Positions 1 through 64,000 of a stretch of 64,000 bases of DNA are shown here, one piece after another. Source of the stretch: a virus (taxonomy: Duplodnaviria > Heunggongvirae > Uroviricota > Caudoviricetes). Made by a program: the position numbers and the translations under genes. How positions within the stretch are numbered: the first letter of the stretch is position 1; each line of letters starts with the position of its first letter. Location: IMG/VR virus record IMGVR_UViG_3300045836_000008; one strand, 5' to 3'. The notes beneath the pieces are model-generated. The model did no database searches, had not been told where the DNA came from, and saw only the letters and a program-made list of their open reading frames with translations.

Positions 1-844
1 CTCGGAATTCGGTACACCGCAATCGTACTTCGATGCGTTCGGCATCGATACGTCCCGCATCCTTCACGTGCCGATCACGGACATGGAAATGTTCAAGTTC
101 GACGTGATGAACTACTTCGATCCGAAGAACAAAGACGGCATCAAGCGCGGCGACAAGGTACTGATTTCCATCGACTCGCTTGGCAACTTGGCATCGCGTA
201 AGGAAGTCGAAGACGCGGTGAACGAGAAGTCCGTTGCGGACATGACCCGCGCGAAGCAAGCCAAGTCGATCTTCCGCATGATTACCCCGCACCTTCGCAT
301 GAAGGACATCCCGCTGGTCGCGATTCAGCACACGTACCAGACCCAAGAGATGTATTCGAAGACGGTGGTTTCTGGCGGCACTGGCGGCATCTACGCCGCT
401 GACACGATCTTCATCATTGGTCGTCAGCAAGACGCAGAAGGCGAAGGCGCTAAGAAGGTTCTGAACGGCTACGACTTCGTGATTAACGTCGAGAAGTCGC
501 GCTACGTCAAAGAGAAGTCCAAGATTCCGGTCACGATCAGCTTCAGCGGCGGTTTGTCGAAGTGGTCTGCCCTGTTCGATTGGGCGCTCGATGGCGGGTT
601 CATCACCAAGGCCAAGCAGTCGGGTCGATACAACCACGTGGACATCGAAACCGGCGAAATCGTTGGTGACGTGTTCACCAAGAAGGAAACGAATAACGCT
701 GACTTCTGGTTGCCGATCCTGACCAACAAGAAGTTCCAAGAGTACGTCGAGAACACGTACAAGCTTGGTGAAGCGAAGATGTTGACTGACGAAGAAATCG
801 CTGACATCTACGAAGACCTTGAAGAAGTGGAAGTACCCGAATGA
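1..844 (+). CDS. uvsX: RecA-family recombinase UvsX, C-terminal portion (5' end outside window)
   Basis: Open frame from the window edge to the stop at 844. Near-collinear similarity to the C-terminal half of T4 UvsX (SLGNLASRKE..DMTRAKQAKS..AIQHTYQTQEMYSKTV..GGTGGIYAADT.FIIG...NVEKSRYVKEKSK). Synteny uvsX-small gene-gp41 matches T4. Confidence 0.85.
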   Translation, partial: SEFGTPQSYFDAFGIDTSRILHVPITDMEMFKFDVMNYFDPKNKDGIKRGDKVLISIDSLGNLASRKEVEDAVNEKSVADMTRAKQAKSIFRMITPHLRMKDIPLVAIQHTYQTQEMYSKTVVSGGTGGIYAADTIFIIGRQQDAEGEGAKKVLNGYDFVINVEKSRYVKEKSKIPVTISFSGGLSKWSALFDWALDGGFITKAKQSGRYNHVDIETGEIVGDVFTKKETNNADFWLPILTNKKFQEYVENTYKLGEAKMLTDEEIADIYEDLEEVEVPE

Positions 845-1137
845 GTAAGACGCTACCGCGCTATGCGCTGATTGAGTTGGACGGCGAAGAGTCGTGGTGC
901 GTCAGAATCGGTTCCGGTGATTACGCTGATGTGGTGTACAAGTACAACCATGTCCGCGTAGTCGAACCGGATTCAGATGACGGCTATGCCACTCTGAAGT
1001 ACAACTATGAAGTTCTGTACCACGCAGAACTACCCGAAGAGAAGTTTGCAAAGAACCCCGCGTTCGAAAACTTGATCGGGGACATTCTATACGAATTGAT
1101 TATGTCCTTTGAAGAGAAGCAAGACGATCAACAGTAA
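841..1137 (+). CDS. hypothetical acidic protein occupying the T4 gene-40 position between uvsX and the helicase
   Basis: ATG overlaps the uvsX stop (ATGA) and the stop lies 3 nt before the helicase start. No recognisable motif. Confidence 0.5.
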   Translation: MSKTLPRYALIELDGEESWCVRIGSGDYADVVYKYNHVRVVEPDSDDGYATLKYNYEVLYHAELPEEKFAKNPAFENLIGDILYELIMSFEEKQDDQQ

Positions 1138-1140
1138 TAC

Positions 1141-2553
1141 ATGGAACGCATAGAGAAGACTATCCTGCAAAGTCTGATCTACAATGAAGGGTACATGCGC
1201 AAGGTGTACCCTTTCTTGAAGGCTGAATATTTCACCGATCAGATTGATGCGCAGATGTTCAAAACGATTGCCGGGTTCATCAACACGTACAACGCGTGTC
1301 CGAGCAAAGAAGCAATCGAGATTTCGCTACAGAACGACAAGACAGTAGGAGAAGACAGCTACGAACAGTGCATCGAAGAACTGCGTGAATATTCGGCATC
1401 CGAATCAGTCGATCAGTTCTTGATTGACGAGACGGAGAAGTTCTGTAAAGACAAGGCCGTGTTCAATGCCATCACACGATCCATCAAGATCATGGACGGC
1501 AAGGACAAGGAAATCGGACAGGACGGCATCCCGCAGCTTCTACAAGATGCCTTGGCTGTCGCGTTCAATACGAACGTGGGCCACGATTACTTCGAAGATG
1601 CAGAACGACGTTTCGAGTTCTACAACAAGGAAGAAGAACGGATTCCGTTCCACCTTGAACTGTTGAACAAGGTCACGAAGGGTGGACCGCCGAAGAAAAC
1701 CCTGACGTGTGTTCTCGCGCCGACCGGTGCAGGTAAGTCGCTGTTCATGACTGATTGGGCTTCGTACCTTGTCAGCATCGGCTACAACGTCCTGTACATC
1801 ACGGCGGAAATGGCAGAAGAGCGCATCGCAGAACGTAACGATGCGAACCTGCTAGATGTGCCCCTTGACCAACTGAAGAAGATGGACAAGGACGCGTTCC
1901 TTGGACGCATGGGTAAGATTCGTGCGAAGACCCAAGGCCGGATGTTCATCAAAGAGTATCCGACATCGAGCGCACACGTAGGCCACTTCAAGGCGCTGTT
2001 GAACGAACTGAAGGTCAAGCAGAAGTTCGTCCCCGACATCATCTTCGTGGACTACATCAACATCTGTCTGTCGCAACGGTACAAGGCTGGCGGCAATGCC
2101 AATAGCTACACCATCGTCAAGGCAACAGCAGAAGAACTGCGCGGTCTGGCAGTTGAATACAATGTCCCGGTCGTCACGGCCACGCAGGTAAATCGCGATG
2201 GTATGGACAACAGCGACATTGACATGACAAACACATCCGAATCTATGGGCTTGCCGATGTCCCTTGACATCTTCTTCGCACTGATCCCGACTGAAGAGTT
2301 GGAAGCGATGAACCAGATCATGATTAAGCAGTTGAAGAACCGCTTCGGTGACATCAACTACTACAAGCGGTTTGTCGTTGGCATCGACCGATCAAAGATG
2401 CGTCTGTACGATGTCGAGACGAACGCACAAGAGAACGTAGGCAAGGACGTTGGCGAGAAGAAGGGCTACGAGTCCGACACCTTCAAGCAAGCCGCAGAGA
2501 AGGTCGCAGCCAAGCCGAAACCCGGATTCGATTTCGCTGGAATCAAATTCTGA
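1141..2553 (+). CDS. 41: replicative DNA helicase, DnaB family (T4 gp41-like)
   Basis: 470 aa, the same size as T4 gp41. Walker A APTGAGKS, RecA-fold helicase motifs (VDYINI, TATQVNRDG), N-terminal DnaB-like domain. Located downstream of uvsX as in T4. Confidence 0.9.
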   Translation: MERIEKTILQSLIYNEGYMRKVYPFLKAEYFTDQIDAQMFKTIAGFINTYNACPSKEAIEISLQNDKTVGEDSYEQCIEELREYSASESVDQFLIDETEKFCKDKAVFNAITRSIKIMDGKDKEIGQDGIPQLLQDALAVAFNTNVGHDYFEDAERRFEFYNKEEERIPFHLELLNKVTKGGPPKKTLTCVLAPTGAGKSLFMTDWASYLVSIGYNVLYITAEMAEERIAERNDANLLDVPLDQLKKMDKDAFLGRMGKIRAKTQGRMFIKEYPTSSAHVGHFKALLNELKVKQKFVPDIIFVDYINICLSQRYKAGGNANSYTIVKATAEELRGLAVEYNVPVVTATQVNRDGMDNSDIDMTNTSESMGLPMSLDIFFALIPTEELEAMNQIMIKQLKNRFGDINYYKRFVVGIDRSKMRLYDVETNAQENVGKDVGEKKGYESDTFKQAAEKVAAKPKPGFDFAGIKF

Positions 2554-3074
2554 TGCCGAAAGCAAGAGAACTGCCGTCACAAGCAGTTCTTCAGACGATG
2601 TTCCATTACGACCGCGCGACCGGCGAACTGTTCGCCAAGGTTGACGGTCATCTGGAACCGCTGAAGATCAAGGCTGACCGTGACGGCCACACAAGCTTCA
2701 CCCACAACGGTCATTACTGGTCCCTGAAACGCACCATAGCCGCCCTGTTGGGTCTGCCGGTCACGACCGATACACACGTGGCCCTTATCAACGGGAACGC
2801 CTTAGACGCCCGCTATTCGAATCTACAGGTGCTTACGCCTGAAGAGAACGCGGCGATGAAGAAGCGCAACCCGAACGTGGAATATGTCGAACCCGGCATC
2901 ATCTACAGCTACATCATCGACAAGTTCATGGTGCGTACCGGGTATCGAGACGTGAAGCGTCGTCGTGACCGGCACTATGCCACGCTGGAAGAAGCCCGCG
3001 CGCACCGCGATGCACTGATTGCAACCATGCGCAAAGAAATTCAGGCACGCCCGGAACGGTTCGATTTCGAGTGA
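2553..3074 (+). CDS. HNH homing endonuclease with C-terminal AP2 DNA-binding domain
   Basis: HNH_3-type motif (HVALINGNALDARYSNLQVLTPEEN) plus an AP2-like YATLEEARAHRDAL segment. Start overlaps the helicase stop (TGATG). Confidence 0.7.
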   Translation: MPKARELPSQAVLQTMFHYDRATGELFAKVDGHLEPLKIKADRDGHTSFTHNGHYWSLKRTIAALLGLPVTTDTHVALINGNALDARYSNLQVLTPEENAAMKKRNPNVEYVEPGIIYSYIIDKFMVRTGYRDVKRRRDRHYATLEEARAHRDALIATMRKEIQARPERFDFE

Positions 3075-3116
3075 TCGCCCTAAATATTTCCGTCAACAAC
3101 TGCGGGAGTTGCGGAA

Positions 3117-3791
3117 ATGTTTCTGGCACACAAGATCAACAAGCGTGTCGCGCAACTACATCATGCGTTGTCAACCCGGTCAGTGATCGGGCACGACGAA
3201 CTTCAGAAGGTCTTCTACGAAGCGGTCAAACCACTCGGTGTCCGAGTTGTCATGATCCGTGACGATCTACCGAAGAATGCTTTTGCGATTGGTGGTTTTT
3301 ATGAACCGTGGCGAAAGCGCCAACCCATCTGTATCGAATTGTTCGTCAGCAAGAAGACCGATTCACTTCGGATTTCAAAGAAGTGGCTGTCGAACACTCT
3401 GTTCACGTTGTACCAAACTCTGTCGCATGAACTGCTGCACAAACAGCAGTACAGCCATCGCAGACCGGATTCAGTCGTTTGGCTGATCCCGTTGGCCGGT
3501 GGTGTCGAGATGGACGAACAGCAAGCCTATCTCGCAGAAATAGACGAGATTGACGCCTACGCGCATGACATTGCGCTGGAACTGGTCTTCTACCATCCCG
3601 ACGATTGCTTCGAAGTCCTACGGACAATGCAATCGCACAAGATTTCGTCATGGCAGCTTTACGTGGATGCCTTCGACGGCACTGACTGGTCCGAGATTCA
3701 TAACCGGTTGCTGAAGAAAGTGTTCGAACATCTAACCCGTATCCGGGAAAATGGAGAACAATTCTCATGTACGAAAATATCTTTTCGGTGA
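3117..3791 (+). CDS. hypothetical protein with HExxH motif (possible SprT-like zinc metallopeptidase fold)
   Basis: SHELLHKQQ HExxH motif. Otherwise unrecognised. Confidence 0.45.
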   Translation: MFLAHKINKRVAQLHHALSTRSVIGHDELQKVFYEAVKPLGVRVVMIRDDLPKNAFAIGGFYEPWRKRQPICIELFVSKKTDSLRISKKWLSNTLFTLYQTLSHELLHKQQYSHRRPDSVVWLIPLAGGVEMDEQQAYLAEIDEIDAYAHDIALELVFYHPDDCFEVLRTMQSHKISSWQLYVDAFDGTDWSEIHNRLLKKVFEHLTRIRENGEQFSCTKISFR

Positions 3792-3943
3792 TGGACCTGA
3801 TACAATACGCACTCGTTGCCGCGTGTGGGTTTGCGTTGTATCGCGAAGGCTTCAAACGCGGCGCACGTCAAGTCCTTGAAAAACTGGCAGAGATGGGTGT
3901 TGTGCAGTTGCAACAACCTGAACAAGACGAAGAAAACAGTTGA
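3767..3943 (+). CDS. small hypothetical membrane protein (58 aa, one predicted TM)
   Basis: ATG-initiated ORF overlapping the end of the previous gene with a hydrophobic LIQYALVAACGFALY segment. Below the 60-aa ORF-track cutoff. Confidence 0.3.
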   Translation: MYENIFSVMDLIQYALVAACGFALYREGFKRGARQVLEKLAEMGVVQLQQPEQDEENS

Positions 3944-3968
3944 CCAACCTTGGGAATGACTGTATAAT
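3940..3968 (+). promoter_or_regulatory. sigma70-type promoter (TTGACC-17-TATAAT) with CCTTGGGAA half-site in the spacer, driving the tRNA
   Basis: TTGACC aaccttgggaatgactg TATAAT read directly. Member of the window-wide promoter family. Confidence 0.6.
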
Positions 3969-4039
3969 GTGGTTTCACAGTTGATGATGTCGATCAACAC
4001 CGGTTCTTGTAGATTTGTCCGGGCAAAACAATCTCCGAT

Positions 4040-4112
4040 GGGTCGGTAGTTTATCTGGCTAAAACGGCGGACTCCAAACCCGCAGTGCAAGGTTCAAGTC
4101 CTTGTCGGCCCG
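4040..4112 (+). tRNA. tRNA, anticodon CCA (tRNA-Trp)
   Basis: Manual cloverleaf: acceptor GGGTCGG/TCGGCCC (two G-U pairs), U8, D-stem GTTT/AAAC with GG in the D-loop, anticodon loop CTCCAAA (U33, CCA, A37), T-arm CAAGG-TTCAAGT-CCTTG, discriminator G, encoded CCA at 4113-4115. One A-C mismatch at 31-39. Confidence 0.6.
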
Positions 4113-4167
4113 CCACATACTTGACCGCCAAGAGCGCGGAACTAAAACCTGAAGAGAAGTAGAGAAG

Positions 4168-4425
4168 ATGACTAAACAAGTTGCACCCCTGTCGCAAAAG
4201 GCACAAATCGAAAAGCTGCTTCGCCGTGGTCGCGTCCTGACCGCAGCGCAACTGCGTGAACTCGGTGTCACCAAGCCGTCCGCGCGCATCTGCAATCTGC
4301 GCGACGATGGTCTGCGCATCGTCAGCACGAAGAACAAGCAAGGCACCCCGGCATGGAAGCTGGACAAGGCGTTCTACAACGGCCTTGATGCTCGATCAAC
4401 ACCGGCATACGCATTCAGCGTCTAA
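4168..4425 (+). CDS. small DNA-binding protein with helix-turn-helix / winged-helix character
   Basis: 85 aa, basic, with a LTAAQLRELGVTKPSARICNLRDDGL HTH-like segment. Immediately downstream of the tRNA. Confidence 0.5.
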   Translation: MTKQVAPLSQKAQIEKLLRRGRVLTAAQLRELGVTKPSARICNLRDDGLRIVSTKNKQGTPAWKLDKAFYNGLDARSTPAYAFSV

Positions 4426-4447
4426 GCGCCACAACGACCAAACATCC

Positions 4448-4463
4448 GTGGGCTTCGGCCCAC
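4448..4463 (+). other. GC-rich stem-loop with UUCG tetraloop (GUGGGC-UUCG-GCCCAC), no U-tract
   Basis: Read directly. Lies between the HTH gene and the next ORF. Confidence 0.4.
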
Positions 4464-4488
4464 TTGAGAACTCTCTAAGACATCCTAC

Positions 4489-4977
4489 ATGCACGCAGAC
4501 AACCTGAAAGCCCTTCTTTTCGCACAACTTGACGCTTGCGAAGACGCCACAACCCTTCGCACGCTGGTGAAGATCGCTGACGAAGTGATCGAGCATCAAG
4601 GCAACGAACTCAACGCTGCACACGAAGTGTTCGAAATCCTGACGGGCCAACTTGCCGAACTCGGTGATGACGCCGACCGCTACCAACTGCTGAAGCGCAT
4701 CATCGGTGACATGCTGGTTGTCGCGGCATATACCGGCGCACAGGCCGGTCACAAGGCCGTCGAAGCCTTCAAGAAGTTCGATGTCGCTTTGCTCGATTCG
4801 ACGCTGGACAACCTGATCGAAGCTGGTCTTCTCGATGAACTCGAAGAGCGCGAGACGGCCCAAGCAGCGGCAGATGCCGGTGTCGAACTCGATGATGAAC
4901 CGGTCGGTTATGCCGCAGCCGGTCCCGCATACCGCGACGAACTTCTGCCGCAAGGCGTGCTGTCGGACGAGTATTGA
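4489..4977 (+). CDS. hypothetical acidic protein
   Basis: 162-aa ORF with coding-like composition. No motif recognised. Confidence 0.5.
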   Translation: MHADNLKALLFAQLDACEDATTLRTLVKIADEVIEHQGNELNAAHEVFEILTGQLAELGDDADRYQLLKRIIGDMLVVAAYTGAQAGHKAVEAFKKFDVALLDSTLDNLIEAGLLDELEERETAQAAADAGVELDDEPVGYAAAGPAYRDELLPQGVLSDEY

Positions 4978-5099
4978 ATCACGCGTGACGTGTAGGTAGG
5001 GAAAGCAAACGGAGCATGGGAAGCGATGGTCTTGAAAACCTAGCGGATACCGCACCGGCCTACACAAACAAGCCCAACGTTGGACATCTGAAAAAGGTG

Positions 5100-5129
5100 T
5101 TGACAACGTTGGGCTTTTTCGTTTATGAT
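5100..5129 (+). promoter_or_regulatory. promoter of the conserved family (TTGACA-acgttgggctttttcgt-TTATGAT, leader TTCACTCAC...GGAG)
   Basis: Read directly. Conserved leader and GGAG precede the ATG at 5163. Confidence 0.5.
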
Positions 5130-5162
5130 TCACTCACTGGCACACACCACGGAGCGCAAGAC

Positions 5163-6344
5163 ATGAAAATCGCTGAATTCAACGCCGAAAAGTTCCTGAA
5201 GAAGATCGCGACGTTCAACCGTAAGGCAAAGAAGCTGCAACTGCCGGAAGTCAAGGCCGTCAAGATCGGTTCGGAACTCGTTGAACAGAAGCACAAGGAC
5301 GATGAAGGTAACGTCGAGACGTACTTCATCCAAGTCGATGAATACGACATTCAGGGCGAAATCCCGCGCGTCGGTGGTTGGGCGATTCACTCGAAGGTGC
5401 AGCCCGCCGAACAAGAAGCCGGTAACTTCGTGTACACGAACAAGGGCTTCGAACCGCGTGAATCGCTGCGCACGGTCGGTATGGTCTGCCAGCACTGCAA
5501 CATGGCCCGCCGTCGCGGCACGGTGTACCTGCTTCAGAACAGCGAGACGGGCGAAGAAAAGCTGGTCGGCAAGTCATGCCTGAAGGACTTCTTGCCGGAA
5601 CTGAATATCCTTGAAGTGCTGGCGTATCTGGAAGGCATCGAAAAGCTGTCGTCGGAAGGCAACGTGTACTGCGACGAAGACGGCGAACCGATTGACGGTG
5701 GCTGGCCGCGTAGCGCATGGGTGTACCCGACTTGGGACTTGGTTGCAGAATCGCTGGTCCTGATCCGCAAGTGGGGTTTTGTGTCGAAGGCCGCAGCGCG
5801 TGACAGCTTCGACACCACGGCCACGGCTGACCTGCTTGGCCGTACCGGAAAGGCCCGCAAAGAACTGTACAGCGACGCAGAAATCGAAGCTGTACGCGAT
5901 CAGGTCGAACAGTGCATCGAGTGGATCACGACGCAGGACGCCAAGTCGGACTTCTTCTACAATCTGCAACTGGCATTCAAGCAGAAGGGCGCTGGTTACA
6001 AGATGTTCTCTTTTGTTGCAGCCGGTGTGTTCCAGTGGATCAAGCATCTCGGTGAACTGGAAGCGAAGAAGAACACGAACAAGCGCAACGAGTTCGTAGG
6101 CGAGATTGGCGAGCGCCGGGTGTTCGCAGATGTCAAGATCGTCCGCGAATACGTCAGCGAAGGCCAGTGGGGTTCGACCTTCATCACGACGCTCGAAATG
6201 GTTGACGGGCAATCGCTGGTGTGGTTTGCTTCGAAGCGCGTAGGTGAGATTGGCGAGACGATGACGATCAAGGCAACGATCAAGGAACACAAGATGTACA
6301 ACGATCTTCACCAGACGGTCATCACGCGCGGCGCAAAGATTTGA
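5163..6344 (+). CDS. hypothetical protein (393 aa)
   Basis: Start chosen at the ATG after the family promoter/leader and GGAG. The ORF track extends upstream to 5016. Confidence 0.55.
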   Translation: MKIAEFNAEKFLKKIATFNRKAKKLQLPEVKAVKIGSELVEQKHKDDEGNVETYFIQVDEYDIQGEIPRVGGWAIHSKVQPAEQEAGNFVYTNKGFEPRESLRTVGMVCQHCNMARRRGTVYLLQNSETGEEKLVGKSCLKDFLPELNILEVLAYLEGIEKLSSEGNVYCDEDGEPIDGGWPRSAWVYPTWDLVAESLVLIRKWGFVSKAAARDSFDTTATADLLGRTGKARKELYSDAEIEAVRDQVEQCIEWITTQDAKSDFFYNLQLAFKQKGAGYKMFSFVAAGVFQWIKHLGELEAKKNTNKRNEFVGEIGERRVFADVKIVREYVSEGQWGSTFITTLEMVDGQSLVWFASKRVGEIGETMTIKATIKEHKMYNDLHQTVITRGAKI

Positions 6345-6365
6345 CGGGGGAGAAGCAGGGAGTTT

Positions 6366-6391
6366 AAGGGGACTTCGGTCCCCTTCTTTTT
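6366..6391 (+). terminator. rho-independent terminator, UUCG tetraloop (AAGGGGAC-UUCG-GUCCCCUU + CUUUUUG)
   Basis: Perfect 8-bp stem, UUCG loop, U-tract. Confidence 0.8.
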
Positions 6392-6410
6392 GACCTATGA
6401 CGGAGAAAAC

Positions 6411-6827
6411 ATGATCGTAAAAGCAGTCGAACGCGCGTATCGGGTGAAGGCCGAACGTAATTGGGACTACGTATATTGGGCCGTCGATCTTCATGGCGTG
6501 TGCCTGAAGTCGAACTACAACGCTGGCGGGTATCAGTGGATCACCGAAGACGCACCGCGTGTACTGAAGCTGCTGTCAGATCGACCCGAGACACGGATCA
6601 TTCTGTGGTCGTCGGTGTATCGAGAAGAGAAGTCCGACATCATCGGCTTCTTCCGCAAGCACGGCATTGAAGTGTGGGATTTCAACGGCAATCTGAGCGA
6701 GCCGAACACCATCGTGTCGTGCTTTGAAGAGAAGTTCTACTTCTCGATCCTGCTTGACGACAAGGCCGGGTTCGATCCTGAGACGGACTGGCGAGCCATC
6801 GAACAATTTGTTACATCGATGGACTGA
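6411..6827 (+). CDS. hypothetical protein
   Basis: ATG 5 nt after GGAG (gacGGAGaaaacATG). The ORF track extends to a TTG at 6390. Confidence 0.5.
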   Translation: MIVKAVERAYRVKAERNWDYVYWAVDLHGVCLKSNYNAGGYQWITEDAPRVLKLLSDRPETRIILWSSVYREEKSDIIGFFRKHGIEVWDFNGNLSEPNTIVSCFEEKFYFSILLDDKAGFDPETDWRAIEQFVTSMD

Positions 6828-7064
6828 TAGGAAGGACCGGGAACGCTAAATAGTAGTGTTCCCGTTGTTGACTCTTTGAGTACGGGACCGGGTTGTAGAT
6901 AGTTGAACATCATGTTCCGCGCTTCGCGCGTCGTGCTTCGCACGAAACATCATTCATGGACTTGTTACCAATGACCATGAACCCCGAAAAACCATTATAC
7001 CAACGTCCCAAAGTTGTGTCAAGCTAAATAAATTGACGCAACCCAAACACAAGGATTCACAACA

Positions 7065-7586
7065 ATGTCAAATTGGTCCCTAAAGAACCCGCCTACGTAC
7101 CGCCCGGATGCTGTTGCTGGTCCTGAAGGCTGGAAAGACCCGGTAACGGGCGAAGTGCTGGTCGCAATCGGCGGTCTGACGACGAAGAAGGCACCGCTGG
7201 CAAGCTGGCCTACCTTCACCCTTGCCGTCCCCGCAAACGGCACGTATCCGGCTGGTACGACCCTGACGTTCACCGTCACGGCATCGTCAGTCGTCGCAGT
7301 CGCAGGTACGCCGTCAATCGACGTGACGTTCGGCACGACTGTCCGACAGGCGCAATTCACTGGCATCGATTCAACGAAGAAGATTCTGACGTTCGCCTAC
7401 ACGACCGTCGCGGGCGATGACGCACCGTCTGGCATCGTGGTCAACAACACCATCGACCTGAACACGGTTGGCAAGGGCAAGTCCCGCGTGGTGGACGAAC
7501 TGACGCTGAACAGCGGCGAGACGATCCCGGCTGCTTCGCTGACGTTCACGGTCCCGGCCACGACTGGCATCATCACTACGGGCTAA
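7065..7586 (+). CDS. hypothetical Thr/Val-rich beta-rich protein (possible Ig-like/structural decoration domain)
   Basis: TLTFTVTASSVVAVAGTPSIDVTFGTTV-type beta-strand repeats. Confidence 0.5.
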   Translation: MSNWSLKNPPTYRPDAVAGPEGWKDPVTGEVLVAIGGLTTKKAPLASWPTFTLAVPANGTYPAGTTLTFTVTASSVVAVAGTPSIDVTFGTTVRQAQFTGIDSTKKILTFAYTTVAGDDAPSGIVVNNTIDLNTVGKGKSRVVDELTLNSGETIPAASLTFTVPATTGIITTG

Positions 7587-7593
7587 TTGAACG

Positions 7594-8028
7594 ATGGATC
7601 AGAAAGTTAGCGGGCTTCCACAAGCCACGTCAGTTCTGGCCGCTGACAACCTGATCCTGAACCAGAATGGCATTACGAAGCGTATTGCCATCTCTGACTT
7701 CTTTGGATCGGGTTTGCCGGTCACGATCAATGCCGCTGGTCAGATCGTCTTGGGTTCAACGCCCGAAGTCGTGAATACCGGCGCAGTATCACTGACGGTT
7801 CTCCGAACGCACATCAATCTGTCGGGTTCGCAATCCATCACCATTCCGAACGGCGTAGACGGCCAGATGAAGGTCATCATCGCGGCGGTCGGCACTGGTG
7901 GTGTCACAACCCTGACCGGTTCTTTGTACGCAAACACAATTCAGTTCTCCAAACTTGGCGATACCGCATTGCTGCTATTCACTGGCGGCAAATGGGCGCA
8001 AGTCGGCGGAACTGCTGTTTCACTGTAA
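7594..8028 (+). CDS. hypothetical Thr/Gly/Val-rich beta-rich protein
   Basis: 144-aa ORF with composition similar to the preceding gene. Confidence 0.5.
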   Translation: MDQKVSGLPQATSVLAADNLILNQNGITKRIAISDFFGSGLPVTINAAGQIVLGSTPEVVNTGAVSLTVLRTHINLSGSQSITIPNGVDGQMKVIIAAVGTGGVTTLTGSLYANTIQFSKLGDTALLLFTGGKWAQVGGTAVSL

Positions 8029-8031
8029 AAG

Positions 8032-8436
8032 ATGATTAAAGTCGATTTGTCCGAAGACAACTTCGAGTATTTCGCGATTCGGCACTACGATGACCCGAAC
8101 TGTCAAGGGCTGCATGAATTCAAGGAAGACATGCAGCGGTTCAAGTACCTGAATCGACTCCTGAACAAGTACGAAGAGTGCGGCGAGATGCGTACCAACC
8201 TTGTGTTGAACCATATCGTCGTTCTCTACAACCTATTCAACGATGCGGCGACAAACATGCTGTTCTATCGCGTTGCCGAGAAACACTGGCCGATCTTGGT
8301 CCCGTTCCTGATCTATATCAACCGGTTGCCGAACGACATCCACCTGTCGGCCACGCGGACCATCAAGGACAGCGACATTCAGATCGACATGAATGTTGTC
8401 TCGATTCTGCGCGAATTCAACCGACAAGGTTGCTAA
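8032..8436 (+). CDS. hypothetical protein
   Basis: 134-aa ORF with lower GC than its neighbours. Confidence 0.5.
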   Translation: MIKVDLSEDNFEYFAIRHYDDPNCQGLHEFKEDMQRFKYLNRLLNKYEECGEMRTNLVLNHIVVLYNLFNDAATNMLFYRVAEKHWPILVPFLIYINRLPNDIHLSATRTIKDSDIQIDMNVVSILREFNRQGC

Positions 8437-8444
8437 GGAAACCT

Positions 8445-8621
8445 ATGGAATACGACATCAAGACGTTCCGCCAGTTCTGTGAAGATGGCGGCGCAGCCGG
8501 TGCAGCAAGTGGTGTAGCGGCAAACAGTACGGGTACGGCAGTGGCCGGAACTGGTGATGATAAATCTACTGTAGTGGTTAAGAAGAAACCAACAATCATC
8601 ACAAGGACCAAACCCGAATGA
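8445..8621 (+). CDS. small hypothetical protein (58 aa)
   Basis: ATG-initiated, in frame with the long track ORF 8178-8621. Stop overlaps the next start (GAATGA). Confidence 0.35.
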   Translation: MEYDIKTFRQFCEDGGAAGAASGVAANSTGTAVAGTGDDKSTVVVKKKPTIITRTKPE

Positions 8622-8890
8622 AACTGTTCCACAAAATCAAACAGTGGTTCAAGCGCTCACATCATGACGCAGCTACAGTAGCCGAACTGAAGGACATCGC
8701 GAAGTATGAGACAGAAGCAAGTCTCGAAGTCCTTCCGGTGATCCCCGCGCCAAAGCCGAAGAGCAACCGCAAACCGGGACCGAAGAAGCAAGTCCCCGGA
8801 CAGCCCGCAGTGAAAACGGGTGCGCCGAAGAAAACCGGTAGCACATCGAAGAAGCCGCGTCAGTACAACAAACCAAAACCGAAGGTCTGA
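8618..8890 (+). CDS. hypothetical Lys/Pro-rich basic protein
   Basis: PKPKSNRKPGPKKQVPGQPAVKTGAPKKTGSTSKKPRQYNKPKPKV tail. Translationally coupled to the preceding ORF. Confidence 0.5.
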   Translation: MKLFHKIKQWFKRSHHDAATVAELKDIAKYETEASLEVLPVIPAPKPKSNRKPGPKKQVPGQPAVKTGAPKKTGSTSKKPRQYNKPKPKV

Positions 8891-8892
8891 TT

Positions 8893-9399
8893 ATGCCCGA
8901 AGCCGAAGACGTAACAATCGCATTGCTGCAACGGGACTATGAACAGACGCAGCAGATCGTGTCCAAGATGGACACGGCAATCGAGAAGCTAACTGATCTT
9001 GGCGTTGACATGAAGCAGATGTTGGCGCTGCATGAACAACGAATTAACCGGCTTGAACAGATCGACAACGAAATTCATGGTCTTGTTGAAAAACGTCGAA
9101 CAGAACTACAGACGGACATCAAGGACGTGGATGCGAAATTGGCGAACACTATCAAGGAAATTACGGGCGACCTAGCCAACGTCGAGACACGCATCATGAA
9201 GGCCATCGCTGACGTGAAGGAAGACATCAAGTCCGACATCAAGACCGACAAGGAAGAGAAGGCCGAGTCCGACAAGGAACTGGTCAAGCGTGTCGAAAAG
9301 CTAGAGAAGTGGCGCTGGATGATGCTAGGCGGCGGTTTCGTCGTGGGCTTCATCATCGAGAAGGTTCTGCCCCTGCTTCTACCACACGTAGGTGGTTGA
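8893..9399 (+). CDS. hypothetical coiled-coil protein with C-terminal transmembrane segment
   Basis: Heptad-rich middle region and C-terminal WRWMMLGGGFVVGFIIEKVLPLLL segment. Confidence 0.5.
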   Translation: MPEAEDVTIALLQRDYEQTQQIVSKMDTAIEKLTDLGVDMKQMLALHEQRINRLEQIDNEIHGLVEKRRTELQTDIKDVDAKLANTIKEITGDLANVETRIMKAIADVKEDIKSDIKTDKEEKAESDKELVKRVEKLEKWRWMMLGGGFVVGFIIEKVLPLLLPHVGG

Positions 9400-9486
9400 C
9401 AAAACTCCCAGACTTGGGTATAAAGACGGCTTCGGTCGTCTTTTTGCATTTTGGGGCTTGCAAAATTCCCAAGCTTGTGAGATAAT
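9396..9486 (+). promoter_or_regulatory. two tandem family promoters flanking a UUCG-loop terminator
   Basis: TTGACA aaactcccagacttggg TATAAA, then terminator AGACGGC-UUCG-GUCGUCU + UUUUGCAUUUU (about 9424-9446), then TTGCAA aattcccaagcttgtga GATAAT. Precedes the primase. Confidence 0.6.
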
Positions 9487-9523
9487 ACGGTTTCGTTAGT
9501 CAAGCAACACCACGGAGTACCAC

Positions 9524-10576
9524 TTGCTGTACATTGACGTGAAATACGTCAGCTTCCTTGCATCACGGCTGCAACAGTTCAAGAAGAAGGACGCAAGTCT
9601 GTGGAACTGTCGCTGCCCCATCTGTCTCGATTCCGCAACGAACAAGACCAAGGCGCGTGGCTACATCTACATGCGCGAACAGCGTCTTTACTACATGTGC
9701 CACAACTGCGGCACATCGATGACGTTCGGAAGCTTCCTAGAGTCGGTCGATCCCGTTCTGTACGGCGAATACCGGCTGGAAGTCTATCGCGAGAAGAACA
9801 CCACGCAGATCGACCGGCGAAAGAAAGAACCGGAAGAGAAGGAAGTTGACGCGAGCCTGTTTAAGACCGATACAGCGTCCCGCCTGAAGGCGAAGGTGTC
9901 AATCCCCCAACCGTCCCTTCTGGACGGCCTGATGGACCGTTTAGACACGTTGCCGCCCGATCATGAAGCGGTGCGCTATGTGACTGGCCGGATGATCCCC
10001 AAGGACCAATTCCACAAGATGTACTTCATTCCGAACATGCTGGACATCGTTCAGCTATCGGATAAGTACGAAGGGCGCATCAAGACGCAAGAACCGCGCA
10101 TCGTCTTGCCCTTCTTCGATCTGAAGGGACAACTGACCGGCGTGACCTGTCGGGCCATACGCGGCGAATCGCTGCGCTACGTGGTTGTGAAGGTCAAGGA
10201 AGATGCGCCGCTGATCTTCGGCATCAACGACATCGACCGATCCAAGAAGGTGTACGTCTGCGAAGGCCCAATCGACAGCTTGTTCCTACCTAACGCAATC
10301 GCTGTCGGCGGCACATCGATGGGGAAGATCAACTTCCTTGGCCTGAAGGACACGACCATCATCTTCGACAATCAGCCGCGAAACAAGGATGTCTGCCGCA
10401 TCATGGAACGGGCCATCGACCACGGTTCAAACGTGGTCATCTGGAACAGCCGCATCGGCCCCAAGGACATCAACGCGATGCACGAAGCTGGCATCGACTA
10501 CCTGAAGGAAATCGAATCGAGTACGTATTCTGGACTCGAAGCGAAACACAAATTCATCAACTGGAAGAAATGTTGA
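9524..10576 (+). CDS. 61: DNA primase (T4 gp61-like) with N-terminal zinc ribbon
   Basis: 350 aa against T4 gp61's 342. CRCPICLDS...CHNCG zinc finger, TOPRIM-like acidic motifs (CEGPIDSLF, IIFDNQ). Apparent TTG start 9 nt after GGAG; an alternative GTG lies at 9539. Confidence 0.85.
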   Translation: MLYIDVKYVSFLASRLQQFKKKDASLWNCRCPICLDSATNKTKARGYIYMREQRLYYMCHNCGTSMTFGSFLESVDPVLYGEYRLEVYREKNTTQIDRRKKEPEEKEVDASLFKTDTASRLKAKVSIPQPSLLDGLMDRLDTLPPDHEAVRYVTGRMIPKDQFHKMYFIPNMLDIVQLSDKYEGRIKTQEPRIVLPFFDLKGQLTGVTCRAIRGESLRYVVVKVKEDAPLIFGINDIDRSKKVYVCEGPIDSLFLPNAIAVGGTSMGKINFLGLKDTTIIFDNQPRNKDVCRIMERAIDHGSNVVIWNSRIGPKDINAMHEAGIDYLKEIESSTYSGLEAKHKFINWKKC

Positions 10577-10740
10577 AGTACAAAACCATTAGCGTCTACA
10601 ACGACACTGACACGTTCGATTGGAAGATCGAACAGCATGTCGATGAAGGCTGGTACGTGAACGGAAATATCGTCGTGGCTATCGACTGTGACGGCAACGT
10701 TCTGTACTCGCTGTTGATGTCAAAGAACGTGGCCGTATAA
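10570..10740 (+). CDS. small hypothetical protein (56 aa)
   Basis: ATG overlapping the primase stop (ATGTTGA). Below the ORF-track cutoff. Confidence 0.3.
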   Translation: MLKYKTISVYNDTDTFDWKIEQHVDEGWYVNGNIVVAIDCDGNVLYSLLMSKNVAV

Positions 10741-10742
10741 CC

Positions 10743-10991
10743 ATGCAAGCACGAATCATCAAACACTTCCCGCGTGACGAAGACACCGGGAAACTTCTGA
10801 GTGATGGCGACTACTATTACGTCACCGTCGAAATCCACGGCCACAAGGTCAAGAACTACGGCGACTCGTACCACGAAAAGGGTTTCGAACGTGCGCAAGC
10901 CTTCATCGAAGGTTACGCCCATGCCATCGGAATGACCAAGGGCGTCAGCATCACGTACAGTGAAGCCGAAGTCGAGTATGGCAACGCGTAG
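10743..10991 (+). CDS. hypothetical protein
   Basis: 82-aa ORF. Confidence 0.45.
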   Translation: MQARIIKHFPRDEDTGKLLSDGDYYYVTVEIHGHKVKNYGDSYHEKGFERAQAFIEGYAHAIGMTKGVSITYSEAEVEYGNA

Positions 10992-11316
10992 CCTACTCAA
11001 ACAGGCAATCGCATCGATGGCCGAATCGAACATCTTGGCATCGTGTTCGTACCTGTCAGACCCTTTGATTGCCGACGCGTACCGAAACAACGACAGATTT
11101 CAGGAACATGTGAAGTGGGACATGGCGCACCGTCTCACGGAACTGATCTTCGAACGCATGGATTACCGCGTCGATCACGACCATCCTTCAGGCGGAACAT
11201 GCTACACGGCATCAATCCGCGCATTCAATCAAAAACAGTGGGAAGACCTTGAACGTCAGCTAGACGACAAAGCCGCCCACAATCAAATCGTAGTCCTGAA
11301 CACGCATGACCATTGA
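10978..11316 (+). CDS. hypothetical protein
   Basis: ATG at 10978 in frame with track ORF 10960-11316 (the track start is GTG). Confidence 0.45.
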   Translation: MATRSLLKQAIASMAESNILASCSYLSDPLIADAYRNNDRFQEHVKWDMAHRLTELIFERMDYRVDHDHPSGGTCYTASIRAFNQKQWEDLERQLDDKAAHNQIVVLNTHDH

Positions 11317-12139
11317 AGCAAAAGTCGTTGCCGATTCCGTATGGGTCGATAACAAAAACAAGCCGCACCGAATCACCACACTGCAACTGAAGTACCCGCG
11401 ATTCATTCACGCGGAATTCATGACGCACCGCGTGTTCTCTCGCAATGCTTCGTCGTCCCGCGCGATTCCGGTGAAGAAGATTCTGTCGGCCATTTGGAAA
11501 GACCCGGCGATGCCGATCCATTGGGGCGCGAATCAAGCCGGTATGCAAGCGAAGGCCGAAGTATCGGACTTCAAACAATACGTCGCAGAAAAGCTGTGGC
11601 GTGGTTGCGGCAAGCTGGCCTGTACGTTCGCCTACGGCATGACCCTGATCGGTCTACACAAGCAGGTAGCGAACCGCATCACTGAACCGTGGCAACACAT
11701 CTCGGTCATCGTCACGGCGACCGAATGGAAGAACTTCTTCGACCTTCGCGATCACCCGGACGCACAACCCGAGATTCGCGAACTCGCGACGCAGATCAAG
11801 ATCGCGATGGAAGAGTCCGAACCCGAAGAACTGAAGAAGGGTGAATGGCATCTTCCGTATGTGTCCGAAGCCGAACGCACGATGTATTCGGACGAAGACC
11901 TGAAGAAGATTTCGGCGGCACGCTGCGCACGCGTCTCGTACCTGACGCATGATGGTCAGAAGCCGAATCCTGAAGCCGACATCAAGCTGCACGACCGTCT
12001 GGTTGGCTCGATCCCGATCCACGCATCACCAGTCGAACACCAAGCAACCCCGTCGATGACGAACAACTGGTACAAGAACTTCCGTGGTTGGATTCAGTAC
12101 CGCGTCGAAGTCGAAAAGATGAACTTGAAAACACGATGA
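11306..12139 (+). CDS. thyX: FAD-dependent thymidylate synthase ThyX
   Basis: ThyX signature RHRxxSxxxxSxR (MTHRVFSRNASSSRAIP), 277 aa. Confidence 0.9.
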   Translation: MTIEAKVVADSVWVDNKNKPHRITTLQLKYPRFIHAEFMTHRVFSRNASSSRAIPVKKILSAIWKDPAMPIHWGANQAGMQAKAEVSDFKQYVAEKLWRGCGKLACTFAYGMTLIGLHKQVANRITEPWQHISVIVTATEWKNFFDLRDHPDAQPEIRELATQIKIAMEESEPEELKKGEWHLPYVSEAERTMYSDEDLKKISAARCARVSYLTHDGQKPNPEADIKLHDRLVGSIPIHASPVEHQATPSMTNNWYKNFRGWIQYRVEVEKMNLKTR

Positions 12140-12489
12140 TAGACAAAGAAGAAATATTGAACCGTGCCGTCGAAGAAGCACGCGCGGCACTCGCGAAAGC
12201 AGAAGCAGAACTCGAAGCATTCCTTCGTAGCCCGGAACGATTCCGCTACGAAGACCTTGACGAAGCATATGAACTCGAATGGGACTTGCTGGAACGCGCT
12301 GGCGAAGATTGTGAAGGGTCTTACAACGTAGGCCACGACGAGTACCGTCAAGAGTTCTACATCGGTGACAAGAAGTACGTCGCGATCCTGTTCAAGATCG
12401 AATACAACCGTCACGACAAGCGCTACTACTACGTTGATGGTCACAAGTTCCGCATCGAAGACGAAGATGGCAACGTACAGGCAACGTAA
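12136..12489 (+). CDS. hypothetical protein
   Basis: ATG overlaps the thyX stop (ATGA). 117 aa. Confidence 0.45.
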   Translation: MIDKEEILNRAVEEARAALAKAEAELEAFLRSPERFRYEDLDEAYELEWDLLERAGEDCEGSYNVGHDEYRQEFYIGDKKYVAILFKIEYNRHDKRYYYVDGHKFRIEDEDGNVQAT

Positions 12490-12751
12490 CGTACCGACCA
12501 TCGAAGCATTCCAACTTCCCGACCCGGACGATGATGACGGCATTGCAGCCTTCCACGACTGGTCGGAGAAGTGGAACTTCGAGTGGGAATCAGATCGTGA
12601 CTGCACGATCAGCTTCAGGAAGAAGCAAACGATGGCCGCTGAAGAGTGGGTCAACGTGAAGGCCGGTGACTGGATCATCTTCAGTCCGTTTGACTTCTAC
12701 ACAATGGATGACAAGTCCTTCCGTCAATACTACGAACAAATCGAAGAGTAA
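12467..12751 (+). CDS. hypothetical protein
   Basis: ATG at 12467. The upstream part of the track ORF is out-of-frame overlap with the previous gene. Confidence 0.45.
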   Translation: MATYRQRNVPTIEAFQLPDPDDDDGIAAFHDWSEKWNFEWESDRDCTISFRKKQTMAAEEWVNVKAGDWIIFSPFDFYTMDDKSFRQYYEQIEE

Positions 12752-12818
12752 TGGGTTTCCGCTACTACACCAAGAAGCTTGACATCTTCGAAGCAACCTA
12801 CGACATCGTTTAAAGCAA

Positions 12819-13262
12819 ATGCAAATCAAGATTGAACGCGAAAGCGCAGATGTGAAAGTCCCGACCTACGGCACTGCTGGTGCAGCATGCTTCGACATCG
12901 CAGCCTACATGCCCGGTGAAGACCGTCGATTCATTGCACCCGGTGGTGCAGAGTTCTTCAAGACGGGCCTGAAGTTTGAAGTGCCCGAAGGCTATGTGAT
13001 GCTGGCCTTCTCGCGCAGTGGTCACGGCTTCAAAGATGGCATCCGTCTGGTCAACTGCGTCGGTGTGATCGACAGCGACTATCGCGGCGAACTCGGTGTC
13101 AAGCTGCACAACGACAGCAAGAAGATGTTCAGTGTTGCTGACGGTGATCGTGTCGCACAAGCGATGATTCTGCCGGTCGCACAAGTCACGTTCGTTGAAG
13201 GTGAAGAACTGACGGCTACGGTGCGTGGCGAAAACGGTTATGGGTCAACCGGCGTCCAATAA
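12819..13262 (+). CDS. dut: dUTP diphosphatase (trimeric dUTPase)
   Basis: dUTPase motifs AGAACFD, GVIDSDYRGELGVKLHN and a C-terminal motif-5-like segment. Confidence 0.9.
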   Translation: MQIKIERESADVKVPTYGTAGAACFDIAAYMPGEDRRFIAPGGAEFFKTGLKFEVPEGYVMLAFSRSGHGFKDGIRLVNCVGVIDSDYRGELGVKLHNDSKKMFSVADGDRVAQAMILPVAQVTFVEGEELTATVRGENGYGSTGVQ

Positions 13263-13276
13263 ATAGTTCTCCCAAT

Positions 13277-13310
13277 AAAGCCAAAGTTAAACGCCTTTTC
13301 TTTGGCTTTA
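13277..13310 (+). terminator. putative terminator (AAAGCCAAAG...CUUUGGCUUU stem, 13-nt loop)
   Basis: 10-bp perfect inverted repeat immediately after the dut stop. U-rich but without a clean U-tract. Confidence 0.5.
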
Positions 13311-13338
13311 TGAAGATTCTTGAATAACAAACCACACC

Positions 13339-13722
13339 ATGTTCACACTCTCTGAACTCAAATTTGCCGTTGTGTCGCTTGCACTGATCGCTGCTATCGG
13401 TGGTTCTTTCTTCTACGGTCAGCATACGCAGAAGGAATTCGACGGCCTGTTGGCTGCGAAGCAACAACAAGTCATGCAGACGAAGATCGACGCGGAGACG
13501 GATCGACGCAACCAGATTGCCAGTGTCTTCGAAGACAAGCTGGACAACCTGCACATCGTCAACACAACGATCAACCGCACGGTGAAGACCGAACTTCAGA
13601 AGCAAATCTACACGGACTGCAAACTGCCGGATTCCGGCGTTGCACTTATCAACAACAATGCTGACCTGTTGAACGCATCACGTCACGGATCGGCATCTGC
13701 ACCTGTAGCTGCATCCCAATGA
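13339..13722 (+). CDS. inner-membrane spanin (Rz-like i-spanin)
   Basis: N-terminal TM (FAVVSLALIAAIGGSFFY) plus a periplasmic coiled-coil. Adjacent to a lipoprotein gene, as in T4 pseT.3/pseT.2. Confidence 0.6.
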   Translation: MFTLSELKFAVVSLALIAAIGGSFFYGQHTQKEFDGLLAAKQQQVMQTKIDAETDRRNQIASVFEDKLDNLHIVNTTINRTVKTELQKQIYTDCKLPDSGVALINNNADLLNASRHGSASAPVAASQ

Positions 13723-13994
13723 AAAAGCTGATCGCATCCCTTTCGATTTGCGCGGCGCTGGCCGCGTGCGGTACTGCACCGCCAAAGCCAGAACTTGCGC
13801 CTATCGCGACACCGGCTGACCTGACCCGTCAGTGCCCGGACCTGCAACACATCGACTCACAAGCAACACTCGGTACGGCGATGACCTACATCACCGACCT
13901 TCAGAAGCAGTACACCGTCTGTGCCACGCGCAATGACTCCCTTCGTGAAGTGACAACCCCTGTGCAACAAACGTCCACTTCACAAGGCAAGTGA
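13719..13994 (+). CDS. outer-membrane lipoprotein spanin (Rz1-like o-spanin)
   Basis: Lipoprotein signal with lipobox LAAC-G, Pro-rich mature part. Start overlaps the i-spanin stop. Confidence 0.6.
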   Translation: MKKLIASLSICAALAACGTAPPKPELAPIATPADLTRQCPDLQHIDSQATLGTAMTYITDLQKQYTVCATRNDSLREVTTPVQQTSTSQGK

Positions 13995-15016
13995 TGGCAA
14001 CACCGAACATTCAAAAGAAGACAGACAGTCTCATTACGCAGTACCCCGAAGTAGAACAGTTCACGAAGAAGCAACTCTCTATCTTCTGGCTTCCTGATGA
14101 ACCCAAGGTCGAAAAGGACGTGCAGGATGTCTTGGTCAACATGACTAAGGCTGAAAAGCATGGCGTCACGACGACCCTGAAGCTGTTCACGAAGTACGAA
14201 CTGAAGGCCGGTGCTGAATACTGGTCTGGACGCTTCAAACGGCGCTTCCCGCGCCCCGAATTTCAAGAGATGGCATCCACGTTCGCCATGTTCGAACTGG
14301 CCGTCCACAAGCGCTTCTATCAGCGCATCAACGAACTGACGTTCCTTCACACGGACGAGTTCTATAACAGCTACACCGAAGACCCTATCCTGAAAGCACG
14401 GATGGACTTCATTGACGAAATCATCTCGGACAAAGACGACTTGGTTTCGCTCGCAGGGTTCGCATTGGTTGAAGGCGCGATCCTGTACACATCGTTCGCA
14501 TTCCTGAAGCACTTCCAGCAGCAAGGCAAGAACAAGCTGCTGAACGTGGTACGTGGCATCAACTTCAGTGTGCGTGACGAGAACCTTCACTCGCTGGCCG
14601 GTGCATGGGTCTTCCTGAAGTTGCTGGAAGAACTGAACCCCGATCCCGAGTATCGCGCGAAGCTGAAGGAACGCATCTTCGCGATGGCACGTGCGCTGTA
14701 TGAACACGAATGTCGCATCGTGGACATGATCTTCGAAGAAGGCAACATCCCCGGCATCACCGCCCACCAGTTGAAGAACTTCGCGATGTCGCGGATCAAC
14801 GAAGTGCTGGCGAATCTGGGCTTCGAGAAGCTTGAAAAGGTCGAGTACAACCCGATTGCTGAATGGTTCTACAAGGCCATCAACAGCTACACCTTCAACG
14901 ACTTCTTCAGCGGCATGGGTGCGCAGTATCACCGCGATTGGGACGAAGACGCCTTCGTGTGGAAAACAAAAGCAGTACGAGAAGCAGAAGAAGCAGAACA
15001 ACAGGTGCAAGCATGA
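13994..15016 (+). CDS. nrdB: ribonucleotide reductase class I beta (R2) subunit
   Basis: Ferritin-like diiron ligands (FALVEGAILYTSF, VRDENLHS, E..H pairs) and a radical Tyr region. C-terminal tail reaches the nrdA start. Confidence 0.85.
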   Translation: MATPNIQKKTDSLITQYPEVEQFTKKQLSIFWLPDEPKVEKDVQDVLVNMTKAEKHGVTTTLKLFTKYELKAGAEYWSGRFKRRFPRPEFQEMASTFAMFELAVHKRFYQRINELTFLHTDEFYNSYTEDPILKARMDFIDEIISDKDDLVSLAGFALVEGAILYTSFAFLKHFQQQGKNKLLNVVRGINFSVRDENLHSLAGAWVFLKLLEELNPDPEYRAKLKERIFAMARALYEHECRIVDMIFEEGNIPGITAHQLKNFAMSRINEVLANLGFEKLEKVEYNPIAEWFYKAINSYTFNDFFSGMGAQYHRDWDEDAFVWKTKAVREAEEAEQQVQA

Positions 15017-16710
15017 GTACGAACATCTACGAACAACTAAGCGAAGAGCGCAAAGAACTTCAAGCGCAAGGTCTTGTGCCCGAGTGGTACACGACTGCCG
15101 GTTGGCAGATGTTCAAAGACAAGTACATGTACGAGACGACGCATGTACGCGGTCAGTTCCAACGTATCGCTGACACGGCTGCTTCGCATCTCCCGGAGAC
15201 GATGCAACCGCTGGCCCGCGAGAAGTTCATGTGGCTTCTGTGGGACGGCATCCTGTCACCATCGACGCCTGTTCTCGCGAACACTGGCACGAATCGCGGC
15301 ATGTCCGTTTCGTGTTCGGGCGGCAAGATCGGTGATTCGGTCTACGACTTCTACAAGCACAAGCTTGAAGTCGCAATGCTGACGAAGAACGGGTTCGGCA
15401 CATCTGGCTATCTCGGTGGTATCCGTCCGCGTGGTTCGAAGATCAGCACTGGCGGCAAAGCGTCTGGCGTTCTCGATGTCTTCACTGGCATCATTGACGA
15501 CATGCGCAAGATCGCACAAGGCACGGCACGTCGCGGTGCATACGCGGGCTACCTTGAAGCAGACCACGGCGACTTTGATGAAGTGTGCGACTTCATCTAC
15601 AACAACCCCGACGACGCCAATATCGGTTGGGTCATCACCGACGAGTTCATCGACCGTCTTGAACAAGGTGATGCAGATACGCACCGTCGCTTCCGCAAGA
15701 TGCTGAAGCTGAAGATGGTACATGGTAAGGGCTACTTCTTCTTCGTGGACAAGGCGAACCGCCATCGTCCCGAGATGTATGTGAAGCACAACCTGTTCAT
15801 CAACAACAGCAACCTGTGCAGCGAAATCATGCTGTTCAACGATGAAGACCATACGTTCACGTGTGTGCTTTCTTCGATGAACGTGGCGAAGTACGACGAG
15901 TGGAAAGACACTGACGCGGTGTATTGGGCGACGATCTTCTTGGATTGTATTGCCGAAGACTTCATCAAGAAGGCACGCAACGTCCCCGGTCTTGAAGCTG
16001 CTGTCCGGTTCACTGAAAAGGGTCGTGCGCTTGGTCTAGGCCAGTGCGGTTTCCACACCTACCTTCAGCAAAACATGATCGCCTTCGAGTCCTTCGAAGC
16101 GCACATGAAGAACCTTGAAATCGCGAAGCACATCCACGACGAAAGTCTGCGTGCGTCGCAGTTCATGGCAGTCGAACTTGGTGAACCGGAATGGTGTAAG
16201 GGCTTCGGCGTTCGCAATACTCACCGTATCGCAATCGCGCCCACGAAGTCCACGGCGAACCTGATGGGCGGTGTGTCCGAAGGTATCAACCCGGACCCGG
16301 CATACGTCTACACGGCGTCTGGTGCAGCCGGTGAGATGGACCGCATCAACCCGGTGCTTCTGAAGCTGATGAAGGAACGTGGCGTCTATAACAAGCGCAC
16401 CGTTGCCGACATCGCAGACAAGCAGGGTTCCGTGCAGCACGTCACGTGGCTGAATGACGAAGAGAAGAAAGTCTTCAAGACCGCCTTCGAAATCGACATG
16501 ATGGCCGTGATCCGCATGGCATCCGCGCGTGGCCGTTACGTTGACCAGTGGCAGTCAGTGAACCTGTTCTTTGCTGCTGAAGAAGACGAAGCGTACATCG
16601 CGTACATCCACCAACAAGCCTTCCTTGACCCGAACATGCTGGCGCTGTACTACATCTACACGCAAGCCGGTGTGCAAGCCGCCAAGGGCGAATGCGAAGC
16701 GTGCCAGTAA
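15013..16710 (+). CDS. nrdA: ribonucleotide reductase class I alpha (R1) subunit, short form without N-terminal ATP-cone
   Basis: Active-site NxCSEI (NSNLCSEIML), C-terminal CEAC redox pair. ATG at 15013 overlaps the nrdB stop. 565 aa. Confidence 0.85.
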   Translation: MSTNIYEQLSEERKELQAQGLVPEWYTTAGWQMFKDKYMYETTHVRGQFQRIADTAASHLPETMQPLAREKFMWLLWDGILSPSTPVLANTGTNRGMSVSCSGGKIGDSVYDFYKHKLEVAMLTKNGFGTSGYLGGIRPRGSKISTGGKASGVLDVFTGIIDDMRKIAQGTARRGAYAGYLEADHGDFDEVCDFIYNNPDDANIGWVITDEFIDRLEQGDADTHRRFRKMLKLKMVHGKGYFFFVDKANRHRPEMYVKHNLFINNSNLCSEIMLFNDEDHTFTCVLSSMNVAKYDEWKDTDAVYWATIFLDCIAEDFIKKARNVPGLEAAVRFTEKGRALGLGQCGFHTYLQQNMIAFESFEAHMKNLEIAKHIHDESLRASQFMAVELGEPEWCKGFGVRNTHRIAIAPTKSTANLMGGVSEGINPDPAYVYTASGAAGEMDRINPVLLKLMKERGVYNKRTVADIADKQGSVQHVTWLNDEEKKVFKTAFEIDMMAVIRMASARGRYVDQWQSVNLFFAAEEDEAYIAYIHQQAFLDPNMLALYYIYTQAGVQAAKGECEACQ

Positions 16711-16711
16711 C

Positions 16712-17095
16712 ATGTTGCTAACCCCAGAACGAATGCTCTGGGTTCAAGCGCCATACTCGAAAGAGCGTGGCGCTTTTTCACGTGCGGCGTTTGCAACTAG
16801 CATCGACGTGAGAACCCTAGAAAGTCTGTACAACGAATCATCGCCGCGACCGTTGAATGAGATGGTCTGGCGTCGCCTGAAGAACTCGGATTCATGGAAC
16901 GTGCGCAAGCCCGCTGACGTGAAGGAAGACGTATCCGCGATGATCGACCTATTCAACACCGGTCGAGTCACGGCCCCGATCATCCTGAATCACGCAAGGG
17001 ACAAATACTGGCTTGTTGCGGGAGAACAACAGTTGCTTGTGGCCCGAGTTTCGGGTATCACTCCCAATGTCGTATTTGTTCGCACGTACCGATGA
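16712..17095 (+). CDS. hypothetical protein with ParB/sulfiredoxin-like N-terminal-domain character
   Basis: VTAPIILNHARDKYWLVAGEQQLLVARVSG resembles the ParB-like nuclease-domain core. Weak call. Confidence 0.35.
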   Translation: MLLTPERMLWVQAPYSKERGAFSRAAFATSIDVRTLESLYNESSPRPLNEMVWRRLKNSDSWNVRKPADVKEDVSAMIDLFNTGRVTAPIILNHARDKYWLVAGEQQLLVARVSGITPNVVFVRTYR

Positions 17096-17133
17096 CTTTG
17101 TGGTATAATGCGAACATTCCCAACAACGAGAGT

Positions 17134-17700
17134 ATGAACGCAGTGACGTATAGGCAATACATCAACATCGACATGGATGGCGTCCTTGTCGATTTCGACT
17201 CGCACTTCTATGACGTTCATGGCAAGTGGCCGCACGAAGTAGGCGAAGAGAACTTCTGGAAGGTCTTTGACACCAAGCGTGACGGTTTCTTCCGCGAGTG
17301 TCAGCCCTACGAAGGGCACAAAGAGTTCATGAAGGCCGTCTACCGGCTGGCCGACATCAAGGGCTATGGCGTCCGCATCCTGACCGCTTTGCCGCGCCGC
17401 AGCACACATCCCAAGGCCGCAGAAGAGAAGCAAGACTGGTGCAACATGCACGGACTGTCACACGTCCCGATGTGTACTGGCCCCTATGCCATCGACAAGC
17501 AGAAGTGGGTCAAGCATCCGCACGACATTCTGATCGATGACAAGCTTCTGAATATCGAACAGTGGCGAGCCAAAGGCGCGGTCGGCATCCACCACGAACC
17601 GGGCGACTTCGACGCGTCGTTGGAGAAGCTTCACCTGTTGTCCAGTTTCGCTGACTGCCCGCTGGTGGATCGAGCCAACCCGCACGTCCGCTTTCCGTGA
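17134..17700 (+). CDS. HAD-family 5'(3')-deoxyribonucleotidase-like phosphatase
   Basis: N-terminal DMDGVLVDF (HAD motif I), later ILIDDK (motif IV). ATG after AACGAGAGT. Confidence 0.65.
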   Translation: MNAVTYRQYINIDMDGVLVDFDSHFYDVHGKWPHEVGEENFWKVFDTKRDGFFRECQPYEGHKEFMKAVYRLADIKGYGVRILTALPRRSTHPKAAEEKQDWCNMHGLSHVPMCTGPYAIDKQKWVKHPHDILIDDKLLNIEQWRAKGAVGIHHEPGDFDASLEKLHLLSSFADCPLVDRANPHVRFP

Positions 17701-17978
17701 AAACCCTAATCTCGTACAACGATGACGGGACGTTGGTCCTGTACAACGCTGACGGGCTGATCGCGGTCATCAAGAAGTGCCCTTGGCAAGTGGCCCACTT
17801 GATGAGTGACGGGATGAAGGAAGCCCGCAACATCACCAAGTACAACCCCGAGAAGAGTCTATCCGAGATTCTTTCACATATTAACGAAGTCCCGACCGAT
17901 ATTCGCGAGTGGACTGACCAACACCCAGATAATGAACGCGATTCAAGAAATCCTGACTGTCTCCAACCGAATCCATAA
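17697..17978 (+). CDS. hypothetical protein (GTG start)
   Basis: ORF-track call. GTG overlaps the previous stop (GTGA). Confidence 0.35.
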   Translation: MKTLISYNDDGTLVLYNADGLIAVIKKCPWQVAHLMSDGMKEARNITKYNPEKSLSEILSHINEVPTDIREWTDQHPDNERDSRNPDCLQPNP

Positions 17979-18225
17979 TGACCGTGACCTTGATACGATT
18001 TTCTCGCATCTCGAAGGCGAAGTCGAAGAACTGATGTCAGAAATCGACAAGGTGTACTATGGTGACGAACCGGGCGAAGATGGCATTCTCGGTGAAGCCG
18101 TTGACGTTGCATTATGTGCGCTTGATGCCGCGATTATCGCAAACCCCGGCATTACCGAAGCGCAAATCAACGAAGTGGTCAGCCGGAAACTCGCCAAGTG
18201 GGAACGCATTTACGGCGCAAAATGA
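17932..18225 (+). CDS. MazG-like all-alpha NTP pyrophosphohydrolase
   Basis: EGEVEELMSEID...GDEPGEDGILGEAVDVALCAL matches the MazG/HisE-type EExxE...E...D metal-binding helices. Confidence 0.5.
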   Translation: MNAIQEILTVSNRIHNDRDLDTIFSHLEGEVEELMSEIDKVYYGDEPGEDGILGEAVDVALCALDAAIIANPGITEAQINEVVSRKLAKWERIYGAK

Positions 18226-18677
18226 AAGAGAATATGATTCTGGCGCATATGGATTGCGCCGAACGCTATGCCCGGTTGTCCACGGCACGTCGCATGAAGG
18301 TAGGTGCGCTGGTTGTCCAAGGTGATCGGGTAATCTCCATCGGCTACAACGGGACCGAACCCGGCGCAGACAACAACTGCGAGATTGAACCCGAGAATTG
18401 GGACGGCGACATCCAGAAGCTTGTCTCGAAGCCTGATGTGATCCATGCCGAAGCGAACGCCCTGAACAAGCTGGAAGCTGAATACGAAGCCGGAAGGTTG
18501 GTCTGGACAGAAGGGTTCGGCGCAGACCTGTTCTGCAACTATTCCTGTTGCGTGTCGTGCGCTACGAAGATGGTCCAGCACGGCATCCGGCGCTTCTTCT
18601 ACCGGCACAAATATCGTGACCTGTCTGGGCTGGACTACCTAGCAGATCACGGCGTGGAAGTCAAGCAGATCGTTTGA
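18222..18677 (+). CDS. cd: dCMP deaminase (T4 cd-like)
   Basis: Zinc-dependent deaminase motifs HAEANAL and CCVSCATKM. ATG overlaps the upstream stop (ATGA). Confidence 0.8.
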   Translation: MKENMILAHMDCAERYARLSTARRMKVGALVVQGDRVISIGYNGTEPGADNNCEIEPENWDGDIQKLVSKPDVIHAEANALNKLEAEYEAGRLVWTEGFGADLFCNYSCCVSCATKMVQHGIRRFFYRHKYRDLSGLDYLADHGVEVKQIV

Positions 18678-18722
18678 CCTAAATACCATGCAGATGAACT
18701 AAGAAATAAGGAGAACATCTGC

Positions 18723-18878
18723 ATGGCAACCACTCACTTCGAGTGCAATGAATGCGAAGCTTCATTCGCGATCAAGCACACCCTAGACAAGAATTATTAT
18801 CAGGTTCTTCATTGTCCCTTTTGTGGGTCAGAATTAGACAACGAGAACTATGATGTTGATGACAACGTAGACGAATGA
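18723..18878 (+). CDS. small zinc-ribbon protein (51 aa)
   Basis: CNEC...16 aa...CPFC. AT-rich region. Stop overlaps the next start (GAATGAAG). Confidence 0.35.
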   Translation: MATTHFECNECEASFAIKHTLDKNYYQVLHCPFCGSELDNENYDVDDNVDE

Positions 18879-19066
18879 AGATAATCAAGCAAGTCGTGAT
18901 TTACTACACGGACGGCACGTATCAAGCGATTGATTCCGCCGCTGTCGCACCGGTCCTGATCCCGAAGATTCGCGATGTCGAACCAGACGACTTCTGGAAG
19001 CATCCCGGACGAATCGGCACATGGCCTACCCCGCCATTCGATACCGGCACGACCATCGTGGATTGA
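18875..19066 (+). CDS. hypothetical protein
   Basis: 63-aa ORF. Confidence 0.4.
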   Translation: MKIIKQVVIYYTDGTYQAIDSAAVAPVLIPKIRDVEPDDFWKHPGRIGTWPTPPFDTGTTIVD

Positions 19067-19075
19067 CCACGCATA

Positions 19076-19110
19076 AATACCCGTACAACTCACACTGTAC
19101 GGGTATTTTT
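19076..19110 (+). terminator. rho-independent terminator (AAUACCCGUACA-loop-UGUACGGGUAUU + UUUUU)
   Basis: 12-bp perfect stem followed by a U-tract. Confidence 0.8.
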
Positions 19111-19112
19111 CT

Positions 19113-19514
19113 ATGTGGCTTTACCAAGGTCAAGAACAGACCGAAATTCCTGAAGGCATGGTCGGATTCGTTTATCTGATTACCGATCACGTCAACGACA
19201 AGCTGTATATCGGCAAGAAGCTGTACCATTTTACCAAGACGAAACAGGTCAATCTCAAAAAGAAGAAGTATAAGGCCGAGTCCGATTGGAAAGAATACTT
19301 CGGGTCGAATGATGCCCTGAAGGCTGAAGTGGAAAAACACGGCCCCGAGAAGTTCACCCGCGAAATCCTGCACCAGTGCAAGGGTAAGGGCGAGATGGGC
19401 TATTGGGAAGCCTACGAGCAATTTTCGCGCCATGTACTGCTTTCCGACCGCTACTACAACGGTTGGATCAGCGCAAAAATTACCAAGGCACATGTTGCAA
19501 AGTTGCGGACCTAG
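19113..19514 (+). CDS. GIY-YIG homing-endonuclease-like protein (Seg-like, nuclease domain only)
   Basis: GFVYLITDHVNDKLYIGKK...(GIY-YIG), downstream R/E/N catalytic residues. Lower local GC. Flanked by terminators. Confidence 0.65.
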   Translation: MWLYQGQEQTEIPEGMVGFVYLITDHVNDKLYIGKKLYHFTKTKQVNLKKKKYKAESDWKEYFGSNDALKAEVEKHGPEKFTREILHQCKGKGEMGYWEAYEQFSRHVLLSDRYYNGWISAKITKAHVAKLRT

Positions 19515-19530
19515 TATGTAGAATCCTGAC

Positions 19531-19554
19531 ACGCCGTGCTGTGGCGGCGTTTTC
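19531..19554 (+). terminator. putative terminator (ACGCCG-loop-CGGCGU + UUUCU)
   Basis: 6-bp GC stem plus a U-rich tail after the GIY-YIG gene. Confidence 0.5.
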
Positions 19555-19570
19555 TGACAGGAGAACAACC

Positions 19571-20107
19571 ATGCAAGCTGCAACCGTCCATACCATGCAG
19601 TCCCCGATGCAAGCCGCGTTCGCCCCTTGGAACGTCATCGAGAAGTGGCTGAAGGAAGCTAAAGGCCACGCTCTTCCCATCTCGATCAACGGGCTATTCG
19701 GATTGGATGAAGTCAAGAAGGTCGTGCGGGACCAACAACAGGTCCGGGACATCGTGAAGACCTTCATCACAAAGGGTATGGCTACCCAACATGATCTTCC
19801 CGCCGAGATGCGAACCGGGAACAAGCGGGACCGTGTTGGGTACATGTGGAACCCCGAGTACAAAGGGGAATCCTACCGCCCATCGGCCCGCGTCGTAGCC
19901 AACCAAGGCAAGAAGGCCAGCAAGGGCACCACAACCCGCCATAGCGCTCCCAAGGGGTTGACCCAAGTCATCCGGTCGGACAAGGCAGTTCTCACTGAAC
20001 TTCCCAAGGCCGTCGAACTCACCTTCCAAGGCATGATGATTACCGTCTCCCGGAATCCCGAGAACGGCAACATGCGTTTACAGATCGACACAACCGACAT
20101 TCTGTAA
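19571..20107 (+). CDS. hypothetical protein
   Basis: ATG after CAGGAGAACAACC. The track ORF extends upstream in the same frame. Confidence 0.5.
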   Translation: MQAATVHTMQSPMQAAFAPWNVIEKWLKEAKGHALPISINGLFGLDEVKKVVRDQQQVRDIVKTFITKGMATQHDLPAEMRTGNKRDRVGYMWNPEYKGESYRPSARVVANQGKKASKGTTTRHSAPKGLTQVIRSDKAVLTELPKAVELTFQGMMITVSRNPENGNMRLQIDTTDIL

Positions 20108-20137
20108 AAACGCTAACACTCGCGCAAAATTGATTAC

Positions 20138-20183
20138 AAACAGCCCGTTTCGTTGAAAAACGATTACGGGCTGTTTGCGTTTA
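20138..20183 (+). terminator. rho-independent terminator (AAACAGCCCGU...ACGGGCUGUUU + GCGUUU)
   Basis: 11-bp stem with a U-rich tail. Confidence 0.7.
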
Positions 20184-20186
20184 TGC

Positions 20187-20216
20187 TTGACAAATTCCCA
20201 ACCTTGGGTTTATGAT
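20187..20216 (+). promoter_or_regulatory. family promoter TTGACA-aaattcccaaccttgggtt-TATGAT
   Basis: Palindrome CCCAACCTTGGG in the spacer. Conserved leader TTCTCTCATCG...GGAG. Confidence 0.65.
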
Positions 20217-20253
20217 TCTCTCATCGTTGGACATTCAACACGGAGTGACAAAC

Positions 20254-20664
20254 ATGACGAACCTGTTCCGCATCTCGCTGACGAACGCAACCGGTCATCA
20301 CATCGAAGACAAGCCGTTCCCGAGTATCGAAGCTGCGCAAGCCTATGCCGACGAAGAAGGTAAGAAGTACGGCGCGACGCACTGCATGGCGGCGCTGATG
20401 GGCGAAGCCGTTCTAATGAAGGTCGAAGTCACCGACACGTTTGGCGGCGAAGCGAACTACTGTTGGGTCCATCGTCACGAACGCTGGATTCTGAAGGACA
20501 CATCCGACCGTGAGTGTGTCCGCATCGCCAAGGAACTCGAAGGCTGGACCGGCCATCCCTGCATGACCGAAAACTTCGGCGGCAAGTCTGGCTTCACGAT
20601 CCGCCCGCGTCACATGGCGCAGATCATGTTCATCAATTTCGACTACGATGTTGAAAATGCTTGA
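20254..20664 (+). CDS. hypothetical protein
   Basis: ATG after the leader GGAGTGACAAAC. Confidence 0.5.
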   Translation: MTNLFRISLTNATGHHIEDKPFPSIEAAQAYADEEGKKYGATHCMAALMGEAVLMKVEVTDTFGGEANYCWVHRHERWILKDTSDRECVRIAKELEGWTGHPCMTENFGGKSGFTIRPRHMAQIMFINFDYDVENA

Positions 20665-20689
20665 CAAGAATTCCCAAGCTTGGTAAGAT
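20661..20689 (+). promoter_or_regulatory. family promoter TTGACA-agaattcccaagcttgg-TAAGAT
   Basis: Palindrome CCAAGCTTGG. Leader TTCTTCCATCGACAACG...AGGAG. Confidence 0.65.
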
Positions 20690-20728
20690 TCTTCCATCGA
20701 CAACGCAGCACAAACAGGAGATTCAAAC

Positions 20729-21004
20729 ATGGCACATACGACGAAAGGTCACATCCTGAACCCGGCACAGGCGAAGCACGTGTACGACGCGATGGTGACG
20801 CTGAACAATATCAGCGGCGTCATCCACGCGCGTGTTCCGGCTGGCTTCGGCCACATCGTCACCGTGCATCAAGAAATCATGAGCGATGATGTTGTCGTGC
20901 GTCAGTACATGCGCGGGCGTGGCCCGGACGGCGAAGACGAACTCACGTTGGTCGAGACGTTCGCGGACCAGAACGCATTCGCTGAAGCATACGGCGTAGC
21001 GTAA
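20729..21004 (+). CDS. hypothetical protein
   Basis: 91-aa ORF after a family promoter. Confidence 0.5.
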   Translation: MAHTTKGHILNPAQAKHVYDAMVTLNNISGVIHARVPAGFGHIVTVHQEIMSDDVVVRQYMRGRGPDGEDELTLVETFADQNAFAEAYGVA

Positions 21005-21040
21005 ACTACACAAACGACAGGTCCACTCAGGGAGAAAACC

Positions 21041-21238
21041 ATGTCACTCACTCGCTCGGAACGAGAACTGATGGAAGCACGCGAAGGTGAACTCAACGAT
21101 GCCGAACGCGGCGTCATCGATGCAACCTTCGACGCGATCTACGAAGCCGCAGCACAACGCGGCGTGAAGCTGGCGAAGGACGACCGCGCCGCTGCATTCG
21201 AAGCGGCGATGATTCAGTTCATTCTCAAGTCACGGTGA
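21041..21238 (+). CDS. small hypothetical protein
   Basis: ATG after GGGAGAAAACC. Confidence 0.45.
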   Translation: MSLTRSERELMEAREGELNDAERGVIDATFDAIYEAAAQRGVKLAKDDRAAAFEAAMIQFILKSR

Positions 21239-21242
21239 AATC

Positions 21243-21698
21243 ATGAACAAGAACCCCAAAAGTATTTTTGACGCTGAAACCATCATAGTCGTCTCGCAAG
21301 AAGAAGCCGAGAAGATGGTGTTCTGGGAATGGGTCGCACGGCACTTCTTCAAGCTGTTCTTTGTGTGTATGGCGCTGCTGGCCGTCGCGTATTTCGGCAT
21401 GAAGTATCTCGATCAGCAAGAGAAGCGTACCGATCCGCTCTCGTACTACAAAGAAAACCCGGTGGAAGCGCTTAAGGACGGCTACAAGCCAACCGAAGCT
21501 GAACTGACGGCAAGATACGGCCCGAAGACCGAAGTGACGGCTGACGGCCAGCTATGCTCGTCGGGCCGTTGTCCGGGCGGTTATGCCACGATGGAAGACT
21601 ACCACAAGGCCAATGACGCGAAGGATGCCGAATTCGCAGCCGAGTACGAGCGTCAACGGCAAGCCCGCTACAACGCGCTGCACGCAAACGATCAGTGA
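21243..21698 (+). CDS. hypothetical membrane protein (one TM) with Cys-containing periplasmic/cytoplasmic domain
   Basis: TM segment HFFKLFFVCMALLAVAYFG. Confidence 0.5.
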   Translation: MNKNPKSIFDAETIIVVSQEEAEKMVFWEWVARHFFKLFFVCMALLAVAYFGMKYLDQQEKRTDPLSYYKENPVEALKDGYKPTEAELTARYGPKTEVTADGQLCSSGRCPGGYATMEDYHKANDAKDAEFAAEYERQRQARYNALHANDQ

Positions 21699-21741
21699 CC
21701 GTGTGGTATGGTGTAGGTTTCTTTTGAAAATGGGGGACAGT

Positions 21742-21900
21742 ATGGCAGAGCAACGACCGGTATTTGACATCGTGCGGCACATGGTTCGCATCGGAGAACA
21801 CCCGGAACACAAGGCGCTGCGCGAGCGCACCGAAGCCCGTCTCGCAGCCCTGAAGCAATCCGGGAAGCTGTATGAAGAACGCAAGAACACCCGCGATTGA
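21742..21900 (+). CDS. small hypothetical protein (52 aa)
   Basis: ATG after AAATGGGGGACAGT. In frame with track ORF 21583-21900. Confidence 0.35.
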   Translation: MAEQRPVFDIVRHMVRIGEHPEHKALRERTEARLAALKQSGKLYEERKNTRD

Positions 21901-21945
21901 CCAAACCTGACGGCGTTGTAGTGTATTCGCAACGCCGTCTGTCTG

Positions 21946-21974
21946 TTGCACAATTCCCAAAGTTGGTGTATAAT
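21946..21974 (+). promoter_or_regulatory. family promoter TTGCAC-aattcccaaagttggtg-TATAAT preceded by a 10-bp hairpin (GACGGCGUUG...CAACGCCGUC)
   Basis: Read directly. Hairpin at about 21909-21939. Drives rnh. Confidence 0.6.
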
Positions 21975-22038
21975 ACGCAGTATTGTTTGAGCAGTTTCTA
22001 CATGATGGCCGAACAACCACAAACATCATGTAAAGAGA

Positions 22039-22989
22039 ATGATTGTAGTAGATTACTCTGGCGTCTGTATCACGCAGATTATGGGCGCACTTGGCGGCGA
22101 CAACACCGCGAAGATTGAACCGGACATGTTCCGACATCTGTTCCTGTTCAATCTGCTGGAACTCCGCAAGAAGTACGGTTCACGGTTTGGCGAAGTGGTA
22201 TTTGCCGTGGACAACAAGCAGTATTGGCGCAAGGCGATGTACCCTTGGTACAAAGTTTTCCGCAAGAAGCAGAAAGAAGACGCTGGTTACGATTGGGACA
22301 TGATTCATCACTGCATGGACGTGATGAAGGCCGAACTGACCGAATTCTTCCCGTACCCGGTGATTGATGCCCCGTTCGCAGAAGCGGATGACGTGATCGC
22401 GACGATGGCCGAATACAGTCAGACTCATGACGTGAAGACGGACATGTTTGGCGAGACTGAAGCCAAGCCGTTCCTGATCGTGGCGTCTGACACGGACCTG
22501 ACGCAATGTCAGAAATATCCGAATGTCAAGCAAATCTCCCCGTACACGAAGGAACAGGTCTTGCCGAAGCTGGAAAAGAGTGGCGAGAAGGTGAAGGTTC
22601 CGCTTCAGGAATACATTCTCGATCACCTGTTGACCGGCGATAGCGGCGACTCGATCCCGAACATTTTGACGGAAGATGACTTCTTCCAGAAGAAGTTCGA
22701 CAATCCCGATGTGAAGGTGCGCCAGAAGTCCGTGACGGCGAAGATCAAGGACTTCTATCTTCCGCAGTGGATGGAACACGGCGAGATTCGCGAGTTCCGC
22801 GACGAGACGGAAGAGAAGCGCTTCAAGCGCAACTTCAAGATGATTCACTTCGATGCAATCCCGGATCGCGTGAAGAACAACGTGATCGCAGCCTACGAAG
22901 GCCAGCTTGGCAAGGACCGGTCGCAGTTGCTTGATTACTTCGTGCGCAACCGGCTGAAGAACTTGATGGATGAACTAGAGAACTTCTGA
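22039..22989 (+). CDS. rnh: RNase H / 5'-3' flap exonuclease (T4 rnh-like, FEN-1 family)
   Basis: Collinear similarity to T4 RNase H (DxSxI N-terminus, FAVDN..YWR, ADDVIA, ASDTDLTQ..KYPNVKQ.SP, C-terminal NRLKNLMDELENF). 316 aa against 305 for T4. Confidence 0.9.
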   Translation: MIVVDYSGVCITQIMGALGGDNTAKIEPDMFRHLFLFNLLELRKKYGSRFGEVVFAVDNKQYWRKAMYPWYKVFRKKQKEDAGYDWDMIHHCMDVMKAELTEFFPYPVIDAPFAEADDVIATMAEYSQTHDVKTDMFGETEAKPFLIVASDTDLTQCQKYPNVKQISPYTKEQVLPKLEKSGEKVKVPLQEYILDHLLTGDSGDSIPNILTEDDFFQKKFDNPDVKVRQKSVTAKIKDFYLPQWMEHGEIREFRDETEEKRFKRNFKMIHFDAIPDRVKNNVIAAYEGQLGKDRSQLLDYFVRNRLKNLMDELENF

Positions 22990-22991
22990 AC

Positions 22992-23387
22992 ATGAAGACA
23001 CCCGGAATCAAATACGGCCACGACCGTAACGGCAACGAGATTTACCCGCGAGATGGTGAACGCATTCTCGAAGAAGGCGAACCCCTACCCGCAGTCTATC
23101 GACCTTGGCTGAATGGTTCCGGGTGGTTGGGTCCGACCAAGCTGCACACGCATCCGGGCGCAAACCTGACCGCGTGCGTATTCGGCAACTATTGGGCCTA
23201 TGCGGTCCCGGAACGTCAGCCGGTACAACCAGTCATCCAAGAAGTCGAGAAGCCCGCAGAACCGATTCTGGTGGTTCCTGAAGCCATCCCGGACCCGGTT
23301 CCCGAACCAACCCCGGTCGTGAAGACGAAGAAGCGCCGCGCGCAAGAACGTCCCATTACCAACGAACTTATGTTTGACGACGAATGA
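22992..23387 (+). CDS. hypothetical protein with Pro/Glu-rich C-terminal region
   Basis: 131-aa ORF. Confidence 0.5.
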   Translation: MKTPGIKYGHDRNGNEIYPRDGERILEEGEPLPAVYRPWLNGSGWLGPTKLHTHPGANLTACVFGNYWAYAVPERQPVQPVIQEVEKPAEPILVVPEAIPDPVPEPTPVVKTKKRRAQERPITNELMFDDE

Positions 23388-23629
23388 CGACACTCAAAAT
23401 CTCACTGTCCGAACCTTGGGACATCAAGACGAAGGCCGCTGCGGCGAAGTACATCTCCGACAAGATTGAAGAGATGCAAACGCTGTACCAGAACATCATC
23501 TCAGTGGCCGACACGCACGATGTTCGCGTGTCTGAGATGCTTGACTGGCCGGAAGACATCGGCCGCACTGGTCACAACGAAAGCATGCGTGCAGAAGTCT
23601 ACTGGAACCCATCGAGCAAGTATTGCTGA
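23384..23629 (+). CDS. hypothetical protein
   Basis: Start overlaps the previous stop (ATGA). Confidence 0.45.
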   Translation: MTTLKISLSEPWDIKTKAAAAKYISDKIEEMQTLYQNIISVADTHDVRVSEMLDWPEDIGRTGHNESMRAEVYWNPSSKYC

Positions 23630-23630
23630 C

Positions 23631-23831
23631 ATGAAAAAGTACCGAATCGTACAGCGCGGGAACGGCAAGTTCTATGCGCAAGAGCGTTGCTTCCTGTTCT
23701 TCTGGCGCGACGCGTCGTGGTCGTCCGGGTCCGCGAATCAGTATCACTCGATGCGCGACATCGAGAATCGCCAAGCACAAGACGACCGTATCCGCAACTT
23801 CAAAACAATCAAGAAGGTCATTGAAGTCTGA
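23631..23831 (+). CDS. small hypothetical protein (66 aa)
   Basis: ATG at 23631 in frame with track ORF 23466-23831. Confidence 0.4.
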   Translation: MKKYRIVQRGNGKFYAQERCFLFFWRDASWSSGSANQYHSMRDIENRQAQDDRIRNFKTIKKVIEV

Positions 23832-24427
23832 TGTCGAATCAATTTCTCGCAGCCGATCTACACCTTGGTCATAAGGGCGTGACAACGTTCCTTGCGCCGA
23901 ACGGTGTAGACAAGCTTCGTCCGTGGGACAACCCCGACGAGATGGACGAAGCCCTGATCGAAAACTGGAACAGCGTCGTGCGTCCACAAGACAAGGTGTA
24001 CGTGCTTGGTGACGTGGTGCTGAACCGCAAGCATCTTCACAAGGTAGGACGCCTGAATGGCAAGAAGCATCTCGTCAAGGGCAACCACGACATTTGCAAG
24101 CTGAAGGAATACGAACCGTACTTCTACGAAGTGTCGGCGTGCCGCGCGTTGAAGGACATGATCCTGACACACATCCCCATTCACCCGGCCAACATCGGTC
24201 GATTTGGTGTGAACGTCCACGGCCATACGCACGCACACAAGGTCATGATCGACTACGAAGTTCATGATCGTGTATTCGAAAAGATTCCCGACCCGCGTTA
24301 CTTCTGTGTGTCGATGGAACAGATCATGTTTCACCCGATCACGCTCGAAGAAGTACGCGAGCAATGCGACCGCCGTCGCCAAGCGTTTCCCGAACTGTTC
24401 GATGTGAACGAGTGGCACGACAACTAA
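23831..24427 (+). CDS. calcineurin-like metallophosphoesterase
   Basis: Motifs DLHLGH, GDVV, GNHD, GHTH. Confidence 0.75.
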   Translation: MSNQFLAADLHLGHKGVTTFLAPNGVDKLRPWDNPDEMDEALIENWNSVVRPQDKVYVLGDVVLNRKHLHKVGRLNGKKHLVKGNHDICKLKEYEPYFYEVSACRALKDMILTHIPIHPANIGRFGVNVHGHTHAHKVMIDYEVHDRVFEKIPDPRYFCVSMEQIMFHPITLEEVREQCDRRRQAFPELFDVNEWHDN

Positions 24428-24458
24428 ATAGACGATTCAACTCGTTTAAGAAACACCA

Positions 24459-25175
24459 ATGCGTTTCACTATCCCCGAAATTCTGCAAGCTGTGTCGGAT
24501 GCAAAGACACATGAAAAGAAGGTAAGCATCCTTCAGAACTGCCAGACCGAAGTGCTGGAACAGGTTCTTCAGTACAACTTCCATCCCGACATCTCGTTCG
24601 ACTTGCCGGAAGGTGAAGCGCCGTACAAGAAGGAAACGGATGTCCCGGTCGGCAAGTCGCACACCAACCTGTACAAAGAAGGCCGTCGCCTGTATCTGTT
24701 CCTGAAGGGTCAAGCGCCGAATCTGAAGCCGTACAAGCGCGAGCAAATCTTCATCGAGATGCTTGAAGGTCTGCACTACACCGAAGCTGACCTGATCGTT
24801 GCTGTGAAGGACAAGCGCCTTCAAGACCTGTATCCGGGCGTGACGTATGAATGCGCCCGCGATGCGTTCGACCGTCTGCTACCGCAAGAGAAGCCCGCCG
24901 AGAAGCCGAAGGCCAAACCGGTGAAGCTGGCAATCCCGGAACTACCGAAGCTGGAATACGACTTCGATATGCCTGAAGTTGCGGTGAAGGAACAGGTGAA
25001 CGACCCTTTGGCACAACCGGCTTCTTCTACGAAGACGACAGCGGATTCGCCTTCGGTTCCAAAAGAGAAGAAGCCGATGTCGGAAAAGCAACTGGCGGGT
25101 ATCCGCAAGGCGCAAGAAGCACGACGCGCGAGCGCCGCCGCCAAACGAGCCGCAGCGGCACAATCGAAAGAGTAA
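24459..25175 (+). CDS. hypothetical protein with Lys/Pro/Ala-rich C-terminal tail
   Basis: 238-aa ORF. C-terminus AQEARRASAAAKRAAAAQSKE. Confidence 0.5.
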   Translation: MRFTIPEILQAVSDAKTHEKKVSILQNCQTEVLEQVLQYNFHPDISFDLPEGEAPYKKETDVPVGKSHTNLYKEGRRLYLFLKGQAPNLKPYKREQIFIEMLEGLHYTEADLIVAVKDKRLQDLYPGVTYECARDAFDRLLPQEKPAEKPKAKPVKLAIPELPKLEYDFDMPEVAVKEQVNDPLAQPASSTKTTADSPSVPKEKKPMSEKQLAGIRKAQEARRASAAAKRAAAAQSKE

Positions 25176-25296
25176 CCGGCTGGTTACTCGATAAACTGAA
25201 TTCGTTATTTGGTAAGGACGACTGGACAACGGTCGATCCTAACGTTGAACTTAAAGAATGGCTTGATACAAAACATGACAACTACCAAGGTCTTGA

Positions 25297-26844
25297 ATGA
25301 CAACATGTCCACACTGCGACAGCACAAACGTGCAAAGTCGCGGGACCAAAACAAATCAAGCTGGTGTATCACGTAATCGTTATCAGTGCATGCGCTGCCG
25401 AAAGTGGTTCAGTCATGTAGTGGGTGTAACGGTTTCGAGTGCTGGTTCGAATTTCGTTCCAGCGAAACCTGATCGGTTCTCTTCAAAGACGCCCGAAGAC
25501 TTCAAGCAGTACGAACGATTCGTTATCAGCGCGGTACAGAACGACACGCCAGTGAACGAAGAGTTCTTGGTTACGCTTCAGTCGTACTGCCGGATGAACA
25601 ACGCCAAGCTGATTCTGGTCCCGATCAAGTACAAGTACACACAAGAATCGACGTTCGATGTGGACGAAGACTTCCTGTACACGCGTGATGTCCAACTGTC
25701 CAAGAAGCTGCGTCTACTGGCACACGTCCAGATCACGCCGACCATCGCAACACCGCTGTCGGGTTTGGATGAACAGAGCAAGGGCAACAGCTTGATTATC
25801 GCGCACCCGCAGCTACAGATGCGGACCCTTGCAACACTCGATAGTTCACCCGCACAACTCTGGACCACTGGCGCTATCACCTATGCCAACTACGCAGAAA
25901 CCAAGACAGGCGAAAAAGCCCGCTTCAACCATTCACTCTCTGCACTTGTCGTTGAAAAAGACGGCGATCAGTTCTACGCTCGCGTTCTCAATTGTGACGA
26001 CGCCAATGGATTTTATGACGTTGACGGCTACTATGTGGCCGACGAGTATCATCCGGGCGCAGAAGTAGAAGCGTTGATCGTTGGTGATGAACACGCGATG
26101 TTCATTGACCCGAAGGTGAAGGGCGCAACGTACACGAACCGCGATTCCATCGTCAACGTGTTGCGACCGGCGCAGATTGTCCGTCACGATGTACTGGACT
26201 TCTTCAGCGGTTCACACCATCACCAACACTCGTTCCTGTTGCAATACGCGAAGCACAAGACGACCACGAATCATATCGAGTCCGAACTGTCGCTGACGCT
26301 GAAGCACATCGCAGAGACGACGCCCGATTGGTCACACACCGTCATGGTTGCGTCCAATCACGTCGAACACATGAACAAGTGGCTGGACACGATTGATCCG
26401 AAGCAGGAAGTATGGAATGCGAAGCTGTACTATCGCATGATGTACCTGATGCTGGAACACATCGATCAGAACGGCATCGACATCCCGAACGCGTTTCAGG
26501 TCTGGACGGAGAACACGGAACACGATTTCGATGTCCCTGAAATGACATGGCTTGGTCGGAACGAATCGTACAAGATTCATGGCATCGAACTGTCGAACCA
26601 CGGTGACATGGGTATCAACGGTTCGCGTGGTAGTCCCGCACAGTTCTCGCGTCTGCCCGACAAGATGGTTGTTGGTCACTCGCACTCACCTTCGATCATG
26701 AAGGGCTGCTACACGGTAGGCACATCTACCGGTCGTCTGGAATACACGCGTGGTCCGTCTTCATGGGCGAACACTCACTGCGTGATCTATGCGAACGGCA
26801 AGCGCCAGTTGCTAACGATCATCAATGGGAAGTGGAAGAAGTGA
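25297..26844 (+). CDS. hypothetical protein with N-terminal zinc ribbon and phosphoesterase-like His/Asp motifs
   Basis: CPHCDS...CMRCRKW zinc ribbon. GDEHAMFID, ASNHVEH, GHSHSP resemble metallophosphoesterase motifs. Confidence 0.5.
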   Translation: MTTCPHCDSTNVQSRGTKTNQAGVSRNRYQCMRCRKWFSHVVGVTVSSAGSNFVPAKPDRFSSKTPEDFKQYERFVISAVQNDTPVNEEFLVTLQSYCRMNNAKLILVPIKYKYTQESTFDVDEDFLYTRDVQLSKKLRLLAHVQITPTIATPLSGLDEQSKGNSLIIAHPQLQMRTLATLDSSPAQLWTTGAITYANYAETKTGEKARFNHSLSALVVEKDGDQFYARVLNCDDANGFYDVDGYYVADEYHPGAEVEALIVGDEHAMFIDPKVKGATYTNRDSIVNVLRPAQIVRHDVLDFFSGSHHHQHSFLLQYAKHKTTTNHIESELSLTLKHIAETTPDWSHTVMVASNHVEHMNKWLDTIDPKQEVWNAKLYYRMMYLMLEHIDQNGIDIPNAFQVWTENTEHDFDVPEMTWLGRNESYKIHGIELSNHGDMGINGSRGSPAQFSRLPDKMVVGHSHSPSIMKGCYTVGTSTGRLEYTRGPSSWANTHCVIYANGKRQLLTIINGKWKK

Positions 26845-27026
26845 TGACGCCAGAAGAATTGGCGATCATCGATAAGCTGGCGGATGTCTTCAATGACTTC
26901 TGTAACTTGGAGAACAGGCATCCGTCAGACGTTGGCGAATTCGCACATCACATCCACATCCTTCAGCGTCACGTGATGGCTAGATTAGCGCGCCGCACTC
27001 ACCCAGAAGTATTTCCGCAACGATGA
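26844..27026 (+). CDS. small hypothetical protein (60 aa)
   Basis: ATG overlaps the upstream stop (TGATG). The stop overlaps the next start. Confidence 0.35.
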   Translation: MTPEELAIIDKLADVFNDFCNLENRHPSDVGEFAHHIHILQRHVMARLARRTHPEVFPQR

Positions 27027-27754
27027 CGATCCTATCTCTCAAAGAGTTCAAGACCGGCCTTGAATATCACGACACGTTGAACCCCGTTCTGTGGAATGGG
27101 GACCAACTGAAGCCGGAAGTGCTACTGAAGCTGACGATGATCGCGGACAACTTCATCGAGTTCGTTGGACTCGATCCGAAGCTGATTCACGACATCGTGA
27201 TTACGGGTAGCAGTGCGAACTACAACTACAGCGCACTTTCTGACATAGACCTGCACGTGATCGCGCAGTATCAGCCAGAACACCGGAATGGTGCTGGCAT
27301 CTCGGTGCAGGATGCGTTTGATGCGTTCAAGACGCTGTACAACGAACAGCGTCACATCACGATCTATGGGTATCCGTTGGAAGTGTACGTCCAGCCGACA
27401 AGCGAACACTTCACGTCCAATGCGGGCGTGTATTCGTTGAAGCGGCACGTATGGATTCAGCGACCCGTCAAGCAGCACGTCGATCTTGATGACCGCGAGA
27501 TTCAGTTGAAGGCCCGCCCGATCATGCGCGACATCAATCAGGTCGTGCATGGGAAGATGGCGACAGCGCTCGCGAAGCCGCGTATCGATGCCATCAAGGC
27601 GAAGATACGGCAACTGCGAAACGCAGGTTTGCAGAGTGGTGGTGAGTTCGGCGTCGAGAACCTTGCGTTCAAGGCGATCCGCAACGCCGGGTACTTGGAT
27701 AAGCTTTCGAAGTATTCAAGTGTCCTGAAGGATTCTAGCTTGTCCCTTTCATAA
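27023..27754 (+). CDS. Pol-beta-superfamily nucleotidyltransferase
   Basis: Minimal NTase signature GS-x9-SDIDL (ITGSSANYNYSALSDIDLHV) and a downstream acidic strand (EVYVQ). Confidence 0.55.
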   Translation: MTILSLKEFKTGLEYHDTLNPVLWNGDQLKPEVLLKLTMIADNFIEFVGLDPKLIHDIVITGSSANYNYSALSDIDLHVIAQYQPEHRNGAGISVQDAFDAFKTLYNEQRHITIYGYPLEVYVQPTSEHFTSNAGVYSLKRHVWIQRPVKQHVDLDDREIQLKARPIMRDINQVVHGKMATALAKPRIDAIKAKIRQLRNAGLQSGGEFGVENLAFKAIRNAGYLDKLSKYSSVLKDSSLSLS

Positions 27755-28241
27755 GGTCAGCACGTTTGCCTTCGTATTTTACTGGTACGTCATGGTGGTT
27801 CAGAACGACTGCCATGCCACGGTTCACATAGCCGTGATACCCATGATCGACCACGGCACGTTCAAATGCGTTGCTGTGGTCTTCCCCGTTGTACACGTGC
27901 TTCGCAGCCGTGTCGCGGATTTCCTTGCTATGTTCAGGTGAAGCCTTTTCCGGGTTGTACATCTTGTGCAGCGTTGCGCTGTACGTGTGCTGTCCGAGTC
28001 CACTTTCGTGTACCTTCGATACTTTCTCGCCAGCATCGGCGTGATAAAAGTAGACACGTTTCTTGATGCGTTCGTCCTTGGTTTCACCCAGACGCTTCGC
28101 TTCCGCACCCTTGATCCCCGTCCCGTATTTGTTGCCGTCCAGACTTGACAGACCTTCCTTGTGGGAGTAGTGCAGTCCGTGGATAGTGTCGCCCTTGATC
28201 GGTTCTTCCCGCTCGGACAGAAATTGTTTGAATGTTTGCAT
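27735..28241 (-). CDS. hypothetical protein on the minus strand (168 aa from MQTFKQ...)
   Basis: The only minus-strand ORF with coding-like composition in the + strand block. His/Gly/Lys-rich. Start codon abuts the -35 of the divergent + strand promoter. The longer track ORF upstream is antisense to the + gene 28305-28547. Confidence 0.4.
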   Translation of the reverse strand: MQTFKQFLSEREEPIKGDTIHGLHYSHKEGLSSLDGNKYGTGIKGAEAKRLGETKDERIKKRVYFYHADAGEKVSKVHESGLGQHTYSATLHKMYNPEKASPEHSKEIRDTAAKHVYNGEDHSNAFERAVVDHGYHGYVNRGMAVVLNHHDVPVKYEGKRADLMKGTS

Positions 28242-28270
28242 TGACAGATTCCCAACGTTGTTGGTACTAT
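28241..28270 (+). promoter_or_regulatory. family promoter TTGACA-gattcccaacgttgttgg-TACTAT
   Basis: Read directly. Drives 28305-28547. Confidence 0.55.
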
Positions 28271-28304
28271 TTAGGCTCTGACAACGACTAGGGAGTGCCC
28301 TAAC

Positions 28305-28547
28305 ATGACGACGAATCAATTCCTTCTTTCCGATGTTGGCTCGGATGCAACCGGCCAGACCAAGACCTTCGTGAACCTGCACGATGACGTGATCGCACCG
28401 AAGGGCGCGGTGTCTCTGTCGATTTCGACGGTCTACAACAAGGCCCGGAACCCGGACGCCCACATCTCGAAGCTGGCCCTGACGGTCGGTTCCAAGGACA
28501 AGCTGCGTGAACTCGGTCAGTTCTTGATCGACTTTGCGAATGCTTGA
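28305..28547 (+). CDS. hypothetical protein
   Basis: 80-aa ORF after a family promoter. Confidence 0.5.
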   Translation: MTTNQFLLSDVGSDATGQTKTFVNLHDDVIAPKGAVSLSISTVYNKARNPDAHISKLALTVGSKDKLRELGQFLIDFANA

Positions 28548-28573
28548 CGACATTCCCAAGGTTGGTGTATCAT
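28544..28573 (+). promoter_or_regulatory. family promoter TTGACG-acattcccaaggttggtg-TATCAT
   Basis: Palindrome CCAAGGTTGG. Leader AGCGATTCATCAACCTTGG repeats the half-site. Confidence 0.6.
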
Positions 28574-28599
28574 AGCGATTCATCAACCTTGGAAAGACT

Positions 28600-28818
28600 A
28601 TGAGAGAAGAAGATATGTTGGACCTTCGCGAAGGTCTATGGGTGATCGTTGCACCGGCTGCTGGCCTGTCGCGTCACTCCATCTTCGCGAAGGTCCGTGG
28701 TATTGCGACCAACCCGCTTCCTGTGATCGGACGCAACGTCATCGTTGAACCTGAATTTCCGCTTGGCAAGTTTTCGTGCCACTCGGTGTTTGAACTGCAC
28801 CTGACACCCATCGAATGA
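28600..28818 (+). CDS. small hypothetical protein
   Basis: 72-aa ORF. Confidence 0.45.
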   Translation: MREEDMLDLREGLWVIVAPAAGLSRHSIFAKVRGIATNPLPVIGRNVIVEPEFPLGKFSCHSVFELHLTPIE

Positions 28819-29384
28819 ATTCTGTAGTCTGCTATCCGCCGCTGCGTCGCTGGAAGAAACCCGGCAATGTTGAACTGTCGGTGTTCCTTGCTGGAACTAT
28901 CGAGATGGGAAATTCCCACGACTGGCAGCAAGAGATGATCGACACGATTCAGGATCGGGCGTCCGTCATCTACAACCCGCGTCGCGCCGAATGGGACGCA
29001 TCATGGGTGCAGTCGATTCACGCCGTGCCGTTCAACAACCAAGTCAATTGGGAACTCGATTTCATCGAAGCTGCTGACCGCGTGTACATGTTTCTCGATC
29101 CCGCGTCGAAGTCGGTAATTTCGATGCTCGAATTGGGGTTCCTTGCCGCGTATGCACCTGATAAGCTATGGGTTTGCTGTCCCGATGGTTTCTGGCGCAA
29201 GGGCAACGTCGAAATCGTCTGCAATCGGTACGGCATCAAGCTGTACGAGTCCTTCAATGTGTTCAAGAACGCCGCACGGCTGGACCTTGAACGCGCCTAC
29301 GACAACTTCAAGATCAAAAAGGTGACAGATGAAGAAAGGCGAAGCCCTATCGAAGATGCTGCTGCTTGTCACGACCCGCTTTGA
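28815..29384 (+). CDS. nucleoside 2-deoxyribosyltransferase-like protein
   Basis: N-terminal VFLAGTIEMG (the NDT-family LAG motif) and a conserved acidic residue later. 189 aa. Confidence 0.5.
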   Translation: MNSVVCYPPLRRWKKPGNVELSVFLAGTIEMGNSHDWQQEMIDTIQDRASVIYNPRRAEWDASWVQSIHAVPFNNQVNWELDFIEAADRVYMFLDPASKSVISMLELGFLAAYAPDKLWVCCPDGFWRKGNVEIVCNRYGIKLYESFNVFKNAARLDLERAYDNFKIKKVTDEERRSPIEDAAACHDPL

Positions 29385-29796
29385 CGGCGTTTTCGACAAG
29401 TCCGGGCAACCGTACATCCTGCATCTGTTGAAGGTCATGCACTACTGCAAGACCGACGACGAAGAACTTCAGTGCATCGCACTCGGTCATGACTTCGTTG
29501 AAGACATCTTCCCGAACGACCACTTGGCCGGGTATGCACTGCTGCGCCGCGAAGGCTTCAGCGAACGGGTCATTCAGGGCATCCGCCGCATGACGAAGGT
29601 CGAAGGCGAGACGGAAGAAGCCTACATCGCCAAGGTGTCGGAATCCATCGACTCGATCACCGTCAAACTAGCCGATCTTCGCCATAACAGCGACATCCGC
29701 CGTTTGAAAGGTCTGCGCGAGAAGGACTTCGAGCGCATGCAGAAGTACCATCGGATGTACCTGAAGCTGAAGGAAGCTGAACTTGAATACGCCTAA
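29329..29796 (+). CDS. HD-domain (p)ppGpp-hydrolase-like protein (SpoT/Mesh1-type)
   Basis: HLLKV...ALGHDFVED HD motif and a downstream DLRHN helix. Confidence 0.6.
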   Translation: MKKGEALSKMLLLVTTRFDGVFDKSGQPYILHLLKVMHYCKTDDEELQCIALGHDFVEDIFPNDHLAGYALLRREGFSERVIQGIRRMTKVEGETEEAYIAKVSESIDSITVKLADLRHNSDIRRLKGLREKDFERMQKYHRMYLKLKEAELEYA

Positions 29797-30010
29797 GATC
29801 ATCGTCTTGACGCTGGCTGCTTGCTTTGTGGCCCTGATCGGATGGGGCATCTACGGCGACATCGAACACCACAAGTACCTTGAAGCGCACGGTTGCCAGT
29901 TGTACTTCAAGGCTGAGACTGGCCGAACGTACATGTCTGGGAAGACGCAGCACTACGAAAGAGTGTACGTCTACGAGTGCGCTGATGGTCGAAAGGTTGA
30001 ACTTGATTAG
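29783..30010 (+). CDS. small hypothetical membrane protein (TTG start)
   Basis: ORF-track call. TM segment IIVLTLAACFVALIGWGIYG. Confidence 0.35.
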   Translation: MNTPKIIVLTLAACFVALIGWGIYGDIEHHKYLEAHGCQLYFKAETGRTYMSGKTQHYERVYVYECADGRKVELD

Positions 30011-30013
30011 CGC

Positions 30014-30042
30014 TTGACAGAATTCCCAAGTCTGGGTATAGT
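30014..30042 (+). promoter_or_regulatory. family promoter TTGACA-gaattcccaagtctggg-TATAGT
   Basis: Leader TACATCCATCGCAGCGCACTTGGAG repeats the CTTGG half-site. Confidence 0.6.
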
Positions 30043-30073
30043 TACATCCATCGCAGCGCACTTGGAGCAAGAC

Positions 30074-30265
30074 ATGACGAAGACGCAATACGAAGCTGGT
30101 CAAGAAATCGTAGTCCACGGCCAGAAGTTCTTCATCGTCAAGGTGCGTGAATTCAATGCGCTCGGTGGTGTCATCCGTTCGGCGCTGACCCTTCGCAAAC
30201 CGCGCGGGCGTCGCACCTACGAAATGATCGTCTACGAGAACGGCGCGTTCTCTTCCGTCATCTAA
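30074..30265 (+). CDS. small hypothetical protein (63 aa)
   Basis: ATG after GGAGCAAGAC. Confidence 0.45.
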   Translation: MTKTQYEAGQEIVVHGQKFFIVKVREFNALGGVIRSALTLRKPRGRRTYEMIVYENGAFSSVI

Positions 30266-30277
30266 GGGAGTTACATC

Positions 30278-30664
30278 ATGGGTCTGACTGCAAGCATCTT
30301 CGTGAACAAGGAACCGGGCTACGAGAACTGTTCGAACGGCGGCATCTCCGCGCAGTTCCGACAGGTCTGCATCGTGAACGCGAGTGGTCCGAGTGAACCA
30401 CGTCCCGACTGCCCCGCCGTCATCATCGAGTCGCACGTGAAGGGTATCGTGCGGGCCATCCCGGCGCAGAACGTGCAAGGCGAATGGCGTGCCGTCGAGA
30501 TGGCACATTGTGTGGGGCCGATGGCCGGTGGTGCGTACATCGCCACATCGGACAGCCGGTTCGGTGAACTGGTCGAAAAGCTGATCGGTGGTCGGTTCTA
30601 TGGTGCAGTCGCGCTGCATGACCGCTTCGAATCGACGGAAGACTACAGCAGAAATTTCGATTAA
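30278..30664 (+). CDS. hypothetical protein
   Basis: 128-aa ORF. Confidence 0.5.
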   Translation: MGLTASIFVNKEPGYENCSNGGISAQFRQVCIVNASGPSEPRPDCPAVIIESHVKGIVRAIPAQNVQGEWRAVEMAHCVGPMAGGAYIATSDSRFGELVEKLIGGRFYGAVALHDRFESTEDYSRNFD

Positions 30665-30667
30665 CGC

Positions 30668-30718
30668 TTGACGAATTCCCAACGTTGCGATATGATTCAC
30701 ACATGCCGCAACGTTGGG
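30668..30718 (+). promoter_or_regulatory. family promoter TTGACG-aattcccaacgttgcga-TATGAT with a perfect 12-bp inverted repeat (CCCAACGTTGCG / CGCAACGTTGGG) bracketing the -10
   Basis: The two arms are exact reverse complements about 17 nt apart and flank TATGATTCACACATGC. Confidence 0.65.
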
Positions 30719-30741
30719 CGAACAAAACAGGAGAGTAGAAC

Positions 30742-31053
30742 ATGGGTATGACTGTCACGCCGAAGTACGCACTGGAAATCTTCACGAACAAACTGGTGAA
30801 CGGCAAGTGGGTGCAAGTCCCGGCGCTGGACTGCGCGACGTGGGACATCAAGCGCTATGGCCGTCCGACCGCAGAGAACTTGGAGAAGTACGTGATGGCG
30901 TATGCCAAGTCGCTCGAAGCCGGTGGCGTCAACGAAGGCATCTCGAAGGATTTGGGCTACATCCCGTATCCGACGAAGGCCGTGATCCGCTACAACCACA
31001 CCCACGGTGCAGAAGTCGCAGTGTGGAAGGCCGCAGCATTCCAAGTCTGGTAA
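30742..31053 (+). CDS. hypothetical protein
   Basis: 103-aa ORF. Confidence 0.5.
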   Translation: MGMTVTPKYALEIFTNKLVNGKWVQVPALDCATWDIKRYGRPTAENLEKYVMAYAKSLEAGGVNEGISKDLGYIPYPTKAVIRYNHTHGAEVAVWKAAAFQVW

Positions 31054-31063
31054 GGGGAACGTC

Positions 31064-31300
31064 ATGAACAAGGCAAAGCTGATCGAAGACTTGCGCAGCA
31101 TCAAGAAGGACGCCACGATGAATACGGCAGACTTCAGCCGCATCTCAACGGGCGAAATCTTCACGTACCCGACCAACGAAGCGGAAGTCACGGCGTTCAT
31201 CGAAGAGCGCACGCGAATCTGGCGGGAAACGTGGATCGTCGGGATGCTTGGTGAAGTGATCCGCGATCTGGAAGAGAACACCGCCCGTTACCGCGACTAG
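31064..31300 (+). CDS. small hypothetical protein (78 aa)
   Basis: ATG after GGGGAACGTC. Confidence 0.45.
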   Translation: MNKAKLIEDLRSIKKDATMNTADFSRISTGEIFTYPTNEAEVTAFIEERTRIWRETWIVGMLGEVIRDLEENTARYRD

Positions 31301-31307
31301 GCATCCC

Positions 31308-31553
31308 ATGAAGACGAATACGATTGGCCCGCACGATCAGCTTCCCAACAAGACGCGCGTGCGGGTCGGTATGAGACTTGGTGTGGTGGTGGACTCGAAG
31401 ATCGTGTCTGCCATCCCATCCGGTTTGATCGTGGTCCACACGATTGAATTCACCCATCGCATAGTTCGATGGCCCGCCAGAAGGTTCATCGAACTGAACC
31501 GTCCGATTCGGATGGAAGTGAACTATTCGGGTATCAGCGTCATACAGGATTAA
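31308..31553 (+). CDS. small hypothetical protein
   Basis: 81-aa ORF. Confidence 0.4.
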   Translation: MKTNTIGPHDQLPNKTRVRVGMRLGVVVDSKIVSAIPSGLIVVHTIEFTHRIVRWPARRFIELNRPIRMEVNYSGISVIQD

Positions 31554-31745
31554 ATGCTTCTCCGCGTCATCATTCTGTTTCTTCTGTTTGCTGGTGGATG
31601 TTGGGGCTTCATCACGATTGCCCCGCGTGTCACCGGCAAGCAGTGGTTGACGGTCGGCAAGATCGTCTCCAAGGCTGCAATCTGCGCAGTGGTCGCAGCC
31701 TGTTGTCTCGCCACACTCGCACTTCTACAACAAGCAACGAACTAA
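31554..31745 (+). CDS. small membrane protein with two predicted TM helices (holin-like topology possible)
   Basis: LLRVIILFLLFAGGCWGFITIA and AAICAVVAACCLATLALL. Confidence 0.4.
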   Translation: MLLRVIILFLLFAGGCWGFITIAPRVTGKQWLTVGKIVSKAAICAVVAACCLATLALLQQATN

Positions 31746-31759
31746 AGGTTCCACACGAT

Positions 31760-32557
31760 ATGAAAATTTTGAAGTCGCTGTTTCTCGTCATGATGATCGC
31801 GGCACTGGCCGCATGTGGCCGCATCGATACCGGTCATACCGGTGTCCGCACAAGCTGGAACAAGCAGGTTCAGCAAGAAGTCGTGCATCCGGGCATGTAC
31901 ATCGCAGTCACGGACTCGGTTCAACAGTACGTCACCAACGAAGTGACGTTCGAAATCAAAGACCTTCAGCCACAAACGCTGGACAAGTCGTACCTGAAGG
32001 ACTTGGACTTCTCGTACACGTACAAGGTCGATTCGTCGGACCTTCCGAACCTTGTCACCACGTTCAAGAACCGCACGGCGGTCAATGGTGACGACTACTA
32101 CCCGATGGGCCTGTACGTCGATACGCAGATTCGTGCAGCCGCCTACACCGCTGCTGGCAAGTTCAACGCGATGGACGCGAACTCGCACCGCAGCGACATC
32201 GAGAAAGACATCAAGACCATCGTCCAGTCGAAGTTCGCTGAAGAAGGTCTGGACAAGGTGATCCACGTGTCGCAGGTGACGATCCGCAACATCGAAGTCG
32301 ATCAGAAGCTTCAAGACGCCGTGGTGCGCCAGTTGAACGCCCAGACCGACAACAAGACCAAAGACATCGAAATCGACACGGCACAGAAAGAAGCCAAGCG
32401 TATGCAGATGTTGACCGAAAACAGTGGCGGTCAGACGTACATCAACCTGCTGAACGCCCAAGCGAACATGAAGATCGCAGAAGGCATCGCGAACGGTCGC
32501 GTCAACACCATCGTCGTGCCGACTGACTTCAAGGGCATCGTCAACACGGCGCACTGA
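31760..32557 (+). CDS. SPFH/band-7 (prohibitin-like) domain lipoprotein
   Basis: Lipoprotein signal LAAC-G followed by an SPFH-like region (long alpha-helical segment QKLQDAVVRQLNAQTDNKTKDIEID...). Confidence 0.55.
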   Translation: MKILKSLFLVMMIAALAACGRIDTGHTGVRTSWNKQVQQEVVHPGMYIAVTDSVQQYVTNEVTFEIKDLQPQTLDKSYLKDLDFSYTYKVDSSDLPNLVTTFKNRTAVNGDDYYPMGLYVDTQIRAAAYTAAGKFNAMDANSHRSDIEKDIKTIVQSKFAEEGLDKVIHVSQVTIRNIEVDQKLQDAVVRQLNAQTDNKTKDIEIDTAQKEAKRMQMLTENSGGQTYINLLNAQANMKIAEGIANGRVNTIVVPTDFKGIVNTAH

Positions 32558-32558
32558 C

Positions 32559-32792
32559 ATGGCAACAGCAACAACCGTCTACGCAGTGAAGCGCCGCAGC
32601 GATGGCGCATGGTACGGCCCGACATGGGGCAAGTCGTTCGGGTTCGGTGGTCTGCGTGTCTCGATGTTCGACACGCCCGGTAAGGCGAAGACCTGTATCA
32701 GCCGGAAAAGCGGTTATGGTGGTGTGAAGCCGGAAGACTTCGCCATCATGGTGATCGACCTGAACCAAGCAACAGAGTACGTGCCGAACTGA
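32559..32792 (+). CDS. small hypothetical protein
   Basis: 77-aa ORF. Confidence 0.4.
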   Translation: MATATTVYAVKRRSDGAWYGPTWGKSFGFGGLRVSMFDTPGKAKTCISRKSGYGGVKPEDFAIMVIDLNQATEYVPN

Positions 32793-33046
32793 TGGGCTAC
32801 TCGTACCGGTTCGGAACCCAGATTCAGACCTTCTGGCCGGATGACGACGAGAAGACCCTGTACTTCTCGTCGGATTCATACCTGACGGTTTCTGACATGC
32901 TGGAACAGGCCCGCGACCATTGGGGCCAAGATGTCAAGCTGGAAGACATCAACATCGGAGCCGAACACATCCACACGGATTGTCTCGGTTACGACAGGTA
33001 CGATGCTGGTGACTACACGAACTTCATCGTCCTGACACGCAAGTAA
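32792..33046 (+). CDS. small hypothetical protein
   Basis: 84-aa ORF. Confidence 0.4.
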   Translation: MGYSYRFGTQIQTFWPDDDEKTLYFSSDSYLTVSDMLEQARDHWGQDVKLEDINIGAEHIHTDCLGYDRYDAGDYTNFIVLTRK

Positions 33047-33120
33047 TCCCAAGGTTGGGAATGCTTGACAAGACTCCCGGTTGCGCGTATGATTCAACTC
33101 ATACCAACGCACCGGGAGTT
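33047..33120 (+). promoter_or_regulatory. family promoter: palindrome TCCCAAGGTTGGGA upstream, TTGACA-agactcccggttgcgcg-TATGAT, and inverted repeat ACTCCCGGTTGCG / CGCACCGGGAGT bracketing the -10, followed by UUUUC
   Basis: Read directly. The second arm plus the U-run could terminate read-through transcripts. Confidence 0.6.
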
Positions 33121-33125
33121 TTCAC

Positions 33126-33518
33126 ATGGACAACAAGATCGTTGACATCCGCATCGAAGGCGACTTGTATGTTGCCGGTCGCACGGAAGACGGTGAAGAC
33201 TACATCGCAGAGAACTTCATGGTATGCGTCGAGTTCGCCTACGGGGAAGTCTACCGTCACAAAACGATGTGGCTCGGTTGCAAGGTTCATGAAGCGGACC
33301 CCGAAGACGACTGGTATGGCATCGGCTTCGAAGACATCCGGGAAGCTTCCCGCGCATCCGCTGAACGTCTTCTCGCGCGTGTCACGGAACATGTGGGAAA
33401 AGGTGGTACTCTGAACATGGACCACTGGACCTTTCGTCGTACAAGTTACGGATCGCGCGCTTATCTGGACGAGTGCGCTATGATGACCCCGGCGCAACTG
33501 GCCGGAGAAAATGAATAA
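33126..33518 (+). CDS. hypothetical protein
   Basis: 130-aa ORF. Confidence 0.5.
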   Translation: MDNKIVDIRIEGDLYVAGRTEDGEDYIAENFMVCVEFAYGEVYRHKTMWLGCKVHEADPEDDWYGIGFEDIREASRASAERLLARVTEHVGKGGTLNMDHWTFRRTSYGSRAYLDECAMMTPAQLAGENE

Positions 33519-33555
33519 AATCAATCAGTTAGACCACGCGAAAAGGAGAAATTAC

Positions 33556-33753
33556 ATGAGCCACAAACTGACCATCACCATCGAGACGGGAAACGCCGCT
33601 TTCGAATACCATGACGGGGAAGAAATCGCCCGCATCCTTCGAGAACTGGCGGCGCGCTCGCAGTACGTGCCCTTGGCAACCGAACTGCACGATCTGGCGC
33701 TTTTCGACACCAACGGCAACAAGGTCGGAACGGTCAAGGTCGAACCATGCTGA
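33556..33753 (+). CDS. small hypothetical protein (65 aa)
   Basis: ATG after AAAAGGAGAAATTAC. Confidence 0.45.
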   Translation: MSHKLTITIETGNAAFEYHDGEEIARILRELAARSQYVPLATELHDLALFDTNGNKVGTVKVEPC

Positions 33754-33998
33754 CATTCAACGAATGGGGTGAACAGGTGCGCGAACAGTTGGCGGTCTTG
33801 GGTATGGCCGCTGACAAGCACGCGCTGTATCTCAACATAGAAGCCGCTGGAAGGCTTCTCGATGATGGGGAATATCCAACCGTTCTCGCAATGTTGCAGG
33901 GCGTCTGTGAAGGTCTACAGGCCGTCCCTGAAGCATTTGCCGAAGCCGCCCACGTCTGCGAAATCGTGAAGAAATATCCACATGAAGAAACGCAGTGA
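33747..33998 (+). CDS. small hypothetical protein
   Basis: 83-aa ORF. Confidence 0.4.
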   Translation: MLTFNEWGEQVREQLAVLGMAADKHALYLNIEAAGRLLDDGEYPTVLAMLQGVCEGLQAVPEAFAEAAHVCEIVKKYPHEETQ

Positions 33999-34257
33999 TC
34001 CCAAATACTTCCAAGAGAAAATCGTGACTTCGGCGTATGCCTACCGTGGTCACGAAATCTGGAAGAACGCCGCCCTTCAGAAGTGGGTCATCAATGGCCT
34101 ACCTGAAGGGCAATTTCCAACCTTGAAAGAAGCCAAGGCATACGTTGATCGTGTGCTGAAGTATGGCGTCCGTTTCACCAAAAAGAAGAAACAGTGTTCT
34201 ACGACAGCAACCGCGAACCCGGCATCGGATTCGTCACACTCCCCATCTCTGAAGTAA
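33982..34257 (+). CDS. small hypothetical basic protein
   Basis: 91-aa ORF. Confidence 0.4.
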   Translation: MKKRSDPKYFQEKIVTSAYAYRGHEIWKNAALQKWVINGLPEGQFPTLKEAKAYVDRVLKYGVRFTKKKKQCSTTATANPASDSSHSPSLK

Positions 34258-34592
34258 TCTCCCGCGCTGAATTAGCCCTTGCGGACCTTCTTGCCAAACG
34301 AGAAGAGTCCCGCAAGGCGTTCATCTCCCACTTCACCCAAGAACCTACCGGTTGGCGCAAATGGCTCGGTCGCAAGGCATGGACCGAAGAAGAAGCCATC
34401 AAGCACATCAACGAAGACATGTGGCTTGGGTACGAGTATCACTACATGACGCCCGAGTACCAATCTCCAAAGAAGACCAAGCTTGAACAGCTTATCAAGG
34501 TCGGCAATGGGATGCTGGAAGACAACGTGTACGTGAAGGAAATGACCGTCAGCATCGAAATGGCAAACATGTTGTATTCGTGCAACATGTGA
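34194..34592 (+). CDS. hypothetical protein (GTG start)
   Basis: ORF-track call. Overlaps the previous ORF by 63 nt. Confidence 0.4.
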   Translation: MFYDSNREPGIGFVTLPISEVISRAELALADLLAKREESRKAFISHFTQEPTGWRKWLGRKAWTEEEAIKHINEDMWLGYEYHYMTPEYQSPKKTKLEQLIKVGNGMLEDNVYVKEMTVSIEMANMLYSCNM

Positions 34593-34610
34593 CAAAGTTG
34601 GAAATAAGTG

Positions 34611-34753
34611 TTGACAAGCCCACGTATGTCTGTATAATTCGTTCTCAGGTTGTGACGCAAAACGAAACGCCGAAACGACCTGAACGATAACCAACCCCGT
34701 AGAAGAATCTACATCGTGTAGTTCTCTACTTTTCTTGATAAAGGAAATACATC
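34611..34753 (+). promoter_or_regulatory. promoter TTGACA-16-TATAAT followed by an unusually long (about 115 nt) structured 5' leader
   Basis: The leader contains hairpins (for example AGAAUCUACAUCGUGUAGUUCU) and a GGAAAUACAUC RBS region before the ATG at 34754. Confidence 0.5.
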
Positions 34754-35278
34754 ATGAAGAATATCGCACTCATCGCCGCAATCGCCGCAGCATTCGCAAT
34801 CAACGCACAAGCAGCCGACTTCAGCGGCGCAGTGACCGGTTCGGCATCGGCCTACCAAGGCGCAATCACCGGTTCGGTCGGCAGCGTGTCGCAGGGCAAC
34901 GCCGTGACTTCGGCGGAAGTGGTCGGCAACGGCAGTTCGTACCAGTCGGCCCAGAACGTGACCGGTGGTACGGCGACGGTCGGCGGCACGATCAACGCCG
35001 CTGGCGCATCGGTCGGCACGCAGACGACGCAGTACAGCAACTCGGTCGTGGTCGGCAAGACTTCGGGCGACGCCCCGGCCATGTCGGGCAACAGCATCGT
35101 GAACGGCGGTTCGGCATTCGGCCAGACCAACACGACCGCGACCGGCAACGCGACGTTCGGCAGCGGCGCAATCGGCGGCACGCTCGCCATCGCTGGTGTC
35201 GGCAGCATCGGCCCGGTCGCGCCGATTGGCGGCACGGATAACGGTGTCGGCAACGGCGGTCAGAACCACGGCAAGTAA
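34754..35278 (+). CDS. Sec-secreted Gly/Ser/Thr/Gln/Asn-rich repeat protein
   Basis: Signal peptide MKNIALIAAIAAAFAINAQA|AD. Mature protein is low-complexity with quasi-repeats (SxxxQGxxxGxxxxxxQGN...). No Cys. Confidence 0.7.
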   Translation: MKNIALIAAIAAAFAINAQAADFSGAVTGSASAYQGAITGSVGSVSQGNAVTSAEVVGNGSSYQSAQNVTGGTATVGGTINAAGASVGTQTTQYSNSVVVGKTSGDAPAMSGNSIVNGGSAFGQTNTTATGNATFGSGAIGGTLAIAGVGSIGPVAPIGGTDNGVGNGGQNHGK

Positions 35279-35395
35279 GCCACGGCTGTCTGAGTAGTAC
35301 CTACATGAAGTAAGGGTCCGCGTCCAGCAGAGATGCGAGCGTTAGCCAGAAATCTACGCGGACCCGCAACACCTGAAATCGTTTTGGAGTCCTAT

Positions 35396-35917
35396 ATGAA
35401 AAAGATCATCGCCGCCGCACTGTTCTCGTTCGCAACCGTTTCCGCATTCGCACAAGTCAACGCATCGACAAACGCCACGACCAACAGTTCGTCCGGTGCG
35501 ACGAACCAAGGCGTCAACCAAGGCATCACGTTCAACAGCGCGGCGCAGCCGACCACGACGACCGTCAAGACGACCGGCAACGCTGTCGTGTCGGGTTTCG
35601 CGGGTTCGTTCTCGTCGGACTACTGCGGTGGAACCGCTGGTCTGGCTGTTGGCGGTCCCGGCTTCGCGGTCAGCGCGGGCGCACCCAAGATCGACCACGG
35701 CTGCACGCTGCTGCGTTCGTTCGAACGTCTGCAACAGGCCGCAGCATCGGACCCGGCTGACGCACCGGCACTGCACGCCGCAGCGCTCGATGTGCTGGCG
35801 GAAGTCGATCCGGCAGTCCGCAAGGCGCTGGAAAAGCACAAGCTGATCGCAGTCGCAGACGACAAGGTACGCGAAAATGACCAAGGCCAACTGGTGTACG
35901 CGAAAGCACAGCCCTGA
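35396..35917 (+). CDS. Sec-secreted protein: Asn/Thr/Ser-rich N-terminal region plus alpha-helical C-terminal domain
   Basis: Signal peptide MKKIIAAALFSFATVSAFA|QV and two Cys (CGG...HGC). Confidence 0.65.
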   Translation: MKKIIAAALFSFATVSAFAQVNASTNATTNSSSGATNQGVNQGITFNSAAQPTTTTVKTTGNAVVSGFAGSFSSDYCGGTAGLAVGGPGFAVSAGAPKIDHGCTLLRSFERLQQAAASDPADAPALHAAALDVLAEVDPAVRKALEKHKLIAVADDKVRENDQGQLVYAKAQP

Positions 35918-35919
35918 TG

Positions 35920-35968
35920 TTGACAGGGATTCCCAGACTTGATATAATGTTTGCTTCAAGTCTGGGAA
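35920..35968 (+). promoter_or_regulatory. family promoter TTGACA-gggattcccagacttga-TATAAT with a perfect 12-bp inverted repeat (TTCCCAGACTTG / CAAGTCTGGGAA) bracketing the -10
   Basis: Read directly. Confidence 0.65.
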
Positions 35969-35977
35969 CGCAGCAAG

Positions 35978-36139
35978 ATGAAGAAGAAAAAGAAGAACTT
36001 CAAGAATCACAAGAGCAACAAGATCGTGATCGAGTTCGAAACCACGAAGCCGCGAATTGGTGTGATCTTCACCAAAGTCGTGTCCAACAAAAACTTGAAG
36101 AAGCACAAGATCAAGCACAAGCACAAGGTTGTTGATTGA
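35978..36139 (+). CDS. small extremely Lys-rich basic protein (53 aa)
   Basis: MKKKKKNFKNHKSNKIVIEFETTKPRIGVIFTKVVSNKNLKKHKIKHKHKVVD. Low GC. The alternative-frame Glu/Gln-rich ORF 35917-36135 is the same sequence in another frame. Confidence 0.4.
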   Translation: MKKKKKNFKNHKSNKIVIEFETTKPRIGVIFTKVVSNKNLKKHKIKHKHKVVD

Positions 36140-36507
36140 AACCCCTGATACACGCAAAGATTTCGGTGAAGACCTATGGCGGCAAAGTGGAAGATTATCT
36201 GCCTATTCATAACTTCATTGATAGTAGTAAGTCTGCTCACCCAGACATCCGCCATCGCGCAATTCTGCATTCAGCTTTTGGATGCTTTATCGTTGAGCGC
36301 GTATTCGGGACTTACCTGACCAACAGTGACGGTAAGGATGTGTCCGTTCGCGACATCGCTGAAGAACACATTTTGCAGGACTTGGGATTCATTCCCACGA
36401 TGGAACAGTATTTGAACAACATGACGATTCAGCCGTGGATGTCCGGTACTGAGAAACGCAACAAGAGCGCAACAACGAAGTTCATATCATTAGACGATGC
36501 TGACTAA
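36136..36507 (+). CDS. hypothetical protein (low-GC island)
   Basis: 123-aa ORF, TTG start per the track. Confidence 0.45.
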   Translation: MKPLIHAKISVKTYGGKVEDYLPIHNFIDSSKSAHPDIRHRAILHSAFGCFIVERVFGTYLTNSDGKDVSVRDIAEEHILQDLGFIPTMEQYLNNMTIQPWMSGTEKRNKSATTKFISLDDAD

Positions 36508-36790
36508 AGAAGATGTAGACCAATGGTGTCGTGATCGCGGTTACACCGTCCACTCGCGTAGTGGTGACGGCAATATCCGCACGTACAGCAAGCACTTTGA
36601 CAAGTTCTTCCTGTCGATCACCGTGGACATCCAACGCCAAGACATGCAATTGCAAGCATTCCCCGGTCTGTTCACCCTTTCGACCGGAAACATGCAACTG
36701 TGTCATCCCAAGTTCGAAGACTTCTTCGAAAAACGTATGGTCCAGATGATGTCGGCCATCGAGAACGATTCCCCAACCCCGATTTTCTGA
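36497..36790 (+). CDS. hypothetical protein
   Basis: 97-aa ORF. Confidence 0.45.
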   Translation: MLTKEDVDQWCRDRGYTVHSRSGDGNIRTYSKHFDKFFLSITVDIQRQDMQLQAFPGLFTLSTGNMQLCHPKFEDFFEKRMVQMMSAIENDSPTPIF

Positions 36791-36793
36791 TTC

Positions 36794-37279
36794 ATGGCAA
36801 ACGCACTACAAGAACTGATCGCAGCACATGCAGCCGCCAAGGCTGAATTCAAGGCCAAGGCCGAAGCAGCGTTCAAGGTCGCAGTGAAGCAACTGTTCGA
36901 AGCTGTTCCCGACCTGACGATGATCCGATGGGTGCAGTACACGCCGTACTTCAACGATGGCGAAGAATGCGTGTTCAGCATGCGCGAACCGATCTTCACG
37001 AACGCCAACGAAGATGACCGCGAGTACATCACGTCCTACGGCGAATTCGACGGCGACATCGAAGACTGCACGACCGAAGGCATCTGGTTCTTCGGCCAGA
37101 ACGTCTACAGTTCGGAACCGAAGCCGACCGACCCGAAGGTGTACAAGCTACTTGACGAGTTCGATGACATGATGGCGACGGCAGAGTTCCAAGAACTTGC
37201 CCGCGACATGTTTGACGATCACGTTCAGGTCACGGTGACGCGCGCTGGCATCGACATCCAAGAATACGACCACGACTAA
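36794..37279 (+). CDS. hypothetical acidic protein
   Basis: 161-aa ORF. Confidence 0.5.
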   Translation: MANALQELIAAHAAAKAEFKAKAEAAFKVAVKQLFEAVPDLTMIRWVQYTPYFNDGEECVFSMREPIFTNANEDDREYITSYGEFDGDIEDCTTEGIWFFGQNVYSSEPKPTDPKVYKLLDEFDDMMATAEFQELARDMFDDHVQVTVTRAGIDIQEYDHD

Positions 37280-37289
37280 CAGGTAGAAC

Positions 37290-37601
37290 ATGGACACGGT
37301 AGAAGAGAAGAAGGTTAGCAGTACGAAGCTTGTGGTTATCGACACGCAGAAGCGTGTGGCGCATAGCTACGTTGGCACGTACAAGTGTGGCGAAGCGCAT
37401 CTGCCCGACCCGAACGAAGATGACTACACGGCAGTCGAAATGACGGAACAGTTGAGTGCGTTCCTTCATGCTGCTGATGAAGCCCGCTACCGTGCCATTG
37501 CTGCAAAAGAACTGGCCGAGAAGAACGGCAAGGCGATGGTAGAAGCCACGAAGGAATACGATGCGTGGTTTGAACGTCTGGTTCGCAAGTCCCCGGTCTA
37601 A
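37290..37601 (+). CDS. hypothetical protein
   Basis: 103-aa ORF. Confidence 0.5.
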   Translation: MDTVEEKKVSSTKLVVIDTQKRVAHSYVGTYKCGEAHLPDPNEDDYTAVEMTEQLSAFLHAADEARYRAIAAKELAEKNGKAMVEATKEYDAWFERLVRKSPV

Positions 37602-37628
37602 ACGAAGTAGAACAAGAAGAGAGTGAAG

Positions 37629-38741
37629 ATGAAGCAATATGATGTCGTGGTGTACCGTGGGCGCTTTCAAGGAATGCACGAAGCGCACCTGAAGACTATT
37701 CTGATGGGTCTGCAACTCGCCAAGAAGGTCGTCGTGGTCATCGGTAGTGCGAACGAACCGCGCACCTACTACCGCAACCCGTTCTTCGAGAACGAACGTA
37801 TCGAGATGATCCGTGCGGCACTGGCCGATCACTTCCGGCACGATGACGTGGTATTCACGACCGTCGAAGATCATCCCGACGACAACGTATGGGCTGAAAT
37901 GGTCGCAGAGAACGTGCAAATAATGATCGATGCACTAGACCACGAAGGCGCATTTGGTGACAAGCTGAATCGTCTGCGCATCGGTCAGATTGGCTACAAG
38001 AAGGACGACAATTGCGTTCGTGACGTGGACCTGTTCCCGCAGTGGGAATACATCGATACGCCGCACTTCGAACCGCTCGATGCCACGAAGGTCCGCGAAA
38101 TCTACTTCAGCAAGACGCCGCTGACGTACCTGATGGGTGTGTGCCCCGCACCTGTAATCCGATGGCTGTCCGACTTCCGTGCAACGGAAGCGTTCGACCT
38201 GATGATGCAGGAAAAGGAATACTGCGACAACTACAAGAAGCAGTTCGAACATCTCGAATATGCGCCTACGTTCGTGACTGGTGACAACGTGCCGTTCCAA
38301 GACGACACGATCCTTCTGGTGAAGCGCAAGAACCATCCGGGCAAGGGTCTGTGGGCTTTCGCTGCTGGCTTCTTCAACGCTGCTGACCGTCTGACCAAGA
38401 ACGGCGAACTGGTCAAGGCCGACAAGTCCGTGTTCGACTGCGCCGTTCGTGAACTGTTCGAAGAGACGAACGCGAGTCTCACGAAAGAAGAACTGAAAGA
38501 AGCGTGCATCGCTGAAGGTCTGTTCGACGCAGAAGGTCGCGATCCGCGTGGCCGCATCGTGACGCAAGCATATGTCTACAACTTCGACGGTCGTGAAGTC
38601 TTCTCGGTCGAAGCATCGGACGATGCAGAAGAAGTGCGCCGCTTCCACATCTCGGAAGTGAATCGCCGCATGATGTATGCCGACCACTACAGCATCTTCT
38701 TGCAAGCGCTCGAATCCTATCGCAATTCGAAGTACAACTGA
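37629..38741 (+). CDS. nadM: bifunctional nicotinamide-mononucleotide adenylyltransferase / Nudix hydrolase (NadM-Nudix)
   Basis: N-terminal cytidylyltransferase-fold motif YRGRFQGMHEAH (the HxGH variant) and C-terminal Nudix box (GKGLWAFAAG...AVRELFEETNASL). Confidence 0.8.
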   Translation: MKQYDVVVYRGRFQGMHEAHLKTILMGLQLAKKVVVVIGSANEPRTYYRNPFFENERIEMIRAALADHFRHDDVVFTTVEDHPDDNVWAEMVAENVQIMIDALDHEGAFGDKLNRLRIGQIGYKKDDNCVRDVDLFPQWEYIDTPHFEPLDATKVREIYFSKTPLTYLMGVCPAPVIRWLSDFRATEAFDLMMQEKEYCDNYKKQFEHLEYAPTFVTGDNVPFQDDTILLVKRKNHPGKGLWAFAAGFFNAADRLTKNGELVKADKSVFDCAVRELFEETNASLTKEELKEACIAEGLFDAEGRDPRGRIVTQAYVYNFDGREVFSVEASDDAEEVRRFHISEVNRRMMYADHYSIFLQALESYRNSKYN

Positions 38742-38766
38742 AAACTCTCTACAGGAATCAAACCAC

Positions 38767-40128
38767 ATGCTGCAAACGAAAAACATCCAACTGTCGCAAA
38801 ACTTCGTTCTCGAATCGGATTCGTACAAGTTCAGCCACAACCCGGAAATCTACCCGGAAGGCGCAGAAGCGCTGCACTCGTATCTGTCGGCCCGCGTGAA
38901 GGGTTCGCGCGTGGTGCAGTTCGGCCTTCAGATGTGGATCAAGAAGAAGCTGCTGGCCCCGATCACGCTCGCGATGATCGATGAAGCCGAAGACTTCATC
39001 ACTCGTCACATCGGCCCCGGTGGTTTCGACCGTGGCTTCTGGGAACACATCCTGCACACGTACAACGGCTACATCCCGCTGGTGATCCGTGGTCTGCCGG
39101 AAGGCACTGTGACCGACAGCTACGACACGCTGGTGACGGTTGACTGTTTCGACCCGCGCGTGTTCCCGCTGGCGCAGCACATCGAAGCATCGCTGCAATC
39201 TGACCTGTGGTACAGCACGACCATCGCGACGAACGATCTGGAAAACTACGAAGTCGCGAAGTCGCACTTCGATCTGTTCTCGGACAACCCGGTTCTTCTC
39301 GCGTTCATGCTTCACGACTTCGGCGCACGCGGTGTGACCTGTGAAGAACAACGCCAGATTGGCGGCGCAGCGCACCTGATCTTCTTCCAAGGTTCGGACA
39401 CGATCAGCGGCATCCGTGCGGCAAACCTGTTCTACAACTGCGAGATGGCCGCGTATTCGGTTCGCGCCACGGAACATAGCATCCAGTGCGCCTACGGCCC
39501 CGAAGGGCAAGAAGAGTACATCCGGCGCGTCCTGAAGGCACATGCGAAACCGGGCAACATCGTGTCGCTGGTTCTCGACGGCTACAACGTGTGGCGCGAA
39601 GCCGAACTTCTCTGCACGAAGTTCAAAGACCAAATCATCGAAAGCGGCGCGAAGATCGTCTTCCGTCCCGATTCGGGTGACATGTTCGAAGTGGTTCCGC
39701 GCATTCTCGAAATGCAAGCGCAACACTTCGGCTTCACCGTGAACTCGAAGGGCAAGAAGGTCATCAACAACGTTGGTGTCATCCAAGGTGACGGCATCGA
39801 CAAGATCACGTTCATGCTGCTGATGCAGAAGGTCGTGGCCCTTGGCTATGCCCCTGAATGCGTCGTGATGGGTTCCGGTGGCGGTTTGCTTCAGAAGGTC
39901 AACCGTGACACGCTGAAGTTCGCGCAGAAGGCCGCAGCCATCAAGATCAATGGTGTCTGGGTTGACATGTTCAAAGACCCGATCACCGATCCGGGCAAGA
40001 AGTCGAAGACCGGTCGTCAAGACGATCCGCGCTTCGTCACGTTCTACGACCACGGCGAACTGTTGGTCGATGAATCGCTCGACGTGATCCGGGCACGTGC
40101 GCTCGAAGGCGCAAAAATTCGCAAGTAA
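38767..40128 (+). CDS. nadV: nicotinamide phosphoribosyltransferase (NadV/NAMPT)
   Basis: 454 aa. Family-typical segments (SDSYKFSH, GARGV, QGDGI, VMGSGGGLLQK). Adjacent to nadM as in KVP40-type phages. Confidence 0.85.
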   Translation: MLQTKNIQLSQNFVLESDSYKFSHNPEIYPEGAEALHSYLSARVKGSRVVQFGLQMWIKKKLLAPITLAMIDEAEDFITRHIGPGGFDRGFWEHILHTYNGYIPLVIRGLPEGTVTDSYDTLVTVDCFDPRVFPLAQHIEASLQSDLWYSTTIATNDLENYEVAKSHFDLFSDNPVLLAFMLHDFGARGVTCEEQRQIGGAAHLIFFQGSDTISGIRAANLFYNCEMAAYSVRATEHSIQCAYGPEGQEEYIRRVLKAHAKPGNIVSLVLDGYNVWREAELLCTKFKDQIIESGAKIVFRPDSGDMFEVVPRILEMQAQHFGFTVNSKGKKVINNVGVIQGDGIDKITFMLLMQKVVALGYAPECVVMGSGGGLLQKVNRDTLKFAQKAAAIKINGVWVDMFKDPITDPGKKSKTGRQDDPRFVTFYDHGELLVDESLDVIRARALEGAKIRK

Positions 40129-40141
40129 TCCCAAGTCTGGG

Positions 40142-40190
40142 TTGACGTAACACGAACCGACAGGTATGATATGCCTGTCGGTTTCTTTTT
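40142..40190 (+). promoter_or_regulatory. promoter TTGACG-17-TATGAT whose -10 lies in the loop of a terminator hairpin (ACCGACAGG-UAUGAUAU-CCUGUCGGU + UUCUUUUU). An upstream CCCAAGTCTGGG half-site palindrome abuts the -35
   Basis: Read directly. Combined terminator for nadV and promoter for the next gene. Confidence 0.6.
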
Positions 40191-40202
40191 GGAGTGAATC
40201 AC

Positions 40203-40493
40203 ATGGCTACTACATTCGAAGAAATCGTGAAGTTCATGTCGGGACTCACGATCAATACGGACCACGGCGTTATCATCAAGACTGCGACCGGCGAACATCG
40301 GGTCGTGATCCGCATCCCGGCGCGTGGTTATCCGCGCGTGGTGATGAAGGGTACGAACGGGCTACTGGTCGTCTACCGCCTGAAGGGCAACGTGTTGGAG
40401 AAATTAGGGTACAAGGGTACGGTCTACAGCGTCGCAGAGTTCGACAAGCTGGCGGCAAACCCGGTAGCAACAATCGAGTGGCATTCCCGGTAA
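40203..40493 (+). CDS. hypothetical protein
   Basis: ATG after GGAGTGAATCAC. Confidence 0.5.
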   Translation: MATTFEEIVKFMSGLTINTDHGVIIKTATGEHRVVIRIPARGYPRVVMKGTNGLLVVYRLKGNVLEKLGYKGTVYSVAEFDKLAANPVATIEWHSR

Positions 40494-40499
40494 AAGTAG

Positions 40500-40528
40500 T
40501 TGACACGAATTCCCAAGGTCGGTATAAT
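40500..40528 (+). promoter_or_regulatory. family promoter TTGACA-cgaattcccaaggtcgg-TATAAT
   Basis: Leader TCTCTTCATCGGTTGGACATCACTAGGAG. Confidence 0.65.
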
Positions 40529-40563
40529 TCTCTTCATCGGTTGGACATCACTAGGAGCGAAAC

Positions 40564-40809
40564 ATGACCAAGTTTGCTGAATGGTTCAAGACCTTCAACG
40601 AAGAAAAGGGCATCGACCCGGAAACCAACATCGAAGTTGAAGGGCCGAGTGGCACGAACTTCATGACGTTGCAGAACGTGTTCGACGCAATCCTGTCCAC
40701 GTCCGAAGCCGAACAGGCCGCGATCAAGACGATGATCGTCAAGATCGACTTCCGCAACGGCGACGTGGTTGACTACTACAAGCATCTGGCAAAGGCCATC
40801 GCGCAATGA
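40564..40809 (+). CDS. hypothetical protein
   Basis: 81-aa ORF. Confidence 0.5.
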   Translation: MTKFAEWFKTFNEEKGIDPETNIEVEGPSGTNFMTLQNVFDAILSTSEAEQAAIKTMIVKIDFRNGDVVDYYKHLAKAIAQ

Positions 40810-40982
40810 CGACTCTCGTCAACGGCAAGATTCCGGCGAACACCGTGTGTCCCTATCGGGCACGGTGTCCGTTCGCAGAGAAAGGCACCTGTCATCACAA
40901 GGGTGTCGATCACAACTGTGCGTTTTCGTGTGGTGCAGCCCGCGCATACGCCATCATCGACCGGTCCCCGGTCTGCAACTAA
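40806..40982 (+). CDS. small Cys/His-rich putative zinc-binding protein (58 aa)
   Basis: MTTLVNGKIPANTVCPYRARCPFAEKGTCHHKGVDHNCAFSCG... ATG overlaps the upstream stop (ATGA). Preferred over the Ser/Arg-rich alternative frame 40769-41002. Confidence 0.4.
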   Translation: MTTLVNGKIPANTVCPYRARCPFAEKGTCHHKGVDHNCAFSCGAARAYAIIDRSPVCN

Positions 40983-41030
40983 GCAGTATTTCCCAAACCT
41001 GAAGTAGAAATCTAAAGGAAGTAGAAAAGA

Positions 41031-42113
41031 ATGAAGAAGTGGCTTTTGGGTCTTGTACTCGCAGTCTCGTCGGCAGTCGCATTCGCACTCCCGTCCCCGC
41101 ATCAAATCGAAGACGCACTCGCAACGCAGCACTACAGCGATGCTCGTTCGATGGTCCAACAGGTACTTGAAGAGAAGCCGGATTCCGCCCGCGCTCACCT
41201 TCTCGATGCCTACATCCTGATCCACGTCGATCACAACAAGCAAGCCGCATCGCAAGAACTCGACAACGCGCGCCGTCTCGACAAGAAGGGCGATGTCGCC
41301 AACAGTCCGTTGTTCGGTCGCACCGCAGCCGAAATCGACATGACGAAGGCATCGGCCAAGCCCGCACCGGCACAACAGCAAGCGCAACCGGCGCAAGTCG
41401 TCGTGCAAGACGGTACGCAGTTCCAGCCGCAGCCGAAGCATGAAGGCCATCCGTTCCTGACCTTCCTGTTGTTCGCAGCGATCATCGGCTTGATCGGCTA
41501 CATCCTGTACCTGATCTTCCGCCGACCGCGTGTCGTCGTGCAAGAGCGTCATGTCTACCATGCGCCGACCTATGACACCGGCAGTGTCGCAAGCGCCCCG
41601 GCCATCTCGGTTTCGTCGGCCCCGCGTGTGACTTCCACGGTGGTTGAACGCCAAGTCGTCGGCAGTGCCTACGTGTCGCCTTCCCCGGCCCCGGTCATCA
41701 TCAACAACGGCGGTGGTTATGGTCGCGGTTACGGCAACGATGGCTTCGTTGAAGGCATGTTGATCGGTGAGATGATGGAAGAGAACCGCGAGACTCGCCG
41801 CGAACTCGATGCAGACCGCTACGAACGTCGCCGTGAACGCGACAGCTACAGTTCGTCGTCTTCGTCCAGCTACGACGCATCGCCTTCGAGTTCGGAACCT
41901 TCCACGTCCTACGCATCCGACCGTCAGTCGTTCTCGTCGGGCAGCGACGATAGCTGGTCCAGCCGCAGCAGTTCGTCGTATAGCTCGTCATCGTCGGATT
42001 CGTCGTCAAGCTGGTCGTCGGGTTCTTCGTCGTCGGACTACAGTTCGTCCAGCTACGACAGCGGTTCGTCGTCATCGTGGGACAGCGGCAGTTCGTCGGG
42101 TAGCGACTGGTAA
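41031..42113 (+). CDS. membrane protein: signal/TM, TPR-like helical region, a second TM, and an extreme Ser-rich C-terminal low-complexity tail
   Basis: N-terminal hydrophobic LGLVLAVSSAVAFA, internal TM FLTFLLFAAIIGLIGYILYLIF, C-terminal 100 aa about 60% Ser with W/Y/D punctuation (SSSSWSSGSSSSDYSSSSYDSGSSSSWDSGSSSGSDW). Confidence 0.65.
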   Translation: MKKWLLGLVLAVSSAVAFALPSPHQIEDALATQHYSDARSMVQQVLEEKPDSARAHLLDAYILIHVDHNKQAASQELDNARRLDKKGDVANSPLFGRTAAEIDMTKASAKPAPAQQQAQPAQVVVQDGTQFQPQPKHEGHPFLTFLLFAAIIGLIGYILYLIFRRPRVVVQERHVYHAPTYDTGSVASAPAISVSSAPRVTSTVVERQVVGSAYVSPSPAPVIINNGGGYGRGYGNDGFVEGMLIGEMMEENRETRRELDADRYERRRERDSYSSSSSSSYDASPSSSEPSTSYASDRQSFSSGSDDSWSSRSSSSYSSSSSDSSSSWSSGSSSSDYSSSSYDSGSSSSWDSGSSSGSDW

Positions 42114-42162
42114 ATCGTACCTGAACGAATTCCCAAAGCTGAGAATAGTTCGCAAAAGTTGC

Positions 42163-42226
42163 TTGACATGTAAAAGACACATCTGTAGAATGTTTCATTA
42201 TTGAAACACCAGATGTGTCTTTTCAA
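42163..42226 (+). promoter_or_regulatory. promoter TTGACA-17-TAGAAT embedded in a 13-bp-stem hairpin (AAAAGACACAUCU ... AGAUGUGUCUUUU) whose 26-nt loop contains the -10 and an inner hairpin. A weaker family-like element (CTGAAC-gaattcccaaagctgag-AATAGT) lies just upstream at 42121
   Basis: Read directly. Confidence 0.55.
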
Positions 42227-42247
42227 CCCCTTCTCGGAGAAGTAACC

Positions 42248-42499
42248 ATGAAGTTTCAGTGCAATGACGTACATGGTGTATTCGAGTACGATTTCTCGGA
42301 TATGTCCGGTTGGTCGATGAAGGTCAAGAACTACCACAACAAAGGTGACATCATCGACGTGGATTTCGATGTCGTTGTCGAATCCCACTTCGAAGCCGAT
42401 TTCCTGAACGGCAAGTTCACGGCAATCGATCAAGAAGCCCAAGCATGGGCGAAGACGCTGCAAGAGTTCATGCAAACCGAATCGTTGGCTATCGCGTAG
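42248..42499 (+). CDS. hypothetical protein
   Basis: ATG after CTCGGAGAAGTAACC. Confidence 0.5.
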   Translation: MKFQCNDVHGVFEYDFSDMSGWSMKVKNYHNKGDIIDVDFDVVVESHFEADFLNGKFTAIDQEAQAWAKTLQEFMQTESLAIA

Positions 42500-42564
42500 T
42501 CCCGGTCGTGGTGTTGCAGTACCAGATGTAAATTCCCACTGACCTGACTATGAGACAAAGCTGA

Positions 42565-42855
42565 ATGTTTATCCGCAACTACTCCAACGAAGAACTGATC
42601 GCAGAACTCGAAGCACGTGGCTTTACCATCCTGTCGGATGAAGAAGCCGATGAAGTAAACGACTCCATCGACGCGGGCAATGTCCTGATGGGCCTGACCG
42701 TGGCGATTCACACGGCGCTCGAACAGAGCAACGACATCCTGTTGAACAAACTGCTGGAAGCGCTGATCTTCAGTGCAACTGGCGAAAACGTCGAAATCGA
42801 CAACTACGAAGAAATCGCAGCAAGCAATGGCACTGGCAATCATCAACACCCCTGA
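42565..42855 (+). CDS. hypothetical acidic protein
   Basis: 96-aa ORF. Confidence 0.45.
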   Translation: MFIRNYSNEELIAELEARGFTILSDEEADEVNDSIDAGNVLMGLTVAIHTALEQSNDILLNKLLEALIFSATGENVEIDNYEEIAASNGTGNHQHP

Positions 42856-43129
42856 AGCAAAGCGCCGGATCAACGGCGCGTTCCAAGACATCTCGGACGT
42901 TCTGACTCAAATCGAAGCTGGCCGCGATACGATCAAGCAAATCGTGGCCGACTTCTCGGAAGAGTTCCAGATTGACAAGGCGACGTTCAAAGCCTTGGCG
43001 AATACGTATCACAAGCAGAACTTCGGTGACAAGACGAAGAAGAATACGGAATTCGAAATCCTGTATGAAACGCTGACCGGCGAAAAGGCCGATGGCGCAG
43101 AACTCGTTGATGGCGACGAGAACGAATAA
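42827..43129 (+). CDS. hypothetical protein
   Basis: ATG at 42827 in frame with track ORF 42773-43129. Confidence 0.45.
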   Translation: MALAIINTPEAKRRINGAFQDISDVLTQIEAGRDTIKQIVADFSEEFQIDKATFKALANTYHKQNFGDKTKKNTEFEILYETLTGEKADGAELVDGDENE

Positions 43130-43153
43130 CTGGCACTACCCGGTACTACCTGA

Positions 43154-43531
43154 ATGACGACGAACGGAACTGGCATCACCCGCGAAGAAGCTGAATCGAT
43201 TCTCAACATGATGAAGTTCAGCGAAGCAGAACAAAGCAGTGGCAGTATCGCGGTCCTGAAGAAGTTGCAGAAGGCTTACCCCGACCTGATCCCGGCATCA
43301 TCGGAATTCGGCAAGATCATCGCCCAAGCTGACGCGCAAGCGAAGGTCACGAAGGCAGAAGCATCGAAGCAAATCAGCGAGAAGATCAAGTCGATCTACG
43401 CGCTGTTCGAAGAATGCGAGAAGATCGCAGACAAAGCGGGTGTCAGTTTCACGTTCGACATGAACGGCACCTACGGCATGGGCGGCACGTACCGCGAAGG
43501 CGAATGGATGTCGTCTTCCGACCAGTGCTGA
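43154..43531 (+). CDS. paralog family member 1: small protein with conserved amphipathic helix (I.E.AG[VI].F.F) and C-terminal ...SSSDQC ending in Cys
   Basis: Shares the KIADKAGVSFTFDM core and the W..SS..C C-terminus with the five genes below. Confidence 0.55.
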   Translation: MTTNGTGITREEAESILNMMKFSEAEQSSGSIAVLKKLQKAYPDLIPASSEFGKIIAQADAQAKVTKAEASKQISEKIKSIYALFEECEKIADKAGVSFTFDMNGTYGMGGTYREGEWMSSSDQC

Positions 43532-43541
43532 ACACAACATC

Positions 43542-43802
43542 ATGAACAACAACCTTGAAGAACGAAGAATGACGATCCAAGCACAACAAGACGCACGCCG
43601 TTCGGCACTGGCCCAAATCTCGGAACAGACCCAGATTGCGCGCGACGCACTGGCAAAGGCCGAACAAATCGCGAAGGAAGCCGGTGTTGGCTTCGACTTC
43701 GACATCGGTGACGGCTATGGCAGCTACTACACCGGCGAGAACCGCGACGGCATGAAGTACGGCTATTGGGACTGGGACGGCTGGGAAGGCTCGGCCTGCT
43801 AA
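43542..43802 (+). CDS. paralog family member 2 (C-terminus ...DWDGWEGSAC)
   Basis: EQIAKEAGVGFDFDIGDGYG core. Last residue Cys. Confidence 0.55.
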   Translation: MNNNLEERRMTIQAQQDARRSALAQISEQTQIARDALAKAEQIAKEAGVGFDFDIGDGYGSYYTGENRDGMKYGYWDWDGWEGSAC

Positions 43803-43842
43803 GAAGTCCTTAAGATCAACTACATCAACAAGAGAAGAACAA

Positions 43843-44124
43843 GTGGCAGCAATTGATTTGAACGAACGCGCCAAGAAGGTCGCAGAACTTGCGGCGCTGA
43901 CTGCGAACATTCAGAAGCAACTCACTGAAGCCGAGAACATCGCAGACGCGTTCGGTATCGAGTTCGTGATGCGTCTCGCTGGTCGTCGCAACACCTACGT
44001 CCCGACCCGTCCCGATGGTGTCACGGAAGAAGACATCGAAGGAACCGATTGGGTTGAATCGGAATCCGATGACGGCTACTACGGCACTGTCACCGGCTGG
44101 ACCAACTCTTCGACGTACTGCTAA
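43843..44124 (+). CDS. paralog family member 3 (C-terminus ...TGWTNSSTYC, GTG start)
   Basis: ENIADAFGIEFVMRL core. Last residue Cys. Confidence 0.5.
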   Translation: MAAIDLNERAKKVAELAALTANIQKQLTEAENIADAFGIEFVMRLAGRRNTYVPTRPDGVTEEDIEGTDWVESESDDGYYGTVTGWTNSSTYC

Positions 44125-44127
44125 ACG

Positions 44128-44415
44128 ATGACCGAACTTCGCAAAATTGATCCGGCCAAGCGTCAAGAAGCCGTTGCCCGCATCGCGAGCAATCTTGACC
44201 GCATGAAGGAACTGATCGCAGAGAACGTGGCGCTTGCCAACGAGTTCGGCATCAACTTCAGCGTCGAAAGCCCGATGCGGTACGAAAGCGGTGTGACGTA
44301 TCTCCCGCCTGTGCCTGAAGATGTCGATCCCGAAGGTACGGATTGGGAAGAATCCCGATACGAAGACTACGATGGTGAGACGGACGGCTGGAAGAACAGT
44401 TCGTCGTACTGCTGA
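44128..44415 (+). CDS. paralog family member 4 (C-terminus ...DGWKNSSSYC)
   Basis: ENVALANEFGINFSVES core. The internal GTDWEES segment is shared with member 3. Last residue Cys. Confidence 0.55.
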   Translation: MTELRKIDPAKRQEAVARIASNLDRMKELIAENVALANEFGINFSVESPMRYESGVTYLPPVPEDVDPEGTDWEESRYEDYDGETDGWKNSSSYC

Positions 44416-44642
44416 TGTCAAAGAAACCGACTAAGGCCGTTGAAATGGCGACGGCCCAACTCGCAGAGAAGGTCGAAAGCATCCGCCAGACTTTGAAGGA
44501 CGCGTGCGATATTGCGGACGCATATGGACTCGAATTCACGTTGCTTGATGAATTCGGGAACTACCTTCGCTATACGGGTCGTGTGTACGATGTTGAATCG
44601 GACTATCACGAAGATGGTGGTTGGTATAGCTCCCACTGCTAA
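44415..44642 (+). CDS. paralog family member 5 (C-terminus ...GGWYSSHC)
   Basis: CDIADAYGLEFTLLDEFG core. Last residue Cys. Start overlaps the previous stop. Confidence 0.55.
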   Translation: MSKKPTKAVEMATAQLAEKVESIRQTLKDACDIADAYGLEFTLLDEFGNYLRYTGRVYDVESDYHEDGGWYSSHC

Positions 44643-44657
44643 CTGAGAAAGAACAAG

Positions 44658-45584
44658 ATGATCGTAATTGGAAGTGAAGCGCTGCGCAAACATGGTATCG
44701 AGACTGGCCGTAAGAAGCTAGACATCGATGTGGTTGGTGAGTACGACGACATTGTTGAATTCGCCAAACAGTTCGGCAACATCCGTGCATGCTACCCGGT
44801 CAGCGATGGCAACAAGCTGGTCGTGAAGACGGACACGATGATCGTTGAAGGCGAAATCACGTGGGAAGGATCGAACGCGGCACAACTGCGTGACCTGATC
44901 CTGAATGATCCGGGCACGGCCATCGAGAAGCGCCCGAACGGCTACGTGATCCCTTCAGTGAATCTGCTGTACATGCTGAAGATGTCGCATCGGTATCTGC
45001 GCAACAGCCCGCACTTCCTGAAGACGATGCGTGACATTCAGATGCTTCGCCTATTCGGCGCAAAGATCGAAGAACGTCACGAAGAGTTCTACAAGGAACG
45101 CATGCGCGTCACCTACGATTACGGTCATCCGAAGCTGGACCAGTCGAAGAAAGATTTCTTCAGCGATGACGGTATCAAGTACGTCTACGATCACGACTCG
45201 ATCCACGAAGCAGTGAAGCAACTGGACCGACCGGCCTACACGTACTACAAGCCGGATCAAAGCGAAGTGAACTGTTCGAAGGACATGTTCTTCGCTGCAC
45301 CGGAGATGGTTCGCCTTCTCGGTGGTCTGGAAGAGTCCTACGTGCTGGCGCTGGAACGGTCGCAGATTCCGTTCCCCGGCAAGTGGACGCCGCAGCGTTC
45401 GTTCGACTTCGCACTGATGAAGGTCTGCACGTCGATCACTAGCGGATGGTTCCGCGAATACTGTTGGGAAAACTATGACAAGATTCGCGAACTGTACGAC
45501 GACAGCTACGTTGATCGGTTCTGGCAGAAGGTTCAAGAAGGTGTGGTGATTCACCACGATCCACAACAACGAGTATATGGCTAA
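44658..45584 (+). CDS. hypothetical protein (308 aa)
   Basis: Long ORF with coding composition. No motif recognised. Confidence 0.55.
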   Translation: MIVIGSEALRKHGIETGRKKLDIDVVGEYDDIVEFAKQFGNIRACYPVSDGNKLVVKTDTMIVEGEITWEGSNAAQLRDLILNDPGTAIEKRPNGYVIPSVNLLYMLKMSHRYLRNSPHFLKTMRDIQMLRLFGAKIEERHEEFYKERMRVTYDYGHPKLDQSKKDFFSDDGIKYVYDHDSIHEAVKQLDRPAYTYYKPDQSEVNCSKDMFFAAPEMVRLLGGLEESYVLALERSQIPFPGKWTPQRSFDFALMKVCTSITSGWFREYCWENYDKIRELYDDSYVDRFWQKVQEGVVIHHDPQQRVYG

Positions 45585-45909
45585 CGAAATTACAGCGGAC
45601 CAGATTGTTCACGCTGGCAACATCAAGTTCTACTTCGAAGACCTTGGCGAAACGCTGACGGTTCGGGGCTATCTGGTCAACCTTCTGCGCAGTCTGTGGG
45701 CGGAAGGTGAAGGGTTCAACAGCAAGCGCCCATACGGCAACAGCGGATGGGAATTCGATCTGTACCGCGCGCTGGTTGACGGTGGCGCGATCAAGGGCAC
45801 GCTGGACGAAGATGGGTATCTCGAAGACTTCGACCGACAAGCGGGCATCGACATGATCTACGCGATCATTGATTCGCTCGAAGGCAACGACGACGATGAA
45901 GACGACTAA
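45577..45909 (+). CDS. hypothetical acidic protein (C-terminus DDDEDD)
   Basis: 110-aa ORF. Confidence 0.45.
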   Translation: MANEITADQIVHAGNIKFYFEDLGETLTVRGYLVNLLRSLWAEGEGFNSKRPYGNSGWEFDLYRALVDGGAIKGTLDEDGYLEDFDRQAGIDMIYAIIDSLEGNDDDEDD

Positions 45910-46162
45910 GCAGGAAGCCGCCAAGATCATCGATGACAAGCTGAAACAGGCTTGGCAATTGGTCGAAGATTGCGTGAAGCTGGCCGAACATTCCGGCTGT
46001 TGCTTCGAACTTCCGTGGGGTGGTGAAGGCACGGATCAGCGCGGCATGGGTGCGACGTATGTGCCCGAGAGTGCGAGCGAGCAAGACAAGAAGTGGATGT
46101 GTAATGACGGTTGGGGTGGTAACTACTACACCGGCTGGCAACCTTCGGCTGGCACATGCTGA
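45896..46162 (+). CDS. paralog family member 6 (C-terminus ...TGWQPSAGTC)
   Basis: ATG at 45896 in frame with track ORF 45869. VKLAEHSGCCFELPW core and WGGNYYTGW. Last residue Cys. Confidence 0.5.
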   Translation: MKTTKQEAAKIIDDKLKQAWQLVEDCVKLAEHSGCCFELPWGGEGTDQRGMGATYVPESASEQDKKWMCNDGWGGNYYTGWQPSAGTC

Positions 46163-46338
46163 AGCATCGCGAGTTCTTTGACGACGAGTTCTATCGCTTC
46201 ATGCTTCGAGAGTACGAAGCGATCCGCGTGCGTCGCAAGTCCCGAAAGGGCAAACCCGACGAGTATGAGAGAATCGAACTCACACTCGACAAGCTGTTCG
46301 AAAATTTTTACAAGCAGTTCATCGACTAAGGTCACAAC

Positions 46339-46746
46339 ATGTTCAAGAAGTTCGCAGTAGCAGTAGCAGGTATGGCGCTTGCAATGTCGGCCCACGCATT
46401 CAGCGCGGCAGCGGGTCACGCATCGGTATCCGTGGCACACGTCAGTGTCGTGTCGTCGGCCCATCCGGTCGCAGTGGCCGCACCGCACGTATCGGTCGTA
46501 GAACCGGTCGCGACGGCCCACGTAGCACCAACCCCCGCCGCGAAGCCAGCAACCCCGCCTGTGGCCGCTAAACCGGCTGCAACGGCAACGTCGCAGGTTG
46601 CGAAAGAAGCGACGGTCGCAAAGACGACGCTGGTTCCGAAGGCAACCGTTCCGCACACGCCGATCACGGTGGTTCGTGGCAAGACGGCAACCGCAGCAGC
46701 GTATGCTTCGGAAGCCAGTGCAGCATCGGCGGCACGCGCGAAGTAA
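46339..46746 (+). CDS. Sec-secreted His/Val/Ser/Ala/Pro-rich low-complexity protein
   Basis: Signal peptide MFKKFAVAVAGMALAMSAHA|FS. Repeats AHVSVVSSAHPVAVAAPHVSVVEPVATAHVAP. Ala/Pro/Lys-rich tail. Confidence 0.6.
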   Translation: MFKKFAVAVAGMALAMSAHAFSAAAGHASVSVAHVSVVSSAHPVAVAAPHVSVVEPVATAHVAPTPAAKPATPPVAAKPAATATSQVAKEATVAKTTLVPKATVPHTPITVVRGKTATAAAYASEASAASAARAK

Positions 46747-46756
46747 GTAGCAGTAG

Positions 46757-46792
46757 TTGACAAGGTTGGGAATGCGCGATAGTATTCCCAAC
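46757..46792 (+). promoter_or_regulatory. family promoter TTGACA-aggttgggaatgcgcga-TAGTAT with inverted repeat TTGGGAAT / ATTCCCAA bracketing the -10
   Basis: Read directly. Confidence 0.6.
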
Positions 46793-46807
46793 AAACAAGA
46801 GTCAAAG

Positions 46808-46939
46808 ATGAAGATTGAACGCTGTCCCCGGTGCGAGAAGAACCGATACAACGATTCGCCATACAACTACGTGTGGTGGTCCGTGATGGGTGTTGGGTAT
46901 ATGTGCTGGCACTGCTTCAAGTGCCTGAAAGCTAAATAG
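46808..46939 (+). CDS. small zinc-ribbon protein (43 aa)
   Basis: MKIERCPRCEKNRYNDSPYNYVWWSVMGVGYMCWHCFKCLKAK. ATG after CAAGAGTCAAAG. Confidence 0.4.
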   Translation: MKIERCPRCEKNRYNDSPYNYVWWSVMGVGYMCWHCFKCLKAK

Positions 46940-46958
46940 TTGATCCACAATTACGCCT

Positions 46959-47852
46959 ATGGGACTGCACCCAATGAAATCATTCTCGGAACTTCGGCGC
47001 TATCTGAACGATATGCCGATCATTAGCGAAGAAATCCACCAAGACATCCACAACGTGCTGAACGGCCCACAAGACGCGCGGTTCAAGCTGAAGTCGATGT
47101 CGGATCGTATTCGCAGTCTCGTTAAGTCCGGTCAAGATCACGGTCTGGAAGACGCGAAGCCCAAGAAGGGTTCGTCGCGCGCTGTCTTCTTCCCGAAAGA
47201 ACCGATGAAGCTGAAGATCGACGGCCAAGACACGCACATGCACACGGCGCTGAAGGTTGCGTTCCCCGGCGAACTCGACAAGTACGCCAAGCACGGCGAA
47301 TCGCTTCTCGGTGAAGAACAGAACCGCGTGGAAGGCGATCATTGGGCTAACAGCCAGTACGGCGTGCTGCGCCAAGGTGATCGTCACGACGAGTTCCACA
47401 CGAACGAACACGGCTTCCTTGCGCCTGTCCTGCACTCTCACGAAGAAGGCCACTACGTTCACATGGGGAAGATCGAACCCATCAAGGCAGGTGAGTTCAA
47501 GCAGCACACCAAGGCACCGGGCTTCGAGAAGGGCATCACGCACGACGAGATGTACGACTACCTGCATCATCACTACAACGCGGCGCACGGTCAGTCCTAC
47601 GGCGGCAAGACGAAGCCCGAACGTCTGGAACAGCTTGAAGAACACCCGATGTTGGAGCGCATGCACGACTGGATGCTGAACACTGGCGCACATCCGGGCG
47701 ATCTGAACAAGCGCAACATGGGTGTATGGACGCACCCGGTGACGCAGAAGAAGCACATCGTTGTTTCTGACTTCGGCTTCACTGGTGACGTTGCCAAGAT
47801 GTACGGCGAGCGCCGCAAGCGCATGTCCCAAGCGAAGTACGGACGCTATTGA
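46959..47852 (+). CDS. His-rich hypothetical protein (about 12% His)
   Basis: 297-aa ORF with many HxH/HH pairs (HMHTALK, HSHEEGHYVHMG, YLHHHYNAAHG). Confidence 0.55.
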   Translation: MGLHPMKSFSELRRYLNDMPIISEEIHQDIHNVLNGPQDARFKLKSMSDRIRSLVKSGQDHGLEDAKPKKGSSRAVFFPKEPMKLKIDGQDTHMHTALKVAFPGELDKYAKHGESLLGEEQNRVEGDHWANSQYGVLRQGDRHDEFHTNEHGFLAPVLHSHEEGHYVHMGKIEPIKAGEFKQHTKAPGFEKGITHDEMYDYLHHHYNAAHGQSYGGKTKPERLEQLEEHPMLERMHDWMLNTGAHPGDLNKRNMGVWTHPVTQKKHIVVSDFGFTGDVAKMYGERRKRMSQAKYGRY

Positions 47853-47876
47853 TTTCTGATGTTTGTTTTTGTATTT

Positions 47877-47905
47877 GGCCCGCCCTGTGCGGGCCTTTTT
47901 ATTTT
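47877..47905 (+). terminator. rho-independent terminator (GGCCCGC-CCUGU-GCGGGCC + UUUUUAUUUU)
   Basis: 7-bp GC stem plus a U-tract, immediately followed by a family promoter. Confidence 0.8.
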
Positions 47906-47909
47906 GTGC

Positions 47910-47938
47910 TTGACATCCATTCCCAAGCTTGGTAGTAT
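47910..47938 (+). promoter_or_regulatory. family promoter TTGACA-tccattcccaagcttgg-TAGTAT
   Basis: Palindrome CCAAGCTTGG. Leader TAGCACATACCAACATGGAG. Confidence 0.65.
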
Positions 47939-47966
47939 TAGCACATACCAACATGGAGTGCTGAAC

Positions 47967-48179
47967 ATGACCAAACTCGATGACGCAGTGCAGACGATCC
48001 GCGAAACTCTCGACTGCGACCGCAGTGATGCCTTGCGCTACATCGCGCGAAAGGTCGATAAGGACGGCGCGTTCCAATTCGCCAAGACGTTCGAAGTGCT
48101 GGACTCCAACAATTCCGCCGAAGAGTTCATGCTGGAATTCATGGAGACGTACAACAACGAAATCGAGCGTCGTTACTGA
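47967..48179 (+). CDS. small hypothetical protein (70 aa)
   Basis: ATG at 47967 in frame with track ORF 47859. Confidence 0.45.
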   Translation: MTKLDDAVQTIRETLDCDRSDALRYIARKVDKDGAFQFAKTFEVLDSNNSAEEFMLEFMETYNNEIERRY

Positions 48180-48544
48180 TGGACGCGCTGATCGATGGTT
48201 TCTGGGCCGGTGTCGGGATTGCATTCTTCCTGTTCACACCGGTTTTTCTTGGCTGTTTGCGATGGGAGAAGAAGGCTATGAAAACTGTGTACATCGTGCC
48301 CGCGTGGTCGGATCAAGCAGGACAGTGCAGGATCGTCGCCACGGTCACGGCGCAGAAGTTGTCGAACGTGGCGCGCGACTACGACCACTACCCGGACAAG
48401 TGGCGTGAAGTCGGCATCATGAACAGCCAAGGCAAGCTGGTCTGCTATGACGGCAAGCCGGAAGAGCGCGCTGAAATCCTGTCGTGCGAACCGCTGGCCG
48501 CTGGTATGGTCTTCGAGTTCGAAGGAATTCATCAACCCGCTTGA
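48179..48544 (+). CDS. hypothetical membrane protein (N-terminal TM)
   Basis: GFWAGVGIAFFLFTPVFLGCL segment. ATG overlaps the upstream stop (TGATG). Confidence 0.5.
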   Translation: MDALIDGFWAGVGIAFFLFTPVFLGCLRWEKKAMKTVYIVPAWSDQAGQCRIVATVTAQKLSNVARDYDHYPDKWREVGIMNSQGKLVCYDGKPEERAEILSCEPLAAGMVFEFEGIHQPA

Positions 48545-48598
48545 CAACGAACTCCCAAGTGTGTAAGATTCTCACATCGACAACGCACTTGGGAGTTC
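48541..48598 (+). promoter_or_regulatory. family promoter TTGACA-acgaactcccaagtgtg-TAAGAT with a perfect 13-bp inverted repeat (GAACTCCCAAGTG ... CACTTGGGAGTTC) spanning the -10 and conserved leader TCTCACATCGACAACG
   Basis: The arms are exact reverse complements separated by about 24 nt. Confidence 0.65.
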
Positions 48599-48602
48599 AG
48601 AC

Positions 48603-48812
48603 ATGGCAAACTACATCGTCCACCTTCAAAACGAACTGAAGGACGCGAACGCCAAGCTGGCCGCGATGCAGGAAGAGATTCAGAACTTCCGCCGTCACCT
48701 TCAGTCCAGCAAGTTCCAGAACGTCGAAGGTCAAGAACGCAACGACTGGATCGCAGTCGCGGACGTGCAACGCTGGCTCGATAATATCGTCAACGCCGAA
48801 CAAAGCAGTTGA
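48603..48812 (+). CDS. small hypothetical coiled-coil protein
   Basis: 69-aa ORF. ATG after GGAGTTCAGAC. Confidence 0.45.
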   Translation: MANYIVHLQNELKDANAKLAAMQEEIQNFRRHLQSSKFQNVEGQERNDWIAVADVQRWLDNIVNAEQSS

Positions 48813-48837
48813 CAAGTATTCCCATTCTTGGTAATAT
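48809..48837 (+). promoter_or_regulatory. family promoter TTGACA-agtattcccattcttgg-TAATAT
   Basis: Leader CCTTCCATCGACAAACG...ACGGAG. Confidence 0.6.
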
Positions 48838-48870
48838 CCTTCCATCGACAAACGAAACGGAGTGAAGAAC

Positions 48871-49185
48871 ATGTCCAACACCAACAAGATCGTTGAAATG
48901 AACTTCCCGCAAGAAGCGCTGGCACACCGGGCGTTCGACCGTGCGATCCTGAACGACAAGGACGCATCGACCCAAGGTCGTGCTGTGTCGGCCCTGAAGA
49001 TCGTGGAAGAAGAGTTCATGCAGCGTCGCAACTATGCACGCGAGACGGGCAACATGGTCCACTTCGAACGTGCGTGCAAGAAGCTGCTGGAAATCCGTGC
49101 AGCAATCAACCTGATCGAATACGGTCTGGACGAAGGCGACTATCCGAAGAACAAGACCACGCCGCACAAGATCAGCGTCGAATAA
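48871..49185 (+). CDS. hypothetical protein
   Basis: ATG after AACGGAGTGAAGAAC. The track ORF starts at a GTG at 48862. Confidence 0.5.
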   Translation: MSNTNKIVEMNFPQEALAHRAFDRAILNDKDASTQGRAVSALKIVEEEFMQRRNYARETGNMVHFERACKKLLEIRAAINLIEYGLDEGDYPKNKTTPHKISVE

Positions 49186-49186
49186 G

Positions 49187-49216
49187 CTTGACACGAATTC
49201 CCAGACATGGGATAAT
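49187..49216 (+). promoter_or_regulatory. family promoter TTGACA-cgaattcccagacatggg-ATAATA
   Basis: Leader GCTTCACATCAACGAACCGGGAG. Confidence 0.6.
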
Positions 49217-49246
49217 AGCTTCACATCAACGAACCGGGAGTCAAAC

Positions 49247-49765
49247 ATGAGCCAACAATTCCAACTGATCGACGCAGACAAGGCACGCGAACAACTGACC
49301 ACGGAAATCGGTCGTCGCGGCGCTCGGTTGATGGTCCTGAAGCTGGTCCTGAAGACGCTGAAGGAACTCGAAGGCTCGAAGCTGACGTGGCATCTCGCGA
49401 AGAAGCTGGCGAAGGCGCATCCGCACCAGAAGTTCGATCTGGACACGTCGCATTCGTGGTACAGCCTTGTCATCACTGGCGAAGGCATGGACGCCCTGAA
49501 CCTGAATCTGGGCTACAAGGGTCGCACGGATGTCGTGGATTACGCGGTCATCAACGAGCAGAACCAAGCGTATCTTCTCGATGAACAACGCATCCCGAAG
49601 ATGAAGGCAGAACTGAAGGACATCGATGCGCGCGTGAAGCGATACAACGATGCGCTGATCGAAGTGAATCGGGCACACAATGCCCTTGGCGAAGGCCGCT
49701 ATTCGTTCACGGACAATAGCTCCCTGAGTATCAAAGACGCGAAAGGACGCTGGTTTCAAGAATGA
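49247..49765 (+). CDS. hypothetical protein
   Basis: 172-aa ORF. Confidence 0.5.
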   Translation: MSQQFQLIDADKAREQLTTEIGRRGARLMVLKLVLKTLKELEGSKLTWHLAKKLAKAHPHQKFDLDTSHSWYSLVITGEGMDALNLNLGYKGRTDVVDYAVINEQNQAYLLDEQRIPKMKAELKDIDARVKRYNDALIEVNRAHNALGEGRYSFTDNSSLSIKDAKGRWFQE

Positions 49766-49983
49766 ATCCAATCTGCATCGAGTTTTACCGCTACCTGAAC
49801 GGTGCATGGCAAATCATGCACCGTAATGTTGACATCAACGAACGCACCATCATTCCGCAAGTCGGAATGCGGTTGAAGTTCGGTGATGGTCGCACATGCG
49901 ATTATTGGGAAGTCATCGGTGTCTGTATGAACTTCGAAGACGGTTCGTATGAAGTCCGTCTTGCCGAAAAGTGGGAGAACTGA
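49762..49983 (+). CDS. small hypothetical protein
   Basis: 73-aa ORF. Start overlaps the upstream stop (ATGA). Confidence 0.45.
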   Translation: MNPICIEFYRYLNGAWQIMHRNVDINERTIIPQVGMRLKFGDGRTCDYWEVIGVCMNFEDGSYEVRLAEKWEN

Positions 49984-50169
49984 ATGAGAATCGAATACTG
50001 GTGTCAAGATCGGTATGAACGTCTTCGTCACGAGCAATACGATCATCGCTTCACGGTCATTCCGCGCATCGGTGAGTTCGTTAAACTCCCCAACTACAAC
50101 AACCGGATGGTGGCGAATATCGTCCATGATCCAATCAACGAATTCGTGAAGGTCTGGCTACACGTATGA
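49984..50169 (+). CDS. small hypothetical protein
   Basis: 61-aa ORF. Confidence 0.4.
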   Translation: MRIEYWCQDRYERLRHEQYDHRFTVIPRIGEFVKLPNYNNRMVANIVHDPINEFVKVWLHV

Positions 50170-50450
50170 AGAAACTGATCCTGTCGGCGCTGTTGTTCGC
50201 AGCGCTGGCCGGGTGTAAGTACAACCGCACACCCGAACAACTAGAACAAGAAAAGATACAACAGGCGTATGAACACCAACTGCGCCAGCAACGCGACGTA
50301 GAATCCGCGAAACACCAAATCGACGCCCAAAACCAGTGGTTGCATTCGTGCGATTCCAATGGCGGTGTCGTCTCCATCTCGCATAGTCGGTATGACACAA
50401 CGCTGACCTGCGCCAACAAACTCGAATCAAAACTCTCGTCTTTCCAGTAA
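50166..50450 (+). CDS. small lipoprotein
   Basis: Lipobox LAGC (MKKLILSALLFAALAGC|KY). Confidence 0.55.
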   Translation: MKKLILSALLFAALAGCKYNRTPEQLEQEKIQQAYEHQLRQQRDVESAKHQIDAQNQWLHSCDSNGGVVSISHSRYDTTLTCANKLESKLSSFQ

Positions 50451-50902
50451 TGGCAGTCTACGAATTTGATGCACCGTTCGCGTTGATCGTGAACACCGAC
50501 CAATACGCGGGCAACTTCGAGCGCGAGTTCTGCGCATACGTTACAGGCGCTATTGGCGAATGCGGTGTCGGTGAAGAACTCGCTGAAGAGTTCCAAGAAG
50601 AAGAGCCGTCATCCGGCCTGTTCGACCTGACCAGTCAAGTCATGGACGATAACGGCTGTCGGCGTCCAGTGTCGATCTACGATGATGGCGACAAGTACAA
50701 TTCGATCATCATCTTCTTCGACAGCGAACCCGACGAAGACGACTACGCAATTATCGTTCGTCGTGCGAAGCAATTTGCCGAAGAACGTCCCGACTGGCGC
50801 AGCTACATGGGAACGAAAAAACCCTTGAAGCTGAAGGGCATGCGCCTGATCCGAAATGAAGTAGTCCGTACCATCACAACCCTGAAGCAATTCGAAATCT
50901 GA
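50450..50902 (+). CDS. hypothetical acidic protein
   Basis: 150-aa ORF. Confidence 0.5.
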   Translation: MAVYEFDAPFALIVNTDQYAGNFEREFCAYVTGAIGECGVGEELAEEFQEEEPSSGLFDLTSQVMDDNGCRRPVSIYDDGDKYNSIIIFFDSEPDEDDYAIIVRRAKQFAEERPDWRSYMGTKKPLKLKGMRLIRNEVVRTITTLKQFEI

Positions 50903-52278
50903 TGTCCATCCTTGAAATTCTGAATCAAGTCGCAGCAACGACGAAGAAGACCGAAAAAGAAGCAATCCTGAAAGAGAACGCGAAGAACGAAACGCTGCAA
51001 CGCGTGTTCTATCTCGCCTATCAGCCGACGATCAACTTCTTCATGAAGAAGATTCCGCCGATCATGCCGAAGTCTGGCGCTGGTTCGGTGTTCGAAGAAG
51101 AAGCCTTCACGCTCGATCACGCGCTGGCAAATCTGGTCGAAGTCATCTCGAAGCGCAAGCTGACCGGCAACGCGGCAATCGGCTACGTTGGCAACCTTCT
51201 CGCGCAACTGTCGGCAGACGATGCCGAAGTGCTGGCCCGCGTCATCGGTCGCGATCTGCGCATCGACTGCGGCGCAAGCACGGCAAACAAGGTCTGGAAG
51301 GGGCTGATTCTCGATGTCCCATACATGCGGTGCAGTCTCCCCAAGGAAGTCGATCTGAAGGCGTTTCCGTGGGTGCAAGGGCTATTCTCGCAACTGAAGT
51401 CCGATGGCAGCTTCACGAACGTCAACTACTACGCCGATGGTGCGGTCGAATTCATGACCCGCAACGGCAATGTGTACCCGAATGACGAGTTCGGTGAAGT
51501 GGTCGCAGCGGTCCAGCGTGTCCCGGCGCAAGCACACCAGTTCCACGGCGAACTGCTGATCCTTGGCCCCGATGGCAACGTGCTGGAACGTGCTGAAGGC
51601 AACGGCATCCTGAACAAGCTTCAGAAGGGCGGCAAACTGCCCGAAGGCCACAAGATCAAGTTCGTCGCATGGGACATGATCCCGCTCGATGAAGCACGCC
51701 CGAAGAACAAGTACGAAGTCCCGTACCGTGTCCGTCTCGCGACGCTGGAACAGCTTGGCTTGTCCGGTGCAATCGAAGTCGTTGAAACGCGCGTCGTTCA
51801 CTCGATCCGCGAAGCCTACGAACACTACCAAGAGATGCTTGCGCTTGGTCTTGAAGGCACGATCCTGAAGCACCCTGACGCGATCTGGGAAGACACCACT
51901 TCCAAGAAGCAAGTCAAGTTCAAGCTTGATGTCACGGTCGATCTGGAAATCATTGGCTTCACGGCTGGCAAAGGCAAGAACGCCAACACGTTCGGCGCGA
52001 TCATGATGCGTAGTTCGGACGGCCAACTGACCGTGAACTGTTCCGGCATGAAGGACGATCTGCGCAAGCATATCTCCGAGAACCGTGACGACTACCTGAA
52101 CACCATCGCAGCGGTCACGTCGAACGCAATGACGAAGGTCCGTAAGGACGGCACACGAAGCCTGTTCCTTCCGCGTCTGACCGAACTTCGCAACGACAAG
52201 AACGAAGCCGACTCGTTGGAAAAGGTCGTGCTGCAATTCGAATCCGCCGTGACCGATCTGGAAAAGCTTCTGGCCTAA
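50902..52278 (+). CDS. 30: ATP-dependent DNA ligase (T4 gp30-like)
   Basis: Adenylation motif I KxDG (QLKSDGSF), downstream nucleotidyltransferase and OB-fold motifs (HGELLIL, VAWDMI, EGTILK, KFKLD). 458 aa. Confidence 0.85.
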   Translation: MSILEILNQVAATTKKTEKEAILKENAKNETLQRVFYLAYQPTINFFMKKIPPIMPKSGAGSVFEEEAFTLDHALANLVEVISKRKLTGNAAIGYVGNLLAQLSADDAEVLARVIGRDLRIDCGASTANKVWKGLILDVPYMRCSLPKEVDLKAFPWVQGLFSQLKSDGSFTNVNYYADGAVEFMTRNGNVYPNDEFGEVVAAVQRVPAQAHQFHGELLILGPDGNVLERAEGNGILNKLQKGGKLPEGHKIKFVAWDMIPLDEARPKNKYEVPYRVRLATLEQLGLSGAIEVVETRVVHSIREAYEHYQEMLALGLEGTILKHPDAIWEDTTSKKQVKFKLDVTVDLEIIGFTAGKGKNANTFGAIMMRSSDGQLTVNCSGMKDDLRKHISENRDDYLNTIAAVTSNAMTKVRKDGTRSLFLPRLTELRNDKNEADSLEKVVLQFESAVTDLEKLLA

Positions 52279-52565
52279 TGGAACACGATCTTTCCCACTA
52301 CAGCGTGGTCGCAGTCCAACACAATCGCACTGGCCGTGACTACTGGTTCTTCCTTCGCAAAGGTAGTCAACTGTCTATCCGTACCGATTCATTCGAACGT
52401 GGACATCTGAACACCAGTGAATTGATGAAGATGTCTGACTTTGTGTTCGGTAGAGAAGGTTGGCAATTCTCATACACTCTGATGAAGTCTATCTCATCGG
52501 ATAGTGAAGCCGCGATGAAGTTGCTGTCCGACCATCTAACTCGGTCGAAACAATCCATCTGTTGA
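52278..52565 (+). CDS. hypothetical protein
   Basis: 95-aa ORF with lower GC. Confidence 0.45.
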   Translation: MEHDLSHYSVVAVQHNRTGRDYWFFLRKGSQLSIRTDSFERGHLNTSELMKMSDFVFGREGWQFSYTLMKSISSDSEAAMKLLSDHLTRSKQSIC

Positions 52566-52619
52566 CCTTTGGAAGTGCTAAATAATTTCGTGGTCAGCAC
52601 TTCCTTCAAATAATCAGCA

Positions 52620-52883
52620 ATGCCAATCTATGACTTCGCGTGCAATGATTGTGGTCACACATTCGAACGCACACTCAAAATTGCGGACATGAAACAGCCG
52701 GAAGGCGAACCGTGCCCGTCCTGCCAGAAAGAAGGCACCGTCCAAAAGCAACTTGCGGGCGCACCTGCACTTGGCGATCCGACACGACTTGGCGACACCA
52801 AGAAACTCCCCGGCGATTTCAAAGACGTACTCCGCAAAATCCATGAACGCACACCACGTAGCAACCTGAACTTGAAGTTCTAA
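52620..52883 (+). CDS. FmdB-family zinc-ribbon protein
   Basis: MPIYDFACNDCGHTFE...CPSC. Classic FmdB N-terminus. Confidence 0.65.
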   Translation: MPIYDFACNDCGHTFERTLKIADMKQPEGEPCPSCQKEGTVQKQLAGAPALGDPTRLGDTKKLPGDFKDVLRKIHERTPRSNLNLKF

Positions 52884-52931
52884 GTCGGTTCAGGCCGATC
52901 ATCCCATCTCCCTAAGCAGGAGCAAAGTAGC

Positions 52932-53708
52932 ATGGCAAAGAAGAACAGGGCACAACGCCCAAACGCCGTGAATGCAGCACAAGCACAACAAAGTGTTCAA
53001 CGTCAGTACACCGACCATCCGACGAACCGCTTGAAGCTGCGCATAGATGATCTGAAGGTATTCGAACCCCTGACGGCCAATCAGGGTGTGTTCTTCGAAG
53101 AATACCAAGACCAACGAAATATGGCCTTCATCCTGCACGGTGTTGCGGGTTCAGGCAAGTCGTTCATTGCGCTGTACAAGGCGCTCGAAACCGTGATGGA
53201 CCCTAGCAACCCGATGGACGGTGTTGTGATTGTCCGAAGCGCTGTGTCGGGTCGTGACATCGGTCACTTGCCGGGTACTGAAGAAGAGAAGTTGGCCGTC
53301 TACGAACAGCCCTACATCGGCATCTGTGCCGACCTGTTTGGCCGTCGCGACGCCTACCAACGACTGAAGGAACAAGGCGCAATCGACTTCATCTCGTCGT
53401 CGTTCATTCGTGGCACGACACTCGATAACAAGATCGTTATCGTGGACGAAATGCAGAACTATTCGTGGGAAGAACTGTACACCATCGCGACCCGCGTGGG
53501 CCATCGGACCAAGATCATCTTTGCCGGTGACTTGCGCCAGACAGACCTTCGCAAGCGCGGTGATCCTTCCGGTCTGGTGAAGTTCCTTGATGTGATGGCG
53601 ACGTTGGAAGATGTCGCACTGATCGAATTTGGTGTCCCTGACATCGTTCGTTCGGCTTTCGTAAAGGCTGTCATCGTCGCAACAATGGCTTACGACGACG
53701 CGCACTAA
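52932..53708 (+). CDS. phoH: PhoH-family ATPase
   Basis: Walker A GVAGSGKS, Walker B IVIVDEMQN, family motif IIFAGDLRQTDL. Confidence 0.85.
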   Translation: MAKKNRAQRPNAVNAAQAQQSVQRQYTDHPTNRLKLRIDDLKVFEPLTANQGVFFEEYQDQRNMAFILHGVAGSGKSFIALYKALETVMDPSNPMDGVVIVRSAVSGRDIGHLPGTEEEKLAVYEQPYIGICADLFGRRDAYQRLKEQGAIDFISSSFIRGTTLDNKIVIVDEMQNYSWEELYTIATRVGHRTKIIFAGDLRQTDLRKRGDPSGLVKFLDVMATLEDVALIEFGVPDIVRSAFVKAVIVATMAYDDAH

Positions 53709-53764
53709 GCGCTGAAGGGTTCCTGTGGACTAAATATTCATTGTTTAGTCTTTAGGAACCCTAA

Positions 53765-54277
53765 ATGTCTTATACCCTGTCACAAGCGGGCGCACAAATG
53801 ATTGGTCAGTTTGAAGGTCTTCGGCTGACAGCGTATTACGATCAAGTAGGCGTCCTAACAATCGGCTACGGCACGACGAATGCGGTACTTCCGCCGTCGA
53901 TGCAATTCGGCCCCGGCACTACCATCACGCAAGCGCAAGCGGTGCAATACCTGCAATACGCAGTGAACACGAAGTTCGCACCCGCCGTGAACAATCTGGT
54001 CAAAGTGCCGATCACTCAAAACGAATTCGATTCGCTAGTCTCTTTCGCCTACAACTTGGGTGCAGGGTCGCTGGCGAGTTCTACATTGCTGCGTCTTTTG
54101 AATGCGGGCCAGTATGGCGCTGCGCAGAAGCAGTTCCTTGTCTGGAACAAAGCCGGTGGTGTAGCAGTGCGCGGACTCACGAACCGCCGTCTTGGTGAAG
54201 CTGCAAACTTTGGCCCGCTTTCGCGTTCGGCCCTAATCGCACAATGCTTGAACGGCGTTGATCCCGCAAACCCATAA
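53765..54277 (+). CDS. e: phage lysozyme (GH24, T4 e-type endolysin)
   Basis: N-terminal catalytic motif EGLRLTAYYDQVGVLTIGYG and a downstream conserved Thr/Asn region. Confidence 0.85.
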   Translation: MSYTLSQAGAQMIGQFEGLRLTAYYDQVGVLTIGYGTTNAVLPPSMQFGPGTTITQAQAVQYLQYAVNTKFAPAVNNLVKVPITQNEFDSLVSFAYNLGAGSLASSTLLRLLNAGQYGAAQKQFLVWNKAGGVAVRGLTNRRLGEAANFGPLSRSALIAQCLNGVDPANP

Positions 54278-54289
54278 TCACAACAATCC

Positions 54290-55573
54290 ATGAGTACGAA
54301 AAACTTTTGGCAAATGCGTTCGCAGCTTGATGCCCTGAAGCTGGTCACTGAAGGTCTGACTTCGGTGGACAAGGGCGATCATCTGGAAATCACGCCAGAC
54401 CACATGAAGAAGCCGATGTACAAGGGCACGGCCATCGAGCATCGCGGCAACCCGGAACACTACGGCCCGGACGGTCATGCAGCGCTCGATAAGCACGTCT
54501 CCGAAGTCGTGAAGAACCCCGAGAAGAACACGGCGTTCAAGTCGGCTGACAGCTACACCAAGCAGCACCTTGGCACTGGCTACGAGTTCCATGACGAGAA
54601 GCCGAAGTCATCGCTGCGCAAGCAGTACGTGATCGGCAAGACGTATGACCTAGCAACCCAGAATCATCCCGACTACAAGAAGGCGGTGTTCGACGGCTAC
54701 GCAAAGCATCGTCCCGACATCGTGAAGCAGACCAAGGCAACGGACTACGATTCGCTGGTGCAAGGATCGTACAAGCACGTCGCCAAGGAAACGAACAAAC
54801 AGTTCGAACACCTACCGGTCAAGACGCAGTTCCATGATGGTCACATGGGCTATCACAACAGCGGCGAGATGATGCGCGACATCCACGGTCACAACAACCT
54901 GACTGTGTATCGTGGTGGCGACAAACACGAATTCCTGCATCATACCGACAAGACTGGCCTGAACGAGAACGAGAAGTTCCGTGCAGTTCATGACTACTAC
55001 GGTCACGCGATCCACGGCAACCAGTTCGGCCCGAAGGGCGAAGAAGTTGCATGGCACTCGCACAAGAAGATGTTCTCGCACGGCGCATCGGTCGCAATGA
55101 CGGCAGAAACGCGCGGTCAGAACAGCTACGTGAACTACACGCATGCGAACCTATCAACGCAGAAAGAGATGGAAGGCCATCGTGCATCGAAGCGTGCTGC
55201 ATTGAACGCGGGCGATCACGCTGGTGCGGCGCAAGCTGACGCACATCTGCGTGAAGCTGGTGGCAAGTGGAACTACGCGAAGCAAGCATCGGTAGCACTG
55301 CCACACGAAATGCTTCACCCGCACTTCGACGGTCACGCACCGGACAGCATCAAGCATCTACTGCATGATCCGGCTGCGAAGGCATCTGGCGGCGTCTATG
55401 ACGTTCACAAGGACCATCTGGGACTTGCGGACCTTGCCCGTCACCACAACACGTCATCGCACACCCACATGGGCGGCGGCGTGCTTGACCGTGACAACGC
55501 ACACGCGGACCTGAAGCACATCGCGGCAGTCCACGGCTACACCAAACTTTCACACAACCCGTTCAAGGGCTGA
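54290..55573 (+). CDS. His-rich hypothetical protein (427 aa)
   Basis: Numerous HxxH/HH clusters (HDGHMGYHNSGEMMRDIHGHNN, HAIHGNQFG, HEMLHPHFDGH). Compositionally similar to 46959-47852. Confidence 0.55.
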   Translation: MSTKNFWQMRSQLDALKLVTEGLTSVDKGDHLEITPDHMKKPMYKGTAIEHRGNPEHYGPDGHAALDKHVSEVVKNPEKNTAFKSADSYTKQHLGTGYEFHDEKPKSSLRKQYVIGKTYDLATQNHPDYKKAVFDGYAKHRPDIVKQTKATDYDSLVQGSYKHVAKETNKQFEHLPVKTQFHDGHMGYHNSGEMMRDIHGHNNLTVYRGGDKHEFLHHTDKTGLNENEKFRAVHDYYGHAIHGNQFGPKGEEVAWHSHKKMFSHGASVAMTAETRGQNSYVNYTHANLSTQKEMEGHRASKRAALNAGDHAGAAQADAHLREAGGKWNYAKQASVALPHEMLHPHFDGHAPDSIKHLLHDPAAKASGGVYDVHKDHLGLADLARHHNTSSHTHMGGGVLDRDNAHADLKHIAAVHGYTKLSHNPFKG

Positions 55574-55575
55574 TC

Positions 55576-55613
55576 TTGACAACGCTGGCCGTCTGTGATA
55601 CTTTCAGACGGCC
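55576..55613 (+). promoter_or_regulatory. TTGACA followed by a 9-bp hairpin (GGCCGUCUG-UGAUACUUU-CAGACGGCC) whose loop carries a weak -10-like TGATACT
   Basis: Same architecture as 40142 and 42163, with a weaker -10. Confidence 0.4.
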
Positions 55614-55659
55614 TTAACCTTAACTTACATCATGATCGATATTGAAAGGAAACCCAAAC

Positions 55660-55836
55660 ATGGCAAACAGCACCAACGTTACCCCAAAGGCGAAAGCGGT
55701 CCTTGACGACATCCTTGAAGACATCAAGGCGTCGGACGAACCGACTGAATCGCATCTTCCACAAGAAATTTTCGACCTTGACAAAGCAACACTGTTGGCA
55801 GTTATCTACCGATTGGTTGCACGTGTGCGTGATTGA
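55660..55836 (+). CDS. small hypothetical acidic protein (58 aa)
   Basis: ATG in frame with track ORF 55642. Confidence 0.4.
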   Translation: MANSTNVTPKAKAVLDDILEDIKASDEPTESHLPQEIFDLDKATLLAVIYRLVARVRD

Positions 55837-55865
55837 TGTTATAATCACGTCTGTCGATCCGGGAA

Positions 55866-55893
55866 AGGGGGCTTCGGCCCCCTTTTCTTTTTC
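55866..55893 (+). terminator. rho-independent terminator with UUCG tetraloop (AAGGGGGC-UUCG-GCCCCCUU + UUCUUUUU)
   Basis: Perfect 8-bp stem. Preceded by a second small hairpin (GUGAUU...AAUCAC). Confidence 0.85.
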
Positions 55894-55926
55894 CCAAGCT
55901 TGTAAAATCAATAAGGACCGATTACA

Positions 55927-56424
55927 ATGAAGACCATCCTTGCAGCAATCCTGATCGCACTGTCAATCCAGACCGCGATTCCCATGACTCACCCGCCTAC
56001 GCAGCTTCAGGCAAACGTCCAGCACGACATCAACTGTCTGGCCGAGAACGTCTACTACGAAGCACGTGGCGAACCCGAAGACGGCCAGATTGCCGTCGCT
56101 GACGTGACCCTGAACCGGACTGAAGCGAACGGCTTCCCGAAGACGGTGTGCGGTGTGGTGCATGAGAAGCGGGAACACAAGTGTCAATTCTCGTGGGTGT
56201 GCTGGCTGAAGCGCCCGCCCATCGACAAGAATTCCCAACAGTGGGAGAAGGCACAAAGTATTGCCACGACAGTGTTGCTTTTTCGTTCAGGAAAGGATAT
56301 AATGCAGAAACAGTCAGCGTTGTTCTACCACGCTGACTACGTTCACCCGGTATGGGCGAAGAAGATGAAGCTTGTCAAGAAGATCGGCAAGCATGTGTTC
56401 TACACGAAGACGACCAAAGCATGA
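55927..56424 (+). CDS. SleB/CwlJ-family cell-wall hydrolase with N-terminal signal/anchor
   Basis: NVYYEARGEP...GQIAVADVTLNR family signature. N-terminal hydrophobic ILAAILIALSIQTAIPM. Confidence 0.7.
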   Translation: MKTILAAILIALSIQTAIPMTHPPTQLQANVQHDINCLAENVYYEARGEPEDGQIAVADVTLNRTEANGFPKTVCGVVHEKREHKCQFSWVCWLKRPPIDKNSQQWEKAQSIATTVLLFRSGKDIMQKQSALFYHADYVHPVWAKKMKLVKKIGKHVFYTKTTKA

Positions 56425-57077
56425 TTTTCCAAAGTGAGATGTATGTCCGTGGTGCATTCGCGAGCGAGTACCCGGACAGCGCAGTGAAAAATGAACCGAT
56501 GTTCTTCAACTGCGACCTAGAGTATGCGTACAAGAACGGCCACGACATCACCCGCCACTTCCTTGACGGTCTTCCCGAAGACTGGAAGCTGGATGATGTC
56601 GTGTTGGACAGCCGAGTTCACATGCTGATGCCGGGTTGGTATCCGTGCATTCCCGGCTGGCATCATGACGATGTGCCGCGCAGCACGCCGTCCGGCCAAC
56701 CGAACTACGAGAACCCCGAATACCATTCGGAACACCTGTGTGGACTGGTGAACGCGCATCTCGCGCCGACCATGTTTGCCATTGGTGAATTCTTCATGTC
56801 GGAACCGGACATCAACAAGACGATCTACAAGGTCTGGAATGATGAAGTCGAACATAAGGTATGGAAAGCTTCCAACGACATATCTGTTGTTTCGGCCCGA
56901 TCCGGCGAGTACATCCAATTCGATGCACACACGTTCCACACCGGGACCAAAGCTGTTGGTAACGGCTGGCGCTGGTTCATCCGTCTGTCTCGCAACACCA
57001 ACCGCGTGAAGTTCATCACCAACGAAGTCCGTCACCAAGTTCAGGTGTACATGGACGACCCAACCCAAGGCTGGTAA
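56421..57077 (+). CDS. 2OG-Fe(II)-oxygenase-like protein
   Basis: HxD...H candidate iron ligands (WHHDDVP, FDAHTFHTG) in a beta-rich context. Moderate confidence. Confidence 0.45.
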   Translation: MIFQSEMYVRGAFASEYPDSAVKNEPMFFNCDLEYAYKNGHDITRHFLDGLPEDWKLDDVVLDSRVHMLMPGWYPCIPGWHHDDVPRSTPSGQPNYENPEYHSEHLCGLVNAHLAPTMFAIGEFFMSEPDINKTIYKVWNDEVEHKVWKASNDISVVSARSGEYIQFDAHTFHTGTKAVGNGWRWFIRLSRNTNRVKFITNEVRHQVQVYMDDPTQGW

Positions 57078-57401
57078 ATGACGTACAAGACCCAAGAAGA
57101 GATTGTCAACGAACTCGTTGCAGCCCTGACGGACGACGACAAATCGGCACTGAAGACGTACTACAAGTCCGAAGACGAACTCGGAATCTTGCATCACGGC
57201 TACGGCACGCACATCCGCAATACGTACAAGCTGTGGGAAGCGGCGAACCCGCTGACCCATGACTGGTTCAAGGACTGTGCGTTCGCAGAGAACGGGCAGC
57301 ACGAACACATGATTGATGGTGTCGATCATCACCCGCAACATCCCGATCAGGTGTCGTTTGAAATCATCAAGGCCGTCTGGCGCAGGGCTGTCGATGTCTG
57401 A
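57078..57401 (+). CDS. hypothetical protein
   Basis: 107-aa ORF. Confidence 0.5.
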   Translation: MTYKTQEEIVNELVAALTDDDKSALKTYYKSEDELGILHHGYGTHIRNTYKLWEAANPLTHDWFKDCAFAENGQHEHMIDGVDHHPQHPDQVSFEIIKAVWRRAVDV

Positions 57402-57618
57402 CGAGAAGTGGCACGATGCCGGTTCACTGCCGAACGGGCATCATCTGTTCTACAAAGAAAACGAAGTCGGTGGTCGCACCTACTGCACGGACGAGTGTGG
57501 TTGTGGCGTCATCATCTGGGACACCGCAATCACCGACTATCACACCCTGTTGGCCGCAATTGTTCATGAAGAGCATTTGCGCATCAAAGAGTTTTACGAG
57601 AAGAAGTATGCAAGCTGA
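57394..57618 (+). CDS. small hypothetical Cys/His-containing protein (74 aa)
   Basis: ATG in frame with track ORF 57313. Contains CTDECGCG. Confidence 0.4.
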   Translation: MSDEKWHDAGSLPNGHHLFYKENEVGGRTYCTDECGCGVIIWDTAITDYHTLLAAIVHEEHLRIKEFYEKKYAS

Positions 57619-57883
57619 AGTCCACGCAGTACCCGCAACAGACGAATTCATCATCACCAAGGAATTCGCTTCGGCCAACGAATTTTCGATGTTCATCGAA
57701 GAGACGGCCATCAAAGAAGGCATGGACCTGATTGATGTCATCCTGAACTACTGTGAAGAGAAAGACATCGACGTGGACGTGACCGCAAAACTCGTCACCA
57801 AATCCCTGAAGGAAAAGCTTGCCATCGAGTTCCAGCAACGCAAGATGCTGCGATCAGAGACGGGCACGCTCGAAGACCTGTGA
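57608..57883 (+). CDS. small hypothetical acidic protein (91 aa)
   Basis: ATG in frame with track ORF 57416. Confidence 0.4.
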   Translation: MQAEVHAVPATDEFIITKEFASANEFSMFIEETAIKEGMDLIDVILNYCEEKDIDVDVTAKLVTKSLKEKLAIEFQQRKMLRSETGTLEDL

Positions 57884-58007
57884 GTTGGAACAACGTTCTT
57901 CCGTGGTGGATATGGTGTCACCTTGCATGGGAACGCGCGGCGCTCGGATCATGCGCCTTCAATGACGAGTTCCATCTAAGCGAATTCCGATCCGACTACT
58001 TCCCCTG

Positions 58008-58505
58008 ATGTACACGCTGAAACAATACATTGTAGAGAAACAAGAAGGCAAAAGTGGTACATACGCTGCGATGAACTTTGCGCCGATTTCGGCGTATCAA
58101 ATCGCGAAGTACGTGTCCGAACATCGGATACCTTCACCCGTTCCGCCCGAGAAGCTTCACGTGACGCTGATGTACTCGCGTCGCACGCTGGTCGGATATA
58201 CGGCGCAAGGCGAAATCAAGCCTATGCCGGTTCGCGTGATCGGGTTCGATGTCTGGGATACCCATGACGGCAAGAAGGCGCTGGTGGCCCGTTTAGACGC
58301 CCCAGAACTCGAAGCACGTCACCGGTATCTGATGGACACGTACAACGGGACGTATGACTTCCCCGAATACAAACCCCACTTCACGATGTCATATGACGTT
58401 GGACCGGGTTGGGCTGCATCCAAGATGCCCTTGTTCGAACATCCGCTGTACCTGAACCATGAGTACAGCAAACCCCTTGACCTTGAATGGACCCCTGACA
58501 AGTGA
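58008..58505 (+). CDS. 2H-phosphoesterase-superfamily protein (LigT / 2'-5' RNA ligase / cyclic phosphodiesterase-like)
   Basis: Two H-x-T/S-x motifs (HVTLMYS and HFTMSY) spaced about 85 aa apart. 165 aa. Confidence 0.7.
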   Translation: MYTLKQYIVEKQEGKSGTYAAMNFAPISAYQIAKYVSEHRIPSPVPPEKLHVTLMYSRRTLVGYTAQGEIKPMPVRVIGFDVWDTHDGKKALVARLDAPELEARHRYLMDTYNGTYDFPEYKPHFTMSYDVGPGWAASKMPLFEHPLYLNHEYSKPLDLEWTPDK

Positions 58506-58954
58506 CATTCCTTGATTATTTGCTCGGTCGCAACAAGCAACCCGAAAAGCCAAAGGCGCTGGTCTACGAACTGGCCGACCTGAAGGCAACGTCCGTCGAA
58601 CGTGCAGCCGCACGACAGGCGAAGATGGAAGAACAGCAACGCCAGTGGTCCGAAGATCAGCGCAAGCGCGGTCAAGAAGCCGCTGTCGAACAGTTCGCGC
58701 AGTATCGTGCCCGGATTCTCAAACAGGCCGAGTACGATGACGATCTGAAGCAGTACGAAATCAACATCGCCTTTCACGAACACTCGAAAGAACTGGACGA
58801 CTACACCGAAGCGTTGGCCGATCTGCTGCGTGACCTGTTCATTCTCGAAGGCGTGAATGCCGAACTGGTGTGGGAAGAACACCCCATCGGTGAAGGTAGC
58901 TACTACGCATCCGACCGTATCCGTTATTCCGCAAAGCTGGTGGTGTCATGGTAA
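58502..58954 (+). CDS. hypothetical coiled-coil protein
   Basis: 150-aa ORF. Confidence 0.5.
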   Translation: MTFLDYLLGRNKQPEKPKALVYELADLKATSVERAAARQAKMEEQQRQWSEDQRKRGQEAAVEQFAQYRARILKQAEYDDDLKQYEINIAFHEHSKELDDYTEALADLLRDLFILEGVNAELVWEEHPIGEGSYYASDRIRYSAKLVVSW

Positions 58955-59349
58955 GTGCAATGAAGCTGATCGACCGTATCCGCATCGCAGAAGAGACGCT
59001 TGAAGCCCGTCTCGAAGAAGTGCAACGCCAGATTGCAGAAGCCCACAAGAAGCTTGATGATGAAGATCGCAAGCGTGGCAAGCAAGACGGCTACAACACC
59101 ATCTCGGTGATCGATGCGAAGATTCTGGCCGCTGTCGATGACAAACAAACGACCTACCTACACCCGGTTGGCCGTGGCCGCGCAACCAGTACCTTGTCGC
59201 CGTATGAAGAAGGTCTGTCGAACTACCTGATCGAACACTTCCGTTGGGAAGGTCTTCAGGTGACGCTCGAAAAGATGCCGCTGTACCAAGGCAAGCAGAC
59301 CGTACAGGCATACGATTTCATCCTGAAATTTTCGTGGCAACACGTGTAG
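58948..59349 (+). CDS. hypothetical protein
   Basis: 133-aa ORF. Confidence 0.5.
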   Translation: MVSAMKLIDRIRIAEETLEARLEEVQRQIAEAHKKLDDEDRKRGKQDGYNTISVIDAKILAAVDDKQTTYLHPVGRGRATSTLSPYEEGLSNYLIEHFRWEGLQVTLEKMPLYQGKQTVQAYDFILKFSWQHV

Positions 59350-59621
59350 TTAATGTCGCCAAGACCAAGAACTACGATGTCTACATTGGTCGTGGCGGCA
59401 AGTGGGGAAACCCGTTCATCATCGGTCGTGATGGCACTCGCGAAGAAGTGATTGCCAAGCACGCCGAATGGATCGAACACGGCGAAGGACGATACCTTCT
59501 CGATTCGATCCATGAACTGTACGGCAAGACTCTCGGTTGCCACTGCGCACCGAAACCCTGTCACGGCTGCACTCTTGCACGTCTGGCAGTCAAGTATCAC
59601 ATTCCTTCGTTCTTCTCATGA
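59334..59621 (+). CDS. DUF4326-family protein
   Basis: YDVYIGRGGKWGNPF...GKTLGCHCAPKPCHG signature. Start uncertain (GTG at 59334, or upstream ATG at 59244 overlapping the previous gene). Confidence 0.55.
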   Translation: MATRVVNVAKTKNYDVYIGRGGKWGNPFIIGRDGTREEVIAKHAEWIEHGEGRYLLDSIHELYGKTLGCHCAPKPCHGCTLARLAVKYHIPSFFS

Positions 59622-60211
59622 CACCCATCCAAGTCTGCAAAGCTTATCTCGCGCTGAAGCAACACTTCACGTCAGACCGGTACGATGTTTTCAAGTATCG
59701 CGGACGATGGAGCCTGTCCCGCGAAGCGTTCGACAAGCGCAAAGACAAGGGTAGGTGCGAGAAGATCGCGCGGACGATGACCGACGAAGAGATTGTCCAA
59801 ATGTTCGTCGCGAACTTCACGCGCAAGGCCGACTATTCCGGCCTGTTTGACGACCAAACAGAGACGCGCTATCGGGAATGGTTGGGCTACAATCAAGCAC
59901 TCTCGTACAACTTTGGGAATGAAGTGAAATCACTTCTGACCGTTGCACAAGAAGACGGAATATGCTATAATGACGTTTTCTTCAGTAGTGAATGTCAACA
60001 CCCACCTGTCCTGATGGCGTACATGGGGAAGCAAATCTCCATCGAGACGTTCCTGATTCTGGACCGCCTAAATAGGTTTACAGAGAAGTTGGTTAGTGAT
60101 GTGGTAACAGAGAACATCCTGCGTACCGCACGCAAGTACGATCCTTTCCTAAAGGTCGATCTGGAAACCTATGACAACATCACCCGACGAGTCAGAGAGC
60201 AAGTCTTCTGA
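59618..60211 (+). CDS. hypothetical protein
   Basis: ATG overlapping the upstream stop (ATGA). In frame with track ORF 59537. Confidence 0.5.
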   Translation: MTPIQVCKAYLALKQHFTSDRYDVFKYRGRWSLSREAFDKRKDKGRCEKIARTMTDEEIVQMFVANFTRKADYSGLFDDQTETRYREWLGYNQALSYNFGNEVKSLLTVAQEDGICYNDVFFSSECQHPPVLMAYMGKQISIETFLILDRLNRFTEKLVSDVVTENILRTARKYDPFLKVDLETYDNITRRVREQVF

Positions 60212-60380
60212 CGAGACAATCAAGGCGTTGCAGCAAGATGTGATGTACTTGCAGCGCGAGAACGATCAGCTATGGGCGAAGATTGAAGAGATTGAAGGCA
60301 ACTATACTTCGCTCTTCGAACGAATCCGTTCTTGGCCGTTCATCAAGATAAACGTTCCAGCATTAAGCAGTAATGGGTAA
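60171..60380 (+). CDS. small hypothetical coiled-coil protein
   Basis: 69-aa ORF. Confidence 0.4.
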   Translation: MTTSPDESESKSSDETIKALQQDVMYLQRENDQLWAKIEEIEGNYTSLFERIRSWPFIKINVPALSSNG

Positions 60381-60636
60381 GACACGGCACTACCGACCCG
60401 AAGAACGCAGCATCCATCGGGTCAAACCGGTCGCAGAAAAGGCGACTAAATATAAGCATGACATCTTCAAAGTTGAAGACGATGAAGACGATGAAGATGA
60501 CGACCCTGACTATCTGGATTACCCGGACGATCAGGACTGAAGTACCAACCGTGAGAACTTGCTATATGAAATCCACCAAACACGTCGAATATAAGTCGAT
60601 ACAACCAAAATACGCTGAAATAGGTAGAAACTCAAA

Positions 60637-61644
60637 ATGGCAAAAAGCATCTCGGAACTCCGCAAGGCACGTGGCAACTTTGAATCGCTGACGAAAGAAA
60701 TCGAAAAGCAGAACAAGAAGGGCTACGACAAAGAAGATGATCGTTTCTGGCAATGTGCAGTTGACAAAGCCGGTAACGGTAGCGCGGTGATCCGCTTCCT
60801 GCCCGCACCGCAAGGCGAAGACATTCCTTGGGTGAAGATGTACACGCACGGCTTCAAAGGCCCAACCGGCAAGTGGTACATCGAAAACAGCCGCACCACG
60901 ATTGGCGAAGCTGATCCGGTGACGGAACTGAACAACGAACTCTGGTCTTCGAAGGTTAAGGAAAACGAAGACATCGCACGCGCCCAAAAGCGCAAGCTGA
61001 ACTACTACAGCAACGTTCTGATTATCTCGGACCCGGCGAACCCGGAAAACGAAGGTAAGGTGAAACTCTTCCGCTACGGCGCGAAGATTTTCGAAAAGCT
61101 GAACGCCGCGATGGAACCGGAATTCGAAGACGATCCGCGTTTCAACCCGTTCGACTTCTGGGAAGGTGCAAACTTCCGCCTGAAGATCACGCGTGTTGAT
61201 AAGTACGCAAACTTCGACAAGTCGTCGCTCGCAGCACAGACGCCCGTCAGCGATGACGACGCAGAACTGCAAAAGATTTGGGACCAGTGCGCAAGCCTGA
61301 AGGCAATCATCGCCCCGGACCAATTCAAGAGCTACGAAGAACTTCAGAAGCGCTTGAACTTCGTGCTGGCAACATCGGCACCGGGCAAGAACGCTGAACA
61401 GTCCGAAGTGTCGGAAGAAGATCAAGAATTCATCCGCCAACAGTCGAATCGCACCGCCGACCGCCTGAAGGGCGCATCGAAGGCGAAAGACGCACCGAAT
61501 GCTGAACAGTTCGATGACGTTCCGCCGTTCGACGTAGACGAGAAGCCCACTGCCGCGAAGGCATCGGCCAAGTCCACGGCAAAGCAGGTTGAGTCCGAAG
61601 AAGACGACGACCTTGACTACTTCCGCAAGCTTGCTGGCGAATAA
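60637..61644 (+). CDS. 32: single-stranded DNA-binding protein (T4 gp32-like)
   Basis: Collinear similarity to T4 gp32 (DKAGNGSAVIRFLP, HGFKGPTGKWYIE, NVLIISDPANPENEGKVKLFRYGAKIFEKLNA, WEGANFRLKI, acidic C-terminal tail). Confidence 0.9.
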   Translation: MAKSISELRKARGNFESLTKEIEKQNKKGYDKEDDRFWQCAVDKAGNGSAVIRFLPAPQGEDIPWVKMYTHGFKGPTGKWYIENSRTTIGEADPVTELNNELWSSKVKENEDIARAQKRKLNYYSNVLIISDPANPENEGKVKLFRYGAKIFEKLNAAMEPEFEDDPRFNPFDFWEGANFRLKITRVDKYANFDKSSLAAQTPVSDDDAELQKIWDQCASLKAIIAPDQFKSYEELQKRLNFVLATSAPGKNAEQSEVSEEDQEFIRQQSNRTADRLKGASKAKDAPNAEQFDDVPPFDVDEKPTAAKASAKSTAKQVESEEDDDLDYFRKLAGE

Positions 61645-61736
61645 TCTGTATAACAGATAAACGCCGAATATCCGTGTAGCAGATACAGTCCACAAGCTGT
61701 ATCTGACGGATACAGACTACAAGCTGTAGAAACACA

Positions 61737-61765
61737 AAAGCCCGCTTTCGCGGGCTTTTTCTTTT
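61737..61765. terminator. bidirectional rho-independent terminator (AAAGCCCGC-UUUC-GCGGGCUUU flanked by A- and U-tracts) between convergent genes
   Basis: Perfect 9-bp stem. U-tract on + strand, A-tract upstream. Confidence 0.8.
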
Positions 61766-61770
61766 GGTGA

Positions 61771-63783
61771 TTAGAACATCACCGTGTTCATCATCTGTCG
61801 ATCAAAGTACGATTCGCGACTACGCGGTTCGGCCTTCACTGGAACGATTGCTGGCTTGTCTGAAGCTGCTGGCGCTGCATGGTTCTGCTGCACGACCACG
61901 GTAGGCTTGCTTGTCTGCGCTGAATGCTGCGCGACTTGATGCACTTCCTTGGTCTTGTCGCTGGCGGGTTTCGCCCACCATGAACCAATCTCGTCACCGA
62001 TCCATTCACCGGCACGTGCGCCAAGCATAGAACCGGCTGCACCGCCCGCGAGAGTACCGACACCCGGTGCAACGAACGAACCCGCGATACCGCCGAGTGC
62101 GCCGCCCGCATATCCGCCGATCACCGAACCCAGACCGCCGCCAACTGCATGTGCCTTCTGTTCCTTCGCTTGCTGCGCCGTGATCTTACCGGCCTTCAGC
62201 TTCGCGTCTGCATCGGCATAGTCTTCGTATGACGTGTACGCCGTGATGGCCGTGCCCGCGATACCCGCAACCTTGCCAAGCTTTGCTGCACCCTTCAGAA
62301 GCTTCGAACCGGCACGTGCTTCACCGGCCAAACCCTTCCCGCCTTCTTCAAGCAGACCTTCCTTCGGACCCTTGGCTTTGACGCCTTCTTCTTCGACTGC
62401 GCCTTTGGTCTTCTCTTCTGTCGCACCTTTCTCTTTGGCGTTTTCCTTCGGACCCTTCTCGCGAGTCAAGAACTCGGTTGCCGCCGTGAGTGCTGCACCG
62501 GCCAGACTTCCGCCAATACCCGACCCTGAATCCTTGTCGTCACCATCGTCAATCTGCTTGGTTGCATCGGCGCTGCGCGGATCGATGTCGTTCGATACCA
62601 GTGCGTCATCGGGCTTAATCGCCCCTACAACGCCTTCTGACGGCTTGAATGATGGGTAGGCATCGACTGCACCTGCAACGGCTGATGCAAGCGGTGTAAG
62701 GCCCGTTTTCAGCTTTGCATGCGGGTTGCGTTGCTTGACCTGAATCGGGTCCGGTGATTCCTTGAACTCGACATCTTCTGCTTCATGCTTCGGACCCGCA
62801 AGACGGAACGGTAGCTGATTCTCTTGCTGCTTGGCACGATGGTCTTCCAGCATCGGTGTCGGATTGTGCGGCAACGCCGGAACCAGTTCTGCGTGTGCGC
62901 CGCCCGACGACGGACCCGGCAACATTGGCGAACCGACTGCGATAGCTGATCGACCTGTCGCATTACCCGGCAACGTAGGCGGCATGTAGCGCGGTGATTT
63001 CTGACCATCTTCGTCAGCTTTCCTAACCATCTTGACGATCAGGTTTTCGACGTGAAGGTTTTCGACCTTCGATGGGAATCCGCCACTGCCGCCAGAACCC
63101 TTCACACCGCCCGCGATTTCCGAAGCCATCGCGTTCGCCTTATCCTTCACGTCTTCACCAGTGATCTTCTCACCGGCCTGACGGATCAGCTTTTCTGCCG
63201 TGCCTTCGTTCTGAAGTTCATGTAGCGGATTCAGACCGCCCGGACCCTTCTTGTCCAGACCCGCAGCCCAACGGAACAGCGGGCTTTCAAGATCGTCCTT
63301 GGTCGGCTTGAAGTAGTTCTTTGCTCGATGATTCAGTTCACCCTTCAGCGCACCGGCCAGACCCTTCGGCTTCGCCTTGCTGATGTCGGTGTGCTTCATG
63401 CCGAGTGCAGCAACCCTTTCGAGTTCGCCCTTGGCCGGATGGTCGCCATCGATTTCGTTCAGTCGTACAACTGCCGCCTTGAATTCCTTGTGCAGCGATT
63501 CAAGATCGTCTTTGTCGGCACGACGAAGCTTGTAGAAGTTCTCAGTGACACCACGGAACACTTCCTTCTGTTCGTCCGTGGCCTTCTTCATCCATTCTTC
63601 CTGATCCTTCACGGACTCAGTGAATTGACGATACGCTTCATCGATCTGCTTGATGAAGGCATCGTCCTTGCCGCCATTCTTCGAAACTTGGTTGCGGCGA
63701 AGCAAGTTCCCGATCTTCCCGATATATGCGTTCATATCCGCATTCGAGATTCCTGCTGTTTGTGTTGGTTGCATCGCCGCCAT
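61771..63783 (-). CDS. large minus-strand protein (670 aa): Lys/Glu-rich helical N-terminal region plus C-terminal glycine-zipper hydrophobic domain
   Basis: C-terminal GGGLGSVIGGYAGGALGGIAGSFVAPGVGTLAGGAAGSMLGARAGEWIGDEIGSWW (GxxxG repeats). First minus-strand gene of the window. Confidence 0.65.
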   Translation of the reverse strand: MAAMQPTQTAGISNADMNAYIGKIGNLLRRNQVSKNGGKDDAFIKQIDEAYRQFTESVKDQEEWMKKATDEQKEVFRGVTENFYKLRRADKDDLESLHKEFKAAVVRLNEIDGDHPAKGELERVAALGMKHTDISKAKPKGLAGALKGELNHRAKNYFKPTKDDLESPLFRWAAGLDKKGPGGLNPLHELQNEGTAEKLIRQAGEKITGEDVKDKANAMASEIAGGVKGSGGSGGFPSKVENLHVENLIVKMVRKADEDGQKSPRYMPPTLPGNATGRSAIAVGSPMLPGPSSGGAHAELVPALPHNPTPMLEDHRAKQQENQLPFRLAGPKHEAEDVEFKESPDPIQVKQRNPHAKLKTGLTPLASAVAGAVDAYPSFKPSEGVVGAIKPDDALVSNDIDPRSADATKQIDDGDDKDSGSGIGGSLAGAALTAATEFLTREKGPKENAKEKGATEEKTKGAVEEEGVKAKGPKEGLLEEGGKGLAGEARAGSKLLKGAAKLGKVAGIAGTAITAYTSYEDYADADAKLKAGKITAQQAKEQKAHAVGGGLGSVIGGYAGGALGGIAGSFVAPGVGTLAGGAAGSMLGARAGEWIGDEIGSWWAKPASDKTKEVHQVAQHSAQTSKPTVVVQQNHAAPAASDKPAIVPVKAEPRSRESYFDRQMMNTVMF

Positions 63784-63796
63784 TTAGGATACCTTG

Positions 63797-63991
63797 TTAT
63801 GAGAATTGGGCTTGCTTGCGCAATAGTTCGTTACGTTCAGACTCTTCCCTGATGTGTTGGACTAGCATGCCGACATAGATTTCCCGCTCCCACGGCAACA
63901 TCTCGTCCAGTTCTGTCAACGAATATTTATGGAACTGGACGAGACTGAAGTTCAACTTGTAGTAGTTGAACAACGTGTCATGTGAGAGCAT
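63797..63991 (-). CDS. small hypothetical protein (64 aa), minus strand
   Basis: ORF-track call. Lower GC. Lies upstream of the large minus-strand gene. Confidence 0.4.
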   Translation of the reverse strand: MLSHDTLFNYYKLNFSLVQFHKYSLTELDEMLPWEREIYVGMLVQHIREESERNELLRKQAQFS

Positions 63992-64000
63992 TATCCGAAA

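What the first reader, a model, noticed from the sequence alone, without database searches (positions are those of the whole stretch)
3940..55613. About 25-member family of near-identical early promoters with a palindromic operator-like spacer and conserved leader
At least 24 + strand sites share TTGACA-(g)AATTCCCAAG(C/G)TTGG(tg)-TATAAT-like architecture. Approximate positions: 3940, 5100, 9396, 9458, 20187, 20661, 21946, 28241, 28544, 30014, 30668, 33065, 35920, 40142, 40500, 42121/42163, 46757, 47910, 48541, 48809, 49187, 55576. The spacer carries the palindrome TTCCCAAG-CTTGGGAA, and the initial transcribed region is conserved (TATGATTC-tcaCATCGACAACG...GGAG). Each copy precedes one or a few small ORFs. 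The conservation runs from upstream of the -35 to the RBS, far beyond what sigma70 recognition alone requires. This points to a dedicated phage regulator (repressor or activator binding the palindrome) or a modified host RNA polymerase, analogous to but distinct from T4 early/MotA-dependent promoters.
Basis: seen in the sequence. Interest (0 to 1): 0.85.

Follow-up and report, generated by a model that had tools for sequence, protein, structure and literature searches.

The report
Early promoter stem-loop cassettes (PeSL-type)
The repeated element is a real family of about 22 strong host-type early promoters in an uncultured T4-like phage, each with an attached stem-loop, and it matches the "promoter-early stem-loop" (PeSL) cassettes already described in other T4-like phages rather than a new operator system.

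Summary
The promoter family is real. A strict TTGACA-N16-18-TATAAT scan finds 19 sites on the + strand, 2 on the - strand, and about 2 expected per strand. Four related IMG/VR genomes bring the total to 66 + strand and 2 - strand. TCCC sits in the spacer of 17 of 24 window sites, against 4.4% expected.

The description is overstated in three ways:
- The copies are not near-identical. Mean pairwise identity is 0.37 over 60 nt.
- The leader is not conserved across the family (0.27 identity).
- The spacer palindrome is present in about 5 of 19 window sites and is not enriched in distant relatives.

The general feature is an inverted repeat attached to each promoter. It lies upstream, over the -35, inside the spacer, or, most often, bracketing the -10 so that the spacer pairs with the leader. 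Cognate spacer-leader complementarity beats non-cognate pairings in all five genomes. One orthologous set shows 3 compensatory changes in 9 pairs with none broken.

This is the anatomy published for PeSLs in RB49/phi1, T4/PST and KVP40/nt-1. The genes served are small, poorly conserved ORFans. In about a third of sites the 3' arm contains the Shine-Dalgarno sequence (SD), so read-through RNA would be untranslatable. Verdict: a new member of a known kind, of modest interest.

The parts
3940..3968 (+). Promoter TTGACC-17-TATAAT. The spacer carries the everted motif CCAACCTTGGGAAT. It heads tRNA-Trp (4040-4115) and then the wHTH ORF 4168-4425.
5070..5162 (+). Terminator-like hairpin AAGCCCAACGTTGG...CAACGTTGGGCTT plus a U-run. 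It encloses the -35 of promoter 5100-5129. The gene starts at 5163.
   Evidence: (z -4.77)
9396..9443 (+). Degraded copy (TTGACA-17-TATAAA, spacer ACTCCCAGACTTGGG) that runs into the intrinsic terminator 9422-9443.
9458..9523 (+). Promoter TTGCAA-17-GATAAT with spacer ATTCCCAAGCTTG, directly after a terminator. It heads the primase gene (TTG start at 9524).
20137..20253 (+). Upstream stem-loop with a U-rich tail, then promoter 20187-20216 with spacer ATTCCCAACCTTGGG. The gene starts at 20254.
   Evidence: (z -5.64)
20661..20728 (+). Promoter with spacer palindrome TTCCCAAGCTTGG and leader CATCGACAAC. No stable long-range hairpin.
   Evidence: (z 0.40)
21909..21974 (+). Upstream stem-loop GACGGCGTTG...CAACGCCGTC, then promoter TTGCAC-17-TATAAT with spacer ATTCCCAAAGTTGG.
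   Evidence: z -2.92
28241..28304 (+). Promoter in which spacer ATTCCC/CGTTGT pairs with leader ACAACG/GGGAGT, which includes the SD.
   Evidence: -18.0; SD Punp 0.25 own vs 0.06 read-through
28544..28599 (+). Promoter bracketed by the inverted repeat TTCCCAAGGTTGGTG / CATCAACCTTGGAAA, with the -10 in the loop.
   Evidence: z -3.08
30014..30073 (+). Promoter with spacer TTCCCAAGTCTGGG. Only a weak local hairpin.
   Evidence: z 0.36
30668..30741 (+). Promoter bracketed by CCCAACGTTGCG / CGCAACGTTGGG. Orthologs show compensatory changes.
   Evidence: (z -4.35)
33045..33125 (+). Upstream palindrome TCCCAAGGTTGGGA, then promoter 33065-33093 bracketed by ACTCCCGGTTGCG / CGCACCGGGAGT. The 3' arm is the SD.
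   Evidence: SD Punp 0.73 own vs 0.00 read-through; z -5.54
34611..34638 (+). Perfect consensus promoter (12/12) with an unrelated spacer and a 115-nt structured leader.
35920..35977 (+). Promoter (12/12) bracketed by TTCCCAGACTTGA / TCAAGTCTGGGAA. The 3' arm overlaps the SD-like GGGAA.
   Evidence: 0.77 own vs 0.01 read-through; z -4.34
40130..40202 (+). Upstream CCCAAGTCTGGG, then promoter 40142-40170 with its -10 in the loop of a 14-bp hairpin followed by a U-run (intrinsic-terminator form).
   Evidence: (z -3.27)
40500..40563 (+). Promoter (12/12) with spacer ATTCCCAAGGTCGG and no stable hairpin.
   Evidence: z 1.28
42121..42149 (+). Degraded half-copy (CTGAAC-17-AATAGT) that keeps ATTCCCAAAG.
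42163..42247 (+). Promoter bracketed by AAAAGACACATCTG / CAGATGTGTCTTTT, an unrelated sequence with the same geometry.
   Evidence: z -6.28
46757..46807 (+). Promoter with everted arms GTTGGGAAT / ATTCCCAAC around the -10. Orthologs co-vary (GATGGGGAT / ATCCCCATC).
   Evidence: (z -3.31)
47877..47966 (+). Intrinsic terminator 47877-47895, then promoter 47910-47938 with spacer ATTCCCAAGCTTGG.
48541..48602 (+). Promoter bracketed by GAACTCCCAAGTGTGT / ACGCACTTGGGAGTTC. The 3' arm contains the SD.
   Evidence: 0.71 own vs 0.00 read-through; z -5.56
48809..48870 (+). Promoter with spacer ATTCCCATTCTTGG and leader CATCGACAAA. No stable hairpin.
   Evidence: z 0.21
49188..49246 (+). Promoter TTGACA-17-GATAAT with spacer TCCCAGACATGGGA. 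TTCCC can pair with the SD GGGAG.
   Evidence: (0.33 own vs 0.06 read-through)
55576..55659 (+). Weaker promoter (TTGACA-17-TACTTT) bracketed by GGCCGTCTG / CAGACGGCC.
   Evidence: z -4.67
55865..55926 (+). Intrinsic terminator followed by TTTCCCAAGCTTGTAAAAT, which has no good -35. A half-copy before the gene at 55927.

Best explanation
The window is the early or 'hyperplastic' part of an uncultured T4-like myophage of about 168 kb. The repeated element is its set of PeSL-type cassettes.

**Anatomy of a cassette**
- A strong host-sigma70 promoter (TTGACA-N17-TAnnAT) with a mildly AT-rich upstream flank.
- An SD plus start codon of a small gene 20-40 nt downstream.
- An inverted repeat placed upstream of the promoter, across the -35, inside the spacer, or around the -10.

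**Shown by sequence analysis**
- The promoter family, its strand bias, and its conservation in four related genomes.
- The cognate-specific complementarity between spacer and leader.
- Compensatory substitutions in orthologs.
- The association with small, poorly conserved ORFans.

**Inferred mechanism**
- Host RNA polymerase starts about 7 nt after the -10. A cassette's own mRNA therefore lacks the 5' arm and is open for translation.
- RNA that reads through from an upstream cassette contains both arms and folds.
- The fold then acts as an insulator. Where a U-run follows, it is an intrinsic terminator (5100, 40142, and the separate terminators before 9458, 20187, 47910 and 55890).
- Elsewhere it is an attenuator or 3'-end structure.
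- In about one third of sites it buries the SD, so each small early gene is expressed only from its own promoter.

**The conserved ATTCCC spacer word**
- It is the 5' arm consensus and is complementary to GGGAA(T), or to the SD GGGAG with one G-U pair.
- PeSL families of other T4-like phages also have family-specific stem consensus sequences.

**Further inference**
- The repeated 35-70 nt of similarity also gives substrates for recombination that shuffles the flanked ORFans, as proposed for PeSLs.
For: **T4-like context**
- gp41-type helicase, 54% identical to cyanomyovirus gp41.
- Primase, ribonucleotide reductase (RNR), NAMPT, ligase, and a T5 A1-like protein.
- Baseplate/tail lysin-like ORF on the - strand.
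- Relatives are 168-kb contigs.

**Promoters**
- 19 on + against 2 on -, with 2.0 expected per strand.
- 66 against 2 when relatives are included.

**Stem-loops**
- RNA folds have z of -3 or lower at 10 of 20 window cassettes.
- Separate upstream stem-loops or terminators are present at 4-5 more.

**Cognate against non-cognate spacer-leader duplex energy**
- Window: -15.1 against -10.4 kcal/mol, with 0 of 20,000 permutations reaching the observed value.
- Replicated in four related genomes, p 0.02 to 0.0006.

**Covariation**
- Orthologs of 30668: 9 pairs, 100% paired, 3 with changes on both sides, 0 with a one-sided change.
- Orthologs of 46757 keep everted arms through GGGAAT/ATTCCC to GGGGAT/ATCCCC.
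- The stem at 33065 is kept in four genomes.

**SD accessibility**
- Mean unpaired probability of the SD is 0.54 in own transcripts and 0.33 in read-through RNA (p 2e-6).
- 32% of sites fall below 0.1 in read-through RNA, against 0% with random upstream sequence.

**Genes served**
- They are 43-180 aa. Eight of 10 tested have no Pfam family.
- Eight of 18 are absent from distant relatives. The rest are about 40-55% identical, against 65-90% for core genes.

**Literature**
- They have family-specific stem consensus sequences and are preferentially next to ORFans (PMC2839356; PMC4122927).
Against: - Only a minority of the bracketing hairpins are followed by a U-run, so classical termination cannot be the general role.
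- About 7 cassettes have no stable structure (3940, 20661, 30014, 34611, 40500, 48809, 49188), with z near 0 where they were folded.
- No RNA-strand signature was found. G-T against A-C mismatches are 9 against 16. The - strand folds as well as the + strand. A DNA-level role is therefore not excluded.
- SD masking is no stronger with the cognate upstream sequence than with another cassette's upstream sequence (0.33 against 0.29). It is absent at the best co-varying hairpin, 30668.
- The sequence conservation of ATTCCCA, in 49 of 66 spacers across genomes with 70-76% protein identity, is more than pairing alone requires.
- The one strain-level recombination patch seen is not bounded by cassettes.
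- No transcription data exist.
Confidence: 0.72

Rival explanations
1. Operator model. The spacer palindrome TTCCCAAG-CTTGGGAA is the binding site of a dimeric phage repressor or activator, for example the winged-HTH protein encoded at 4168-4425. That protein switches the whole early family on or off.
For: - TCCCAANNTTGG is enriched tenfold.
- Some promoters carry a second copy just upstream (33045, 40130).
- ATTCCCA is conserved as a sequence, not only as a pairing partner, in 49 of 66 spacers.
- An early-expressed wHTH gene lies behind promoter 3940.
- No TATAAATA-type late promoter occurs in the window, so how the phage switches its early promoters off is unknown.
Against: - Dyad symmetry is modest in the window (26% of spacers, against 12% in chimeras) and absent in distant relatives (5% against 6%).
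- The register varies by 2-6 nt, and the motif can be everted or moved.
- Arms with unrelated sequence at 40142, 42163 and 55576 keep the same geometry.
- Downstream partners co-vary, which a protein site does not predict.
- The right half TTGG coincides with the extended -10 TGn and the G at -13.
Confidence: 0.12
2. Promoter-of-origin translational switch as the primary function. The spacer word (A/C)TTCCC is an anti-SD. It is transcribed only in read-through RNA and masks the GGGAG of the next gene. The gene is therefore translated only from its own early promoter. This is the logic of T4 genes e, soc, 49 and I-TevI, applied here to sigma70 promoters.
For: - TTCCC is complementary to GGGAG/GGGAA.
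- The SD lies in the 3' arm at 28241, 33065, 35920, 48541 and 49188, and at many sites in relatives. Unpaired probability there drops from 0.25-0.77 to 0.06 or less.
- Any cassette's upstream region lowers SD accessibility more than random coding sequence does (0.29 against 0.39, p 3e-7).
- The SD-containing stem at 33065 is kept in four genomes.
- The T4 precedent is documented (PMC3014915).
Against: - Only about one third of sites are strongly masked.
- The average effect over random upstream sequence is small.
- Hairpins at 30668, 42163, 46757 and 55576 do not include the SD.
- The everted copies place GGGAA upstream.
Confidence: 0.25
3. DNA-level role. The inverted repeats act in DNA, as hairpins or cruciforms in single-stranded or supercoiled DNA. 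They serve as recombination or replication-restart hotspots, and the promoter association is secondary.
For: - Stems are almost all Watson-Crick, with no excess of G-T over A-C.
- Both strands fold equally well.
- PeSL crossovers were mapped inside or beside the stem-loop in RB49/phi1 (PMC2839356).
- Indels lie next to cassette 46757.
Against: - Loops of 13-26 nt are unfavourable for cruciform extrusion (established knowledge).
- The elements have a strict orientation and position relative to the -10 and the SD.
- The strain-level divergent patch is not bounded by cassettes.
Confidence: 0.1
4. No separate function for the spacer word. The similarity beyond the hexamers reflects common descent and gene conversion among duplicated promoter cassettes.
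For: - Outside the -35, the -10, TCCC and a few flanking bases, the copies are barely more alike than random sequence (0.27 identity after the -10).
- A subfamily shares 69 nt at 62-75% identity, as expected from recent duplication.
Against: - The word persists in genomes whose proteins are only 70-76% identical, and whose cassette-linked genes are about 45% identical.
- Compensatory changes show selection on pairing.
Confidence: 0.12

Closest known systems
PeSLs (promoter-early stem-loops) of T4-like phages: RB49/phi1 (Arbiol et al. 2010, PMC2839356), and T4/PST and KVP40/nt-1 (Comeau et al. 2014, PMC4122927)
   Same: - Repeated sigma70-type early promoters in a T4-like genome, with an AT-richer upstream flank and the SD and start codon of a small ORFan at the 3' end.
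- A stem-loop in one of several positions: upstream, over the -35, between the boxes, or over the -10.
- A family-specific stem consensus. It is AAAGGG-loop-CCCTTT in nt-1 and G(n)-loop-C(n) in RB49. Here it is ATTCCC...GGGAAT.
- Clustering in variable regions, and degraded 'half' copies.
   Different: - The host lineage is an uncultured phage of 53% GC, whose nearest isolate proteins are only 42-54% identical.
- The stem polarity is reversed, with the C-run in the 5' arm.
- Loops are large (13-26 nt) and hold the -10 and the start site.
- About a third of the 3' arms are the SD itself, a point the 2010 paper does not raise ('translation' has 0 occurrences).
- Terminator activity and mini-circle formation, shown experimentally for RB49/phi1, are untested here.
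Promoter-inside-hairpin translational control of T4 genes e, soc, 49 and I-TevI (reviewed in PMC3014915)
   Same: - The promoter lies in or just after the segment that encodes the 5' strand of an RNA helix sequestering the SD.
- Long read-through transcripts are therefore untranslatable, and promoter-proximal transcripts are open.
   Different: - In T4 the internal promoters are late (gp55-dependent) and the silent transcripts are early. Here both are sigma70-type.
- The arrangement is repeated across a family, and only about a third of copies include the SD.
T4 early and MotA-dependent middle promoters
   Same: Phage promoters recognised by host RNA polymerase, with conservation beyond the two hexamers.
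   Different: - There is no MotA box at -30 replacing the -35.
- The -35 is canonical TTGACA at 17 nt.
- The extra conservation lies in the spacer and has a variable register.
Intrinsic (Rho-independent) terminators placed back-to-back with promoters
   Same: Sites 5100 and 40142, and the elements before 9458, 20187, 47910 and 55890, are GC-rich hairpins followed by U-runs that overlap or abut the next promoter.
   Different: Most bracketing hairpins have no U-run.

Membership tests
PeSL (promoter-early stem-loop cassette) | Resides in a T4-like myovirus genome | tested here: met
   gp41-type helicase 54% identical to cyanomyovirus gp41, plus primase, RNR, ligase and NAMPT. Relatives are 168-kb viral contigs.
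PeSL (promoter-early stem-loop cassette) | Repeated sigma70-like promoter (-35, about 17 nt, -10) co-oriented with the genes | tested here: met
   19 on + against 2 on - in the window, with 2.0 +/- 1.3 expected per strand. 66 against 2 with relatives.
PeSL (promoter-early stem-loop cassette) | Stem-loop-forming sequence attached to the promoter, at variable positions (upstream, over the -35, between the boxes, over the -10) | tested here: met
   z of -3 or lower at 10 of 20 cassettes. Upstream stem-loops at 9458, 20187, 21946, 47910 and 55890. Cognate-specific complementarity, 0 of 20,000 permutations. Compensatory changes. About 7 cassettes have only weak spacer hairpins.
PeSL (promoter-early stem-loop cassette) | [quoted passage not shown] | tested here: met
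   AT is 0.55-0.58 in the 25 nt before the -35, against 0.46-0.48 for the genome. A modest enrichment.
PeSL (promoter-early stem-loop cassette) | SD and start codon of the downstream gene at the 3' end | tested here: met
   60 of 66 sites have a GGAG-type SD and a start codon 16-70 nt after the predicted start site. The exception at 3940 heads a tRNA.
PeSL (promoter-early stem-loop cassette) | Preferential association with small, variable ORFans in hyperplastic regions | tested here: met
   Cassettes cluster at 20-22, 28-36, 40-42 and 46.7-49.2 kb, with none in the RNR or ligase blocks. The genes served are 43-180 aa, 8 of 10 have no Pfam family, and 8 of 18 are absent from distant relatives.
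PeSL (promoter-early stem-loop cassette) | The stem-loop terminates or attenuates upstream transcription | not testable with these tools
   From sequence alone, a U-run follows the hairpin at 5100 and 40142 and at the separate upstream terminators, but not after most bracketing hairpins.
PeSL (promoter-early stem-loop cassette) | Recombination between cassettes shuffles the flanked genes (indels, mini-circles) | tested here: inconclusive
   A 1-kb, three-gene indel lies directly upstream of cassette 46757 relative to L094. The divergent patch relative to strain L101 (29.4-31.05 kb) is not bounded by cassettes.
T4 gene e / soc / 49 / I-TevI type translational hairpin | The SD and/or start codon is sequestered in a helix in the longer transcript | tested here: inconclusive
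   Predicted for 32% of sites (unpaired probability below 0.1) and not for the rest. The cognate effect is no stronger than the chimeric one.
T4 gene e / soc / 49 / I-TevI type translational hairpin | The internal promoter's transcript lacks the 5' strand of the helix | tested here: met
   All 5' arms end before the -10. The 3' arms start 3-20 nt after it, or overlap its last bases in the everted copies such as 46757. The start-site position is assumed from sigma70 rules.
T4 gene e / soc / 49 / I-TevI type translational hairpin | The internal promoter is a late (gp55, TATAAATA) promoter | tested here: not met
   The promoters are TTGACA/TATAAT type. TATAAATA has 0 matches in the window.
Dyad-symmetric operator of a dimeric repressor | Both half-sites conserved across the family and in relatives | tested here: not met
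   Arms of 5 or more: window 26% against 12% in chimeras. Distant relatives 5% against 6% in shuffled spacers.
Dyad-symmetric operator of a dimeric repressor | Fixed position relative to the promoter elements | tested here: not met
   TCCC starts 2-6 nt after the -35 and 11-16 nt before the -10. It is also found upstream or everted.
Dyad-symmetric operator of a dimeric repressor | A cognate DNA-binding protein binds it | not testable with these tools
   The candidate is the wHTH (HTH_39, E 1e-8) at 4168-4425. No close relative was found by peptide scan.
MotA-dependent middle promoter | A MotA box (TGCTT) centred at -30 replaces the -35, and lies 11-13 nt from the -10 | tested here: not met
   Canonical TTGACA lies 16-18 nt from the -10. 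The GC before it belongs to a -35 context, not to a box at -30.

The most novel reading that the evidence does not exclude
The conserved spacer word (A/C)TTCCC is a family-wide anti-Shine-Dalgarno built into the promoter itself. It lies upstream of the start site, so it is present only in RNA that reads through from an upstream cassette. Every small early gene would then be translated only from its own sigma70 promoter. Early-gene expression would stop as soon as those promoters are shut off, whatever read-through persists. This would be a general 'promoter-of-origin' translational insulator, extending the T4 gene e / I-TevI principle from single late genes to a whole class of early genes. It would also give PeSL stem-loops a function other than termination.
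Probability: 0.2. Interest if true: 0.6.

Novelty: new member of a known kind. Interest (0 to 1): 0.3.

Why it matters
[quoted passage not shown] They were previously described in three coliphage, Yersinia and Vibrio phage pairs.
- I did not find comparative evidence of this kind in the two PeSL papers I read. Here the pairing itself appears to be under selection: compensatory substitutions, and cognate-specific complementarity replicated in five genomes.
- It shows that most of these stem-loops are not classical terminators. A third of them bury the ribosome-binding site.
- That gives a concrete, testable alternative for what PeSL stem-loops do.
- Practically, the cassette model marks the early transcription units and the variable ORFan modules in this phage group.

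Tried and rejected
- **Pattern scan for more copies.** A whole-collection scan of IMG/VR for TTGACANNNATTCCCAAG gave 92 loci with one hit each. Nearly all look like chance. A few turned out to belong to the relatives found later by protein.
- **Search for a described relative.** Megablast of 12 kb against INPHARED phages found no match.
- **G-T against A-C mismatch asymmetry, and + against - strand folding energy.** These were meant to decide between RNA-level and DNA-level structure. Neither showed a signal (9 against 16; + minus - = +1.4 kcal/mol).
- **Cognate against chimeric SD accessibility.** No cognate-specific effect appeared (0.33 against 0.29). SD masking was therefore demoted from general mechanism to a subset feature.
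- **Covariation at the 33065 stem.** The stem is invariant, so it is uninformative.
- **MAFFT alignment of the 46757 orthologs.** It was not in structural register, so the arms were compared from local alignments instead.
- **Closest isolate.** Stenotrophomonas phage DLP6 has no strict sigma70 promoters on the + strand in 41 kb. The family is not shared.
- **Relatives of the wHTH protein.** The peptide scan found none.
- **T4 late promoter TATAAATA.** There are 0 matches.
- **The loose 9-of-12 promoter scan.** It is not enriched over shuffles. Only the strict threshold and the strand bias carry the signal.
- **Considered and dropped without a dedicated test.** A sigma54 or ECF promoter reading, and restriction-site palindromes. 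The central dinucleotide varies.

Full report
**What the window is.** The 64-kb window has a GC content of about 0.53 throughout.

- It encodes a gp41-type replicative helicase at 1141-2553, 54% identical to cyanomyovirus gp41.
- It also encodes a primase, ribonucleotide reductase (RNR), NAMPT, an ATP-dependent DNA ligase and a T5 A1-like protein.
- A tail-lysin/tape-measure-like ORF lies on the - strand at the right end.
- There is no near-identical record among 50,697 deposited phages.
- The nearest isolates by ligase are Stenotrophomonas phage DLP6 and a Pseudomonas phage, at 42%.
- IMG/VR holds near-identical fragments (3300044693, 98-100% protein identity), an intermediate relative (3300010396, 81-86%) and three 168-kb contigs at 70-76%.

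It is therefore the early or replication half of an uncultured T4-like myophage.

**Checking the observation.** Every listed position carries a promoter-like site.

- With a strict rule (TTGACA with 1 mismatch or fewer, 16-18 nt, TAnnnT, 10 of 12 or better), the window has 19 sites on the + strand and 2 on the - strand. Shuffles give 2.0 +/- 1.3 per strand.
- Seven loci from relatives add 47 sites on + and none on -.
- The tool's looser 9-of-12 scan is not enriched. The signal lies in the near-consensus matches and the strand bias.
- TCCCAANNTTGG is tenfold enriched (31 against 3.1).
- TCCC lies in the spacer of 17 of 24 window sites and 49 of 66 sites overall, against 4.4% of random 17-mers.
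- The promoters are the largest repeat families in the window.

Three parts of the description do not hold.

- The copies are not near-identical. Pairwise identity is 0.37 on average over 60 nt, and 67-85% over the 33-nt core.
- The leader is not conserved across the family. Identity is 0.27 over the 30 nt after the -10. The exact CATCGACAAC occurs at two promoters, and a CATCG/CATCA subfamily covers 8 of 24.
- The palindrome is a minority feature, as set out next.

**Palindrome or pairing?** A dyad with arms of 5 or more is present in 5 of 19 window spacers. That is 26%, against 6% in shuffled spacers and 12% in chimeras built from the left half of one site and the right half of another.

In the distant relatives, which keep ATTCCCA, the frequency is 5% against 6%. 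The right half TTGG also coincides with the extended -10 TGn and the conserved G at -13. The word starts 2-6 nt after the -35, and it can lie upstream of the -35 (33045, 40130) or be everted (3940, 46757).

What is general is that the spacer is complementary to a segment of its own leader.

- Duplex energies for cognate spacer-leader pairs average -15.1 kcal/mol, against -10.4 for non-cognate pairs in the window. None of 20,000 permutations reached the observed value.
- The same holds in each of four related genomes, with p between 0.02 and 0.0006.
- Folding 75-nt segments as RNA gives z of -3 or lower at 5100, 28544, 30668, 33065, 35920, 40142, 42163, 46757 and 48541, and at 55576.
- Promoters 9458, 20187, 21946 and 47910, and the half-copy at 55890, have a separate stem-loop or terminator immediately upstream instead.
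- Seven cassettes have only weak spacer hairpins or none: 3940, 20661, 30014, 34611, 40500, 48809 and 49188.
- Sites 40142, 42163 and 55576 have arms of unrelated sequence in the same geometry.

**Covariation.**

- The orthologs of cassette 30668 read CCCAACGTTGCG/CGCAACGTTGGG in the window, CCCACGTTTGG/CCAAACGTGGG in L103 and L104, and CCCGCGTTTGG/CCAAACGCGGG in L105.
- On the alignment, 9 pairs are 100% paired. Three carry changes on both sides and none carries a one-sided change. Every slid control falls to 27-51% paired.
- The orthologs of 46757 keep an everted hairpin through GTTGGGAAT/ATTCCCAAC, GATGGGGAT/ATCCCCATC and related forms.
- The 13-bp stem at 33065, whose 3' arm is the SD, is invariant in four genomes and so uninformative.

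Co-variation of arms separated by 13-26 nt argues for base pairing, not for a protein site.

**RNA or DNA?** I could not decide. Mismatches inside stems are 9 G-T against 16 A-C, and the - strand folds slightly better than the + strand. There is therefore no wobble signature of a + strand RNA.

The large loops make cruciform extrusion unlikely (established knowledge). The strict orientation relative to the -10 and the SD fits a transcript-level role. Both of these points are inference.

**What the hairpin would do.**

- The start site is expected about 7 nt after the -10. A cassette's own mRNA therefore lacks the 5' arm, and only read-through RNA from upstream has both arms.
- A U-run follows the hairpin at 5100 and 40142 and at the separate upstream terminators, but not after most bracketing hairpins.
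- The SD lies in the 3' arm at 28241, 33065, 35920, 48541 and 49188, and at many sites in relatives.
- Across 60 sites, the mean unpaired probability of the SD is 0.54 in own transcripts and 0.33 in read-through RNA (p 2e-6). It falls below 0.1 at 32% of sites.
- Swapping in another cassette's upstream region gives 0.29, and random coding sequence gives 0.39.

The shared TTCCC word therefore acts as a generic anti-SD of modest average effect. It is decisive at about a third of sites and irrelevant at others, such as 30668.

**Context.**

- Cassettes cluster at 20-22, 28-36, 40-42 and 46.7-49.2 kb. They are absent from the RNR and ligase blocks.
- The genes they head are 43-180 aa. Eight of 10 tested have no Pfam family.
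- Eight of 18 are absent from the distant relatives. The rest are about 40-55% identical, against 65-90% for core genes.
- A 1-kb, three-gene indel relative to L094 lies directly upstream of cassette 46757.
- A divergent patch relative to the near-identical strain L101 spans cassettes 30014 and 30668 but is not bounded by them.

**Comparison with what is known.** Arbiol et al. 2010 (PMC2839356) and Comeau et al. 2014 (PMC4122927) described promoter-early stem-loops (PeSLs) in T4-like phages.

- They are repeated sigma70-like early promoters with an AT-rich upstream flank, and with the SD and start codon of a downstream ORFan at the 3' end.
- Each phage group has its own stem consensus: G(n)-loop-C(n) in RB49, and AAAGGG-loop-CCCTTT in nt-1.
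- They are enriched in hyperplastic regions, they have degraded half-copies, and they are proposed to drive modular shuffling.

Every sequence-level defining feature was tested here and met. Terminator activity and mini-circle formation cannot be tested with these tools.

The SD-masking geometry is that of T4 genes e, soc, 49 and I-TevI (PMC3014915). There the internal promoters are late ones. The 2010 PeSL paper does not discuss translation ('translation' has 0 occurrences).

The closest isolate, DLP6, has no such promoters in 41 kb, so this particular family is lineage-specific.

**Verdict.** The operator interpretation is not supported, though a factor that reads ATTCCCA is not excluded. 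The element is a new member of the known PeSL kind. The useful additions are comparative evidence for selection on pairing and a testable translational-insulator reading. Interest is modest.

Noticed in passing
window 4040-4115 (+): A tRNA-Trp (CCA) gene lies about 70 nt downstream of promoter 3940. That cassette therefore heads a tRNA, followed by ORF 4168-4425, rather than a protein gene.
   Followed up: yes
window 4168-4425 (+): The 85-aa ORF is a winged helix-turn-helix protein (Pfam HTH_39, E 1e-8). It is a candidate early DNA-binding protein. No close relative was found by a peptide scan of IMG/VR.
   Followed up: partly
window 7022-6994 (- strand) and downstream to about 6880: A perfect 12-of-12 sigma70 consensus promoter lies on the minus strand, inside a 237-nt gap between + strand genes. 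Its spacer carries TTTGGGA. The predicted transcript has no SD and folds with z -2.7, including two CG-rich hairpins with GAAG loops. It may be a small or antisense RNA. There is no Rfam match.
   Followed up: partly
window 34611-34753 (+): A perfect consensus promoter with an unrelated spacer has a 115-nt structured leader (z -3.45). The leader contains a hairpin plus U-run just before the SD of gene 34754. The orthologous promoters in L103, L104 and L105 also have leaders of about 70 nt. It may be a leader attenuator.
   Followed up: partly
window 29400-31050 vs L101: In an otherwise near-identical strain (0-3 differences per 150 nt), this 1.6-kb patch has 10-19 differences per 150 nt. This looks like a recombination patch. 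It spans cassettes 30014 and 30668 but does not end at cassettes.
   Followed up: partly
window 45882-46933 vs L094; window 26845-27022 vs L100/L101: About 1 kb with three small genes is present in the window and absent from the 3300010396 relative, directly upstream of cassette 46757. A 179-nt segment after the A1-like gene is missing or replaced in the near-identical strains.
   Followed up: partly
window 33033-33048 and 40118-40133: The 16-mer CGCAAGTAATCCCAAG is shared at two loci. It includes the last codons and the TAA stop of two unrelated upstream genes (an 84-aa ORF and NAMPT). This looks like a cassette boundary copied together with the gene end.
   Followed up: no
window 9396-9443 and 42121-42149: Degraded promoter copies keep the ACTCCCAGACTTGGG or ATTCCCAAAG spacer word but have lost a hexamer. 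The one at 9396 runs straight into a terminator. They resemble the 'half PeSLs' described for PST and nt-1.
   Followed up: partly
L106 (Stenotrophomonas phage DLP6, 105992-147332): The closest cultured relative by ligase (42%) has no strict TTGACA/TATAAT promoter on the gene strand in 41 kb, although its gene order is similar and it has a large tRNA array. Its early promoters must look different.
   Followed up: partly

What the first reader, a model, noticed from the sequence alone, without database searches (positions are those of the whole stretch)
3940..4115. Promoter-driven tRNA (anticodon CCA, Trp) embedded among early genes
A 73-nt tRNA folds by hand with canonical invariants and an encoded 3' CCA, directly downstream of a family-type promoter. 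The anticodon stem has an A31-C39 mismatch, so it may be a slightly unusual tRNA, and a scanner might assign a different identity. T4-like phages carry tRNA clusters to match their codon bias, but only one is visible here. A single tRNA-Trp(CCA) could alternatively support UGA/UGG decoding or serve as a target or repair substrate for an anticodon-nuclease defence, in line with the repair-like 2H enzyme elsewhere.
Basis: seen in the sequence. Interest (0 to 1): 0.55.

Follow-up and report, generated by a model that had tools for sequence, protein, structure and literature searches.

The report
Relocated phage tRNA-Trp gene cassette
This is a genuine, evidently working tryptophan tRNA gene of a T4-like phage, one of about a dozen tRNAs that the phage carries; it is ordinary in kind, but it sits apart from the others in a swappable early-promoter slot and keeps an unpaired base pair in its anticodon stem whose effect has not been tested.

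Summary
ARAGORN and Rfam both call a tRNA-Trp(CCA) at 4040-4115 (+). It has an encoded CCA, discriminator G73 and a real A31·C39 mismatch. It lies about 70 nt downstream of a near-consensus sigma-70-type promoter (3940-3968) that belongs to a promoter family enriched in the window.

The gene is functional. Two alleles in phage genomes that are at least 99% identical differ at 10 of 76 positions, with three double compensatory stem changes and no disruptive change.

It is not the phage's only tRNA. The same genome has an 11-tRNA cluster 11-17 kb upstream of the window, and that cluster lacks Trp. In most relatives the homologous tRNA-Trp sits inside the cluster, and the slot downstream of gp41 holds a 105-140 nt tRNA-Leu-like RNA instead. 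The gene is therefore a relocated cassette.

A31·C39 is kept in 5 of 8 clade tRNA-Trp genes while neighbouring pairs co-vary. It also occurs in at least 96 diverse viral tRNA-Trp genes. Such "bottom-unpinned" stems are rare (0.7%) and unstudied in bacteria.

UGA recoding is not supported: TGA is the main stop codon. The "2H enzyme" is Acb1 (anti-CBASS), not a tRNA repair enzyme. The counter-nuclease role is plausible but untested. Verdict: a new member of a known kind, of modest interest.

The parts
3767..3943 (+). Upstream 58-aa ORF of unknown function. Its TGA stop (3941-3943) overlaps the -35 box.
   Evidence: ORF list. Called as a 58-aa gene in the public contigs. No Pfam or PHROG hit. Sequence read.
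3940..3968 (+). Sigma-70-type early promoter TTGACC-17 nt-TATAAT with the spacer motif TTGGGAAT. It is conserved in the relatives L002-L005.
   Evidence: 11 of 12 consensus positions. Family of 16 against 1.9 expected. Conserved in alignment A1. Identical in both alleles.
3969..4039 (+). Transcribed leader of about 65-70 nt with two hairpins (3980-3998 GTTGAT..ATCAAC; 4000-4003/4019-4022 CCGG..CCGG). It is homologous to the leader of the slot RNA in relatives L002, L004 and L005. Allele B has a ~22-nt leader in its place. Presumably removed by RNase P (inferred).
   Evidence: Alignments. Consensus fold with one compensatory pair, C-G to A-U. No Rfam match.
4040..4115 (+). tRNA-Trp gene: anticodon CCA at 4074-4076, A31·C39 at 4071/4079, U11-A24, A9, G73, encoded CCA at 4113-4115.
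   Evidence: ARAGORN. Rfam 50.9 bits. Allele comparison with compensatory changes. Clade homologs.
3969..4121 (+). Polymorphic cassette (leader plus tRNA plus short trailer). It is replaced by a ~66%-identical allele in strains that are at least 99% identical on both flanks. The break-points are at the end of the -10 box and at 4121/4122.
   Evidence: blastn of the window against L072, L075 and L078. Alignment A3.
4116..4167 (+). Spacer without a terminator. The conserved 3' flank (GACCGCCAAGAGCG...) and the ribosome-binding region of the next gene lie here, so the tRNA is probably co-transcribed with that gene (inferred).
   Evidence: No + strand terminator-like site. Flank conserved in relatives and in allele B.
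4168..4425 (+). Downstream 85-aa winged-helix protein (HTH_39). It is conserved in relatives and lies in the same transcription unit.
   Evidence: Pfam PF14090, E = 1.2e-08. Precomputed hit. Homologous in L002-L005.

Best explanation
The feature is a functional elongator tRNA-Trp(CCA) gene of a ~172.5-kb T4-like phage. It is transcribed early by host sigma-70 RNA polymerase from the promoter at 3940-3968, as the first element of a transcript that continues into the HTH_39 gene. Host RNase P and 3' processing enzymes release it. Host TrpRS charges it through G73 and the CCA anticodon. It decodes UGG, adding to or replacing host tRNA-Trp during infection.

It belongs to the phage's complement of about 12 tRNAs but lies about 16 kb from the rest. 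In this lineage the clade's cluster tRNA-Trp is missing from its ancestral place (between the Asn-like element and the 81-aa ORF). It occupies instead an early-promoter 'RNA slot' downstream of gp41, which in relatives expresses a long tRNA-Leu-like RNA. The slot is an actively recombining cassette, most simply through promoter-flank homologous recombination of the PeSL type known in T4-like phages.

Shown: the gene, the promoter match, selection for structure, the relocation, the allele polymorphism, and the recurrence of A31·C39.

Inferred: transcription, processing, charging, UGG decoding, the recombination mechanism, and the benefit to the phage.

The A31·C39 non-pair is a retained, virus-recurrent variant of the anticodon stem. 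Its effect is unknown.
For: Identity of the gene:
- Two independent tRNA detectors agree.
- All stems are standard apart from 31-39, and G73, the CCA anticodon and an A36-A37-A38 loop are present.

Selection for structure:
- Alleles A and B differ at 10 of 76 nt. There are three double compensatory pairs (7-66, 50-64, 52-62), one G-C to U·G change, three loop changes and no disruptive change.
- The clade homologs are 75-82% identical, with co-varying acceptor, T and anticodon stems.

Promoter and transcription unit:
- The promoter matches 11 of 12 positions and its family is enriched.
- It is conserved in relatives.
- No terminator lies before the next gene.

Relocation:
- The window phage's own cluster holds Thr, Ser, Met, Ile | 314-aa ORF | Pro, His, Glu, Gln, Arg, Leu, Tyr and no Trp.
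- Only 24 nt lie where relatives have Trp.
- Relatives carry Trp inside the cluster and a different RNA in the slot.

Cassette exchange:
- The allele break-points sit exactly at the end of the -10 box and at 4121/4122, in genomes at least 99% identical.
- PeSL-mediated shuffling is described in PMC4122927.
Against: - No expression, processing or aminoacylation data exist.
- The host is unknown, so neither tRNA supply nor tRNA depletion can be assessed.
- Trp has a single codon and TGG use is unremarkable at 11.6 per 1000 codons, so classical codon-bias compensation cannot explain selection for this tRNA in particular.
- The tRNA promoter has no upstream stem-loop, so it is not a full PeSL motif.
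- The direction and mechanism of the relocation are inferred from comparison only.
- Allele B's flanks resemble cluster flanks only weakly.
Confidence: 0.85

Rival explanations
1. Counter-defence tRNA. The phage tRNA-Trp is a nuclease-insensitive substitute for host tRNA-Trp when a host anticodon nuclease (for example a VapC/PIN-type toxin) or another tRNase depletes it. The A31/C39 change next to the 3' side of the loop would prevent recognition or cleavage. This role is additional to plain UGG decoding, not exclusive of it.
For: - tRNA-Trp(CCA)-specific nucleases exist. M. tuberculosis VapC25, 29, 33, 37 and 39 cut it at A36|A37, A37|A38 (the main site) and A38|A39 (PMC5175351), adjacent to position 39.
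- The general principle that phage tRNAs escape tRNA-targeting defences is published (PMC10264068; also PMC11464382 and PMC11555353, listed).
- The tRNA is made from an early promoter.
- The genome invests in RNA repair and anti-defence: Rnl1, Rnl2 and an AAA_33 kinase, Acb1 and an Acb2/Tad1-like gene beside the cluster.
- Bottom-unpaired stems look several times commoner in viral tRNA-Trp genes than in bacterial ones: 6 of 106 against 0.69% (PMC13092985).
Against: - The host and its nucleases are unknown.
- The anticodon loop itself (CUCCAAA) is identical to the bacterial norm.
- The clade also contains members with C31-G39 and A31-U39, so A·C is not obligatory.
- The viral-versus-bacterial comparison uses a small sample and different methods.
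- The mycobacterial VapC precedent comes from an unrelated host group.
Confidence: 0.25
2. Near-cognate UGA reader. The 4-bp anticodon stem (unpaired at the bottom) together with U11-A24 lets this CCA tRNA read UGA. This would give programmed or global UGA read-through during infection.
For: [quoted passage not shown]
- A top-unpinned E. coli variant reads through UGA (PMC13092985, abstract; details).
- G24A and A9C are the classical read-through mutations. All eight clade tRNA-Trp genes have A24, and the only member with a fully paired stem has C9.
- Seven of the eight clade members have a 4-bp stem.
Against: - The stem here is unpaired at the bottom, not the top. That class was explicitly not tested.
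- U11-A24 is common in ordinary bacterial tRNA-Trp: 2,414 of the 3,438 4-bp-stem genes carry A9C and/or G24A.
- TGA ends 51 of 89 window genes.
- The median open frame after TGA is 20 codons, against 22 after TAA and 27 after TAG, and long in-frame continuations are not enriched after TGA.
- Fakih et al. found lower UGA use where 4-bp-stem tRNA-Trp is the only form, which is the opposite of what is seen here.
Confidence: 0.1
3. Decaying or non-functional tRNA pseudogene. It would have been carried along with a recombined cassette, and A31·C39 would be damage.
For: - There is a mismatch in the anticodon stem.
- The Rfam score of 50.9 bits is below that of the best tRNAs of the same phage, which reach 66.7 bits.
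- The gene lies outside the normal cluster.
Against: - The differences between the alleles are compensatory or in loops, and none is disruptive.
- The mismatch is kept while adjacent pairs co-vary across the clade.
- The same mismatch is found in 75 unique viral tRNA-Trp sequences with more than 25 different stems.
- All identity elements and the T-loop and D-loop invariants are intact.
- A strong conserved promoter lies upstream.
- The score lies inside the range of the phage's other tRNAs, 35-67 bits.
Confidence: 0.03

Closest known systems
tRNA genes of T4-like phages (T4 tRNA region: 8 tRNAs plus rnaC and rnaD)
   Same: Both are T4-like myoviruses carrying host-type cloverleaf tRNAs that are transcribed with neighbouring genes and need host processing. 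A tRNA cluster with interspersed small ORFs exists in the same genome.
   Different: - T4 has no tRNA-Trp.
- Here the Trp gene is detached from the cluster and has its own early promoter and a structured leader.
- It is polymorphic between near-identical strains.
Counter-defence phage tRNAs (T5 tRNA-Lys against PARIS; T5 tRNA-Tyr against retron Eco7/PtuAB; the hypothesis of van den Berg et al. 2023)
   Same: Both are phage-encoded isoacceptors that differ from the usual bacterial sequence in the anticodon arm. The phage here also has other anti-defence genes.
   Different: - No targeting nuclease or host is known here.
- The difference lies in the last stem pair rather than in the loop.
- Nothing has been tested.
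[quoted passage not shown] 2023, as cited in PMC12153298; Fakih et al. 2026)
   Same: Both are CCA-anticodon tRNA-Trp with only four paired anticodon-stem positions, kept under purifying selection.
   Different: - The defining feature of the Blastocrithidia-like class is unpairing at the top (27-43) with a 7-nt loop and no A9C or G24A.
- Here the bottom pair (31-39) is open and A24 is present.
- The genome uses TGA as its main stop.
Hirsh UGA suppressor (E. coli tRNA-Trp G24A)
   Same: Both have a U11-A24 pair in the D stem.
   Different: U11-A24 is the natural state of many bacterial tRNA-Trp genes, so it is not diagnostic (B. subtilis from my own knowledge). No suppression evidence exists here.
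PeSL (promoter-early stem-loop) cassette shuffling in T4-like phages (PMC2839356, PMC4122927)
   Same: In both, variable cargo is bounded by a conserved early promoter, and near-identical phages differ by replacement of the segment that starts at the promoter. A terminator-promoter composite exists at 6366-6395.
   Different: - The tRNA promoter has no adjacent upstream stem-loop.
- The cargo is an RNA gene rather than an ORF.
- The recombination itself was not observed.

Membership tests
tRNA (Rfam RF00005), isotype Trp | Cloverleaf with 7/4/5/5-bp stems that scores above the curated covariance-model threshold | tested here: met
   50.9 bits against a gathering score of 29, full-length model match. 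ARAGORN call. Twenty of 21 stem pairs are standard.
tRNA (Rfam RF00005), isotype Trp | Anticodon CCA in a 7-nt loop with U33 and A37 | tested here: met
   Loop CUCCAAA at 4072-4078, anticodon at 4074-4076.
tRNA (Rfam RF00005), isotype Trp | Bacterial TrpRS identity elements: discriminator G73 plus the anticodon (established knowledge). A1-U72 is a minor element. | tested here: inconclusive
   G73 and CCA are present. The first pair is G1-C72, not A1-U72. Charging itself cannot be tested with these tools.
tRNA (Rfam RF00005), isotype Trp | Evolutionary conservation of the structure (compensatory substitutions) | tested here: met
   Three double compensatory pairs between alleles A and B. Co-variation across eight clade genes.
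[quoted passage not shown] 2026 definition) | Anticodon stem unpaired at the top (27-43), with a 7-nt loop | tested here: not met
   G27-C43 is paired. The open pair is 31-39.
[quoted passage not shown] 2026 definition) | Lacks A9C and G24A | tested here: not met
   A24 (U11-A24) is present. Position 9 is A.
[quoted passage not shown] 2026 definition) | Associated with UGA read as Trp, or with reduced UGA stop use | tested here: not met
   TGA ends 51 of 89 genes. There is no excess of open frame after TGA.
Counter-defence phage tRNA | The host has a nuclease that depletes the cognate host tRNA on infection | not testable with these tools
   The host is unknown. Only a literature precedent exists for tRNA-Trp nucleases.
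Counter-defence phage tRNA | The phage tRNA differs from the host tRNA at the nuclease's recognition or cleavage site | tested here: inconclusive
   It differs from the common bacterial U31-A39 at the pair that borders the VapC37 cleavage sites. The loop is unchanged and the host sequence is unknown.
PeSL-type mobile cassette | Variable segment bounded by a conserved early-promoter motif, with replacement between close relatives | tested here: met
   The break-point lies at the end of the -10 box. The flanks are at least 99% identical and the insert is ~66% identical. In more distant relatives the slot holds a different RNA.
PeSL-type mobile cassette | Composite stem-loop (terminator) immediately upstream of the promoter | tested here: not met
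   No stem-loop lies upstream of 3940. The upstream ORF's stop codon overlaps the -35 box.

The most novel reading that the evidence does not exclude
The A31·C39 ('bottom-unpinned') anticodon stem is a selected, virus-typical adaptation of tRNA-Trp(CCA). It would either make the tRNA invisible to host tRNA-Trp anticodon nucleases or, together with A24, allow near-cognate reading of UGA. Phages move this specialised tRNA as an early-expressed cassette. If true, this would define the function of a tRNA class that Fakih et al. (2026) found in bacteria but left unstudied, and would show that it is enriched in viruses.
Probability: 0.2. Interest if true: 0.7.

Novelty: new member of a known kind. 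Interest (0 to 1): 0.3.

Why it matters
Phage tRNA genes are common, so the gene itself changes little.

Three points make it a useful experimental handle.

1. Trp has one codon, so codon-bias compensation cannot explain why this tRNA is kept. That sharpens the question of why phages keep particular tRNAs.

2. Natural alleles and clade variants (A·C, U·U, A-U, C-G at 31-39; A or C at position 9) form a ready-made mutational series. It can test whether bottom-unpaired anticodon stems affect nuclease sensitivity or UGA read-through, a class left open in the 2026 survey of 4-bp stems.

3. The slot shows RNA genes being exchanged behind a fixed early promoter in near-identical genomes. This extends cassette shuffling in T4-like phages from ORFs to tRNA and tRNA-like RNA genes.

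Tried and rejected
- No close relative in GenBank phages. megablast of 3000-6000 found nothing. blastn of the tRNA region found only weak tRNA-Trp matches in Xanthomonas phage RTH11 and Erwinia phage Caitlin. Their 31-39 pairs are G·U and A-U.

- Intron-bearing tRNA as a reading of the relatives' slot RNA. ARAGORN with introns allowed gives mutually inconsistent anticodons (Thr-agt, Thr-cgt, His-atg). Rejected.

- tmRNA. None found.

- UGA recoding. Rejected on stop-codon usage and on frames after the stop.

- 2H enzyme as tRNA repair. Rejected, because it is Acb1.

- A31·C39 arm as the normal arm of some bacterial lineage. The exact 18-mer occurs in only 47 stretches from 185,579 species. Seven of these are tRNA-Trp genes, and five of the seven lie in dense tRNA arrays.

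- Ratio of A·C to canonical forms in IMG/VR. I replaced it with a sample that is neutral for positions 31 and 39. That sample had to be reconstructed partly by assumption.

- Reciprocal swap between the slot RNA and a cluster element. The long tRNA-like element in the cluster (L372 2104-2226) is not homologous to the relatives' slot RNA.

- Cluster-flank footprint in allele B. The similarity is weak, so it is left as suggestive.

- A metagenome scan with the cluster ORF did not return the window phage's contig.

I reached the region through permitted homology-search handles instead.

- The rest of the genome, about 90 kb outside the window and the fetched flanks, could not be scanned. The total tRNA count is therefore a minimum.

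Full report
**1. The observation**

ARAGORN finds exactly one tRNA in the 64-kb window: tRNA-Trp with anticodon CCA at 4040-4115 on the + strand. Rfam's tRNA covariance model matches 4040-4112 end to end at 50.9 bits, against a gathering score of 29, with E = 5.5e-08.

Read directly, the gene has:
- a 7-bp acceptor stem (GGGUCGG/UCGGCCC, with two G·U pairs);
- a 4-bp D stem with U11-A24;
- an anticodon stem G27-C43, C28-G42, G29-C41, G30-C40 followed by an A31·C39 non-pair;
- the loop CUCCAAA;
- a 5-bp T stem with a UUCAAGU loop;
- discriminator G73 and an encoded CCA.

The promoter TTGACC-17 nt-TATAAT at 3940-3968 matches 11 of 12 consensus positions. The pattern occurs 16 times in the window with up to 2 mismatches, against 1.9 expected, and 0 of 100 shuffles reach 16. 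Most copies share a spacer motif, ATTCCCA or its complement TGGGAAT. So the 'family-type promoter' is real.

No + strand terminator-like site lies between the tRNA and the next ORF at 4168-4425. That ORF is a winged-helix HTH_39 protein.

**2. What genome this is**

The window encodes UvsX, a gp41-type helicase, an HNH endonuclease, ribonucleotide reductase, NAMPT, a DNA ligase, a gp33-like coactivator and Acb1. GC content is 53.7%.

The helicase is at most ~54-56% identical in protein sequence to cyanomyoviruses in GenBank, and no GenBank phage is close at the DNA level. Public metagenome assemblies contain the same phage as ~172.5-173.0 kb contigs. L073 is 100% identical to window 1-14425. 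Relatives at ~70-85% nucleotide identity are ~168-177 kb contigs.

**3. The gene is under selection as a tRNA**

In strains whose flanks are at least 99% identical to the window (L072, L075, L078), the segment 3969-4121 is replaced by a ~66%-identical allele that still encodes tRNA-Trp(CCA).

The two tRNAs differ at 10 of 76 positions:
- three stem pairs changed on both sides with pairing kept (7-66 G·U to U-A; 50-64 A-U to C-G; 52-62 G-C to C-G);
- one pair changed from G-C to U·G;
- three differences lie in loops;
- none breaks a pair;
- A31·C39 is unchanged.

This pattern excludes a decaying pseudogene.

**4. It is not the phage's only tRNA; it is a relocated one**

Within 10 kb downstream of gp41, the relatives L002-L005 have no ARAGORN tRNA. 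They do share the promoter, the leader (L002, L004, L005) and the 3' flank with the window.

Between those flanks they carry a 105-140 nt RNA. It has a tRNA-Leu-like acceptor and D arm, A73 and a good T arm, but a hypervariable 42-76 nt centre. Rfam's tRNA model scores 40-42 bits for two of these RNAs. Compensatory changes are visible in the acceptor, D and T stems.

The homologous tRNA-Trp of the relatives (75-82% identical) lies in a tRNA cluster 17-19 kb upstream of gp41, typically in the order Asn-Trp-(81-aa ORF)-Phe-Ile-(314-aa ORF)-Pro....

Using permitted look-up handles, I obtained the same region of the window phage itself. L372 is the same contig as L073, and L371 is the allele-B strain. 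It has the cluster: Thr, Ser, Met, Ile | 314-aa ORF | Pro, His, Glu, Gln, Arg, Leu, Tyr. It also has an aberrant Phe-like element and an Asn-like element. There is no Trp. Only 24 nt separate the Asn-like element from the 81-aa ORF, where relatives have Trp.

So this lineage lacks Trp at its ancestral site and has it in the slot downstream of gp41, about 16 kb away, in place of the long tRNA-like RNA.

The break-points of the allele polymorphism, at the end of the -10 box and at 4121/4122, fit exchange by homologous recombination at conserved promoter and flank sequences. This has been described for PeSL motifs in T4-like phages (PMC4122927). It is an inference. The tRNA promoter lacks the upstream stem-loop of a full PeSL.

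**5. The A31·C39 non-pair**

*In the clade.* It is not private damage. Among eight distinct clade tRNA-Trp genes:
- five have A31·C39, while pairs 27-43, 28-42 and 30-40 co-vary (G-C/C-G; U-A/U-A; C-G/C-G);
- one has U31·U39;
- one has A31-U39 with the top pair open (C27·U43);
- one has a fully paired stem (C31-G39) and carries C9;
- the seven read reliably all have U11-A24 (L364's D stem was mis-anchored).

*In viruses.* A scan of IMG/VR for G30-A31-CUCCAAA-C39-C40 plus a T-loop finds 114 contigs. Of these, 96 are ARAGORN tRNA-Trp(CCA) genes. They comprise 75 unique sequences, 45 clusters at 80% identity and more than 25 different stems. Twenty-five are solitary and 48 lie in arrays of five or more tRNAs.

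*In bacteria.* The exact 18-nt arm occurs in only 47 stretches from 185,579 bacterial and archaeal species. Seven of these are tRNA-Trp genes, and five of the seven lie in dense tRNA arrays.

*Published baseline.* Fakih et al. 2026 (PMC13092985) examined 38,615 bacterial tRNA-Trp(CCA) genes. They found 3,438 with 4-bp anticodon stems, of which 3,171 are open at the top and only 267 (0.69%) open at the bottom. They did not study the bottom-open class.

*Comparison.* In a sample of 106 viral tRNA-Trp genes chosen without regard to positions 31 and 39, I find 6 (5.7%) open at the bottom and 22 open at the top. This points to a several-fold excess in viral contigs. The figure is rough: the sample is small and partly reconstructed, and the method differs from theirs.

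**6. Functional readings**

*(a) Plain UGG decoding or supply.* This is the default and is certainly compatible with the data. However, Trp has one codon and TGG use is ordinary at 11.6 per 1000 codons. Codon-bias matching therefore does not explain why Trp in particular is retained.

*(b) Counter-defence.* tRNA-Trp-specific anticodon-loop nucleases exist, cutting at 36|37, 37|38 and 38|39 (PMC5175351). Phage tRNAs that evade tRNases are documented or proposed. This genome carries Rnl1, Rnl2, a kinase, Acb1 and an Acb2/Tad1-like gene. This is circumstantial, and the host is unknown.

*(c) UGA read-through.* The analogy is with top-unpinned 4-bp stems and with G24A or A9C. Against it:
- TGA ends 51 of 89 genes;
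- open frames after TGA (median 20 codons) are no longer than after TAA (22) or TAG (27);
- long in-frame continuations are not enriched after TGA.

The 2H protein at 58008-58505 is Acb1 (PF23474, 120 bits).

**7. Comparison with what is known**

The gene is a member of the tRNA family, and all defining features that could be tested are met. It works like the tRNAs of T4-type phages.

It is not a member of the 'Blastocrithidia-like' class, because it has the wrong open pair, A24 is present, and TGA is used heavily as a stop. Membership of the counter-defence tRNA group cannot be tested here.

The long tRNA-like RNAs in the relatives' slot have a functional analogue of unknown role in T4's rnaC (139 nt, with a tRNA-type T arm, next to tRNA-Arg).

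**8. Verdict**

This is a real, functional and ordinary kind of gene. It is a new member of a known kind, with a well-documented evolutionary twist (a relocated, polymorphic cassette) and a recurrent but unexplained anticodon-stem variant. Interest is modest at 0.3.

The most novel reading still open is that the bottom-unpaired stem is a selected viral adaptation affecting nuclease sensitivity or UGA reading. I put this at about 0.2.

Noticed in passing
L002 12388-12527; L005 ~12395-12525; L004 2659-2771; L003 10621-10725 (the position equivalent to window 4040-4115): Relatives carry a 105-140 nt tRNA-like RNA behind the same promoter instead of tRNA-Trp. It has a tRNA-Leu-type D arm, A73, a good T arm and no encoded CCA. 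The acceptor, D and T stems show compensatory changes, and the centre is a hypervariable 42-76 nt. ARAGORN misses it, and Rfam tRNA scores 40-42 bits for two of them. It is analogous to T4 rnaC, and its function is unknown.
   Followed up: partly
window 3940, 6994(-), 9396, 21946, 30014, 30668, 33065, 35920, 40500, 49188 and others: A family of sigma-70-like promoters (16 against 1.9 expected) shares a spacer motif, ATTCCCA(A/G) or its complement TTGGGAAT, between the -35 and -10 boxes. This could be a binding site for a regulator or a substrate for recombination.
   Followed up: partly
window 2553-3074 (+): An HNH endonuclease ORF just downstream of gp41 is absent from relatives L002-L005. 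A different sequence replaces it in strain L072, where window 2556-3076 has no match although the flanks are 98.5-99.3% identical. This is a second polymorphic cassette, 1 kb upstream of the tRNA.
   Followed up: partly
window 3969-4039: The leader is more conserved than its surroundings in L002, L004 and L005. It has an inverted repeat GTTGAT-N7-ATCAAC at about +5 to +23 from the predicted transcription start, and a second hairpin with one compensatory pair. It could be an operator (an HTH_39 gene follows) or an RNA processing element. Allele B has a ~22-nt leader in its place.
   Followed up: partly
window 58008-58505 (+) and 57416-57883 (+): Acb1 anti-CBASS 2H phosphodiesterase (PF23474, 120 bits) lies next to a gp33-like late-transcription coactivator (PF16805).
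   Followed up: yes
L372 1-8200 (same phage, 11-17 kb upstream of the window start): The tRNA cluster holds 10-11 ARAGORN tRNAs. It also holds elements that only Rfam or the eye picks up: an aberrant Phe-like tRNA (2883-2954, 35 bits, odd T loop), an Asn(GUU)-like element (~2524-2605), and a 123-nt tRNA-Sec-like long RNA (2104-2226, 30 bits, below threshold). An Acb2/Tad1-like gene (PF24729), Rnl2, Rnl1 and an AAA_33 kinase follow downstream.
   Followed up: partly
L354, L357, L363, L364, L312, L091 (clade tRNA-Trp genes): Seven of eight distinct clade tRNA-Trp(CCA) genes have only four paired anticodon-stem positions: five A·C, one U·U, and one open at the top. The single fully paired one (L363) has C9, the other classical UGA read-through change. 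The seven read reliably all have A24 (L364's D stem was mis-anchored).
   Followed up: partly
window 6366-6395 (+) and 9422-9486 (+): Terminator-like hairpins run straight into promoter -35 boxes (AAGGGGACTTCGGTCCCCTT-CTTTTTGACC). These are PeSL-like terminator-promoter composites.
   Followed up: no
window 36497-36790 to 36794-37279; 5016-6344 to 6390-6827; 22992-23387 to 23466-23831: Three genes that end in TGA are followed in the same frame by the next gene. The number is no more than chance, given similar cases after TAA and TAG. These would be the places to look if UGA read-through were ever shown.
   Followed up: no
L031, L033, L035, L041, L042 (one Xanthobacteraceae MAG) and other alphaproteobacterial MAG loci: The 18-mer GGCGGACTCCAAACCCGC occurs on five contigs of a single MAG and in many other genomes where ARAGORN calls no tRNA. 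It may be part of a repeated element unrelated to tRNA-Trp. Unexplained.
   Followed up: no
L355/L356 (relative, 172.9-kb contigs): This relative's 13-tRNA cluster also lacks tRNA-Trp. I could not see whether it carries Trp in the slot downstream of gp41, as the window phage does.
   Followed up: no
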